Below, one piece after another: positions 1 through 64,000 of a stretch of 64,000 bases of DNA. The first letter of the stretch is position 1. Every line of letters starts with the position of its first letter. The DNA comes from Gammaproteobacteria bacterium. Lineage in GTDB: Bacteria > Pseudomonadota > Gammaproteobacteria > UBA4575. The DNA is taken from the NCBI GenBank assembly GCA_028279275.1, contig JANQOB010000006.1, forward strand, positions 188,799-252,798, given 5' to 3'. Both the position numbers and the translations under genes were made by a program. Under the pieces are notes generated by a model. It made no database searches. It worked only from the letters and a program-made list of their open reading frames with translations, and was not told the DNA's origin.

Positions 1-363
1 ACGATCGTGTTGATTGCAGTATCAAAGTAGTCTTTCATGTTACTTTGCCCATCCGTGTTTGATTTGGAAATAATCTCACAATTTATGTAATGAAATTGAG
101 CAATAGCTCAGATAATTAATGATAATTACTTCAAAAAAGCCATATTCACCAAGCCGTAGTAGAATTTAATTGAATAACTCAACTATATTGCTATAAATGG
201 CTAAATGAGCTGGAATCAAACAAGCATACTAATAGGACTATTAAGAAATTCGACTGGTTCGCATATCGATTTCATACTGTAATTTAATAAGAATAAAAAT
301 GTGTAACACATACATTTGCGATCACTAAATAAAATCTAATAGAAAATCTTTTGGGAGAAAAAA

Positions 364-1551
364 ATGATCAAGCCGCATGGATCGGACACATTGATGCCTT
401 TATATATTGAAGATGAAGCACTTCGTAAAGAATTAGAAAAAGAAGCTGAAGGATTGCCTTACATAATCGTGAATTCTGCAGCGGCCTCAAATGCGGTAAT
501 GCTAGGTGCAGGATACTTCACCCCACTGAAAGGTTTTATGACCGCAAACGACGCAGTTTCTGTTGCAAATAACATGCGAACTAGCGAAGGTTTATTCTGG
601 CCTACCCCTGTTCTCAATTTGGTGCAAGATGTAAGTGTGATTGACGATGCCAAACGCATTGCGTTACGTGATCCCAATGTTGAGGGTAACCCCGTATTGG
701 CGATTCAAGATATTGAGTCCATCGAAGAATTAACTGATGAACAAATTAACAACATCACTGAAAAAGTCTATCGTACGACTGACCCCGAACACATCGGTGC
801 TGCAACCTTTATGTCTTTAGGTAAAACTGTTCTATCAGGACCTATTCAGGTCTTAAATTACAGTTACTTTAGTGAAGAGTTTAAAGGTACTTTTAAAACT
901 GCTGGTGAAATTCGTGACGAAATTGCGGAACGCGGCTGGAATACCGTTGTTGGTTTTCAGACCCGAAACCCAATGCACCGCGCGCATGAAGAACTATGCA
1001 AAATGGCAAAAGAAGCTGTCAATGCGGACGGGGTGTTAATTCACATGTTGCTAGGAAAATTAAAAAAGGGAGATATCCCTGCTCCTGTACGTGATGCAGC
1101 CATTCGTAAAATGGTAGAAGTCTACTTTCCACCTAATAGTGTCATGGTTACGGGTTATGGCTTTGACATGTTATATGCTGGACCACGCGAAGGTGTATTG
1201 CATGCAGTTTTTAGACAAAACTGCGGCTGCACACATTTTATTATAGGCCGTGACCACGCAGGTGTTGGCGATTACTATGGTGCCTTTGATGCTCAAACAA
1301 TTTTTGATGATGAAGTTCCAGCAGATGCATTAGAAATAGAAATTTTCCGTGCTGATCACACTGCATACTCTAAGAAATTAAATAAAGTCGTCATGATGCG
1401 TGATGCTCCAGATCACGAAAAAGAAGACTTTGTACTTCTTTCAGGTACTAAAGTGCGCGCAATGTTGGCTGCAGGCGAAGATCTACCAAAAGAGTTTGCC
1501 AGACCCGAAGTCGCTAAGATTTTGATGGAATACTATCAGAGTATAAATTAA
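364..1551 (+). CDS. sat: sulfate adenylyltransferase (ATP sulfurylase, single-chain Sat type)
   Basis: 395 aa; QTRNPMHRAHEEL and GRDHAGVG motifs typical of ATP sulfurylase. Confidence 0.85.
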   Translation: MIKPHGSDTLMPLYIEDEALRKELEKEAEGLPYIIVNSAAASNAVMLGAGYFTPLKGFMTANDAVSVANNMRTSEGLFWPTPVLNLVQDVSVIDDAKRIALRDPNVEGNPVLAIQDIESIEELTDEQINNITEKVYRTTDPEHIGAATFMSLGKTVLSGPIQVLNYSYFSEEFKGTFKTAGEIRDEIAERGWNTVVGFQTRNPMHRAHEELCKMAKEAVNADGVLIHMLLGKLKKGDIPAPVRDAAIRKMVEVYFPPNSVMVTGYGFDMLYAGPREGVLHAVFRQNCGCTHFIIGRDHAGVGDYYGAFDAQTIFDDEVPADALEIEIFRADHTAYSKKLNKVVMMRDAPDHEKEDFVLLSGTKVRAMLAAGEDLPKEFARPEVAKILMEYYQSIN

Positions 1552-1801
1552 TTTTAGTGAACCCAGAGATGGGCGAATGAAATTAGCTACAGGATGTTAC
1601 TTCTGATTAAAGTTAGCTGATACTAAAAATGTCTGCCTTGACCAACATGGGTGGCGAAAGCGTTGCTATTGCACTAACAAATTTCTGTCGCCCAATTCCG
1701 GTTGTTTGTGTATCACATAACTGCCGATGAAAAGCCTAAATTATTGGCCCAAATAATTTAGCAACCTCTTTAGAAATCACAATTTTAGCCGTTAAAGATG
1801 A

Positions 1802-2278
1802 TTGATTAATTTTCAATTACTTTGTCGAATTATGGATACTGCGATACACCAACTAGTTTACATTAGTGCTGCAAAACACGAGTTTTCAGAGGAAGAATTA
1901 CAGGATTTGTTAGTCAAGGCGCGTGATAACAACCAAAAACTTGGCATCTCTGGGATGCTCTTATTTCATCAAGGATCATTTATTCAAGCCTTGGAAGGTC
2001 CTAAAAAAGATGTCGAAAGTCTTTATGAAAAAATAGGTGAAGATCAGCGCCATACCGAGACTAAAGTGCTTTTCCGCGGTGACTTAGATGAACGTGATTT
2101 TGATGGCTGGTCAATGGGCTTCTATAGATCAAATCAGAGTTCGCAAGAAAACTTAGAAGGTTTTCATCGTTTTTTAAAAACAGGTTTTCGTAGAGAAGTA
2201 AAAGAGAATAAAAGCCTTGCACGTAAAGCACTTTTACAATTCAGAGAGGGAAATTGGAGACAAAGTGTAGAAACTTAA
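1802..2278 (+). CDS. BLUF-domain blue-light FAD photoreceptor
   Basis: YISAAKHEFSEEEL...GISGMLLF...FIQALEG pattern of BLUF domains; true start may be the internal Met at 1832. Confidence 0.7.
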   Translation: MINFQLLCRIMDTAIHQLVYISAAKHEFSEEELQDLLVKARDNNQKLGISGMLLFHQGSFIQALEGPKKDVESLYEKIGEDQRHTETKVLFRGDLDERDFDGWSMGFYRSNQSSQENLEGFHRFLKTGFRREVKENKSLARKALLQFREGNWRQSVET

Positions 2279-2423
2279 TTTAGTGTCTGCTTTGAGTAGA
2301 CATAAATTTTAATAATATGATTTGAATTTCCCAACCTATTCTAAATTTAGCCTATCTGACTTAAATCGATAGCTGGTCCCTTGACAGATATTATATTCAC
2401 ACACGTATTCGCTCACGCAAATA

Positions 2424-3188
2424 TCAAATATCAATTTCGATTGAACTTGCTACGCGTTCTTGCACGCGGTTGATAATTTCAGGATCTTCCGAGAAGATCA
2501 CGAAGCTGCCTTTTTGATGACTAAGTAGTACGCCTTTGAATTTGTCATCACCAATTTTTTCACGCTCGGGCATTTGCTTCCAGGGAATATACATAACCGT
2601 TACCGGCTGTCCATTTTCTGACAACACAAAATGTGGAGCTTTTTTATCATCGATAGGACAATTACTGGCGTAACGTATATGTCCAATACTTTCACTCACT
2701 TTTACACCATGCGGCGCAAGCATTTCATTGAATGAAGCGAGCTCAATATTTTTATCTTTGATCAACGCATCCTTATGCTCATATAAGTGCGCAAGAATTT
2801 GTTGTTCCAATCCTTGCGATTCACCAAACTTAAACATACCTAGGGACAAACCAACCGCTAACACTAGAGCAGCTGCAATTGACATCCATCTATAACCAAG
2901 TTGTGGTTTGTTATCTGATTTTTTAAAGGCGACTACATTGTCGTTTTGCTGCATGACATCAGCTTGTGCATCCTCACCACTCATTCTTTGTGCAAGTATG
3001 ATTCTAGATTCCAAGCCTTCTGGTACATCAATATTTATCGCTGATTTAAGTTTGTCATCAAACTGCTTAAGTTTTTTAGAAAACTCAGAATACTCTTCAC
3101 TAGCAGCAACTTGCTTTAATACATCCGGATCACGTGTATTCGGGTCGCTTATGAGTACTTGTTTTATAGTTAAAGAATCTTTTTCCAT
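2424..3188 (-). CDS. membrane-spanning anti-sigma factor (partner of upstream ECF sigma)
   Basis: 254 aa, single central TM (WMSIAAALVLAVGLSLGMF), immediately downstream of and co-oriented with ECF sigma gene. Confidence 0.5.
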   Translation of the reverse strand: MEKDSLTIKQVLISDPNTRDPDVLKQVAASEEYSEFSKKLKQFDDKLKSAINIDVPEGLESRIILAQRMSGEDAQADVMQQNDNVVAFKKSDNKPQLGYRWMSIAAALVLAVGLSLGMFKFGESQGLEQQILAHLYEHKDALIKDKNIELASFNEMLAPHGVKVSESIGHIRYASNCPIDDKKAPHFVLSENGQPVTVMYIPWKQMPEREKIGDDKFKGVLLSHQKGSFVIFSEDPEIINRVQERVASSIEIDI

Positions 3189-3208
3189 GCTTGTAAAATA
3201 ATTAAAAA

Positions 3209-3772
3209 TTAAATTTCAGTAACTTTACCTTGGCTATCTAGTTCAATTTCTGGACCATCATCTTCTAATATTGCACGTAATTTTTTTCGTGCACGAAATA
3301 ATCGAGTCATCACAGCACCAGATTTAATTCCAATAATTTCTCCAATCTCATCACAGCTGTAACCGCCTAAAACTTGTAATAGTAATGGCTCTAAATATTC
3401 TTCCGGTAAATCTTTTAAACTTTTACGCAAAGCGATGACCTCTGCTTTGGCAAAACTGTCATCAATTTGTGCAAATTGATCTACATTCACATCATCTATG
3501 GGTGTGGTATCTGGTCTTATCTTTTCAAAACGCCTGGCATTTTCACGACGATATATCGTAAATAGCCAACTTTTTACAGCGTTAGGATCCTTTAGCGAAT
3601 CCATTGCTTTCCATGCCCTTAAAAAAGTCTCTTGAACTAAGTCTTCCGACACTTGGGCATCTTTCGTTAACCACAAACCATAACGGTATAGATCCTTCGA
3701 GTAGGCGTTTACCATCGCTTCAAACTGCGAAGTTCTTTTAGCGTCACTATATAGACCGGAGCTTGCCATCAA
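3209..3772 (-). CDS. ECF (sigma-70 family) RNA polymerase sigma factor
   Basis: sigma region 2 (LVQETFLRAWKAM) and region 4 HTH (GGYSCDEIGEIIGIKSGAVMTRLFRARKKLR). Confidence 0.8.
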   Translation of the reverse strand: MMASSGLYSDAKRTSQFEAMVNAYSKDLYRYGLWLTKDAQVSEDLVQETFLRAWKAMDSLKDPNAVKSWLFTIYRRENARRFEKIRPDTTPIDDVNVDQFAQIDDSFAKAEVIALRKSLKDLPEEYLEPLLLQVLGGYSCDEIGEIIGIKSGAVMTRLFRARKKLRAILEDDGPEIELDSQGKVTEI

Positions 3773-3843
3773 TCCTTACAATCGTTAGGTGTTATTGTTT
3801 AGTTATAAAATGAGATTAAGAAATTTTTATATATTACTGATAT

Positions 3844-4716
3844 CTATTGCTTTTTACTATTATATTCGTATTCAACAAGCAAGCCTGGATCAATACGCTG
3901 TGTGTGCCAGTTCATGCGCCAATCTAAATGTGCGCCCGTTACTCTACCTGTTGCCCCAACAAGTGCAATAGTCTCCCCTTGTTGAATTCGATCTCCCACT
4001 TGAACCAGCACCTTATCAAGATGCAAAAAGGATGAAGATAAACGGTGACCATGATCTAAAACCACAGTCCAACCAGAAAAATACATATCACCGATATAAC
4101 TCACAACTCCAGATGCAGGTGCAACTACGGACGTTCCGACAGGGGCTGCAACATCGATTCCATAGTGAGGTTGCCGAGGTTGACCATTAAGGATTCGCTG
4201 ACTTCCATAAACGCCCGTGATCGGTCCTTCAGTCGGCCAAATAAACTTCTGTTTAAAATCAAGTCGGCCTTCATCGATGTCCCGTGCTAAACGAATCTCT
4301 CGTTGTTCTTGTTTTATTCTGACCAAGGTATCTGCATCAGGGTTCACTTGATCATTAGGCAATCCATCTATACGTTGAATTTCGTACTTTCGCTGAGCAA
4401 TCTTCAGTTCATGCTGCTTTGATGAACCGTCACTATAGATAACTTTTAAGCTAGTGCGAGAAGGATAATCACGCCCAAAACCTATGATGAAATCACCATC
4501 TGCTGATACTCGTACTGCATGACCATCTATGATCACTTTTGACCCCGGTGTGACTTGCCCAAACACCAATCCACCCTGTACAAAATTGCCATTTAGTATG
4601 AGTGCGCTATCTGCAGCTATCGCCGAAATACTTATTAACAAAGCTACTGCAAAAGACAGAAAAATATTAATAATAAGCATAATCACGGGAATATTTACTA
4701 TCCGCAATTTTGCCAT
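3844..4716 (-). CDS. M23/LytM family metallopeptidase with signal peptide
   Basis: HYGIDVAAPVGTSV...GWTVVLDHGH...GATGRVTGAHLDW motifs of peptidase M23. Confidence 0.8.
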   Translation of the reverse strand: MAKLRIVNIPVIMLIINIFLSFAVALLISISAIAADSALILNGNFVQGGLVFGQVTPGSKVIIDGHAVRVSADGDFIIGFGRDYPSRTSLKVIYSDGSSKQHELKIAQRKYEIQRIDGLPNDQVNPDADTLVRIKQEQREIRLARDIDEGRLDFKQKFIWPTEGPITGVYGSQRILNGQPRQPHYGIDVAAPVGTSVVAPASGVVSYIGDMYFSGWTVVLDHGHRLSSSFLHLDKVLVQVGDRIQQGETIALVGATGRVTGAHLDWRMNWHTQRIDPGLLVEYEYNSKKQ

Positions 4717-4848
4717 ATGGCTTTGAAACTAGGAAATTGAAGCTATCAAAGGCGATAGCATGGCTACCAGTAGCAGGTAGTGAGGATTTAAAATAGTTAA
4801 ATTAAATAAAGAATTCTAAGCGAATTAAGCTAACGTTTACGCGATACT

Positions 4849-5097
4849 CTAGTCTTTATTTAATTTCGCAATTTTATCCGCAATTCGATCACGAAGTATT
4901 ACTGTATCAATTCTAGAATTACGCTCTAATTTAGGTTTTTGAGCATTTATATCTTCTTTCATCCATAAATGATCGACATCACCAACATTTTGGTTTGCAG
5001 TGTCTAAATTTTTAGGCGTAGATGCAACGGTTACTGGTGATTTCTTACCAGTAACTTTCTCTAAGAAAAATTTTTTTCCCATCTCATTTGTCCCCAT
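4849..5097 (-). CDS. hypothetical protein
   Basis: 82-aa ORF only; basic, no recognisable motif. Confidence 0.3.
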   Translation of the reverse strand: MGTNEMGKKFFLEKVTGKKSPVTVASTPKNLDTANQNVGDVDHLWMKEDINAQKPKLERNSRIDTVILRDRIADKIAKLNKD

Positions 5098-5440
5098 AAT
5101 GTAGATCTATGGAGGATTTTACTTGAACTAATGCAATTATAAGTACCCATTAATCACATATACAGTGTCTCTTATCAGCGGAAAACAAATAAATCTAAGA
5201 CAATCATACGAATCCTATAATCTGAGTTCATCAATAAGGATAAATAAAAAAATCAATAATTTATTTTATATATCACTCATTTACTAATTTTCATTTATTC
5301 ATTTCAGTAGTAAATATTTAATTTGAACTAAATTAAACAACTTCTATAATTGAACAAATGCAAATTACATCAACCTAATATGAGCAAAATAAAGGGTTAT
5401 AAACCCCATAATTTCAACAGCAACAGTAGGAGGTAATCTA

Positions 5441-5626
5441 ATGATAGAAAATGTTGGTGAGACTGATCGCCTGGTAAGAATACTTGTTGGACTATTACTG
5501 ATTGGCCTAGCCCTCGCATTTGGAGGTGTTTGGTGGATCGGATTAATTGGAATCGTACCAGTATTTACAGGAGTTACCGGTTGGTGCCCAGGCTATCTTC
5601 CATTTGGAATTTCAACCTGTAATTGA
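5441..5626 (+). CDS. small inner-membrane protein, DUF2892/YgaP-like
   Basis: 61 aa; DRLVRILVG...GWCPGY pattern, good RBS (aggagg) upstream. Confidence 0.5.
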   Translation: MIENVGETDRLVRILVGLLLIGLALAFGGVWWIGLIGIVPVFTGVTGWCPGYLPFGISTCN

Positions 5627-5730
5627 CAACGTTAGTCATCTAAAGTCGACAAATCGCTTGAAAAAAACCGAGAATATAGCCCCCTGACTATAGTTTCTGC
5701 TTGAATTAGTACAAGCAAGCACATGGAAGA

Positions 5731-6294
5731 ATGGCTTTAAATACAGAACAATTTCGCGACTATCTTGAAAGCGAGTACCCAATCGATGTTTTGAGCATTT
5801 TCATCGATCGTGCTGGCGTGCGAATTCAGTATCGTGAACAACTCGGTGACGGTCAAATTGATCGGCAACTTCGCAAAGCCCATATCAAAGAATCTGCAGA
5901 AACTTTTATTAAAAAGGCAGCTTATATGGATGCCCAGTTAGATCGTAATAGTGAAATGATGATGCAGTTAAGTACAGGTAGTGTAGATATTACTGTTCAA
6001 CGTGTGAGTAACAAATCTGAAATAAACTCAAGTAGTGAGTATCGATTACGTCAAGATACAGTGCGCAGTTCTGAACAACAATATATATTTGCTACAAAAT
6101 TCTATCCATTAGTCTGTAAGGACGAAGCAGATATTACGGCTCAAACGCTAAGAGAGCATGTATGCAGTGATGACGAAAAAAAATATATATTAGAGGTACA
6201 ACTATTGAGTGCTTCTGAACATTACTCGTCGATTGCAAGATTTCACACCGCAGAATCTTATTCTACAATTATGGGGCTTGAAACATTAGGCTGA
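5731..6294 (+). CDS. hypothetical protein
   Basis: 187-aa ORF, no recognisable motif. Confidence 0.4.
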   Translation: MALNTEQFRDYLESEYPIDVLSIFIDRAGVRIQYREQLGDGQIDRQLRKAHIKESAETFIKKAAYMDAQLDRNSEMMMQLSTGSVDITVQRVSNKSEINSSSEYRLRQDTVRSSEQQYIFATKFYPLVCKDEADITAQTLREHVCSDDEKKYILEVQLLSASEHYSSIARFHTAESYSTIMGLETLG

Positions 6295-6323
6295 CGAATT
6301 TATACGTTAGCTTTAACAATAAA

Positions 6324-9230
6324 TTATCTTCCACCCGCAGCAAAAAGCTTACGCATTTTTGGCGTTATTACCTTAAACTGCGAAGATTCAAAAAATTCTA
6401 GTATGGGTTCAGGTCTACCTGCGTGGAATCCTTGCGCAAAATCCACACCGATTTCTTTTAATGTTTCTAGAATTTCTTCATTCTCAACATACTCAGCGAT
6501 AGTTTGTTTGCCGAGCACATGACCCATATCATTAATAGCTTTGACCATCGCACGACTTACATCATCACGGTGAATATCTTTTACAAACATACCGTCTATT
6601 TTTAGAAAATCAACCGGAAGAGTTTTTAGATATGCAAATGAAGAAAGTCCTGCACCAAAATCGTCTAGAGCAAAATAGCAGCCTAAGTCTTTAAGTTTTT
6701 GTACAAATGAAGTAGCTTGATCTAGATTGGCAATAGCTGCAGTCTCAGTAATTTCAAAACATATTTTACTTGGATCAATCTGATATTCTTTCAACTTAGC
6801 CATAATAAATGGTAAAAAGCCTTCAGATACTAATGACTGACCTGACAGATTTATTGAGCACTTGTCAATTTGCGATAACACATCCCTGTTATCAGATAAT
6901 TGCAGTAACACTTTATCCAGTATCCACCGATCTAGCTTAGGAGCACGATTGTAACGCTCTACAGCTGGTAAAAATGCATTAGGTGGAACTAACCGTCCAT
7001 TGTCATCTTCCATTCTTATTAAAATTTCAAAGCCATTTTTATCTATTTCAATATCTTTATTCGCCTTAATATTTATAATTGACTGTGCAGTAACAACCAA
7101 ACGTCCTTCATTTAAGGCTTTATCAAAACGTTGCAACCAACGCTCTTGCCCTCTTCGCCGATTTATATTTTCATCACCTTCTCTGAATACTCGCACACAA
7201 TTTCGGCCTGACTCCTTTGCTAAATAACATGCGCTATCTACTGCGGATAATGCGTAAGAAAGGTCAAAACATTTTTGATTAACTTCGGCAACACCAATAC
7301 TTGCTTCTACATTGAAACTTTTCTGCTCCCAAATAAATTTATATTCTTGAATAGAATTTAAAATCTCATGCGCTTTTTCTTCCGCTTGATCTAACGAACA
7401 TTCAGGTAACAACAGCGCAAATTCATCGCCTCCTAAACGCGCAAGAATATCGCTACCTCTTAATTTACTCTTTACTAAATTACTAAATTGAATTAATAGT
7501 TCATCACCTGCGGCATGTCCATACAAATCATTAACCATTTTAAATCTGTCAAGATCCAAATATATTAATGAACTTTTCTTATGCTTTGTTTTGGCATTTA
7601 GAATGGCTTTACGTACGTTGCGCTCAAACTCTGATCGATTAATTAAACTCGTCAACGAATCATGACTTGCTTGGTAACGTAATCGTCTAGCTAGCAAACG
7701 TAAATTGGTAACATCATTCATTACAGTTACAGCACCATATAACTTACCCGATTGTGATATCAATGGTGTCACCATCAGCTGCACAGTGTACTTAGTACCT
7801 GTTTTCGTAACGATATCAGCATTTAATTTTTGATTTTTCTTCAGATTGCCCGATAAACAGGAAAGAATCGGATTCTCTATTTTTTCATCTGATTCTTCTT
7901 CATACAGGTCTATAACATTTTCAATATGTTTACCACGCGCATATTCTTCAGAACAATTTAGAAATCTTGCCGCTGCCTGGTTTATATATTGAACTTCACC
8001 ACGTTCATTAGTTGTTATTACAGCGTCTACAATTGATCGTAGCGTTGCCACAACCTTATCTTTTTCTTCTGCTAGTTGGACCTGCGCCTGTTTTTGAAGA
8101 TGAATATCACTAATTGAACCAACAACTTTTTTTGCATTACCGGTATAGTCGTAGTCAGCTGTTCCTCTGATGACGAACCACCGATAACCTTTTTTCTTTA
8201 CAGCAATACGTGCCTCTACAATAAACTGCTTACCTTTATCGTTAATCAATCTTGACCATGCATTTGCAAATATTTCACGATCTTCCGGATGTATCAAACG
8301 CTGTAATTGAGATAACCCAATTTTACTCTCGTCAACTTTAAGCCCAAGCAGTTCATACATGGGTTGCGACCACCATTCAGAACCCTCCAAACCCGCCTGC
8401 CATTCCCATATTCCTTCTTGTGCACCTTGAATTACATTTTGGAATTTATTTTCACTTTCTAGTAGTGCAGCTTCGGTTTGTGAGCCTGAAGTATAATCAG
8501 TAAATGTCCAGATAAGAAATGAGCCTTCTAATTTACGAATTAGTTTGATATTAACTTGCAACCACTTTTCATCTTTGTCCCAGCGACTATTGTTTGTCCC
8601 GCGCGCAGAAACCTTAAGATCTCTAACAAAGCCCTTCTCAATAAGTAACTGGTTAATTTTTTTAATCGTATTAGTATTTGCAAACACTTCACGAAGTTTA
8701 GTTTGGTTTTCAGTACCAGGAATAATGTTTAAAATACGACATGCTATTTGATTTATATATCTAATCTCATCACTGTTATTCTCAGTTACACAAACGGCAA
8801 CTGGTACAGAATCGATAAAATTAGACCAACCTTCAATAGATACTACACTTTTATCAATTTCACTTTGTTTATTTTGGACATAGTTAATACTTTCAATTCG
8901 TATAACTTTACTTCTCTGATCCAAATAGTACTTCCACTCAAAATCAAAGCCATAAATATGATTTGCGGAAACCACAACGTCTCCACTATGAAGAGCACGA
9001 CTCACAAGTTCAAAATGATCGTCTGGTAAAAGGCGGTTAACTTTTGGCGCGTTTACAGATTTCGCTAAATCTCTTGCTGCTTTATTTGCTTCGATGATTC
9101 TTCCATCAAAGCGACACATCAACTCAATAGGCACTACTCCTTCTGTCCTGCTTGCAGACAAATCAGATGTGGGCATTGAATTGCCACCTAACTTTGATGT
9201 TTTAATTGACACGGCTATATCTAGGACCAT
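6324..9230 (-). CDS. PAS/PAC-GGDEF-EAL c-di-GMP signalling protein
   Basis: 968 aa; RLGGDEFALL (GGDEF), EITET and FALDDFGAG (EAL) motifs, multiple PAS-like regions N-terminal. Confidence 0.9.
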   Translation of the reverse strand: MVLDIAVSIKTSKLGGNSMPTSDLSASRTEGVVPIELMCRFDGRIIEANKAARDLAKSVNAPKVNRLLPDDHFELVSRALHSGDVVVSANHIYGFDFEWKYYLDQRSKVIRIESINYVQNKQSEIDKSVVSIEGWSNFIDSVPVAVCVTENNSDEIRYINQIACRILNIIPGTENQTKLREVFANTNTIKKINQLLIEKGFVRDLKVSARGTNNSRWDKDEKWLQVNIKLIRKLEGSFLIWTFTDYTSGSQTEAALLESENKFQNVIQGAQEGIWEWQAGLEGSEWWSQPMYELLGLKVDESKIGLSQLQRLIHPEDREIFANAWSRLINDKGKQFIVEARIAVKKKGYRWFVIRGTADYDYTGNAKKVVGSISDIHLQKQAQVQLAEEKDKVVATLRSIVDAVITTNERGEVQYINQAAARFLNCSEEYARGKHIENVIDLYEEESDEKIENPILSCLSGNLKKNQKLNADIVTKTGTKYTVQLMVTPLISQSGKLYGAVTVMNDVTNLRLLARRLRYQASHDSLTSLINRSEFERNVRKAILNAKTKHKKSSLIYLDLDRFKMVNDLYGHAAGDELLIQFSNLVKSKLRGSDILARLGGDEFALLLPECSLDQAEEKAHEILNSIQEYKFIWEQKSFNVEASIGVAEVNQKCFDLSYALSAVDSACYLAKESGRNCVRVFREGDENINRRRGQERWLQRFDKALNEGRLVVTAQSIINIKANKDIEIDKNGFEILIRMEDDNGRLVPPNAFLPAVERYNRAPKLDRWILDKVLLQLSDNRDVLSQIDKCSINLSGQSLVSEGFLPFIMAKLKEYQIDPSKICFEITETAAIANLDQATSFVQKLKDLGCYFALDDFGAGLSSFAYLKTLPVDFLKIDGMFVKDIHRDDVSRAMVKAINDMGHVLGKQTIAEYVENEEILETLKEIGVDFAQGFHAGRPEPILEFFESSQFKVITPKMRKLFAAGGR

Positions 9231-10001
9231 GTGTAGAGACTGAGATCAATGGTATGAATCACCCATAGACACAGAAACCTAACTGGATTAAGTCCTTTTA
9301 CTCCAACTCCAATGTATTGATTCAGAGTAAAATTTTAGCGCTTTCAATGAGAAAAACAGTGACCGAGTAGAACGAGTGAAGCATTTGGCTTATTAACTGT
9401 GGATTGAGGAATACCATAAATTTTGCTCAAAATCCTAATTTTTGCCATATATACAATAAGTTATATTATTTTCACCAAAATATTGGATTTAGCATATATT
9501 TTACTGTCAGCTTGATGATTACCTCATAAAATGAGAAGTCTCCTAGCATAAATAAATTTTGATTCTCGCTTAATCCGAGCATGAGTTTCTTGAAATCTAT
9601 AATTAAAAATGAGCATATAGATTATTTTTTGGCGGATGAGTACTTGTAATAGGCCAATCTGGTAATAACTTTATACATGCTTTGACTAGAACATCAGCGA
9701 GTCTGTGGTTAGTTCTGACGAACATGCTAATTAGCTTCAATTTAATGCTACTTATTTATTAAGAAAAATCGTCAATTATTAAGCTATAAATACCTGAATT
9801 AATGGTGTACAGGGCATGTAGAACCTCTCTGAAAGATATAGATTAACCTTCATTATTGGATGTACTGTTATATGCAATAAGACATTTTATGCCTAAAATA
9901 TTCGACTTAGTGGCCGAAAACGTTATGATGCAAACTAGAATTTTAAATGCGGCCGACATGTAATAGCTGCTATACAACCCTCACTTATAGGAGAATGAAA
10001 T

Positions 10002-10334
10002 ATGTTTGGATTAGGTGGGAAAAATAAGGACTTCAATGTAACAATCAAAAATACGGGTCAGACATTTGAAGTTAAAGGCGGTATCAACCTTTTACAAGCA
10101 GCTAAAAATGCTGGTATTGACTGGCCCTGCGATTGCAAAGTTGGCTCATGCGGTTCATGTCGCGCTAAATTAATTAGTGGCAAAGTAAAAGAGTTAACCG
10201 ATTTTGCATATACCTTAGATGCCGATATGCTAAAAGAAAACTATATTCTTGCATGCCAATCGCGTCTGAAAACTGATTTAGAAGTTGAAGTAGATTTTGA
10301 TCAAGGAGCTATCAATCCTGACTATAAATCTTAA
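10002..10334 (+). CDS. 2Fe-2S ferredoxin (plant type)
   Basis: CDCKVGSCGSCRAK...ACQ cysteine pattern; 110 aa. Confidence 0.8.
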   Translation: MFGLGGKNKDFNVTIKNTGQTFEVKGGINLLQAAKNAGIDWPCDCKVGSCGSCRAKLISGKVKELTDFAYTLDADMLKENYILACQSRLKTDLEVEVDFDQGAINPDYKS

Positions 10335-10355
10335 GCAAATTCTTTACTATAAAAA

Positions 10356-10388
10356 AGCGTGACAAGTTTCTTGTCACGCTTTTTTATT
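10356..10388 (+). terminator. rho-independent terminator after ferredoxin gene
   Basis: AGCGTGACAAG-TTT-CTTGTCACGCT followed by TTTTTT. Confidence 0.7.
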
Positions 10389-10805
10389 GCGTGAATGATT
10401 TAAAATTTCAATTGAAGAATGTTGTTTTGGAACAACATATAAACCTGGAACGAAATTGCATATAACACCATATAGTGTTTAATAGGCTGCTCTATTGGAG
10501 ATTTCTGTACAATAGCTTTTTCTCAATTCAAAAAATTTAGCCTTCCTCCTTTTTATGTACTTACTCTAGCAATTGTTAATGGTCTAATTACAAGCATATT
10601 ATTACAAACTTATATACTCAGCCGTAGAGGCATGGAGTTCATACAAGCATTAAATAATGCTTTAGGAATGAGTTTTATCGATGATTACAATGGAGGCTGC
10701 TATTAATATCACCGATTATTATTTAACCTACGGTGCGAAATTGACTTGGTGGGTAGTGCCCATAATGCTTTTAGTAGGGTTTTTAACTCCATAGCCATAT
10801 AATTA

Positions 10806-12740
10806 TTGGCGTTTAAAAAAATTTGGCCATGCCTGCTGTCACTAAAAGTGTCCACGAAATTCGAAACTAAAACACACAATCAGTTTGAATTACTAAAAGA
10901 AAGGCGTTTTCGTCCTTTCTTTCTTACGCAATTTTTTGGTGCATTTAACGACAATGTCTTTAAGAATGCACTTTTGATATCGATAGCCTTTCAAAGTAGC
11001 TATTCGGGTTCAGACACCTCAAGTTATATCATTAACCTGGCTGCAATTTTATTTATCACTCCTTTCCTGTTGTTTTCATCTACTGCGGGACAAATTGCTG
11101 ACCGCTATGAAAAATCACTATTAATTAGACGCATTAAAATAGCTGAAATATGTATTATGATATTGGCGACGATAGGTTTTTATCTGCAAAGCATCCCATT
11201 ACTATTATTCGCTCTCTTCTTAATGGGTGCACAATCTTCGTTATTTGGACCAATAAAATATTCTATTATTCCTCAACATCTCAACAAGTATGAACTTGTA
11301 GGTGGTAATGCACTCGTTGAAACAGGTACTTTTGGTGCTATTTTAATAGGAACTATGCTTGGCGCTATTTTGGTTGGTTTACCTAATGGAACCAAATTAC
11401 TAGTACCAATAACGATACTTACATTAGCTACATTAGGCTTTATAAATAGTTTGAAAATTCCTTTAGCGCCAGCTGTTGATCCAAATCATAAAATTAAATG
11501 GAATGTACTATCAGAGACTTTTAATAATTTAAATACATTAAGACAAAACCGAACGGTATTTCACTCTGTTTTAGGTGTGTCGTGGTTCTGGTTTCTTGGA
11601 GCTACATATATAACTCAGTTGCCTAATTTCACTCGCCTTTCACTTGGTGCTAATGAGCAAGTTGTAACACTCTTCCTAGCATTATTTTGTATAGGTATAG
11701 GCGTAGGTTCACTCACTTGTGAACGACTTTCTAACCGCACAATTGAACTAGGTTTGGTTCCGATTGGCTCTATCGGACTTACGTTATTCGGTATTGATTT
11801 ATTCTTTTCTACTACAACTCAAGCCGCACCAGAATTAGTCGGTTTTAAAGATTTTATCTCAAACAGAGCTAACTGGCGTTTAGTTTTGGATATTTTCTTA
11901 TTAGGTGTATTCGGTGGTATTTATATCGTACCACTATATGCGCTTATACAAGCACGCTCTAATCCCAAACGTCGCTCACGCGTGATTGCAGGCAACAATA
12001 TTTTGAATGCATTATTTATGATTGCTGCTGCAATCTACGCAATTATATTAATCAATTTAGGTTTGACGATCCCACAACTATTTTTAATTGCGGCAATATT
12101 AAATGCAGTTGTTGCTATTTATATATACACACTCGTGCCAGAATTTTTTATGCGTTTTGTGACTTGGATATTAGTAAATCTTGTATATAGAATTAAAAAA
12201 GTCAATTTAGATAATATTCCTGAAGAAGGGCCTGCCGTAATTGTTTCAAATCATGTTAGCTTAATGGATGCGCTGATTATAGGAGGCAGTGTTCGAAGAC
12301 CCATTCGTTTTGTGATGTACCATAAAATTTTCAATATTCCTTTTTTGAGCTTTATTTTCAAAACCGCAAATGCAATTCCTATTGCGCCCAAAAAAGAAAA
12401 TCCTGAATTATTAGAGCTTGCCTACAGCAAAATTGCTGAAGAGTTACAAAACGGTAATGTAGTAGGTATTTTTCCAGAGGGTAAACTTACTTCTGACGGA
12501 AACGTAGACAGCTTTAAGCCTGGAATAGAGCGTATATTAAAAGAAACACCGGTACCGGTAATTCCTATTGCATTAGAGGGTATGTGGGGTAGTTTTTTCA
12601 GCAATAAGCATGGTAGTCCATTTAGTAGATTCCCGCGTAGAATACTAGCAAGAATTAAAATAACGGCTGGCAATCTCTTACCTGCTAATCAAGTAAGTGC
12701 AACGAAACTGCAGCAAATTGTGATTAAAATGTTGAATTAA
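10806..12740 (+). CDS. MFS transporter fused to PlsC-type acyltransferase (LplT/Aas-like lysophospholipid transporter-acyltransferase)
   Basis: 12-TM N-terminal region then SNHVSLMDA...FPEGKLT acyltransferase motifs. Confidence 0.75.
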   Translation: MAFKKIWPCLLSLKVSTKFETKTHNQFELLKERRFRPFFLTQFFGAFNDNVFKNALLISIAFQSSYSGSDTSSYIINLAAILFITPFLLFSSTAGQIADRYEKSLLIRRIKIAEICIMILATIGFYLQSIPLLLFALFLMGAQSSLFGPIKYSIIPQHLNKYELVGGNALVETGTFGAILIGTMLGAILVGLPNGTKLLVPITILTLATLGFINSLKIPLAPAVDPNHKIKWNVLSETFNNLNTLRQNRTVFHSVLGVSWFWFLGATYITQLPNFTRLSLGANEQVVTLFLALFCIGIGVGSLTCERLSNRTIELGLVPIGSIGLTLFGIDLFFSTTTQAAPELVGFKDFISNRANWRLVLDIFLLGVFGGIYIVPLYALIQARSNPKRRSRVIAGNNILNALFMIAAAIYAIILINLGLTIPQLFLIAAILNAVVAIYIYTLVPEFFMRFVTWILVNLVYRIKKVNLDNIPEEGPAVIVSNHVSLMDALIIGGSVRRPIRFVMYHKIFNIPFLSFIFKTANAIPIAPKKENPELLELAYSKIAEELQNGNVVGIFPEGKLTSDGNVDSFKPGIERILKETPVPVIPIALEGMWGSFFSNKHGSPFSRFPRRILARIKITAGNLLPANQVSATKLQQIVIKMLN

Positions 12741-12814
12741 AGTGTGTAGTATCGAAATTAATTTCGTTTAAAATATATTTCTAGTTTATGACCCAATAGA
12801 TTCCATGAACGCTC

Positions 12815-13420
12815 ATGACGCTATATAAAGTTAAACACCATACGTTAGACCCCTACTCTTCTAAGGCGATTCGTAATATTTTGCCTGATAAAAAGTATAT
12901 AGTTGATGAATTTATTCAACAAATTGAAACGTATATTGAAGATTATCATGCAGTGGTGAAAAGTAGCCTCAATATACCTCAGGCCCAAATAACTGCAAAT
13001 AAACTTGATGATACAGCTGAAAATATAAATAAAGTATTAAATGATTTACAGACTTTACCTACTTTTGGCATACCCTTATTAAAAGCTAAAGCATCATTCT
13101 CTGGATTAGGTTATTTGCCTGAAATATTAGACCGCACACGAACCGATCTTATGCATGTAAGAGATGTTATCAATTGGTCAACAGATAATATCCGTGGGCA
13201 AACCAACCAAGATGCCCTACATCGATTAAAAACCTTGATTTCAAACACAGCAAAACTTTATAAAACAAAATTTAATAGAGCTTTGAGTACGGACGAAAAA
13301 TCTGAATTCATGCAAATTATGCAAATTTTATTTATAGAAATCGAAGAAACATTTTCAAAAAAAATTATTCAAAAGGAAATCGATTCTCTTCTAGAAGCTG
13401 ACTTATCAATAAAGTACTAA
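12815..13420 (+). CDS. hypothetical protein
   Basis: 201-aa ORF, helical, no motif recognised. Confidence 0.4.
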   Translation: MTLYKVKHHTLDPYSSKAIRNILPDKKYIVDEFIQQIETYIEDYHAVVKSSLNIPQAQITANKLDDTAENINKVLNDLQTLPTFGIPLLKAKASFSGLGYLPEILDRTRTDLMHVRDVINWSTDNIRGQTNQDALHRLKTLISNTAKLYKTKFNRALSTDEKSEFMQIMQILFIEIEETFSKKIIQKEIDSLLEADLSIKY

Positions 13421-13449
13421 TACCTTATACAAAAGAAAATTATTCTTAG

Positions 13450-14439
13450 CTATTGTATTGTTATCCCTTCAACACGCATTAAATGCATTAACGCATCTTC
13501 TAACATTGAGCGCGCCTGCGCAGTTGTTGCATGAAGGTACGAATGCAGTGCAGCATCTTGCTTACTTTCATTTTCACATTCAGCACTATAGATTTCGAAT
13601 GCAACCAAATGACGAACCAACTCAGTTATATGTTTTGGACACTCACACTTAATTGTATCTGAGCGTTTAGCAAGCTCAAGTAATTGTTTATTACTAAAGC
13701 TTCTTGCAGGTATTGTTTGCTCAAAGTGTAAAGTTGAACCCACTTCTAAACCAGGCAATCTACCACTGCCACCGGAGTGATAAATACATAAACGACCTAA
13801 CTCTTGGACATCGATTGATGAGCGAACTACTGTAGTTTGAGATGACTGAATTTGTTCAATATAGTCTTGGTTACTGAATCCATAAATTAAAATAACATGC
13901 CATGCGCCACTGATTTCTCGAATTTTCTGAATTTCCGAATTAGTAAACTGATTAATGGTTGGCTTTTCAACCACAACAACTTCAGGTTGTTTTGATTGCA
14001 CAACATCTGACTCTAATTCTTCAGCTGTTTCGTATACACCTACAATATTAATGCCATTGACTTCTGGCAACCCATCTAATATTCGTAACGGTATACTGTC
14101 CCCTAATAACGCTACATTACAGACATCGGTCTCAGAAAAAGTTTCTTTAGAACTTGTACGATTGTTATCTCCAATAATAACTGCATCTAACTCGGCACGC
14201 TCTTTAAGCTGCTCCATATTTAAGCGTGCAATTGTGCCTATCGATATTCCAGCATCAACCAATGATTTTAGTAGAAGTAATTTTGCTACATCATCACGCG
14301 AATAGTTACGATCACCCGATTCAGTACGTGATGGCGTAACTGCGTTATATCTTCGCTCCCAAGCACGTAAGGTTTCGGAGCCAATTCCTGTAATTCTAGA
14401 TACTGCCCCAATTTTGTATGTTGTTAGCTGGTTATCCAT
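13450..14439 (-). CDS. MerR-family transcriptional regulator with long C-terminal sensor-like extension
   Basis: N-terminal YKIGAVSRITGIGSETLRAWERRY MerR HTH; 329 aa. Confidence 0.6.
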   Translation of the reverse strand: MDNQLTTYKIGAVSRITGIGSETLRAWERRYNAVTPSRTESGDRNYSRDDVAKLLLLKSLVDAGISIGTIARLNMEQLKERAELDAVIIGDNNRTSSKETFSETDVCNVALLGDSIPLRILDGLPEVNGINIVGVYETAEELESDVVQSKQPEVVVVEKPTINQFTNSEIQKIREISGAWHVILIYGFSNQDYIEQIQSSQTTVVRSSIDVQELGRLCIYHSGGSGRLPGLEVGSTLHFEQTIPARSFSNKQLLELAKRSDTIKCECPKHITELVRHLVAFEIYSAECENESKQDAALHSYLHATTAQARSMLEDALMHLMRVEGITIQ

Positions 14440-14713
14440 TCATATAATCCTTGAAATTTTCTTTAACTTTCTGTACAGGTTTAGTAAATCTAACCTGTAC
14501 ATGGAATGTAAATCAAAGATCAATTTTTTGCAAAGATCTATACAAAGCATCAGCATTAAATTTAGATAATGCCTATCAAGGCTCTGCTCATTTGAACATA
14601 AGCTACTGTTTTATATTGAATAATTCAGATTTTGTTTGATTATTTACAATGCACAGTTGAATCTTATAATTCAACTCGGATGAGTATGTACAAAATTTTG
14701 GGATGTTTTTTGA

Positions 14714-14947
14714 TCAAGAGTTTGAAGATTGTTTTTGCTGCTCACGAATGCTTGTATCACTCGCTTCTTGCAGGATGGTATTTGCTTCGTCTTCATTAAA
14801 CTCGTAGACGAGGCTATCTCGATAATAATCAACTACTTTGTTCATAATGCGGATAATCTCAAAATCTTTGAGATCATTTGTTGTTCTGATTCCTTCCATA
14901 TACTTAAGAACCTTATGCTCCAAGGTACTTTCACCAAAATAACTCAT
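14714..14947 (-). CDS. hypothetical small acidic protein
   Basis: 77-aa ORF; overlaps an antisense ORF of similar length, choice of strand uncertain. Confidence 0.25.
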   Translation of the reverse strand: MSYFGESTLEHKVLKYMEGIRTTNDLKDFEIIRIMNKVVDYYRDSLVYEFNEDEANTILQEASDTSIREQQKQSSNS

Positions 14948-15490
14948 GGATAAACCCCTAAATTTTCTAGCATTATTGCTATATGTTATTGAGCCTTATT
15001 AAGGTATGTGAATCTATATATGGCTGAACGTATCGTTAAAGGTGACAGGGGGATATTAACTAGACCGATTCGCAATTTTGCCTCTACTCAAAGTAACTAA
15101 CTCCATAATAGTGATTTACAGATTTCAAGGGCTTATTGCGCCTTAGAGATCCACTATAAAAAATATTTACTGCTTTTTTCAACTAAAGTGATAACCGCTA
15201 TTCTTTTAGAAAAACATTGTTTTCGTAAATTATTTGAATCACACACTTTAGATATGCTTTATATTACTTTAAAAGATCAAACTGATGACTACGGCTTATA
15301 ACTATAAACTTGATACTTAAATTTTGTTAATTTGTTCACAAATTCTGGAATCTATAACGTCTACTGTGTCACTATATAGTTGTTTCATAATAACTATTAG
15401 ACTATTTATAAAATTAAACTATGTCTAAAACATAGCAACGGGGAGAGTTGGTAAAAAACGGAACTTTTTACAACTACACTTGAGATTTAA

Positions 15491-15982
15491 ATGAACATTA
15501 CTGAAGAAGAAAATGATTTCACAAAGCGAGTGCTTGAGAATAATCAATCAGAAAATGATGCTGATATCATTACCTATATTGAAACCATTCACAGCATTGC
15601 TAGAAAAAAGACTACCGGTTACTTAAAAAAGCATCAAGTTAACTATCAACAATGGCGCATTTTAAAGTCTATTTACCTAGAGCTTGCAATTACGCCCGCT
15701 AAAGTTTCTGCAGCAACTTTTACTGATTCTGGGACTATTAGTAGGCAGCTTGAATTGCTTGAAACAAAGGGTTTAGTCAAAAGAGAACACAGCAAACAAG
15801 ACCGTCGGGTAGTAAATTTAAAGCTGACTCCAGAAGGTGAAAATGTTGCCAAAGATGGTATTAAATTTAGTGAAAAGCTAATCGACTGTGTGCGCGATAA
15901 AATTGGTGCTGAAAAAACAAAAGACTTTCACCAAGCATTAATTGGCGCTTTAAAATGTTCTGCATTCTGCAATGACAAATAA
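15491..15982 (+). CDS. MarR-family transcriptional regulator
   Basis: winged-helix pattern QWRILKSIYL...LETKGLVKREHSKQDRRVVNLKLTPEG. Confidence 0.75.
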   Translation: MNITEEENDFTKRVLENNQSENDADIITYIETIHSIARKKTTGYLKKHQVNYQQWRILKSIYLELAITPAKVSAATFTDSGTISRQLELLETKGLVKREHSKQDRRVVNLKLTPEGENVAKDGIKFSEKLIDCVRDKIGAEKTKDFHQALIGALKCSAFCNDK

Positions 15983-16014
15983 GCTATTACCGTTTCATAA
16001 AAAAATTTAAAAAA

Positions 16015-16046
16015 TAAAAAAGCCTCCGGAATCGGAGGCTTTTATC
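16015..16046 (+). terminator. rho-independent terminator after MarR gene
   Basis: AGCCTCCG-GAAT-CGGAGGCT followed by TTTTAT. Confidence 0.7.
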
Positions 16047-16247
16047 TGAATGCGTAATAAGAATACGCATGGAGTTGGACTCGGTTTTATTTTATTAATG
16101 AAACTTATGCTTGTGTAAGTACACAGTACTAGCAATTATAATTCCCACTAAAGCGATAAGATCAAAAACAAGAATTGTGTGTGTAACTTCCATTTTGTTT
16201 CCCCACTAATAGCTTATTTAATGTTTGTAATAAATTATCCCATCAAA

Positions 16248-16451
16248 TTATTCATATACCTTAGATTGCGAATTTAGTTGCGAGATCCAATCGTATATTT
16301 CCAATATCTGGTCACGGCTTAAATTCGAATCATTTACGGCACTTTCAGAAAAATTCTGATGAGCTTTTAATGAATGCAGTTTTTTAACTGTTGGGAACTT
16401 ATGCAATCGAGAAGACTTGTACAGTCTTTGAATACTTTTAAATGACAGCAT
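16248..16451 (-). CDS. hypothetical small protein
   Basis: 67-aa ORF only. Confidence 0.2.
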   Translation of the reverse strand: MLSFKSIQRLYKSSRLHKFPTVKKLHSLKAHQNFSESAVNDSNLSRDQILEIYDWISQLNSQSKVYE

Positions 16452-16651
16452 GAATGCTCCTTTTCAATACGTTAGTTATATCCTATAACTTAGCCATACT
16501 TATCCTGTATGCCTGTAACTCATTGTATCGGCGTGCTATTCAATTACTTTAGCTTTAATCCCAAATGGTTGCTTATGCATGATAATTGGTAGTAAGTCAC
16601 GGATTTTAGGTGCATTTTATATAAATCATTGAGATATTTTATGACTATAGC

Positions 16652-16848
16652 CTCAAATCAAACAATTTTGCTTACACCTTCTTACTTATTCCTGGACTAT
16701 CTTTATATCTAAAAACCTACTCATACTGTTCGACGATGCCCTGGGATTCATCCCAAATCAAACAAATTTGCTTATACCGTCTTACGCACGCCTAGACCAA
16801 CTTTGAATCTAAAAATCTGCTCATACTGTTCGACGATGTCCGTCTGGC
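16652..16848. repeat. imperfect ~95-bp tandem duplication spanning the 3' end of the Y-family polymerase gene
   Basis: two consecutive units each ending ...CATACTGTTCGACGATG(C/T)CC..; second unit overlaps the stop codon region at 16821. Confidence 0.6.
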
Positions 16849-18047
16849 TTCCAAGCAGGCGCAATTACATTCGGCATATCTGAACGATGCAAAAGATTAG
16901 CTGGCGCTAAAGTAAACTCGCCATAACGTTGGTTAATTTTGTCCATTACCTGATTAATACTGTCTCGCTTAAGATTCTTTTGAGCAAACAAAGAAAGTTG
17001 GTTACCTTTTGTTTTTGGGTCAATTGCAGTAATTTGCACCTGAAAACATCCTTCTCCGTGCCAATAGTTATTTAGAAAATCATTCGCGAGCCTTTTAATT
17101 TCATGACTATCGTCTGTAGGTTCAATAGTTTTCATCTTTAACGCTAACCATTTTTGTTCTGTGCGAAAACCAATAAAAAAAAGTTGTCCTTCTAGATCAT
17201 GCTTTCGTAAACGTGCTGCAACTTTTTCTGCCATATGATGCAAATAGATTCTCAAGATACTTTTATTTGTTGTATTCGGCGGCATAACCTTACCGTGGCC
17301 TATCGACTTAGGTGCTGCAACAATAGGCTGTAAAGGTTCCGGATCTAGGCCCTGAGCCATGTACCAAATCCGCCTGCCCGGGTTACCAAAACGTCTTGCT
17401 AGTTCTCCAATTGGCAATTTCTTCATATCGCCACATACATATACACCACGATTCGCTAGAAACTGACCAATCCCCTTTGCAATACCGCATAAATCCGTTA
17501 CAGGTAATGTTTTAAGGAATTCTTCTGACTCCCAAGGCGGCACAACAATATGCCCATCGGGTTTATCTTTTTTAGCTGCAACTTTGGCTGTAGTCTTATC
17601 TCCACTAATACCAACACTACAGGGCACACCCCCTGCCTCATACACAGTATCTTTAATAAGCCTTCCCATATTTGCAGGATCACCGTAAATATTTTGACAG
17701 TGAGTAAGATCTAAAAAGGCTTCATCTACTGAAAATACTTCAACATCAGGCGTAATGTTTTGCAATGCAGACATAATATTAGTGGACACTTCTGCATAAC
17801 GATAAGGTCTAGCTGGCACTTGAATTACATCAGGACATAATTCTTTTGCGTACTTAATTCGAGTAGCTGTTTTTATGCCATAGGCTCTTGCTTCATAGGA
17901 GCATGTAATAAAACACGTGCCAGTAAGACCATTTGTAATACCTATCGGCTGGCCACGTAACTCCGGATGATCATGTTGCTCGATGCTCGCAAAGAAAGCG
18001 TCCATATCGATTAGTGCAATAGCACGCTCCCAATGTCTCATCACCAA
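16821..18047 (-). CDS. Y-family DNA polymerase (UmuC/DinB-like, catalytic residues intact)
   Basis: IDMDAFFASIE and SVDEAFLD catalytic motifs; 408 aa; immediately downstream of lexA. Confidence 0.85.
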   Translation of the reverse strand: MVMRHWERAIALIDMDAFFASIEQHDHPELRGQPIGITNGLTGTCFITCSYEARAYGIKTATRIKYAKELCPDVIQVPARPYRYAEVSTNIMSALQNITPDVEVFSVDEAFLDLTHCQNIYGDPANMGRLIKDTVYEAGGVPCSVGISGDKTTAKVAAKKDKPDGHIVVPPWESEEFLKTLPVTDLCGIAKGIGQFLANRGVYVCGDMKKLPIGELARRFGNPGRRIWYMAQGLDPEPLQPIVAAPKSIGHGKVMPPNTTNKSILRIYLHHMAEKVAARLRKHDLEGQLFFIGFRTEQKWLALKMKTIEPTDDSHEIKRLANDFLNNYWHGEGCFQVQITAIDPKTKGNQLSLFAQKNLKRDSINQVMDKINQRYGEFTLAPANLLHRSDMPNVIAPAWKPDGHRRTV

Positions 18048-18057
18048 TCAACATGAA

Positions 18058-18660
18058 CTAGATATACATTCGTACTTGACCCACTAAAATCCCTTGAATA
18101 TCAACACGACTAGCTGCATATTCTTTTGGTTGCATTGTTTTATTAGCAGGGATTAAGCGAATAACATCCCGGTTTGGGAATTTAATTCTTTTTAAAGTTG
18201 CATTTTCACCATCAATGAGTGCTACAACAATTTGATTACTGCGTGCAGTACTTGCCTGTTCAATAACAACAAGATCACCATTACGAATCCCCTCATCAAT
18301 CATAGAGTGACCTTTCACTTGCAATACATAACGGTTGGGGCCACCTAATAAATTTGCAAAGTTAATGAGTTCACGATTTTCAATTGCTTCAATGGGTTTG
18401 CCGGCAGCAATACGTCCTAATAGTGGTAATTCATCGCAATCAGGATGGCCTTCCAATTCGATACCACGATGCTTTTGATGCCGGCGTATGTAACCCTGTT
18501 CTTCTAGTGTAGATAAGTAACGGTGCACCACTCCTTTGGACTGAATGCCTAAGCCCGTAGCAATTTCAGTTAACAACGGTGCTTTGCGGTGCTTGGCAAT
18601 ATACTCTTGAATAAAATGTAGAGTGCTCTGTTCGCGTTCAGTCAGCATAATGTTCTCCAT
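18058..18660 (-). CDS. lexA: LexA repressor (S24 peptidase)
   Basis: 200 aa; N-terminal winged HTH, LPLLGRIAAGKPIEA cleavage region (Ala-Gly), GHSM...K Ser/Lys dyad; near-collinear with E. coli LexA. Confidence 0.85.
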   Translation of the reverse strand: MENIMLTEREQSTLHFIQEYIAKHRKAPLLTEIATGLGIQSKGVVHRYLSTLEEQGYIRRHQKHRGIELEGHPDCDELPLLGRIAAGKPIEAIENRELINFANLLGGPNRYVLQVKGHSMIDEGIRNGDLVVIEQASTARSNQIVVALIDGENATLKRIKFPNRDVIRLIPANKTMQPKEYAASRVDIQGILVGQVRMYI

Positions 18661-18690
18661 AAGTTCTCATCATAGAGAACTTATGGAGAA
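18653..18690. promoter_or_regulatory. perfect 16-bp inverted repeat (6-bp spacer) overlapping the lexA start codon; putative operator
   Basis: TTCTCCATAAGTTCTC-ATCATA-GAGAACTTATGGAGAA; each arm contains GTTC-N7-GTTC. Confidence 0.5.
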
Positions 18691-18693
18691 CAT

Positions 18694-19161
18694 TCAATGG
18701 GCTTGGCAATAATTTTTTTGATTATTTACAAGATATTGTTCTATAAGCTTTTTTGCTTGTTGTTGCTCATCCTCTGTCAATGCATCATATTTGCCACGAT
18801 GATTGCCTAAGTAAGACCAACCATAGCCCCAGCGATACCAGTTATAAAAATAAGGGCTACCCCCAAAACGCACGCCTTCGTACATCACTTTTGCTAACGA
18901 CTCATCCTGTGTTTTTTTAAATACACATTGTTTAAGCTTACGATCTGCAAGCTCACGCTCTTCTTCTGTTCCACCTTTCCAATATGCCAAATCATGTTGG
19001 AAACAACATTCGCACCAATCATCATTGGTAATTAAAGAACTATCCGGAAAAAGTGAACAACCATCACTCGTAAATGGGCTTAGCTCTACATCATTGCTAC
19101 ATGAAAAAATAGCGATACAAAAGAAAAAATAAACCGAATAAGTGCTTATTTTGTTCTTCAT
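18694..19161 (-). CDS. secreted lipoprotein with prokaryotic phospholipase-A2-like motif
   Basis: signal peptide plus lipobox (FSCSN); DGCS...CCFQHDLAYW resembles the DGCS/CxxHDxxY pattern of bacterial/fungal secreted PLA2. Confidence 0.4.
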   Translation of the reverse strand: MKNKISTYSVYFFFCIAIFSCSNDVELSPFTSDGCSLFPDSSLITNDDWCECCFQHDLAYWKGGTEEERELADRKLKQCVFKKTQDESLAKVMYEGVRFGGSPYFYNWYRWGYGWSYLGNHRGKYDALTEDEQQQAKKLIEQYLVNNQKNYCQAH

Positions 19162-19180
19162 TTTTTACCTTTGAATATAT

Positions 19181-19192
19181 TGGCGCGCCCGG
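19181..19192 (-). repeat. 12-nt remnant of the tRNA-Arg 3' end (TGGCGCGCCCGG)
   Basis: GC-rich 12-mer identical to the tRNA 3' end at 37057-37068 and preceded by similar AT-rich context as the other copies. Confidence 0.5.
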
Positions 19193-19735
19193 TAGTGAGT
19201 ACATGGAAGTACGAATATGAGACGCATCATAGATTATAGGAACATTATAAATAAAAATAATTGGAGAGATTATAAAATACATCCCTGTATTTTGCGCTAT
19301 GAACCCTTCGCCTGCAGCAATGTTGAAATTCGTTTCTGATGAATATGCCAGCCGGTTTTCTATCTCCCGCACTCAATGGATTTCTTTGTAATTAACCTTA
19401 CAAATATACAAACTCTGAACCTAACTCCAGACATCATTGACTACATACAAATTATCTTAATCCTGAAAACATCATAACAATTACTAAGCTTTATAAAAGT
19501 TTAATAAAGTTATTATGAAATGTTATTATATTAACTAATATTTACAGCGCTTTGTAAAAACTAAAAAGTGCTGTAAATAATTTTACCAAGGTTGGGCCAA
19601 GGTTGGGATTCACCCCTCTTTTAAATATTGATAAAGGAATATTTTTCATGGCTCCTATGTGGCTAGACATTTTTATTCAATAAATTTTTAGAAAAACTAT
19701 TTCTAATTTTTTACTTAAAATTTACTAAATAGTTA

Positions 19736-21607
19736 ATGGTAACTAATAGAAATAATAGTAAATCGATTCAACTGAAAATTTGTCATATTGCTGCCACAAC
19801 AGAGGGAGCAACTTGGATGTATGAACAACTTCGAGACTTAAGGTCAATTTATGGTTTTGATGTTTCTGCAATAATTTCAGGAAATAATGGAGCACTTGTA
19901 GATAACCTTAAAAAAAGTAATATCCCATTTCATGTTTGTGATTTTGAATTCATAGGTTCAAAAGACCTTCTCTCGCTTCCATTTAAAATTATTAAGCTTG
20001 CACGACTTCTAAGACGAGAAAAATTTGATGTTGTGCAAACACATCTATTCCATTCTATGGTGATTGGTCGGCTAGCTGCGTGGTTGGCAAATATTCCTGT
20101 AAGAATATCAATGATTGCAGGACCATATCACCTAGAAGCATACACACCCAAATGGGTTGATCGAGCAACATGTTGGATGGATTCAGAAATCATTGCTTCT
20201 TGTGAATACACTCGCAAACTCTATCGTGAAATGGGGGTTAAAGATAAAAATATAGGCCTTGTATATTATGGGCCAGATCAAAATAAGTTTGATTCCAGAA
20301 CAACTAAACCCGCGACTATACGTTCAGAGTTTGGCTGGGCAGCTGATACTCCTCTTATTGTAATGATTGCTTACTTCTACCCACCTCATTACCCCAGCCG
20401 CTGGACTCCTCCAGCACTTTGGGGGAAAGCACTCAAAGGACATCAAGATCTAATTAATGCTATGCCAATTGTTCTTTCAAGTATCCCTAAGGCGCGTTGC
20501 ATTCTAGTTGGTTCAGGCTGGGGCGAAGCAGGAATTGAATATAAAACCAAAATGGAAAAATTGGTCTCTTCACTTGGCTTGGATAAAGAAATTTTATTTA
20601 CAGGTTTTCGTACTGATATTAATAATATTTTACGTGCCGCTGACGTTTCAGTTCAGCCATCCTTGAATGAAAACTTAGGAGGAACTATTGAATCACTTCT
20701 CATGGAGTGCCCGACAGTAGCCACTCGAATTGGTGGAATGACAGATAGCATTATAAACAATAAGACTGGCATTCTCGTTGAACCATCAAATCCAAAAGAT
20801 CTAGCCTGCGGCATTATCAAAATATTAAAAAATCCTTCAAATGCAAAATTGTATGGTCACAATGGACGTCAACTAATGTTGAAGAAGTTTGTTCTTAGCA
20901 AAACGGTTTCTAATTTACAAAATATTTACATACGATTATACGCAAAGGCAAAAAAACAAGTTTATCTATTTGTACTATTAACACGTGCATTAATATTTAT
21001 TCCGTTCTCTGCATATTTTGCAATTCGATTATTTTTTATAGATATCTTATTTCTTTCCAAATGGGATGCAGGTTGGAGACCCTGGAAAATTAAAGCATTG
21101 CTACAAAGCATATATGCTCCTGTAAGATTTTTAAAACTTTTTCCTTATCACATTTATGGATTATTGCGAAGTATCTCAGCTAATACAAAAGCTCTTGAAA
21201 CTTGGGATCTAATTTTTGCCAAAATTAAATCAACTAAACTTGCCTTTCCACGTATACCTAATAAATCACTAATTTTTTTCCCGATAAAAAAGATTAACTC
21301 TCAATGGAATTTTTATATAAAAAATAAACTATTTAGGTTTTTGACCCAATTTTTTATAGAAGTGCGTTTAAAGATAATTTCCATATGGAGTTTTTATAAA
21401 AAAAGTAAATTATTTAAGTTCTGGAATCAATTTTTTGCTGAAGCACGTTTACTGAAGCAGGATCAACCAGACTCGATGCTAATAATTATCAAGATTCTGC
21501 CTTATCACATTTATGGCTTTGTCAGAGAATGCTTAGAAGGCACTAAAGCTCTCTATTATTGGGATCGTTTTTTGAAAAAAATACGCGAAAATGATAAAGA
21601 TCGATAA
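19736..21607 (+). CDS. GT4-family glycosyltransferase with unusual ~230-aa hydrophobic/aromatic C-terminal extension containing internal repeats
   Basis: GT-B fold pattern (...FTGFRTDINNILRAADVSVQPSLNENLGGTIESLLMECPTVATRIGG...); C-terminus repeats LPYHIYG twice. Confidence 0.7.
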   Translation: MVTNRNNSKSIQLKICHIAATTEGATWMYEQLRDLRSIYGFDVSAIISGNNGALVDNLKKSNIPFHVCDFEFIGSKDLLSLPFKIIKLARLLRREKFDVVQTHLFHSMVIGRLAAWLANIPVRISMIAGPYHLEAYTPKWVDRATCWMDSEIIASCEYTRKLYREMGVKDKNIGLVYYGPDQNKFDSRTTKPATIRSEFGWAADTPLIVMIAYFYPPHYPSRWTPPALWGKALKGHQDLINAMPIVLSSIPKARCILVGSGWGEAGIEYKTKMEKLVSSLGLDKEILFTGFRTDINNILRAADVSVQPSLNENLGGTIESLLMECPTVATRIGGMTDSIINNKTGILVEPSNPKDLACGIIKILKNPSNAKLYGHNGRQLMLKKFVLSKTVSNLQNIYIRLYAKAKKQVYLFVLLTRALIFIPFSAYFAIRLFFIDILFLSKWDAGWRPWKIKALLQSIYAPVRFLKLFPYHIYGLLRSISANTKALETWDLIFAKIKSTKLAFPRIPNKSLIFFPIKKINSQWNFYIKNKLFRFLTQFFIEVRLKIISIWSFYKKSKLFKFWNQFFAEARLLKQDQPDSMLIIIKILPYHIYGFVRECLEGTKALYYWDRFLKKIRENDKDR

Positions 21608-22859
21608 AGCATCAAAACGCAATTTGATTTTTCTTCTTGTCGCACAAGCAAGTGCTGCACTATTAGGTGTATTTGCATTTACACGAATTGCTCGAGAACT
21701 TCCTGTAATAGAAATGGGAAGATTTGGCTTTGCAGTCTACTCGACAGCGTTATTCGGACTCCTTGCAGAACTTGGTATTCGTTTTGTAGCAATGAAGGAA
21801 ATAGCAACCAGCCCGGAAAATGTTTGGCACTATCACCGCCATAGCGCATATATTCGCTGGTTGCTCGCAGCTCTTTCACTGATCCTTTTATCAGTAGTTG
21901 CATTAACCCCCGCATGGCGCGCGGAGTGGAATTTACTCATGCTAGGTGGTTTGCTCGCCATCACCCAATTTGGATCAGATCCTGCAACTTGGGTATTTTT
22001 TGGTCGCGGTCGTATTGATATTGGAGCAACAATTTTGATTATTGACCGTTTTTTATATCTCGTTGCCATACACATAGCTGCACAATGGTCGCCAAGTGCT
22101 GAAAGTTTAATAATAGGAGCTGTAACAGTAAATTTATTAAGAATGACTTTTTCCGCATGTTGGGTTCGTATGCAAATTAAAATTCAACCTAAAATCATTT
22201 GGGACAAATCATTATTTAGATACTTAATTGTCGATGGCGCAGCTATTGGTATTGCTATTTTGACTTTCTTTACCTATTCACAAATTACAATTGTTTTAAT
22301 GAAATCTTTCTCAACTCCAGAGCAACTAGGATATTATGCAATGGCATTTGGAGCCATGAGTGTTCTATTAGTAATACCAACATCATTAATAATGGCGCTC
22401 TTCCCCATTATGGCAACAACACTTGGAAAAAGTATTCAAGCTAATCGAGATCTTTTCTTCTGGTTTACTCGTTTAATTATGTTAGTCGCTGTGCCTATTG
22501 TGATCGTACTTCTTTTATTCGCTGATGATATCTTGGCAATTTGGATGGGAGCTAAGTATACACCTGCAACATTAGAATTGAAGATATTAGCCATTGCTCT
22601 AGTCTTTTCAGCAGCAAGTTTTCTTTATCGTATGTTTTTATTCGCATCCGAAAAATATAAGACTGAAATAACCATCAATGTTTCAGCAATTTTGGCCACC
22701 ATAATTATTGGAATTCCAATATGCAAAATTTATGGTGGAATAGGTGTAGCAATAGTTTATGTTTTCATTGAAGCAAGTGTAGCTATAACTAAAGCTGTAC
22801 TTACATGGTATAAGTCAAGCCACTCACTATCTTTTATTTCTCAAAAAAAGACTCTCTAA
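21591..22859 (+). CDS. polysaccharide biosynthesis/flippase-like multi-TM protein (Wzx/MOP-like)
   Basis: 422 aa, ~12 predicted TM helices, translationally coupled to the glycosyltransferase. Confidence 0.55.
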   Translation: MIKIDKASKRNLIFLLVAQASAALLGVFAFTRIARELPVIEMGRFGFAVYSTALFGLLAELGIRFVAMKEIATSPENVWHYHRHSAYIRWLLAALSLILLSVVALTPAWRAEWNLLMLGGLLAITQFGSDPATWVFFGRGRIDIGATILIIDRFLYLVAIHIAAQWSPSAESLIIGAVTVNLLRMTFSACWVRMQIKIQPKIIWDKSLFRYLIVDGAAIGIAILTFFTYSQITIVLMKSFSTPEQLGYYAMAFGAMSVLLVIPTSLIMALFPIMATTLGKSIQANRDLFFWFTRLIMLVAVPIVIVLLLFADDILAIWMGAKYTPATLELKILAIALVFSAASFLYRMFLFASEKYKTEITINVSAILATIIIGIPICKIYGGIGVAIVYVFIEASVAITKAVLTWYKSSHSLSFISQKKTL

Positions 22860-22875
22860 ATAGCCTCTATTTTAT

Positions 22876-22894
22876 TGGCGCGCCCGGAGAGATT
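22876..22894 (-). repeat. 19-nt remnant of tRNA-Arg 3' end
   Basis: TGGCGCGCCCGGAGAGATT; shares the G-to-A variant (GAGAGATT) with the 23047 copy. Confidence 0.6.
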
Positions 22895-23046
22895 GATTCG
22901 TGTCATCCATGACACTCACATTCGCTTCTCTCATGCGCCGCTAACGCAACGTCCAAATTTGCTGTCCTGCAAATTTGTCGAACTCTACCGTTCGAATAAC
23001 TCAAGATATGCCACTATATTAATAGCCTAAAAGGCTATAAATTTAG

Positions 23047-23093
23047 TGGCGCGCCCGGAGAGATTCGAACTCCCGACCACCTGGTTCGAAGCC
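23047..23093 (-). repeat. displaced copy of tRNA-Arg 3' half (acceptor/T-arm through anticodon loop); distal attachment-site repeat of Island B
   Basis: 47 nt matching 37057-37103 with 2 mismatches; similarity ends at the anticodon loop (TTCGAAGCC). Confidence 0.8.
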
Positions 23094-23271
23094 TAAGCTA
23101 ACACGCTAAACCCTTCTTAACACTAGTACCTACTAGTAACTCTTAAGTTCTTGTATTTAAAAATAAAGTTTACCAAAGCGTACAATGTAAGTATGCTTTT
23201 TTAAACGCTGCTAACTACTGCCAAATGAAAAATTAGTAAGCGTTTTAGTAAACTTTTTTACGGAGGAAATA

Positions 23272-24582
23272 ATGCCTAGACACAAGGAAGTTGATGTTCG
23301 GGTGCAAGACATACAACCTACCTTAAATGATAAGTCATTAATGGCTCTTCCAGTCCTCGAAAGGACATATGAGAAGTGGTTTTCTGGCAATAAGGGTTTA
23401 GGTATTTGTGTTACACCCAAAGGAACCAAAACGTGGTTGTTACGTTATCGACGCGACTCAGGACAGCTCATTAAAATGTCGCTTGGGCGATATGTTAGTG
23501 GGGAAATGCCAAGATCTCGCATCATTCCTATTAAAAAAGCCAAAGAACTTTACTTAGAAAATCGCTTACAAATCCTAAAAGGTGAAGACCCTGCCCAACT
23601 AGTTAAAGCCAAGAAAGAGCAAACTCGTAAACAATTAGCTAACGAAGCTGGAGCAATTACATTTGCTGGTTTAATTGAGGAATACATAGAACGTCACGCA
23701 AAACAGAAAAAGAAGTCATGGCGCAATGATGAATATTGTTTAAATAAGGAATTCCTCCCACCACTCGGAAATAGAAAAGCAAAAGACGTTACTCGTGCAG
23801 ATATCCGCAAAGTGTTAGACAAGATGGAGAATCGAGGTGTAACCACAGGCCAAAATCGAGCTTTAGAAATTGTACGCAAGATGTATAACTGGGGAATGAG
23901 TGTTGACCTAGTTGAACACAATCCTTGTACAGGAATAGAAAAGCCAGTGAAGGAAAAAGTTGGAGAGCGTTGCTTAGACGAAAAAGAAATTCGAAAACTG
24001 TGGCACTCACTAGAACACTACCCTATTAAAACTGCACTTGCAGTTAAGCTGATGGTTATTCTTGGTCCACGTGTCTTACAGTTGGTACAGGCTAAGTGGA
24101 CTGAATTTGATTTGGATACGGGAGTATGGATAGTTCCAAGTGAAAGAATGAAGGTTGGTAAGCCACATTTAACAATGCTCCCACCGCTAGCCATTAAGCT
24201 AATAAAGGAATTGCAGTCCTACACTGGTGAAACTGAATTCCTGTTCCCAAGCTCTGATACATCAAAACCTGTAGATTATCGCTGGCTAAACGCGGCTATA
24301 AAGAAATCTCCATACAAAAAACAATTAAAGGTAGATAACTTTTCTGCAAGAGATTTAAGACGCACAGCTGCAACACAATTGGCAAAATCTGGTGTCCCTA
24401 ATGATTTAATCGGGCGTATTCTCTCCCATACAGCTACTGGTGTAACTGAAAAGCACTATAACCTTTACCAGTACCAACAAGAAAAACTGGATGCCATGCG
24501 CAAGTGGGAAAATAGGCTAAATTTAATTATTAAAGATGAACTTCCTAAGAATGTAGTTGAGTTAAAGGTGGCTACTAGTTAA
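23272..24582 (+). CDS. int: tyrosine recombinase/integrase (P4-like)
   Basis: C-terminal R...ARDLRRTAAT...HY..Y catalytic pattern; adjacent to tRNA fragment. Confidence 0.85.
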   Translation: MPRHKEVDVRVQDIQPTLNDKSLMALPVLERTYEKWFSGNKGLGICVTPKGTKTWLLRYRRDSGQLIKMSLGRYVSGEMPRSRIIPIKKAKELYLENRLQILKGEDPAQLVKAKKEQTRKQLANEAGAITFAGLIEEYIERHAKQKKKSWRNDEYCLNKEFLPPLGNRKAKDVTRADIRKVLDKMENRGVTTGQNRALEIVRKMYNWGMSVDLVEHNPCTGIEKPVKEKVGERCLDEKEIRKLWHSLEHYPIKTALAVKLMVILGPRVLQLVQAKWTEFDLDTGVWIVPSERMKVGKPHLTMLPPLAIKLIKELQSYTGETEFLFPSSDTSKPVDYRWLNAAIKKSPYKKQLKVDNFSARDLRRTAATQLAKSGVPNDLIGRILSHTATGVTEKHYNLYQYQQEKLDAMRKWENRLNLIIKDELPKNVVELKVATS

Positions 24583-24584
24583 TT

Positions 24585-25109
24585 ATGGCTAAAGATACTG
24601 TAAAAAGGCTGGATCGCTTATTGGAAAAGCGCAAATGGCTAATCCATGCTAACGCTCGAGCTCTTACACGTAAACAACCTTATGCATTAACTAGTAAAGA
24701 AAAAGAATTACGAAAAATAATTCGCAAAGAATTTAAACCTGAACTAAATGTTATTTTGAACGGGAATACAAAAAATTCAGTGCGAAACTTTGTCTCTGTT
24801 AGAAAAGAGATGTTAAAAGTAAAACATAGACACAACAAAAGTACTGAGGATTTAATTTCTGAAGATTTTAAAGAATTTAATAATCAATACACTGAAAATC
24901 ACTATCATAGCAAAGGAGCTTTAGATAAAACGTATTACGCTCGATCAGACAAAAAACAATCTCTATATAAAGTTTTATATATGGCAATGCGAATTGACCC
25001 AAGATATAGGTGCATCATTAACAAGCACATTGAAAATGGTAAACTCAATATAAAAAATGAAGAAGTGATTGACGTTCTAGACGATTTTATTAACCGTTAT
25101 ATTGCTTAG
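24585..25109 (+). CDS. hypothetical basic protein
   Basis: 174-aa ORF 3 nt after int stop. Confidence 0.4.
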   Translation: MAKDTVKRLDRLLEKRKWLIHANARALTRKQPYALTSKEKELRKIIRKEFKPELNVILNGNTKNSVRNFVSVRKEMLKVKHRHNKSTEDLISEDFKEFNNQYTENHYHSKGALDKTYYARSDKKQSLYKVLYMAMRIDPRYRCIINKHIENGKLNIKNEEVIDVLDDFINRYIA

Positions 25110-27114
25110 CCTTAAACGCTTCGTGTTGTTCTGAATCTCTCCAATATTTTCTATCTGCGAAGTACACAATGCCTTTTGCCTTCTTACGGCTAAGTCTACC
25201 TTTTACAGTGTCATATGTGAGCTTGTCTAATATTATTGGATCACTTTTGTGCTTTTCTTTTAAAAATTCATGTACTTCTTTAGCAGTCATACCACTTGGG
25301 TGCTGTGTAAACATTTCTGCATATTCATCACCTTGTACTTCATTTCTTAGTGCATTTTCCAATAAGCCTTCTATTACCCACGCACCATATTCCTTTTCTA
25401 TAAAAGCAGCATAGTATTCTTCTGTCATTGTGCGCGCTTTAATATGAATTGCTGTGTAGTTACTACCCATATCTGGAGGAATTAGTGTTATTAAGTTTGG
25501 AACACCACCAAGCAATTTAACTGTCCCTCCTCCACGTAAATGATTAATTGCATTTGGGGACTTGGTGCTGTGATTTGACAATATAATCAAACAATTTTCC
25601 TCTGCTTGAATACGTTTTAATTCCCTTGTACATTCTTTATCATAATTGGAAGCTGATTGATTCGTTGGGCAAGGCTCTCGACAATCGTCGTACATATCTA
25701 ATATCAATGCTTCTAATTTATGCACTTTTATAAATTTTCGTATTGCTTCTGATCCACCTTCTTCAAAGAAGGATGCAGTTTCTTCATATGCAAATAGTAA
25801 ATTAGGATTGTTATATCTTTGCTTTGCTAATGCTCTTAATTTATCTATTTCTTTTCTCGGTATCGGGTCACTCCTTTCACCTCTCAATTTTGAACGAACC
25901 TTATTAGGTTTGCCCAAGTTAGCAACTAACGACAATTCATAGTCTGTTAATTCTTTTATTCGTTTATCTACGGTGGCTGCTCCATCTTCGGAATAGACAT
26001 ATGCAGTTCTCAGCGGCCTTTTAACCTTAAAATATCCACAGAAATCTGCACCAACACTGAATGCACCCGCCATCATAGTCAGCAATCTAGTCTTTCCAGC
26101 TTTTGGAGGTCCAGACACCATTGTTAAAACATTGTCTATAACACCCTCGATTACGGTCTCAATTGGTGCTGGAGGGTTAGCATCTTGAACATCGGAAGCA
26201 ATAACATCCGATTTCTCAATTAAGATTGGTAAAGATAAAAGTTTCTTTTTAGCTTTTACGTCAATAGTCGATAGGTTCTTTTTTACTTTGTGGAAGATGT
26301 AAAAATCATCTGGTCCTGTTGTAGGATTTTTATCTACTGCGGGAATCTTTACGATCTGAACTTCTTTTACACCCTCTTTCTTTAAAGAATCTACAAAACG
26401 ATATAAGAATTTTTTACTTTGATTTACCTTAGCTCTTTTATGCAACACATCATGGTCTGGAAATATTCTGACAGTCCTACCTACCCAATCAATACATTCT
26501 AAATCTGGATTCAACATCCCATCTTTATTAACACCGCATGCGATACCACCCATAGCAAGAGTTGCCTCTCCAAGGTGGCACATTAGTATTGCTGGCTTCT
26601 CACCTTCTACAATGTTAATTAGGTCAATTGGGTTAGTTATTACACTCTCCCAATTAATCTTAGACCCACGAGGAAAGAAAATGCGTGAGCCCGCATGATG
26701 TGACTGAGTGTACTTTCTTGGCTTCTTATCGCCTTTACGTTTTGCCTTTCCACCTAATAATTTGTATCTAAAGTGTGGCTCTAGCTTATCGTTTAAGATT
26801 GGAGCATATTCTCCATCCACAAATCCGACCGGTTCAAAATACGGAAACTCTATTGCCCCTATAGGAAAGACATCTTGTCGTTCATTCCATCCTTCAGAAA
26901 TTAAACGCTCTTTCGCTTCATCTTCATCTAATAACGTTATGTGGTTATTTGCTATTTGATCTGTGAATAATCCGCTACTTGCTAAATCCTCTTCGAATAA
27001 TTTTTGCGCTTCTTTTTTGTTGTATGCCTTTTTATGTTTGATTTTTTCTTGTTTTGTATTTATGTCTACTACGTTATCCTCTGAATCAATTACTTCTTTG
27101 TTTCCTAATGGCAC
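25090..27114 (-). CDS. Toprim primase / P-loop helicase replication protein (P4-alpha-like function)
   Basis: Toprim-like IVEGEKPA...IFPDHDV in N-terminal half; Walker A GPPKAGKT in C-terminal half; 674 aa. Confidence 0.7.
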   Translation of the reverse strand: MPLGNKEVIDSEDNVVDINTKQEKIKHKKAYNKKEAQKLFEEDLASSGLFTDQIANNHITLLDEDEAKERLISEGWNERQDVFPIGAIEFPYFEPVGFVDGEYAPILNDKLEPHFRYKLLGGKAKRKGDKKPRKYTQSHHAGSRIFFPRGSKINWESVITNPIDLINIVEGEKPAILMCHLGEATLAMGGIACGVNKDGMLNPDLECIDWVGRTVRIFPDHDVLHKRAKVNQSKKFLYRFVDSLKKEGVKEVQIVKIPAVDKNPTTGPDDFYIFHKVKKNLSTIDVKAKKKLLSLPILIEKSDVIASDVQDANPPAPIETVIEGVIDNVLTMVSGPPKAGKTRLLTMMAGAFSVGADFCGYFKVKRPLRTAYVYSEDGAATVDKRIKELTDYELSLVANLGKPNKVRSKLRGERSDPIPRKEIDKLRALAKQRYNNPNLLFAYEETASFFEEGGSEAIRKFIKVHKLEALILDMYDDCREPCPTNQSASNYDKECTRELKRIQAEENCLIILSNHSTKSPNAINHLRGGGTVKLLGGVPNLITLIPPDMGSNYTAIHIKARTMTEEYYAAFIEKEYGAWVIEGLLENALRNEVQGDEYAEMFTQHPSGMTAKEVHEFLKEKHKSDPIILDKLTYDTVKGRLSRKKAKGIVYFADRKYWRDSEQHEAFKAKQYNG

Positions 27115-27643
27115 TTCTTATTACTCCTCCGGTTAATAATTGTTTGTAGTCAAATTTATTAGCTGGTGTTTTAGCTTTAATACTATTTGCCCAAATTGCA
27201 TCATCTCTAACAATCCAATTGTAGAAACACTTTTCCAATACACTTTGTGAGTAATACCCGCCCTTTATTCGTTCTTGAGTGATCAACTCTTCTGAAGTTA
27301 ACCAAAAAGCACGCGCCCAAACCGGAGTTCGTGGCATTGAATTTGGACGCGTTAATATAGAGCTGCTAGGAGGGTCTGAAGCGTGTACGTCAGCAGCTCT
27401 AGTGCCTACTCGGTTTTGGTCAACTGTTGTGTAACCGAAATAAATTATAAATGGTGATCTGTTCTCTATCTTTTCAACTTCTTCAAATTCTGGTCTTGGC
27501 CATTGTGGTTCTTTTCTTATGTCGAAAAATTCTTCAATAACATAATACTGTGGGCATAGGTGTTTATTAATCCTTATGAACTTATGTTCATGGGCTAGTT
27601 TTTTTGTTGGGTGATCGATCACTGATGCGATTTGCTTTTTCAT
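27086..27643 (-). CDS. hypothetical protein
   Basis: 185-aa ORF overlapping primase start. Confidence 0.4.
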   Translation of the reverse strand: MKKQIASVIDHPTKKLAHEHKFIRINKHLCPQYYVIEEFFDIRKEPQWPRPEFEEVEKIENRSPFIIYFGYTTVDQNRVGTRAADVHASDPPSSSILTRPNSMPRTPVWARAFWLTSEELITQERIKGGYYSQSVLEKCFYNWIVRDDAIWANSIKAKTPANKFDYKQLLTGGVIRSAIRKQRSN

Positions 27644-27693
27644 ACAGTAGTTTCCTCTTCATTACTTATTTACCTCTTTTATTGATTAATAAA

Positions 27694-27906
27694 TTAAGCT
27701 GCAACCAGCTCTTTAGGGATCGAAGGTAGACCTTCCTCCATTATGCGTACACGCTCTGTGTCGGGAATTAATTTGCGGTTTCCGATTTTGACGGCTTTTA
27801 TCTGTCCGCACTTGATTCGTCTATATACGGTATTTGTATGTTCATGCAGAATTTCAGACGCAAAGGCTGGTACTGTCCATGTTTTTAAATTGATATCTTC
27901 GCTCAT
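27694..27906 (-). CDS. alpA: AlpA-family phage transcriptional regulator/excisionase-like HTH protein
   Basis: 70 aa; HTNTVYRRIKCGQIKAVKIGNRKLI MerR-like HTH typical of AlpA. Confidence 0.65.
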   Translation of the reverse strand: MSEDINLKTWTVPAFASEILHEHTNTVYRRIKCGQIKAVKIGNRKLIPDTERVRIMEEGLPSIPKELVAA

Positions 27907-28099
27907 TATCGCAACCCTCCAATTAGGGCATAGTTAAATCGATAAGCGAATATTAACTAGCATTTAGTAGATATTTTACGCCTACCTTTTTACTAGAACG
28001 GTAATGATTGGATACTGATTTTGGCGGAACACTCGATCAAATAACGGAAGTGAGAATGGGTGTGTATCTTTCTCATATATAAAAAATATATTATTTTTA

Positions 28100-28540
28100 T
28101 TTTATATAGCAACCCCCGACCTTAGCGACCGTTGCGACCTTCCGACCTTTTTAGGTATTTAGTGTTTTTGCTGAATTTTAAGAAAGGTTGCAAGGTCGAG
28201 GTCGTTTGGGTTGCCTAGGTTGCTTAAAATTTTAATATAAAATATTTTTAGCGTTTTTTAGTTATTTTTAGATTGCTCAACGTCTTAATTGTTGTATACG
28301 TAGTGTTTGCAAGTTTTGTCTTAAAGCGTTGGTTTATTGTGTAGTGCAAAATCGACCGCTTGTTGGAATTTCTTGCGTAGGTTTTTTAGTGAAATGAGCT
28401 GATATTTGGGTTGAAACGACCTTTTTCGACCTTGGTGTTTATTGATGAAAATTCTTAAATTCGCAACCGCACAAAGGTTGCCTATAAATGAACGGTCGAC
28501 AAAATTCCGCGCAAGAAATTTTTACAGACGGTCGATTTTA
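28100..28540. repeat. iteron-rich putative replication origin of Island B
   Basis: many copies of CGACC/GGTCG and GGTTGC (e.g. CGACCTTAGCGACCGTTGCGACCTTCCGACC), flanking AT-rich palindromes, and inverted repeat GGAATTTCTTGCG (28356) / CGCAAGAAATT (28509). Confidence 0.45.
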
Positions 28541-28749
28541 ATAGAACTTACACATTAAAATCGCTGTACAAGTTCACTCAACATCATCATTTTTAGGTTA
28601 CTAACCAAGTAATCGAATTAATAAAACACTTTTATTTAAGTGTTAAGTAAACCCTGACCACTCCCAGTAACTAAAACGTTTATTAAAAAGTTTACTTGGC
28701 AATGTCGACAGCTATACTTATTTCGAATAATTATTAATGTTTATGTTTA

Positions 28750-29196
28750 GTGAAAGACAAAGACGAAGGATTGTTCCTTACATATTCTCAACTGCGTAAA
28801 GTACGCATGTTTTCCCGTAAAGGGTTGTCCGAGGCTGCTATTGCAGCATCAATTGGCATTACACTAGAAAAATGGAAGCGAGTTAAGAAAGAACAACCAG
28901 AAGTAACTCAGATGTTAGAACTTGGTAGAGCACGTGACTTAGATGACTGTGTAGATATTCTTAATTACCATATTAAGACTGGCAACTATAAAGCTTTAGA
29001 GTTTAAGTTAAAGGCTAGGCATGATTGGCGAGATAACACTCCTGTATTAATCGACAACTCCACTAACAACATAATTAAACTCCCAGAACAAATACCAGCA
29101 GAAGAATATCGAAAGATGTTCCCTGCTAACGCAGAGCAAGATGTTATAGAGGGTGAAATGTTGGAACCTAACGAGGTGTCAGTTGAACGCCACTAA
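28750..29196 (+). CDS. putative small terminase subunit/HTH DNA-binding protein (GTG start)
   Basis: 148 aa, HTH-like GLSEAAIAASIGITLEKW; directly upstream of and overlapping terL. Confidence 0.45.
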   Translation: MKDKDEGLFLTYSQLRKVRMFSRKGLSEAAIAASIGITLEKWKRVKKEQPEVTQMLELGRARDLDDCVDILNYHIKTGNYKALEFKLKARHDWRDNTPVLIDNSTNNIIKLPEQIPAEEYRKMFPANAEQDVIEGEMLEPNEVSVERH

Positions 29197-30634
29197 CACA
29201 GCGGAAGAGTTACAACCTCTCTCCCCATCCTCATTCCAGAACTTGGTATTGGGAATAGACTTCATATTCGACTTATTCTTAGGTGGAGGTCGTGGTGGTG
29301 CTAAGAGTTGGGCTATTGCATGGTTGATATTTTACTTTGTGCAGAAATTCCCTAACCAAAGAATCTTATATGTACGTAAAACCTATGCAGGTCTGCAAGA
29401 CTTTGAATTAATATGCCGTAAGCTATTCTTCGTTGCATTCAATGGAGCAGCACGTTACAACTCCACTAACCACGTTTGGCAATTCCCTAACGGTTGCACT
29501 TTAGAGTTAGGCCAGCTCGACCACATATCCGACTACGACAAATACCAAGGTAGAAGCTTTGCCTTAATCTGCGTAGACGAAGCTGGACAGTATGCTGACC
29601 CATTTATGATAGACATGCTGCGTAGTAATTTACGTGCGGAGAAGAATGTACCGACTAGATTTGTTATTGCTGCTAACCCCGGAGGTGTTGGACATGCGTG
29701 GATAGCTAAACGGTACGTATTTGTTAATGCTTCTCCATGGGCTCCATTTACGGATGAAATTTCTGGCAGTGAATTCGTAAGTTGCCCATCTACATACAAA
29801 GACAATCCATTTATAGACCAAGACCAATATTTAAAACAACTTAAATCGTCATGTCCTTTTGATGAGGAGTTATTAAAAGCTTGGGTAAGTGGAGATTGGA
29901 CTGTTGCTCGCGGTGCGTACTTTAGTAGCGTACTGAGTGAAGAAGACAATGCAATTAAACCGTGGCTTTATACTCCGCACCAATATTTAAAAACGTTAAG
30001 TGTTAAAGAAAGACGAATAGAGAAAAGAGAATGGTCTGGAGATTGGGAATATTTTTTAGCGCATGACTTTGGATCATCCGCTCCCTCCGTTACGTATTGT
30101 ATTGCGCGTAGTCCCGGTGCGGAGCATGAAGGCCGTTATTTCCCCCGTGGTTCCTTAATTCTGTTTGACGAATTAGCAACTAACAGCAATGAACAATTGA
30201 ATATCGGTCTAGGTTGGACTGTGCCTACGTTAGCTAAAGAAATTGTAGGTATGTGTAGTAGATGGAACATTGAACCTAACGGTATAGCGGACGATGCAAT
30301 ATTTAGTAATCACGGGAGTGAAGTCGGAACGATAGCAGACGAATTTAGAGATGCAGGTGTGTACTTTGAACCCGCAGGTAAAGGATCACGAATTAACGGG
30401 TGGGAAAAGATGAGGACGTTGTTAAGCCAAGCAGGCTCCCCCGATAAACCCGGACTTTATATTAGCCGTAAGTGTTCATATTTCTGGGCGACTGTTCCAT
30501 TTTTGAGCAGGGATATTAAGCGCATAGAAGATTTGGATTCTAACGGACCCGACCATGCAGCGGACGCCGTTAGGTATGGATGCCTGCATGAAATTAACGA
30601 AGTGAATGAAGTACAAATTACAACTTGGATTTAA
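29153..30634 (+). CDS. terL: terminase large subunit
   Basis: Walker A GGGRGGAKS, Walker B ICVDEAG, C-terminal nuclease acidic motifs LAHDFG...DHAADA. Confidence 0.8.
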   Translation: MKCWNLTRCQLNATNTAEELQPLSPSSFQNLVLGIDFIFDLFLGGGRGGAKSWAIAWLIFYFVQKFPNQRILYVRKTYAGLQDFELICRKLFFVAFNGAARYNSTNHVWQFPNGCTLELGQLDHISDYDKYQGRSFALICVDEAGQYADPFMIDMLRSNLRAEKNVPTRFVIAANPGGVGHAWIAKRYVFVNASPWAPFTDEISGSEFVSCPSTYKDNPFIDQDQYLKQLKSSCPFDEELLKAWVSGDWTVARGAYFSSVLSEEDNAIKPWLYTPHQYLKTLSVKERRIEKREWSGDWEYFLAHDFGSSAPSVTYCIARSPGAEHEGRYFPRGSLILFDELATNSNEQLNIGLGWTVPTLAKEIVGMCSRWNIEPNGIADDAIFSNHGSEVGTIADEFRDAGVYFEPAGKGSRINGWEKMRTLLSQAGSPDKPGLYISRKCSYFWATVPFLSRDIKRIEDLDSNGPDHAADAVRYGCLHEINEVNEVQITTWI

Positions 30635-30650
30635 CTAGAGGAGAAAGACA

Positions 30651-31412
30651 ATGGAAAAACTTACACACATAAACCAATTAAAAGCAGCTAGCGAAGGTGC
30701 GACGAATTTAATGAACGAAATTAATTCTAGTTTAGAAGAATTAGCGCCGAAGTTAATAGAATTAAGAGTGAATAAAGATGGAAAGTTCAGCCAAGATTAC
30801 ATCACTAAAGAAACTATGAAGTTGAATCAGGCTGCTAAAGATGGGCCATTGACTAATTTAGGTAAGTTAAAAGCGATGCACGAACAAGTTAATAGTTCTG
30901 CCTCCCACTTTACTAAAGATGCAATATTAAGCAGGCAACAATACTTTGATGAATTCAAACCTGAACATGCGCCTGTCACCTCTGGCGATAAGATGACTGC
31001 GGAATTGTTAAAGTTGCAACACAGCACAGCTGAAGACACAAGGCGAACACGATTAATTACTGAGATAGGCAGGCTACCCAACGCAGCGATAGCTACTGAA
31101 ATAAAATCTGCGCTTGAAACTAATGACTTGATGAAATTAAGCGTAGCCATACAAGAACACCGCGTACGAAATTATGGTGAAGACAGTGGTTCCAGTAAAG
31201 CATCAGTTAAAGCGATAGATGATGCGATGAAAGCTTTGGACTTTCCCGAATTTAACTCTGCACAGACATATATTAGCAATGTTGAAGAAGCATACAGAGA
31301 AGCGAGCATGACTTATGACAAAGTAGTTAAAGGCAAGAACACAGCTGTAGACAAAATCGCTTTGGGACTAGTTAAGGGCGAAGACGGAATGAATGTTAAG
31401 AAGGTGGCTTGA
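30651..31412 (+). CDS. hypothetical helical protein
   Basis: 253-aa ORF with RBS, follows terL. Confidence 0.4.
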   Translation: MEKLTHINQLKAASEGATNLMNEINSSLEELAPKLIELRVNKDGKFSQDYITKETMKLNQAAKDGPLTNLGKLKAMHEQVNSSASHFTKDAILSRQQYFDEFKPEHAPVTSGDKMTAELLKLQHSTAEDTRRTRLITEIGRLPNAAIATEIKSALETNDLMKLSVAIQEHRVRNYGEDSGSSKASVKAIDDAMKALDFPEFNSAQTYISNVEEAYREASMTYDKVVKGKNTAVDKIALGLVKGEDGMNVKKVA

Positions 31413-31486
31413 GTAAAGAATAAATGCTGCTTTTAGCAGCATTTATTTAATCTAAACTATTAACAAACCCAACATACCCGTTTATA

Positions 31487-41332: not shown

Positions 41333-41635
41333 CTAGTGTAAAAATAAGTGATCCAGTGGTTGAGAATTAGCTTTGCATAGTGCGACGGCTTGACCAATAG
41401 TCAGACCAAGTCCGTTATTAGCTGGATGACCCCACGCTTTTGCAAAACATTGAAGAACTTCTTTAGCATCGGATGTACCGCTACATAATTCAACTGCATA
41501 CCCTTGAGTAATTCCGAACCCACCATTGTGCTTATGCGCGTATGCAACCTCAAAACATTTGATTGCTTCACTGGCAAATACTGGACTAGTAATTAGGAGT
41601 ACTACGAGAATTAAAATGTTACGAATTAATTTCAA
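41333..41635 (-). CDS. small secreted protein with internal tandem ~30-aa Cys-containing repeat
   Basis: signal peptide; AIKCFEVAYAHKHNGGFGITQGYAVELC / VLQCFAKAWGHPANNGLGLTIGQAVALC. Confidence 0.45.
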   Translation of the reverse strand: MKLIRNILILVVLLITSPVFASEAIKCFEVAYAHKHNGGFGITQGYAVELCSGTSDAKEVLQCFAKAWGHPANNGLGLTIGQAVALCKANSQPLDHLFLH

Positions 41636-41718
41636 TTTAACCGACCTTTATTGTGCTTTGAATAAAATATTTAAATTCAATATGTTTATAGATCATGTCT
41701 ACTTTCAGTCAAAAGCAG

Positions 41719-42438
41719 TCATTTGGTTAGAGTGAGCAAAATATCAGCAAACCAAGTGCAATTAAGTCCAAGTGCCTCATCCAAGTCAGTTTCTCTGTTC
41801 CCCATGTCGAGGCGAGCCGAGTGAATACCCAATAATGTCCAGGGAAGGCCGTCGGTATTTTTTTTCGAGCGAATAACAACCGCAGCACCACTTGTGCCTC
41901 TGTGTGTTAGAGCATCAGTCAAAAAATAACCGCTCCCTTTAAAGCGAAACTCAAGTGATGATGCGTTGACAGCATGACGTACGATAGGTAGGTGATGCAA
42001 CGAATCATGAAACCCTAATGGAAAGCCTACGATAAGCATTGATGAGCCTACGTGAATTTCATTATAAGACTCAAGAAGATGGTTGGGTGTAAAAGCGCTG
42101 TAAACCGATTTTTCTGGCAATCTATCTCGTTCTATTTCAACTACAGCAACATCTATCTCGCCGGCTGAATCGCTTCCTTGTCTCCATATACTTTTACCAG
42201 ATTTGTATAAAGGAATTGAGAAACCAATCGATTCGGCTAAATTAACCGGATCGGTATGTAACTCGATTTCTATTCGATCGGGCGCATGGTTAGTGGGTTC
42301 GTCGATAAGAACGTGTCTGCTTGTAACAAGAAACAAACGTGCGTTGATCTCAAAAAAGAATCCACTGGCATTGGTTAAAGCCTGACTCTGAGAGTAAGTT
42401 TGAATAGGTGTTGAGGTAAGCAACAAAGACTCAGTCAT
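41719..42438 (-). CDS. trypsin-like (S1/chymotrypsin-fold) serine protease, no signal peptide
   Basis: TSRHVL (His), GTSGAAV (GxSGx Ser) catalytic motifs; 239 aa. Confidence 0.7.
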   Translation of the reverse strand: MTESLLLTSTPIQTYSQSQALTNASGFFFEINARLFLVTSRHVLIDEPTNHAPDRIEIELHTDPVNLAESIGFSIPLYKSGKSIWRQGSDSAGEIDVAVVEIERDRLPEKSVYSAFTPNHLLESYNEIHVGSSMLIVGFPLGFHDSLHHLPIVRHAVNASSLEFRFKGSGYFLTDALTHRGTSGAAVVIRSKKNTDGLPWTLLGIHSARLDMGNRETDLDEALGLNCTWFADILLTLTK

Positions 42439-42477
42439 AATTATACTTTAACAACTCAACTCAAATAGTCGCATATT

Positions 42478-42503
42478 CGCTTTAGGTCGTCACCGGACAT
42501 TTT
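42478..42503 (+). repeat. Island C motif copy C
   Basis: CGCTTTAGGTCGTCACCGGACATTTT, 40-65 nt upstream of protease start; related degenerate copy at 42554-42576. Confidence 0.55.
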
Positions 42504-42569
42504 AGATTTGTAATTTATTGATTCCAACCTCATTCGACTTAATCTTTGACTGCTCTCGGCCAAAAACGG

Positions 42570-42758
42570 TCATTCTTTTAAATGTGCCTTATTATGATGT
42601 TTATCTGTATATTCAATCATTGCAAGGCTAAGAGCTAGTTCTAATGTATTTGAAGAAATTCCTTGCGTTTCTAAGTCAATTATTAATAACGCTATAGCTT
42701 TATTTGCTATACGTAAATTTTCTATATCTAATTCATACTTATTTGCTTTAGTTGTCAT
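42570..42758 (-). CDS. hypothetical small protein
   Basis: 62-aa ORF. Confidence 0.3.
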   Translation of the reverse strand: MTTKANKYELDIENLRIANKAIALLIIDLETQGISSNTLELALSLAMIEYTDKHHNKAHLKE

Positions 42759-42793
42759 ACCTCACCCACTGTGACTGGATGTAAGTTACTAGA

Positions 42794-43048
42794 TTATTTT
42801 GGACGATATTTCTTTAAGTGGGCATTACCACGTTTTCCTAATTGACGTTGATTTAATAGCGCAATATTTTCTTCTACTGATATTGTTACAGCTTCCAGGC
42901 TTCCTTGCCGATAGCCATGAATCGTGTTGTCTCCCTGAGCAATCTCGTAAAAATACCAATTACTCCCTCTTGCACCTGTTGGAGGGGCTGTTCGCTGTAT
43001 CAACTTAAGTTTATAAGGCTGAGGATTCCAAAGGGCATTGTTAGTCAT
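42794..43048 (-). CDS. hypothetical small protein
   Basis: 84-aa ORF. Confidence 0.3.
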   Translation of the reverse strand: MTNNALWNPQPYKLKLIQRTAPPTGARGSNWYFYEIAQGDNTIHGYRQGSLEAVTISVEENIALLNQRQLGKRGNAHLKKYRPK

Positions 43049-43430
43049 AAGAAAGGCTTGCTAAAATTTTTTCTAATTCATCATTTCTGCTAGTAGTATT
43101 GTTACTTTCAGACTTTTGCCAAGCTAGTGCTTCTTGGTGTTTTTGTTCAACATAGTTGTTATTACAAATAATGATGAGTTGTTTAATCAGCTCAAGTTCT
43201 TTTGGAATGTCGTTAATATTTCTTACCCATGTTTCAACGTATAAGCCTTCATCTGGATTTATCTTTGCATTGAGCTTGTCTTTTGAAAATAATAAATTGA
43301 AATCCGCACACCAGTCTTTGGGTGCTTTTTGATTGAGTTCAAATATTACATCTACGTACTTTTTGTTTTTTAAACTTGGCTTACGATTTGGATCGAGCCC
43401 TTTTATCTTGAGATTGCTGATATTATTCAC
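43041..43430 (-). CDS. hypothetical protein
   Basis: 129-aa ORF overlapping previous by 8 nt. Confidence 0.35.
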   Translation of the reverse strand: MNNISNLKIKGLDPNRKPSLKNKKYVDVIFELNQKAPKDWCADFNLLFSKDKLNAKINPDEGLYVETWVRNINDIPKELELIKQLIIICNNNYVEQKHQEALAWQKSESNNTTSRNDELEKILASLSYD

Positions 43431-43691
43431 ACAGGACTCTCTTACAGGTGTTTATAAATTAGATTTTAGATCTTTATGTTGCATATCTATTTTTGCAAAG
43501 TTTATGGCATCTTTAAGACTGTCATATTTATGACCTTTGTAGAGATACACAGTCTTTTGCTGCGATGTAATCCCATATTGTTCCATGAGCAAATTATCTT
43601 CTTCTGTCATAAAATTTCTGCCTATTAGAATTCAAATGAAATCGAGCGATATTGTTGTATCGCCCGAACGCTCATGCTCTTGCTTCTCGAA

Positions 43692-43955
43692 TTAATATCG
43701 AGAAGAATTTCGTTGAGGCTTTTCATTTGCTTCATTTACACGAAGGCTTCGATTATCAATCATGTGACCGCTGAATTTCTTGATGGCCTGTTGTCCCTCA
43801 TTCTTTTCCATTTCAATAAACCCGAAGCCTTTTGATCGCCCAGAATCTCGGTCTGTAATAAGAGTAGCACTAGTGACCTCACCTACTTCACTAAACAGTT
43901 CTTTTAAGTCACTCTCGGTGACGCTCCAAGGTAAGTTACCTACATATAGTTTCAT
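43692..43955 (-). CDS. RRM-type RNA-binding protein
   Basis: 87 aa; RNP2 KLYVGNL and RNP1 KGFGFIEM motifs. Confidence 0.8.
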   Translation of the reverse strand: MKLYVGNLPWSVTESDLKELFSEVGEVTSATLITDRDSGRSKGFGFIEMEKNEGQQAIKKFSGHMIDNRSLRVNEANEKPQRNSSRY

Positions 43956-44243
43956 TTTTTATATCCTTACTCGATGTTCGAGCCTTTTGTGCGCATTCCT
44001 GGTGTTCAATCTAGTTGCACATGTTTGTAATGCTCTTATGACACAGCGTCACAAGAATCAAGTATTAGAGATGATTGCCGATGACTGGCGGAGAAATGAA
44101 ACTCTGGAAGAAAATCGGAGTAGGAAAATATCTAATCTAAGGCCACCCTACGCTCATTTAATAAGAATAGCTATGATTATTCGACAATAATCGATTTTTC
44201 ACCCAGAAATACAAACTGTTCATCATTTATTGAAGGTAAATGA

Positions 44244-44269
44244 CTGCTTTGGGTTGTTAGCGGACATTA
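44244..44269 (+). repeat. Island C motif copy D
   Basis: CTGCTTTGGGTTGTTAGCGGACATTA. Confidence 0.5.
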
Positions 44270-44321
44270 TACCTACTGAAATAGACAGTAATAAACGGTA
44301 ACTATGTGAGATATTGGGTTA

Positions 44322-44552
44322 TTAGTGATTAACCAGCTTGTCTTCGCACACACCATCTTGTGCACATGCAAGTTCAGCTGGAGTCAGTGAGAGCCTAGTC
44401 ACTGTTTCGACACCCGACTCTTTATCGATTCTTGTCATTGTGTAATTACCATTTATATCAACGTCGGATATTGTCTGAGACATAATATCTGTGTCGAACT
44501 CTATGTTTAAGCTTCGGATGTATTGATTTATGTTTTCTAATGTTTGTGACAT
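44322..44552 (-). CDS. hypothetical small protein (paralog pair member)
   Basis: 76 aa; D.NGNYT.T...E.G......LSLTP.E pattern shared with 44581-44790. Confidence 0.4.
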   Translation of the reverse strand: MSQTLENINQYIRSLNIEFDTDIMSQTISDVDINGNYTMTRIDKESGVETVTRLSLTPAELACAQDGVCEDKLVNH

Positions 44553-44580
44553 TTTAATTTTCCTTTATGGTTATGGTTGA

Positions 44581-44790
44581 TTAAAAGAGTTTGTGAGTCT
44601 TTGCTTCTTCTGGTGTGATTGATAGATTACTGATTGTTGTATTAATCACTTCTCCATCTTTAAGTAGATCAACAGTAACTGTGTAGTTACCTTCTTGATC
44701 AATACCTGAAATAACAGGTTCAGATTGATTGTCGTTAGACTTGTAATTTTCATTTAAGTAGTTAGTTACTTTTTCTATATTTAATTTCAT
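44581..44790 (-). CDS. hypothetical small protein (paralog pair member)
   Basis: 69 aa; shares GNYTVT...LSITPEE pattern with neighbour. Confidence 0.4.
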   Translation of the reverse strand: MKLNIEKVTNYLNENYKSNDNQSEPVISGIDQEGNYTVTVDLLKDGEVINTTISNLSITPEEAKTHKLF

Positions 44791-45331
44791 TGATTTTGTT
44801 TACCTATATTGGTTGGTTTGTTGTTTGAATTATCGGCTCTTTTTGCCTATGACTTTGATTAGCCATAAGCTGAGTTTTTTGACAGTTGTCAAGCAACTGA
44901 ATAACACAAGTAAGTACGTTGAGTTATTGCGACTCAATCTCAGGTGACAACTGTCAAGTTATAGAAACTTTGAATTATTCAGGTCAATTTCGTTTAGGTA
45001 CGCTAGATCTACTAACTACATAAAGGAGCTTGTTATGACATTAATGATTAAAGGATTTGAGATCAGTATTTGGTGGAACTCTATTTTCCTTGGTTGGGAA
45101 GAGGGATCTTGGTCCATTTATTTATGTAAGACCGATGGGATTATTGGAGATAAGATACTTTGGTAATTATTCAGTAATAGGAAATTAGACGGTAAATTAC
45201 AAGGAGATCTACCGTCTATCCTAGCTGTGCTACTAGGGAAAAGGAGTAAGAAACCTAGATTGGCACAATACAAATTCTTAAAATACACGTGAACCCCTAT
45301 AGTCTATTAAGGGTCTACGTGTTTTTCTAAC

Positions 45332-47110
45332 CTAGGCTACTTTAGAAAACCCAAATAGATTTGCATGTTTAACGAAGTGAGTAGCACGAGCCTTAAGATT
45401 ATTAAGGTTCCCCTCAACTAACCCTAGCATCGCTAGCTCATTCTTAAATATTGGATTGTCCCTCACACTCCTTTTGAAACTATCACTTCTCATATTAGTA
45501 GTATCAGTAATTTCCTTGAATGCTATCGGTCTATCTTCATATTCTAAACACTTAGTTATGTACTCTAAGGTGGTTGCTACTGCCGGAGGTGTCTTAGGTG
45601 TCTTAACGGTCTTAACCATCTTTAACTTACATCCTGGATAGATCTCTTGAATGTATTTAAAGATACCGGTGTTCTTACTTCCAAAAACATGTAATTCACT
45701 TGGCGGACAATCGTCCCTCATGCAACGTCGAATATTAGACCTACTAGTTCCTTGCATGATGTTTTCTTTGATCTCGCCAGACTTAATCAACGCGAAGTAT
45801 TCTTTATTAAGTTCCTTAGCGATGTCAGTCTCGGACCATAGGTGCCCCTTAGCTGTGTACTCACTATCTCTATAAACTAGAGCACTAGTCATGAAGGTTC
45901 GATCACAATCAGCAAACTCATTGGTAGCTTTATGTAATCCATATTCGCATTCAAATAGATCATCCCTTGAGATCGTCATGTTCAAATGTTTCTCAACTCG
46001 CTCTTTATACCCTGCTCCTTTATGTTGTAAGAATAGAGAGTGGTGAAATGGATCATTATTGATAACTTGTGCAATGATCTTTGCAATGGAGTTACGATTC
46101 TTAAGCTTGGTCTTTCCACTTGATATGTCGTAACCATAGACCATTAAATTCTTATAGGTCTTAGTTGCCGTTGCCAAACGAATGATGTTGTCTTTCTCAC
46201 GTTCTTGCAGTGGATAGGTACCTGCGACTCGTGCACCAGCATCTAATACGATTAGTGGGTAAAGATCTTGCGGAATTCTTAATGCATAATTAATTATTGT
46301 AGATGAATAGCTATCTTTGAACACTTTTGCGTATTTACCTTGTATAGACCATAGATCTAATACGGCATCCTTGATCTCATCACTTTGATCTTTCAGAGCC
46401 GGTACTAAATCATTCTTTGTAATATTAAATTTCTTCTCCAAATTAGGAATATATAGCAGTTCACCGTGCTCTAGTTCTTTCAGTTGCTTTAGAAGATCTT
46501 CCATATAATCGCTGAGACTCTTCTTAACTTTCATGAATGCAGTTACGGCACCAAACAACATCTTAGAGTTAACGGATACAGACGATCCTATGTCTAAGGC
46601 CTCATCCCATACACGGACTTGTCTTAGCTTTCCGTTATATAAGAATTCATTGTGATTCGATACAAGATCATTACCACATCGAGAATCAATCATTTGTTGT
46701 GTTGTGATTAAACATCTCGCATTGGTTGGTAAAGTATTACCTAAGCTATTAAGCTCATCATCAGATGTGTAGACAGCTATATCTTTCTTATCAATACCTA
46801 CTTCATCAACAAAAGTTTTTATTTGACTCTTGGTAGATAGCATGACCATAACACTCACATCAGCATGTTCATCGCTTACTAGCAATTCTCTGATCATAAA
46901 TATCAATGAAGTTGTTTTACCGATACCACAATCAATAGAACTAAGGTAAATCTTCCCATCTTCTAACTTATTATTAGCTGCATCTTCTATTGTAGTTAAG
47001 ATATCTTCTAGTGCGAGCCATTGCTGCTCACTGGGTAGGTGATTATGGCGGTTAAAGAACTTAACTTGTTTAAGCTTTGCGCTAGTGGCTAGCGGATATT
47101 CCCTCTCCAT
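45332..47110 (-). CDS. P-loop NTPase, helicase/terminase-like (unassigned)
   Basis: Walker A CGIGKTTS near N-terminus, VWDEALD Walker B-like, QGTSRSNIRR possible arginine-finger motif; 592 aa. Confidence 0.5.
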   Translation of the reverse strand: MEREYPLATSAKLKQVKFFNRHNHLPSEQQWLALEDILTTIEDAANNKLEDGKIYLSSIDCGIGKTTSLIFMIRELLVSDEHADVSVMVMLSTKSQIKTFVDEVGIDKKDIAVYTSDDELNSLGNTLPTNARCLITTQQMIDSRCGNDLVSNHNEFLYNGKLRQVRVWDEALDIGSSVSVNSKMLFGAVTAFMKVKKSLSDYMEDLLKQLKELEHGELLYIPNLEKKFNITKNDLVPALKDQSDEIKDAVLDLWSIQGKYAKVFKDSYSSTIINYALRIPQDLYPLIVLDAGARVAGTYPLQEREKDNIIRLATATKTYKNLMVYGYDISSGKTKLKNRNSIAKIIAQVINNDPFHHSLFLQHKGAGYKERVEKHLNMTISRDDLFECEYGLHKATNEFADCDRTFMTSALVYRDSEYTAKGHLWSETDIAKELNKEYFALIKSGEIKENIMQGTSRSNIRRCMRDDCPPSELHVFGSKNTGIFKYIQEIYPGCKLKMVKTVKTPKTPPAVATTLEYITKCLEYEDRPIAFKEITDTTNMRSDSFKRSVRDNPIFKNELAMLGLVEGNLNNLKARATHFVKHANLFGFSKVA

Positions 47111-47123
47111 ACATTACTTCCTT

Positions 47124-47423
47124 TTAGTTTTTTAATTCATCTCCAAACTCAGGCAGTTCTAATGATTCAAGCATGTTTACTTGCTCTGTCATGGGTGTGC
47201 CTTTACTGCAAGTTATCCTATTGTTCTTTAGAAACAGTATTGAACACCTAAGCATCCTTGAAATGTGGTCATTGTCTCCTTTACATGTCCCATTATTGAT
47301 CGAGGTGAGCTCTTTGATTAGATACTTCGTTATTTGACGATGTAATTCACACAGATCCTCATAGCTACCTGGCCCTTCTTCGAGCAAATAGTTATTGAAC
47401 ATATGATCTCCTTTCATATTCAT
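47124..47423 (-). CDS. hypothetical protein
   Basis: 99-aa ORF in operon with NTPase. Confidence 0.35.
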   Translation of the reverse strand: MNMKGDHMFNNYLLEEGPGSYEDLCELHRQITKYLIKELTSINNGTCKGDNDHISRMLRCSILFLKNNRITCSKGTPMTEQVNMLESLELPEFGDELKN

Positions 47424-47724
47424 TTATCACTTTCTCAACATTGGCATCTAACGTAAGCACTTTAAATCTTCTAAGGTGATCATGTGCAAGCAGTTCTAGT
47501 AATGCATTCGAATACTGAACATCTTTGTTGGTATACGTTTTAGTTGTGCCATTAATTGTTTTTGTATCATCACCTTTTGCGATACCACATGACCTTAGAT
47601 ACAGTAACCAATCTGCGATGTGTTGGTTTGGGAGGTGCTTATATGTCAATGCTTCTGTTTCATTTACGTCTTGATGCCACGTACTGACATCCATTAGTGA
47701 AACATCCTTTACATCAATTTCCAT
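47392..47724 (-). CDS. hypothetical protein
   Basis: 110-aa ORF, overlapping neighbours. Confidence 0.35.
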   Translation of the reverse strand: MEIDVKDVSLMDVSTWHQDVNETEALTYKHLPNQHIADWLLYLRSCGIAKGDDTKTINGTTKTYTNKDVQYSNALLELLAHDHLRRFKVLTLDANVEKVINEYERRSYVQ

Positions 47725-48028
47725 TAGTTACTTTCCTTTTGAATTCATTGTTAGCAGCCCTCGCCCATCGATACTTACCCACATTACGGATAAGTCTCTG
47801 TGCTAAATTATGTGGGTTACTCATTTGACGATTAAGATCACGGTTCACCAGGTCAATACCGTACCGAACCAGTTCACCATTACTACAGGACGCTCCGGTG
47901 GTCTCACTAACGAACTCCTTAGCGGCTTTCAGTTGAGATGCACTAAGACCATCAAGATTGATGTGATATGTTTTGAATTGTTTATCCATGATGTATTTAT
48001 TGATGTGATTGTGATGCAGCAAAAGCAT
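47714..48028 (-). CDS. hypothetical protein
   Basis: 104-aa ORF, first gene of 4-gene operon. Confidence 0.35.
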   Translation of the reverse strand: MLLLHHNHINKYIMDKQFKTYHINLDGLSASQLKAAKEFVSETTGASCSNGELVRYGIDLVNRDLNRQMSNPHNLAQRLIRNVGKYRWARAANNEFKRKVTNGN

Positions 48029-48057
48029 CAGTTACGAAAATTTTTAACACCGAATAA

Positions 48058-48490
48058 GCGGTGATGACGGTTCTACTTGTCTACAATTGGTATCTTTTTG
48101 CGTCAAGTCGATGTTTCACGCAGCAAACTTGACTTAAGAAAAGGCTTACCTAAGCAATTCTATAATTGCAGCTTTTATCTACAAATTTAAAACTTTAAAG
48201 CTATAGCATGAGTTATGGCTTATTTAGTAAAAACCTGCATCCCGAACACTCAGGCGATGTTTCACGCTTTTTTGAAAAAGTGATGACGGTTTTGTAGAGA
48301 AAAGTTTTAGAGATCTTAAACTCGGAGATTTGTCTACAAGTGAGGGCTTTTTTAAAATTACTTGTCTACAATAAAGCGCTTTTTACTATGTCACTGAAAA
48401 GTAGTGGTATTCAATTTTGATGACGGTTTTGTAGGGGAAAGTTAGTTTATACAGAATCTTAAATCTGTTGGTTGATTTGTCTACAAGTGG
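48058..48490. repeat. iteron block: three copies of TGATGACGGTT(T/C)T, four copies of TTGTCTACAA(G/T)TG, two copies of GATGTTTCACGC
   Basis: direct repeats at 48058/48281/48420, 48078/48331/48362/48476, 48110/48254. Confidence 0.55.
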
Positions 48491-48523
48491 TACCTTTTTC
48501 ATTATTCACATTTAATCAACCAC

Positions 48524-48847
48524 TTATGAATTACGCCTTGAGAGATAATATTCGTGCATATGTTGCAAGGTTTCCTCTAGTTCCCTCACCCTATTCACTA
48601 AATAACTTTCTCCGTAGACTTCGTCTTCAAGCTCAGCAATTCTCGCTTTCAACTTCCCTTCATTCTCAAGCAGTGACTTGTAACTGGTAGGTGTAGGGAC
48701 CAATCCCATTTGTTGCATCAACATGTAGACACTTTTACTAGACCATTTACCACCAAAGACTCCTCGATAACCCAGCATGTTTAGTCTCTCTGCAATAGTT
48801 ATTGATGGTACTTGTTGGTTAAACAGTTCTGTTACCAATTCAAGCAT
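48524..48847 (-). CDS. hypothetical small DNA-binding-like protein
   Basis: 107 aa; GGKWSSKSVYMLMQQ weakly reminiscent of recombinase-domain W...Y motif; C-terminal coiled coil. Confidence 0.3.
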   Translation of the reverse strand: MLELVTELFNQQVPSITIAERLNMLGYRGVFGGKWSSKSVYMLMQQMGLVPTPTSYKSLLENEGKLKARIAELEDEVYGESYLVNRVRELEETLQHMHEYYLSRRNS

Positions 48848-49532
48848 CTCAGGATCATGTCTTGGATCAACACGAGTTGCTGTTAATGGATTAATGATTA
48901 AGTCCTTATGTTGTTATTGTTATATGTATTAACGTAACCATGTTGCACACCTTTGCAAATGAGTTGTGGTAAATAGTATTTCTCATTTGAGCCTACCCCA
49001 CTGCAAACAAATGCAAGCATGCTTAAACCGATTTAGGTCTACCTCAATAAACCTAAACTCCACCAATGACACAGCGCATGTCACACTAAGTCATGTTCAA
49101 CTTGACCTAAACACACCTTAGCCCGCATAAACATTGACTTGTATACTCGGCAACGTACCGAGTCGTCCATGCTTAACAGACTGTTGCTCGTGTTAAATAA
49201 AGGTAATTTTGCGTTCAGATTGGTGTTTGGATAGGCATACGGGGGGTATCGCGGCGCCAACTTCATCATCATAGGCTCTCACAAATTTCTTATATTTTTA
49301 TCGGAGCCACACATTCAAATAAATTTGTCCGAATCTAAAAGAAATTGTGAACCGCAACATGTCAAAAAGAGGATAAATATCATACGGGATTCTATGTACC
49401 CGTGTGAAATGGAATCAGCAGCTTACGTTCTATGTGTACTTGTGTTTAACCGTATGTGTGATTCTAGGCGTGGTAATTTTGTGGTTTTTTGAGTAAAAAT
49501 TCTCAAAAATAGCCCATTTGTTGCCCGGTTTA

Positions 49533-50033
49533 TTATCGATTTTTTTTACGGATTTTAACTGCTTCCTCAACTGCATTCGATAGGTGCTTACTTATCCAAG
49601 CATATCTCTCTTTGCTGTTACTTCCACCTGGGTTATAACACTTAACAATTGTTGAAAGTTTTTTCTTCGATGGCCCATGAGTAATGTAATCAAATGGGTT
49701 GAGCCCCTTATTTGAAGTTAATCCTTTTAAATTCTTTAGACCATGAATGCATATACCCACTACACCCATTCCATCATCCCACGACTTTATAATTTCATAA
49801 TTAATCCACTTTCTTCTAGCTGTATTAGTACCAACTAAAACAATTGTGCAGGACCTACCATGCATCTGAGAAGCAATCCAATTTTTAATAGCTTGCTCAC
49901 CCTGACTTTTTATTGATTCCCAATTATTATCATTCGCAGGTCTATTGCCATCAACTATACCCATGTTTCTAACTTGTGCTGCTCGGTTGCAATCTGGTGC
50001 ATAGTGAAAACTATAAAAACATTGACGAGCCAT
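49533..50033 (-). CDS. TIR-like domain protein, ThsB-like (DUF1863 family)
   Basis: QCFYSFHYAPD N-terminus, ...AIKNWI..QM.G.SCTIVLVGTNTARRKWINYEIIKSWDDGMGVVGICIHGLKNL closely follows the ThsB/DUF1863 pattern (FFSFHY...WVNYEI..SW..G). Confidence 0.7.
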   Translation of the reverse strand: MARQCFYSFHYAPDCNRAAQVRNMGIVDGNRPANDNNWESIKSQGEQAIKNWIASQMHGRSCTIVLVGTNTARRKWINYEIIKSWDDGMGVVGICIHGLKNLKGLTSNKGLNPFDYITHGPSKKKLSTIVKCYNPGGSNSKERYAWISKHLSNAVEEAVKIRKKNR

Positions 50034-50045
50034 AAAATCACTCCT

Positions 50046-50444
50046 TCATTTAAATACTAAGAGAACAACGAGTATTGCTGTAACAATTGATCCATGAAAA
50101 ATAATCAAAGTTTTTGAAAAAAATGTATCCCACCACATTCGCGTCCCACCGCTTAACCCCTCCAATTTCATAGAAAAATCGATTTCCTCAGGATCAATCA
50201 TTCTCACTTTTTCATAAAGATCTCTATAGCTTCTCTCTAGTGCTAAAAAATATGCATCTAATCCCCAAAACGCTAGTGCAGGTAAGTATGCGAGAATAAT
50301 AAATCTAATATTTGAATTTCCAGTAGAGAGTGCAAATAATGCAGAAACAAGAATTACGCTCCAACCTTTAAGTAAGAAGGAGTTAGTTGATAATCGATTA
50401 ATAACGCCTTGGATAAAATCTAGATGTTTTAGTTTTCTATCCAT
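50046..50444 (-). CDS. small 3-TM membrane protein (SLATT-like candidate)
   Basis: 132 aa, three hydrophobic helices; 13 nt upstream of TIR gene. Confidence 0.45.
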   Translation of the reverse strand: MDRKLKHLDFIQGVINRLSTNSFLLKGWSVILVSALFALSTGNSNIRFIILAYLPALAFWGLDAYFLALERSYRDLYEKVRMIDPEEIDFSMKLEGLSGGTRMWWDTFFSKTLIIFHGSIVTAILVVLLVFK

Positions 50445-50455
50445 TAACTCAATAT

Positions 50456-50998
50456 TTAATGTGGTTCAGTTCCCCGAGTATCAATCCAACCCGCGGTGTA
50501 AATACTGAGAGTTGAATCTGCCTCTGTCTTTTCTGAAATTGTAAATTCCATAATTGTTGGTACCTTATATTGATTTTCACTAGGTAACCACAAGTTGCGT
50601 AGTGCAATTGGAGTTTTGTCATTAGCAGTAGTTGAAAAAGATGAAATATATTCAGAACCTTTAACACGCACTTTGCCAGCGATTCGTCCTTTATCTGAAA
50701 TAAATAACAATAATAAGTAATCTGTTACACTTGGAGGAACATTTTTCATTTCAACTTCAGTCCAAACCTCTTCTAATGCTTTCGATTCTTGATATACCAG
50801 CTCCATCATTTGCTGTATATCCGTGGTATTTGATTGTAATTGAGCTAATTGCTCTTTCAATATATTTTGTTCTTTTGAAGCTATTTCTTCCTTTTTTTTC
50901 TCTTCAATTTTACCAAAATGATATGATCCATATCCACCTAATGCGGTCAATATGATCCCGCAGAGTAGTATCAATTGACTAAGCGTTTGCAACGTCAT
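50456..50998 (-). CDS. membrane-anchored protein with coiled-coil and beta-rich C-terminus
   Basis: 180 aa; N-terminal TM LILLCGIILTALGGYGSY, then EEKKKEE coiled region. Confidence 0.45.
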   Translation of the reverse strand: MTLQTLSQLILLCGIILTALGGYGSYHFGKIEEKKKEEIASKEQNILKEQLAQLQSNTTDIQQMMELVYQESKALEEVWTEVEMKNVPPSVTDYLLLLFISDKGRIAGKVRVKGSEYISSFSTTANDKTPIALRNLWLPSENQYKVPTIMEFTISEKTEADSTLSIYTAGWIDTRGTEPH

Positions 50999-51013
50999 AT
51001 GTTTTTACGTTTA

Positions 51014-51634
51014 CTACTCTCCAAGTGAACCTCTATTTAATGCTGCAAAAATATTTTTTACTTTTAAAACAATTTTATATAACTCAGATTTTAGAGTTTT
51101 ATAGAAGGTAATACCTTTCATGAGTCTTACCTCCAATGCGTTACGCATCGGATCTATTTCACTAGAAAATGCTTCATTAAATTTTTTATCGTTTTCCTTC
51201 CAGGCGTCTTTATTAGCACTAAATAATAATAATGATGCATCGAATAATTTATTTCTTAATGCATTAGCCATATCCAACTCTTCGCTTTCTAACCCATAGT
51301 TAAGAGCAACAAGAGCTTGCACTTTTGAAGAATTTACCAAATCATCTATTTTATTTTTATGAACTGTAATGTTTTCTCGAGGATAGTTAGCTTCTTTACC
51401 TGCATATTTTAGTTTGTAGTAGATATTTACTTGTCGTAAATGAAAATATATTTCATCAAAGAATTCTACAACCGATGCAGCAGTTTCATATTTTCTATCG
51501 CAGATAACACGAACATGTTGATAAAGTATTGCAAGTACTGTTGCTATTAACGCACCAAGTAGCCCAGAGATTAAATTATCCATAGTAGAATATGCTGTAA
51601 AGATAGTCTCATAGGCTCTTAAAAAATTATTCAA
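51014..51634 (-). CDS. membrane-anchored hypothetical protein
   Basis: 206 aa; TM LISGLLGALIATVLAILY then helical soluble domain. Confidence 0.45.
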   Translation of the reverse strand: MNNFLRAYETIFTAYSTMDNLISGLLGALIATVLAILYQHVRVICDRKYETAASVVEFFDEIYFHLRQVNIYYKLKYAGKEANYPRENITVHKNKIDDLVNSSKVQALVALNYGLESEELDMANALRNKLFDASLLLFSANKDAWKENDKKFNEAFSSEIDPMRNALEVRLMKGITFYKTLKSELYKIVLKVKNIFAALNRGSLGE

Positions 51635-51812
51635 TTATCCCTATAAACGGCATCATCGCTTTACGTTGCGCTGCCTTTAGTCGTTGCACGCGTTTATCTA
51701 AATTATTAGCACGCGCTAATTGCTCTTGATAATTTTCAGATATCTGATTCCGTAAGTATTCACAAATTCTTAGTTCGCGCTCACATTCTGTTTCGTTGTG
51801 ATTATTGGTCAT
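51627..51812 (-). CDS. hypothetical small protein
   Basis: 61-aa ORF, overlaps next gene start by 8 nt. Confidence 0.3.
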   Translation of the reverse strand: MTNNHNETECERELRICEYLRNQISENYQEQLARANNLDKRVQRLKAAQRKAMMPFIGIIE

Positions 51813-51821
51813 AGCTTTTAT

Positions 51822-52361
51822 TCAAAATAATTTTATTATTAATAAAAATATACCGATAAATACAGGGATAGCATCTGCAAGAATCCTGTAATCAAAAATA
51901 ATTAAGTTGATTAAAGCTCTAAATTTATGACTCTTTGTTGCATGGCTGCTTGTATGTTTCCATATATCATATGAATCGACATTGTCATCAGTAAGTATTC
52001 CTACATCTGTTACTTCGATGTTCGCATCTTTTAAAACAATTCCATTTAAAATTGATACATACGCGGAGTATGGGCCAGATATATAATGGAAAGTATCACC
52101 ATTCTTTTTGTACGTTGCAGTGTAATAATGCCATGTTGCTTGTATATGCATTGCTATAAACCAAAACAAAATTACAGGCAGAATATAATTGCTAACAATA
52201 TTCCATGAAATATTTCCTTCTAACCCCCCGTAGCGCACACCAGTAATCTTAAAATTCGCAAACTCAATCAGCACCACTAAGAAACTTGTATAAATTAGTG
52301 CACGTCTTTCTGATTTGTATCGATCATATGCTCTTATAAATTGAGCTTCATATGTGTCCAT
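51822..52361 (-). CDS. 3-TM membrane protein
   Basis: 179 aa, three hydrophobic helices incl. C-terminal IPVFIGIFLLIIKLF. Confidence 0.45.
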   Translation of the reverse strand: MDTYEAQFIRAYDRYKSERRALIYTSFLVVLIEFANFKITGVRYGGLEGNISWNIVSNYILPVILFWFIAMHIQATWHYYTATYKKNGDTFHYISGPYSAYVSILNGIVLKDANIEVTDVGILTDDNVDSYDIWKHTSSHATKSHKFRALINLIIFDYRILADAIPVFIGIFLLIIKLF

Positions 52362-52432
52362 TTATCTCATCCATCCCAACTTCAATTCAAGCATCATTCG
52401 CTCGTTGCATTATAAAATCCTTCTGCGATTAG

Positions 52433-53074
52433 TTATAACACGTCCATATAATAGTATTTGCCATTATTACAATCTCTGGATATTACATAATAAATATTGT
52501 CAATTGCTACGCAAGTACCAAATGAAAGGCATGAAGATATTCTAAGTTTGGCAGCTTCAAAATTGTGCTCATATGGATATGATTTACTTGCTTCAAGCCC
52601 TTTAAGTATCGGATAAAGAGCGAGCCAAATATCAAAAATGTATCTATGTTTTTCATTGAATGACTGAATATGTGCAATTACACCTTGATTAACAAGAGCT
52701 TTGGAATCAAGAAAGCGAAAGTGTGTATCAATATAATCTTTAATCGATGTACCGTCTTCAAAATCTTTCTCAAGAAAGTTTTCTAATTTGTTTATATAAA
52801 AATTAATATCTTCACGTGCGGAATTAATAAAAGCTTGATCATGTTGGTGCTTGCCAATTGAGCGTTGAATTAATAATTGATTAGCCAGTATAAACAGGGC
52901 TACAAGTGCTATGAGTGGAGAATATATACCAGTTAAATAAGATCCGAACTCAGACCAATTAGAGTGCTCAGTAGATAGTGAAAATCCAAATTGATAAATA
53001 TAGAGCAACAGAGGTAGCAGTAGGATACAAACTGCCAACAAAATCAATAATATTAGTTTGGCTTTAACTTTCAA
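52433..53074 (-). CDS. 2-TM membrane protein with ~130-aa soluble C-terminal domain (first gene of TIR operon)
   Basis: 213 aa; TMs LILLILLAVCILLLPLLLYIY and LIALVALFILANQLLI. Confidence 0.45.
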   Translation of the reverse strand: MKVKAKLILLILLAVCILLLPLLLYIYQFGFSLSTEHSNWSEFGSYLTGIYSPLIALVALFILANQLLIQRSIGKHQHDQAFINSAREDINFYINKLENFLEKDFEDGTSIKDYIDTHFRFLDSKALVNQGVIAHIQSFNEKHRYIFDIWLALYPILKGLEASKSYPYEHNFEAAKLRISSCLSFGTCVAIDNIYYVISRDCNNGKYYYMDVL

Positions 53075-53160
53075 TTGATACGAGTTCTTATAGCAATATA
53101 TCTATTAATGCTATTCATTTCTTTATGTTTATCACAATATTTCTGGAGAATCTTTAATGG

Positions 53161-53186
53161 CCGCTTTGGGTCGTTTGCAGACATTT
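53161..53186 (+). repeat. Island C motif copy E
   Basis: CCGCTTTGGGTCGTTTGCAGACATTT, ~85-110 nt upstream of the TIR-operon first gene. Confidence 0.55.
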
Positions 53187-53393
53187 GATTTACATTATTC
53201 GACTTAGATTTATCTATTATAAGGGTGTATCTAAAAAGTTATAGACACAAAACACCAGCGACTCTACTGCTGTGACAAAATTGTGTCATGTTACCGTTTA
53301 TTTACTACGATTAAGGCACAATTTATAAAGGTAAGGTTGTAACTGTGTTATGTAAGCGTATGTTTTTATTTACGCTATTTTTTAGATCTTTGA

Positions 53394-53432
53394 TTCGAAG
53401 CCAGGTACTCTATCCAGCTGAGCTACGGGCGC
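53394..53432 (-). repeat. displaced copy of tRNA-Arg 5' half (acceptor/D-arm through anticodon loop)
   Basis: 39 nt identical to 37095-37133; similarity ends at anticodon loop. Confidence 0.8.
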
Positions 53433-53486
53433 ACATCAAGATTATAACGGGTTGCTAGATGTTTTGGATTAGCACAGTATCCACAC

Positions 53487-53963
53487 ATGGTAGATTCAAC
53501 CCAACATTACTCTAAATTTTTAGCATTTCTGCAACTATTTTATCCATCTTTATATAAACAAATCAGTGCCCTTTCTGAAAATTCGGATCTCGTAGAAGCG
53601 GATTTAATCTGCTCAAATAATACTCATTCTTTTCGAGCCATTGTCTACAGTGAGGGCATTACAAAAGATGGTGAGCTGCTTGAAATACATGCGGGTAAAT
53701 ACTCAATAGCACCTTATTCATGGGATTGGCGCTGGGTATTTGCCTTAAAAATTTTATTTAACGGAAATAATATTTTTCCAATTAAATTCAAACAAAAAGT
53801 AATCGCGCTTCCTACAGGAAAGCACCCTGTTACCGATAAATTTTTTAATATTCTGCAAGAGGAGTTTAACAAAGCGGTTATTGAGATTATTAAATCTGCA
53901 AAACATGATAACTTACCAATACATGAAGGTTTCATCGAGTATTGCAAATCTATCAATATTTAA
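53487..53963 (+). CDS. hypothetical protein
   Basis: 158-aa ORF in host flank. Confidence 0.4.
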   Translation: MVDSTQHYSKFLAFLQLFYPSLYKQISALSENSDLVEADLICSNNTHSFRAIVYSEGITKDGELLEIHAGKYSIAPYSWDWRWVFALKILFNGNNIFPIKFKQKVIALPTGKHPVTDKFFNILQEEFNKAVIEIIKSAKHDNLPIHEGFIEYCKSINI

Positions 53964-53971
53964 AACAACTG

Positions 53972-55153
53972 TTAACTGGGTTTGGAAAGTTTTAATTCTT
54001 TAGTATTTGATTGGTTTTTTGCTTTTGGCAGAGAACTTTCTATATAACTCATTACATGCTCCGCAGTCGCACGATAAGCGGTAAGTTTGCCGCCAAAAAT
54101 GGATAATAATCTGGGTTTATGTTTTCGGTCTCGAAGATAAATCGTTTCCCTAGAACGCTGGTTTGCATTTTTCTGGCTTCTTGGTAATACGCGTAACCCT
54201 GAAAACTTTTTACTGACATCAAATTTATGATCGCGGAATTTTGGGAAATGTTTATAAAAAGCATCCAACAAATACTCTACTTCTTGAACTAACGGAGATG
54301 TTTTTGATGGATCGTTATTAAAAATACTTTCGGTAGTTCCAATCATTGTTTCACCATACCAGGGCATCACGAATATGGGACGTTGATCGTGGGGGCTTTC
54401 TATATAAAAAATAACTTCGCCCAACTGTATGGGTAATATAATGTGTGTGCCTTGAACTAAATCTACCTGAATATTTTTTTGTTCCGGCTGAACGTTATCT
54501 ACTATATGAGATGCCCATGGTCCTGCAGCGTTTACGATAACTTTACTCTTCAGTTCATTAATCTTTCCTTGATCATCTAAGTACATAATTTTATTAGAAT
54601 TATCTTCTAATAAAACCTTATTCACTTTTGCATTTAATATAAGCTCGGCTCCATAGTCTTGAGCAGAATTCATCACTGATAGGGTCAACAGACTATCATC
54701 TGTTTGTGCTTCAAAATATTTATAGACTGCGAGCAGGTTTTCTTGCGTTAACCCATGTAATGATTCCCATTCTTGCTTAGGTATTTTTTTAAATCGTGCA
54801 TCTTTACTTAGATTTCCCAACAAGGCATACAAAGACAAACCCATACGAATCATTAATGGTGTGCGTTTGGAATTTTTGTATATGGGAATATAAACCGGTG
54901 TGAGTTTTACAAGATCTGGAGCATTTTTAAGCAAGTAACTCCGCTCGATTAAGCATTCACGCACCAGTGAAAATTCAAATTGCTCTAAGTAACGTAACCC
55001 CCCGTGTATGAGTTTGCTTGAGCGAGAAGACGTACCTTCTGCCAAATTATCATATTGCTCAAGTAAAACGGTTTTGTATCCTCGCACTGCAGCCGCTTGT
55101 GCAACCCCAACACCATGAATACCTCCACCTATAATCGCAACATCATAAGTCAT
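53972..55153 (-). CDS. FAD-dependent oxidoreductase, glycerol-3-phosphate dehydrogenase-like
   Basis: N-terminal YDVAIIGGGIHGVGVA dinucleotide-binding motif; 393 aa; operon with GDPD and FGGY kinase. Confidence 0.7.
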   Translation of the reverse strand: MTYDVAIIGGGIHGVGVAQAAAVRGYKTVLLEQYDNLAEGTSSRSSKLIHGGLRYLEQFEFSLVRECLIERSYLLKNAPDLVKLTPVYIPIYKNSKRTPLMIRMGLSLYALLGNLSKDARFKKIPKQEWESLHGLTQENLLAVYKYFEAQTDDSLLTLSVMNSAQDYGAELILNAKVNKVLLEDNSNKIMYLDDQGKINELKSKVIVNAAGPWASHIVDNVQPEQKNIQVDLVQGTHIILPIQLGEVIFYIESPHDQRPIFVMPWYGETMIGTTESIFNNDPSKTSPLVQEVEYLLDAFYKHFPKFRDHKFDVSKKFSGLRVLPRSQKNANQRSRETIYLRDRKHKPRLLSIFGGKLTAYRATAEHVMSYIESSLPKAKNQSNTKELKLSKPS

Positions 55154-55156
55154 GTA

Positions 55157-55885
55157 TTATTTAAAATATTCAGAATTACTGAGTTTTACAATATCACCCG
55201 TTTCAATTAAATCCACACCCTGCTCTAGTAATTCATAAGCAAAATCTGGATTACTAATATCATACAAAGCCCACTTCCATGAACCTTTCCATAACTGATC
55301 GGGTCGGTTAATTTTTTTCACGTTACAAAACAGGTATTCTGGTTGCATATCTTCTGCTTGCCTGAAGTATTCCTTATTATATTTTTTCAACACATAACCT
55401 GTAGGCAATAATTTTTTACTTTTTACATATCGGACAACACTAGATAAAAAAGAAATAATGATGATATTAAATTCTGCGTTCCTCTGAACACCTAATACAC
55501 GATTCACTACTGCTTCTAAACCAAACTTCTCAACACTCTCTTTTTTGATTTCAACAAAAACATGTAATTTAGAGTACTGATTAATAAGCTGTATTATTTG
55601 CTCCAAACTAGGAATAAATAATAATTCGTTTTCATCTTCAAGTTCCTTTGAATGCAGCAAAGATATAGATTGCAGTTCTTTAGCTTCCAAATCCCAGACT
55701 TTTTTATTAATACCCGTAGTTCGTTTTAAATTTTCATCATGGATCACAATAGGTTCTAGATCTTTAGAGAACTGAATATCTAGTTCAAGATACTGAAAAC
55801 CAAGCATTGCTGCCTTTTTAAAGGCAAGCGCACTGTTCTCTGGATATGTCGTCATATCTCCTCGATGCGCAATCAATCTATTCAT
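55157..55885 (-). CDS. glycerophosphodiester phosphodiesterase (GDPD family)
   Basis: HRGD...PENS...ELDIQFSKD...IVIHD motifs. Confidence 0.8.
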   Translation of the reverse strand: MNRLIAHRGDMTTYPENSALAFKKAAMLGFQYLELDIQFSKDLEPIVIHDENLKRTTGINKKVWDLEAKELQSISLLHSKELEDENELLFIPSLEQIIQLINQYSKLHVFVEIKKESVEKFGLEAVVNRVLGVQRNAEFNIIIISFLSSVVRYVKSKKLLPTGYVLKKYNKEYFRQAEDMQPEYLFCNVKKINRPDQLWKGSWKWALYDISNPDFAYELLEQGVDLIETGDIVKLSNSEYFK

Positions 55886-57309
55886 TAATGCAACATTCCT
55901 TTAAGGGCATCACGAAACAGCTTGTATCGCGACATGGGTGAATCATTTTCATTTGGGTAAAAATATTTGCTCTCTAAAATACTCCAATCAGGCTTTTGCA
56001 TAACAAGCCAGGCAGCGCCACGAGATGTGGCTTCTTTGAAATTTGACACAACAACATCTGCTGCGCATAAATCAGCTAAACATTGACACAAATGCTCATC
56101 CTTACTCATTCCACCCGCGAGTAATAATTGGTTAATTTGAACCTCATGCATGCGGATTTCTTCTATGTTGATCGTAATTAAAAATGCAACACTCTCCATC
56201 AATGCAGCCATGCACTGATTAATCGAGTAATTTTTATAGTTTTTATCAGATTGCAGAAATCTAGGTTGTATATCGCTTTTCCAAAATGGTGAACCCAAAC
56301 CACCTATGGTATTTAAAAATATCGGAACATCTTCAACATCTTTCCATTCAACGGATTCAATTTCATTGATGCCCCATTCTTCTTCTGCCCAAGTCATGGC
56401 GGCCCCCGCACCATTTACGGTACCTTCCAAAACAAATTCTTCTTCGATATCAGAGCTAAATGTAATACTGCTTAATAAATTTGAACTCAAAATTGGCCCT
56501 TGCTTACTCCTAGCTAATATAAATGCGCCTGTACCAATATTGACAAAAGCAGTATTAGTCTCAAGCTTTCCGTAACCATAAACTGCACTATTTTGATCAC
56601 CATTTAATAAAACCAAAGGATATTCTAATTTTTTTACCATTCCATATTCGAAGCAATTGGGTACAGGCTTGGGTAGATAACGAGCATCAATACAAAATGC
56701 AGCTAGCAACTCTTCATCCCATGTTTTAGTTTTTAAATTCCAAAGGAGTGTTCGATGCGCATTTGAATAGTCTATAAGATTTGGCTGATGCTCAAGCAAA
56801 TTGAAAATTAAATACGTTGCAAGTGGACCAAATCTAAGATGATCTTTCTGCCGCTTATCTTTAACTACATCATCATTTTCTAATAGCCATTGCAGCTTAG
56901 ACGCGCCATAGTGAGGTGACAATGGCAACCCTGTTTTTTGCTTTATAATGTCCTCTTGAATTTCAAAATTTTCTAATTGACCTTGTGTACGAGTATCCAA
57001 CCAGCTTAATGCAGGCGTAATCGCTTCACCAGTAAGCTTATCCCAAGCAATTACAGTGGAACGCTGCGTGGTTAATGCAACAGCAATATTAGTTAATTTT
57101 TGTGTCTTAATGAATTCCTGTGCATCATCTAATACTGAGATACATGATTCTAAAATTTGTGCGCCATCTTGCTCAACCTGGAATGAATCTCGATAGTAGA
57201 GATCAATTTCTTGTTGAGATTTGAAAACTGCTTTGCCTGAATGATTATAGACAATCGCACGGGTGGAGTGCGTACCTTGGTCTACAACAATTACATATGA
57301 CCAAGACAT
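55885..57309 (-). CDS. FGGY-family carbohydrate kinase (glycerol-kinase-like)
   Basis: N-terminal VVVDQGTHSTRAIVY FGGY motif; 474 aa. Confidence 0.8.
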   Translation of the reverse strand: MSWSYVIVVDQGTHSTRAIVYNHSGKAVFKSQQEIDLYYRDSFQVEQDGAQILESCISVLDDAQEFIKTQKLTNIAVALTTQRSTVIAWDKLTGEAITPALSWLDTRTQGQLENFEIQEDIIKQKTGLPLSPHYGASKLQWLLENDDVVKDKRQKDHLRFGPLATYLIFNLLEHQPNLIDYSNAHRTLLWNLKTKTWDEELLAAFCIDARYLPKPVPNCFEYGMVKKLEYPLVLLNGDQNSAVYGYGKLETNTAFVNIGTGAFILARSKQGPILSSNLLSSITFSSDIEEEFVLEGTVNGAGAAMTWAEEEWGINEIESVEWKDVEDVPIFLNTIGGLGSPFWKSDIQPRFLQSDKNYKNYSINQCMAALMESVAFLITINIEEIRMHEVQINQLLLAGGMSKDEHLCQCLADLCAADVVVSNFKEATSRGAAWLVMQKPDWSILESKYFYPNENDSPMSRYKLFRDALKGMLH

Positions 57310-57321
57310 TTAAATAAAGGA

Positions 57322-57915
57322 TTATACTTGTCTCTTAAGATAGAAAAATAATCGAAAACCGAGTAGAACAGCTAAAATAATTGCGTATATCATTGGTTCG
57401 CGTGTATCAATTTTCACCATCCACCAAAAATGCAACACAGCAAGTATAGCAATTAAATAAACTAAACGATGTAATTGTATCCATCTATACTGCAAGCGCT
57501 CAACCATTTTATTTGTTGAGGTTACGGCAAGTGGAATAAGCAATATAAATGCAGAAAACCCTACTGTAATAAAAGGTCGCTTAAAGACATCATCTATGAT
57601 TGCGCGAAAATCAAAAAACTGATCTAGCACTACATAAGAAGTCAGGTGTAGACATACATAAAAAAATGCAAACAAACCAACCATACGTCGATATTGGATA
57701 ACATTATTCCACCGAAAAATTCGAATGATTGGAGAAAATGCAAGTGTTAGTAATAGAATTCGTAAAGCCCAATCACCTGTATATCGATTAATTGTTTCAA
57801 TGGGATTAGCACCAAACCCTTCGGAATAAAACCGATAAGCCAGTAATACCAAAGGCAGTAACATCAATATAAAGAGTACGGGCTTAATTTTCTTGCCCGA
57901 TTGCTTAGTTAGCAC
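57322..57915 (-). CDS. msrQ: protein-methionine-sulfoxide reductase heme-binding subunit MsrQ (YedZ)
   Basis: 197 aa, ~6 TM, directly downstream of msrP. Confidence 0.7.
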   Translation of the reverse strand: MLTKQSGKKIKPVLFILMLLPLVLLAYRFYSEGFGANPIETINRYTGDWALRILLLTLAFSPIIRIFRWNNVIQYRRMVGLFAFFYVCLHLTSYVVLDQFFDFRAIIDDVFKRPFITVGFSAFILLIPLAVTSTNKMVERLQYRWIQLHRLVYLIAILAVLHFWWMVKIDTREPMIYAIILAVLLGFRLFFYLKRQV

Positions 57916-57950
57916 AGTTTTCTGGGTGTTTTATTCTAATTTTATACGAA

Positions 57951-58916
57951 TCAGAAGTTTTGCTTAAGATCCATACCTGTATATAAGCTAGCAACTTGGT
58001 CGGCATAGCCGTTGAAAGGTAAAGTTTCTCGTTTTAAAAATTCTCCGATTCTTCGCTCTCGCTTTTGGCTCCATCTTGGATGATCTACTTCAGGGTTCAC
58101 ATTTGAATAAAAACCATATTCTTTTGGGCCAGCAAGATTCCAACTTGTTGCAGGTTGTTCCTCTAAAAAGTTAATACTGACGATTGACTTAATACTTTTA
58201 AACCCATACTTCCAAGGCACAACTAAACGTAATGGCGCACCATTTTGATTGGGCAACTTTTTACCATATAAACCAACCGCTAGAATCGTTAACGGATGCA
58301 TGGCTTCATCAATGCGTAGTCCTTCGCGATAAGGCCAATCCAGAACATTTCGTTTTTGACCTGGCAAATTTTCAGGATCTAAAATAGTTTTGAATTCAAC
58401 ATACTTTGCCTTTGATGTGGGTTTGAATTTCTTCAAAATTGGTCCGAGCTCAATACCCACCCATGGAATTACCATTGACCACGCTTCAACACATCGTAAA
58501 CGATAAATTCTCTCTTCAAGTTTTGCGGGTGAAATGAAATCTTCTAAATCAAATTCACCTGTTTCCTCACACTCACCTGTAACCAACACACTCCAGGGCT
58601 TAACTTTTAAATGATGTGCATTACGTTTTGGGTCACCCTTATCTAAGCCTAACTCATAAAAATTGTTGTAACTCGTTATCGCATCAAAAGGTGTTAATTC
58701 ATCGTTAGTGGAATATTCACTTTTGCTGATGTTTTCAAAATTAATATTTGCAGCTCCAATTGCTGGCCACATGGCAAAAGAAGGCGCTAGAGACATTGCT
58801 GCTAAAGATGCAGAATTTTTTATAAATTTTCTACGTTCTTTGTATATAGCCTGATCGGTAACATCAGACTCGGTTAAATCCAGAGGCTTTCGTACTTTTA
58901 TCAACATGTTCATCAA
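57951..58916 (-). CDS. msrP: protein-methionine-sulfoxide reductase catalytic subunit MsrP (YedY, Mo-cofactor, Tat-exported)
   Basis: 321 aa; LTESDVT and Tat motif [18 protein letters not shown] parallel E. coli MsrP N-terminus. Confidence 0.85.
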
Positions 58917-59223
58917 TGCCCTAGTAATCAGTTAGTTATTACGGTATTAGAGTAAATTCTATATTAACGGTTCACAAATTCATGCACCATGCGTACATAA
59001 TCTTGTGCTGTCCAGCCTAATAGACCGGACTTGTTGCCAATTAATGACGAATCAGATATTGAAGAAATAAGAACTCAGTAGATCTACCAGTTTTCTAGGG
59101 TCAAAGGAATTTTCGAATACCTTTATAGCTCCATTTTGAATTGCGAGTAGTGTTCCTAATCTATTCATCGAAGCAAACTTGAGACAATAGAAAGTAAAAG
59201 TCCAACAATAAAAAGCGAGGCCC

Positions 59224-64000: not shown

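Follow-up and report, generated by a model that had tools for sequence, protein, structure and literature searches.

The locus described here raises the question of how a tRNA gene comes to lie between two islands, each of which ends in a partial copy of that same gene. The window analyzed is a 64,000-nucleotide stretch of contig JANQOB010000006.1 (assembly GCA_028279275.1) from a gammaproteobacterium of the UBA4575 lineage, and ARAGORN detects in it a single tRNA, tRNA-Arg(TCG), at 37057-37133 on the minus strand, exactly where the original prediction had placed an intact gene. The prediction viewed this gene as a two-sided integration hotspot, a view that is supported by the present analysis, since each island has its own integrase in a geometry like that of its closest relatives. 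In the reading that we regard as very probably correct, two unrelated, independently integrating satellite-like or defense islands both entered the same chromosomal tRNA-Arg(TCG) gene by recombination at its anticodon loop.

Partial copies of the tRNA gene and the island-free allele

A blastn comparison of the tRNA region with the window identifies four partial copies. The displaced chromosomal 5' half, at 53394-53433 (minus strand), forms the outer end of Island C and corresponds to tRNA positions −1 to 39 (40 nt, 100% identity, E = 1.6e-17); its perfect identity had been foreseen, but it is one base longer than the 39 nt claimed. The displaced 3' half, at 23047-23093 (minus strand), forms the outer end of Island B and covers positions 31 to 77 over 47 nt with two mismatches, as anticipated (E = 6.4e-17), with the native A-T allele in the T-stem. 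A 19-nt copy of the tRNA 3' end with one mismatch is present at 22876-22894 and a perfectly matching 12-nt 3' end, beyond which lies the native downstream flank, at 19181-19192 (both minus strand). The 3'-terminal 12-mer TGGCGCGCCCGG occurs four times, always on one strand, versus 0.00 expected from 100 shuffles, and the core TTCGAAGCC exactly three times (23085, 37095, and 53394) versus 0.38 expected. As had been proposed, both duplications end at the anticodon loop: the sole stretch common to the two repeat pairs is GGCTTCGAA, at 37095-37103 (minus strand; tRNA positions 31-39), consisting of two stem bases and the 7-nt anticodon loop CTTCGAA. The repeats of relatives agree with this boundary, beginning at tRNA positions 31-33 in canonical relatives of the Island C integrase, int_C, and extending over 45-57 nt in relatives of the Island B integrase, int_B. 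The 7-nt loop within GGCTTCGAA would be the overlap (crossover) region for both enzymes.

The comparison with an island-free allele that had been recommended is provided by the related genome L002 (87% amino acid identity in the flanking GlpD-like gene), in which the right flank, an intact tRNA, and the flank left of 19181 adjoin one another without intervening DNA, and partial copies are absent. Both flanks are collinear with the window, and the alignment picks up again at 19192, window positions 19192 to 13423 corresponding to L002 positions 11787 to 17536. Therefore, the whole 34.2 kb between the flanks has been inserted, and the 12-nt sequence at 19181-19192, as judged from this alignment, is the original chromosomal tRNA 3' end and the outer boundary of the array. 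The intact tRNA of four relatives (L002, L004, L007, and L010) occupies the position of the 53394-53433 fragment, and the fragment keeps the flank that precedes the intact gene in all four, the feature by which a 5'-portion element is recognized. No integrase and no extra half-copies were found at the tRNA locus of the relatives.

The native tRNAs of all seven relatives carry the A-T variant of the T-stem, as do the displaced fragments. Both mismatches in the 47-nt copy fall in one T-stem pair and constitute a compensatory G-C to A-T change, and the 19-nt copy carries the one of these mismatches that its span covers. The 3' half of the live gene, with the G-C variant, is therefore that of Island B, and the suggestion that the variant would reveal which copy is element-derived proves to be correct; the compensatory nature of the change indicates that both alleles derive from functional tRNAs. 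On the evidence of these alignments, the live tRNA is a chimera, with its 5' half and upstream DNA from Island C and its 3' half from Island B.

The two islands and their integrases

Island B (23094-37056, plus strand; 13,963 bp) is absent from L002-L010. It encodes int_B, a 436-residue P4-type tyrosine integrase (23272-24582, plus strand) with Arm-DNA-bind_3, Phage_int_M, and Phage_integrase domains (PF13356, 43.7 bits; PF22022, 39.5 bits; PF00589, 79.7 bits) and an HDLRRT motif that is invariant in alignment A2. The closest homologues of int_B are at most 39% identical to it, and a viral_contigs scan with int_B alone gave no match. The remaining cargo includes a DUF3854/AAA_25 primase-helicase-like protein, TerS- and TerL-like proteins, AbiD, and SRAP. 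The island combines a 47-nt 3' fragment with an integrase gene, all repeats being on one strand, as in the Islander definition of an island, and its block of identity (positions 31-77) starts at the boundary that defines the anticodon-loop att class. The int_B gene lies at the island end far from the tRNA, starting 179 nt from the 47-nt copy and being transcribed away from it. This matches the layout of the int_B family (L113, L114, L116, and L135), in which a 45-57-nt copy of the 3' half is followed after 190-320 nt by int; about 9-10 kb further on lies the intact tRNA, encoded on the opposite strand. A description of Island B as noncanonical on account of the distance between its integrase and the tRNA was considered and rejected, as the same layout is present in these four loci, in which both ends could be checked.

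Island C (37134-53393, minus strand; 16,260 bp) is absent from L002. It encodes int_C, a 343-residue tyrosine integrase (37170-38201, minus strand; PF00589, E = 2.6e-35, 122 bits versus a cutoff of 27), in which Arg187, Lys214, His273, Arg276, Trp299, and Tyr308 are invariant across 35 homologues (alignment A1). Its score is far under the cutoffs for XerC, XerD, and integron integrases, indicating that int_C belongs to neither the Xer nor the integron group. The int gene was said to adjoin the tRNA, and indeed the live gene is preceded by the 3' end of int_C. The two genes share a strand, with 36 nt between the int_C stop codon and the tRNA 5' end downstream of it, an arrangement that reverses the usual orientation of the target. 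Counting ORFs of at least 90 residues, 17 of the 18 in Island C are co-directional with the tRNA, the exception being 43780-44190 (plus strand). Besides int_C, the cargo includes a helicase-like 592-residue protein, a TerS-like protein, a PDC-M50 A/B pair (ThsB-like TIR), and a PDC-S45-like protease. A homologue search with the 592-residue protein gave 21 matches, which provide only a hint of a helicase or primase and do not include the 639-residue protein of L094. When int_C by itself was scanned against viral_contigs, no more than three matches, all distant, were obtained. The co-oriented 40-nt 5' fragment and the intact tDNA bracket int_C, again in agreement with the Islander definition, and the block of identity (positions −1 to 39) ends at the boundary of the anticodon-loop class.

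In the proposed history, the attP of Island B would carry a tRNA 3' half, so that the island would land downstream of the gene and push the native 3' half to 23047-23093, while the attP of Island C would carry a 5' half behind its own upstream DNA, so that this island would land upstream and push the native 5' half, together with its promoter, to 53394-53446. The 7-nt loop would then be the seam in the live tRNA between two halves that each came from an element, and the two islands should be able to excise independently. Signs that the elements may be active are indirect and consist of the perfect 40-nt repeat and the intact integrase ORFs. Older events on the 3' side, represented by element R and the Island A remnant, would round out the tandem array.

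Another account of the two-sided arrangement is that a single composite element of 30.3 kb, comprising Island C, the tRNA, and Island B, entered the anticodon loop through the 9-bp core alone, cut the chromosomal gene into the two displaced halves, and brought a complete replacement tRNA with it. The internal tRNA does differ from the native allele, and the outer fragments (53394-53433 and 23047-23093) have nothing but the 9-nt core in common and sum to one native tRNA, as this account would require, but the 40-nt and 47-nt identities are what two half-carrying attP sites predict. Also, C-like integrases adjoin tRNAs with no B-like island beyond (L094 and L095), B-like elements are found alone with their own 45-57-nt repeats, and int_B and int_C are each placed as in their relatives with respect to their own repeat pairs. 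We therefore consider a composite element improbable. It is even less probable that the arrangement is present in no cell and reflects misjoining of the contig through the repeated tRNA halves. It should be noted that the source is a metagenome-assembled genome and that the short-read contigs L001 and L261 break inside the tRNA repeat; however, the repeats, at 40-47 nt, are below read length, both flanks are collinear with L002, the spacing of the int_C-tRNA junction is the same in L094 and L095, and the ends of Logan contigs (k = 31) are placed as a true 40-nt repeat predicts. A Logan contig of 16,316 nt, bounded by the repeat, represents Island C in an independent assembly.

Polarity of integration in the int_C family

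In 63 loci of int_C homologues, a tRNA gene directly follows int on the opposite strand, and no same-strand case is present outside the close clade. Among the seven closest relatives, counting the int_C of the window (45-100% identity), six have the reversed layout, with Arg, Gly, and Ser tRNAs as targets: the other members are P0003 with tRNA-Gly(GCC), P0004 with tRNA-Ser, and P0005, P0006, and P0007 with tRNA-Ser(TGA). The distance from the int stop codon to the anticodon is 65-71 nt in the reversed loci, compared with a median of 70 nt in the canonical loci. Ordinary chromosomal genes, and no B-like island, are present beyond the tRNA in the loci of the reversed clade. In a neighbor-joining tree, calculated without bootstrap values, the close relatives of int_C group as one clade. 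Taken together, the tree and gene order place the reversed loci in a small clade within an anticodon-loop integrase family that is canonical elsewhere, and the reversal is inherited within that clade. However, the closest homologue of int_C, P0002 (66% identity), has canonical polarity, so polarity is not strictly fixed in the clade.

The geometry of Island C may be described as that of a tRNA flipped about the dyad of the anticodon stem-loop; such a flip would preserve the distance between the int stop codon and the crossover (about 70 nt), with the intervening segment being a sense 5' half rather than an antisense 3' half. That Island C is instead a canonical 3'-half element, reversed in appearance by a subsequent inversion or rearrangement of the tRNA region, is the least probable of the alternatives: nearly all members of the int_C family, including P0002, are canonical, but all copies here are direct repeats on one strand, the 5' fragment adjoins the native promoter flank at the very position that the intact tRNA occupies in relatives, there are no inverted-repeat scars and no 3' fragment at 53.4 kb, and the same polarity with int-to-tRNA gaps of 30-47 nt in five further members of the clade, which use three different tRNAs, indicates an inherited property rather than a local accident.

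Displaced 5' fragments were not found in the 10-kb upstream flanks of L094, L095, L096, and L097, probably because the elements of the reversed clade are longer than these flanks; as their far ends are unseen, the generality of the 5'-half duplication is judged from the int-tRNA polarity by itself. The palindromic TTCGAA of the Arg(TCG) loop was considered as a requirement for use of the loop in both directions and was rejected, as the Gly(GCC) and Ser(TGA) loops of the reversed relatives are not palindromic.

Transcription of the live tRNA and relation to known islands

The native −10 box, TATAAT at 53441-53446 (minus strand), precedes the displaced 5' half by 8 nt, is conserved as CCGTTATAAT in L002 and L007, and is now 16.3 kb from the live tRNA. 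A consensus scan for promoters and terminators flagged neither a native nor an element-side tRNA promoter, the native promoter being missed because of its poor −35 region; on the tRNA strand from 36900 to 37500, no consensus sigma-70 site was called between int_C and the tRNA. By eye, only a weak candidate (TTGAAG-17-TTATCT) can be seen upstream of the live gene, and the relatives L095, L097, and L260 carry TTGATATATAA just upstream of their tRNAs. Read-through from int_C is a possible source of the live tRNA transcript.

A broader interpretation, which is tentative and on balance doubtful, is that the anticodon-loop tyrosine integrases of one clade came to read tRNAs in the opposite polarity, moved between targets of three kinds (Arg, Gly, and Ser), and on one occasion reverted to the canonical state, and that expression of the host tRNA-Arg(UCG) depends on Island C transcription. 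If this were true, the switch and reversion would imply that target polarity is set by the tRNA half borne on attP and not by the enzyme; the tRNA-Arg(UCG) would have no native part and no native promoter, and its co-transcription with int_C would be a form of host dependence.

Docking on the 5' side is uncommon yet already known. An island with a 5' tRNA fragment was reportedly described by Zhao and Williams in 2002, and the anticodon-loop class of tRNA att sites is said to have been set out by Williams in 2002 (NAR 30:866). The known reversed elements, like Island C, have a tyrosine integrase, an attP with the 5' portion of a tRNA, a displaced 5' fragment at the far end, and a gene regenerated with element-derived upstream DNA; the difference here is that reversal can be traced to a small clade with three targets (Arg, Gly, and Ser) and one canonical member. 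In the anticodon-loop class, as here, identity blocks start or end at the loop and the flanking stem provides dyad symmetry, whereas at this locus two islands reach one loop from opposite sides and bracket the overlap to at most 9 bp. In P4, the integrase is next to the tRNA and the core is short and 3'-terminal. Islands of the P4 type (Arm-DNA-bind_3/DUF4102) resemble Island B in their int domains, size (about 10-14 kb), primase-helicase, terminase-like genes, and AbiD defense cargo; compared with P4 itself as generally described, int_B is at the tRNA-distal end of its island and its crossover would lie in the anticodon loop. The rarity that had been claimed for duplication of a 5' half is borne out by Islander, in which 159 of 3919 islands have 5' tRNA fragments (PMC4383910), as well as by the 63 homologous loci discussed above. 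The "anticodon centered attP site A" of Islander accounts for 2083 islands, and the tandem arrays in Islander number 125 with at least two islands and 4 with at least three (TIGER paper, PMC7192596).

The tRNA-Arg locus does not overturn current understanding, but it is a fully bracketed natural case with a known empty-site allele, in which two unrelated integrases appear to have used one anticodon loop from opposite sides, and it suggests that a working tRNA gene can consist wholly of mobile-element DNA. Questions of what sets polarity and of how a regenerated tRNA stays expressed could be addressed with this small integrase clade, whose members usually have the otherwise rare 5'-side polarity. 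For island-finding software, the locus is an example of an intact tDNA in the middle of an array; the gene is not at the end, its position in tandem arrays, since one of the islands docks 5' of it.

In other respects the locus resembles tandem island arrays, in which a regenerated core is reused; the nested 3' fragments of 47, 19, and 12 nt mark older events. The 19-nt and 12-nt copies had both been interpreted as older scars, whereas the second is more than a scar, being the original 3' end. The 19-nt copy terminates element R (22876-23046, minus strand; 171 nt), and allowing for a 4-nt insertion lengthens the copy to 25 nt. A search of Rfam gave no credible match for element R. In L003 and L004 the element is conserved immediately beyond the tRNA, and L004 also keeps the 3'-end copy. 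Since these relatives lack Islands B and C, element R predates both; the situation raised at the outset, in which tRNA fragments are older than the islands, was not observed for the fragments of Islands B and C. Between element R and the chromosomal 3' end is the Island A remnant (19193-22875, plus strand; 3,683 bp), which is absent from L002 and L003. Neither element R nor this remnant has the integrase that the Islander definition requires, and remnants without an integrase likewise persist in known tandem arrays; in Island A, Pfam identifies a glycosyltransferase gene and a polysaccharide-biosynthesis (flippase-like) gene.

Partial tRNA copies and the empty site

The sole tRNA identified in the window by ARAGORN is tRNA-Arg(TCG) (37057-37133, minus strand), referred to here as the live tRNA. 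When this gene and its flanks were compared with the window by blastn, all of the partial copies named in the original prediction were recovered: the 5' half is duplicated without mismatch over 40 nt at 53394-53433 (E = 1.6e-17; tRNA positions -1 to 39) and the 3' half over 47 nt with two mismatches at 23047-23093 (E = 6.4e-17; positions 31-77), and the 3' end alone recurs over 19 nt (22876-22894) and 12 nt (19181-19192). The 3'-terminal 12-mer of the tRNA occurs 4 times in the window, on one strand throughout, with 0.00 occurrences expected from shuffles. The two half-copies have 9 bases in common, GGCTTCGAA on the tRNA strand, which occur exactly 3 times in the window and consist of two stem bases and the 7-nt anticodon loop CTTCGAA.

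A GlpD-like probe gene to the right of the islands, searched for in one genome per species, led to nine loci from uncultured Thiotrichales-like gammaproteobacteria, seven of which have an intact tRNA-Arg(TCG) beside the probe gene at this locus; in L002, L004, L007, and L010 the intact tRNA is exactly at the position of the 5' fragment in the window. L002 is the closest relative. Its alignment with the window covers the right flank and enters the tRNA (window 59144..53391 to L002 6011..11763), then picks up again at the 12-nt copy and extends through the flank left of 19181 (window 19192..13423 to L002 11787..17536). Positions 19193-53393 (34,201 bp) are therefore all inserted DNA, and the 12-nt copy represents the tRNA's original chromosomal 3' end. 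L002 supplies the island-free allele with which a comparison had been proposed: its site is empty, both flanks match, and there are no partial copies. Neither integrase homologues nor extra tRNA half-copies were found at this locus in the relatives. Genes for a LexA-like S24 peptidase/repressor and a Y-family polymerase (IMS) just outside the array (16821-18660, minus strand) are syntenic in L002 and L003 and are therefore chromosomal.

The two islands and their integrases

Island C (37134-53393; 16,260 bp) encodes int_C, a 343-aa tyrosine integrase with every catalytic residue present; the gene shares the strand of the tRNA, and 36 nt separate its stop codon from the 5' end of the tRNA downstream. 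There were 814 homologues at E ≤ 1e-10, and 160 related loci were fetched from metagenomes and viral contigs. Of these 160, 63 have a tRNA within ~90 nt after the integrase, on the opposite strand in all 63 and on the same strand in none. In loci that show both ends, the direct repeats of this family begin at tRNA positions 31-33 and reach the 3' end, which places the family in the anticodon-loop class. The reversed layout, with integrase and tRNA on the same strand, is found among the close relatives of int_C: P0003 (64% identity) has a same-strand tRNA-Gly(GCC) 31 nt after the integrase, P0005 (47%) a tRNA-Ser(TGA) at 30 nt, P0004 (51%) and P0006 (49%) the 5' start of a tRNA-Ser at which the contig ends, and P0007 (45%) a tRNA-Ser(TGA) whose 5' half has decayed. 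P0002 (66%), with an opposite-strand tRNA 3' end, is the only canonical case among the closest relatives. By neighbor joining (no support values; P0006 left out), int_C and the six close relatives included form a single clade that is separate from all canonical members.

Integrase stop codon and anticodon are 65-71 nt apart in reversed loci, compared with a median of 70 nt (interquartile range 55-87) in the canonical loci. The simplest reading is that these elements have kept the architecture of attP, with the tRNA flipped about the dyad of the anticodon stem-loop; the sense 5' half would then lie between integrase and crossover, in place of the antisense 3' half. Gene polarity suggests that 5'-half duplication may be a general trait of the reversed clade; no repeat was found in the 10-kb flanks of L094-L097, which these elements probably exceed in length. 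No convincing promoter was found between int_C and the tRNA, but 17 of the 18 Island C open reading frames counted as genes run in the direction of the tRNA, so that read-through is possible and the live tRNA may be expressed in this way.

The integrase-tRNA spacers of the window (37134-37165) and of locus L094 (11063-11093) have in common the motif AATTAGG...GGTTAT directly before tRNA +1, even though one tRNA is Arg and the other Gly; the motif is therefore element-borne, and it may be a site bound by the integrase or a promoter of an unconventional kind. Downstream of P0007 (L096, 11075-11215), the 3' half of tRNA-Ser(TGA) is intact, the 5' half is degenerate, and ARAGORN reports no gene; this may be a reversed element whose borne 5' half decayed, leaving the target gene dead. 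Island C also carries a PDC-M50 candidate defense pair (49533-50444, minus strand; M50A, 132 aa, and the ThsB-like TIR protein M50B, 166 aa) and a PDC-S45-like trypsin-fold protease (41719-42438, minus strand), and a CBASS-like patatin and SMODS cyclase pair is found just upstream of the P0004 integrase (L097, 5991-8434).

Island B (23094-37056; 13,963 bp) encodes int_B, a P4-type tyrosine integrase (PF13356, PF22022, PF00589) at the tRNA-distal end, with 179 nt between it and the 47-nt copy. This position was considered as an oddity and rejected as such, since viral contigs scanned with an alignment of int_B homologues include four with the same layout (L113, L114, L116, L135): a tRNA 3' half copied over 45-57 nt, a further 190-320 nt, the integrase, ~9-10 kb, and an intact tRNA on the opposite strand. 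Island B is an ordinary member of its family, which is predicted to cross over at the anticodon loop. Its other products include a DUF3854/AAA_25 protein, TerS-like and TerL-like proteins, AbiD (Abi_2; 33181-34077, minus strand), and SRAP, an SOS-response-associated peptidase (34549-35136, plus strand); SRAP, together with a UmuC-like polymerase, is also present on the reversed-clade element of L096.

Origin of the live tRNA

The two mismatches of the 47-nt copy form one T-stem pair, a compensatory change from G-C to A-T. The A-T form is present in all seven relatives and in both the 47-nt and 19-nt fragments, whereas G-C is found only in the live tRNA; A-T is therefore native, Island B contributed the 3' half of the live tRNA, and the resident half that it displaced is the 47-nt fragment. 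The variant thus does identify the element-derived copy, as the original prediction had hinted. The displaced 5' fragment retains its native upstream flank, including a perfect TATAAT 8 nt upstream (53441-53446) that is conserved in L002 and L007, whereas the live tRNA is preceded by the 3' end of int_C. The working tRNA gene is therefore a composite of two halves supplied by the elements.

If one 30-kb element had split the tRNA and brought along a complete copy of its own, it would likewise leave 5' and 3' fragments with only the core in common. This is very improbable, because reversed-clade integrases adjoin tRNAs followed by ordinary chromosomal genes (such as the urease operon and SelO), B-like elements are found alone, and each integrase occupies its family's usual place with respect to its own pair of repeats. 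An assembly artifact is also unlikely, as the repeats are shorter than the reads and an independent k = 31 assembly of SRR20820731 gave a 16,316-nt Island C contig ending inside the 40-nt repeat, as predicted for a true repeat. The empty site and the possession by each island of its own integrase and repeat pair thus support the proposed two-sided use of the tRNA.

The 5'-half duplication had been described as uncommon, and this agrees with both the lack of same-strand tRNAs among the 63 int_C-family loci outside the close clade and the Islander database, in which 159 of 3919 islands displace a 5' tRNA fragment (PMC4383910); such islands have been called "considerably less frequent" (PMC6563490, citing Zhao & Williams 2002). 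Islander also lists 2083 anticodon-centered sites and 125 tandem arrays (PMC4383910), and reuse of regenerated cores in tandem has been described (PMC7192596). Islands of the 5'-fragment type are documented but rare, and the present locus combines known behaviors, with two modest additions: a two-sided occupancy that leaves the tRNA wholly element-derived and an integrase clade that as a rule has reversed polarity.

Older layers on the 3' side

The 152-nt stretch between the 47-nt and 19-nt copies and the 19-nt copy itself constitute a 171-nt element, here termed element R (22876-23046, minus strand), which directly follows the intact tRNA in L003 (11985-12150) and L004 (11800-11971) and is absent from L002. 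This location indicates that the 19-nt copy is older than Islands B and C. Of the two copies originally taken for older scars, the 19-nt copy does predate both islands, but the 12-nt copy is the chromosomal 3' end. Element R has ~86% identity in L003 and L004, compared with 70-78% between species for neighboring genes. At its end, the 3' acceptor strand of the tRNA is duplicated together with CCA. Element R is predicted to fold well (z score -3.35), with compensatory changes at eight pairs (in three sequences only), and Rfam gave no match for it; it may be either a structured RNA transcribed together with the tRNA or the scar of a miniature island.

The segment from the 19-nt to the 12-nt copy contains a glycosyltransferase and a flippase-like gene, without an integrase, that are absent from L002 and L003; this segment is read as an island remnant. 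A 19-nt copy of a tRNA-Arg 3' end is also present in L006 (5118-5136), ~150 nt downstream of a separate tRNA-Arg(ACG), suggesting that this gene also bears old integration scars.
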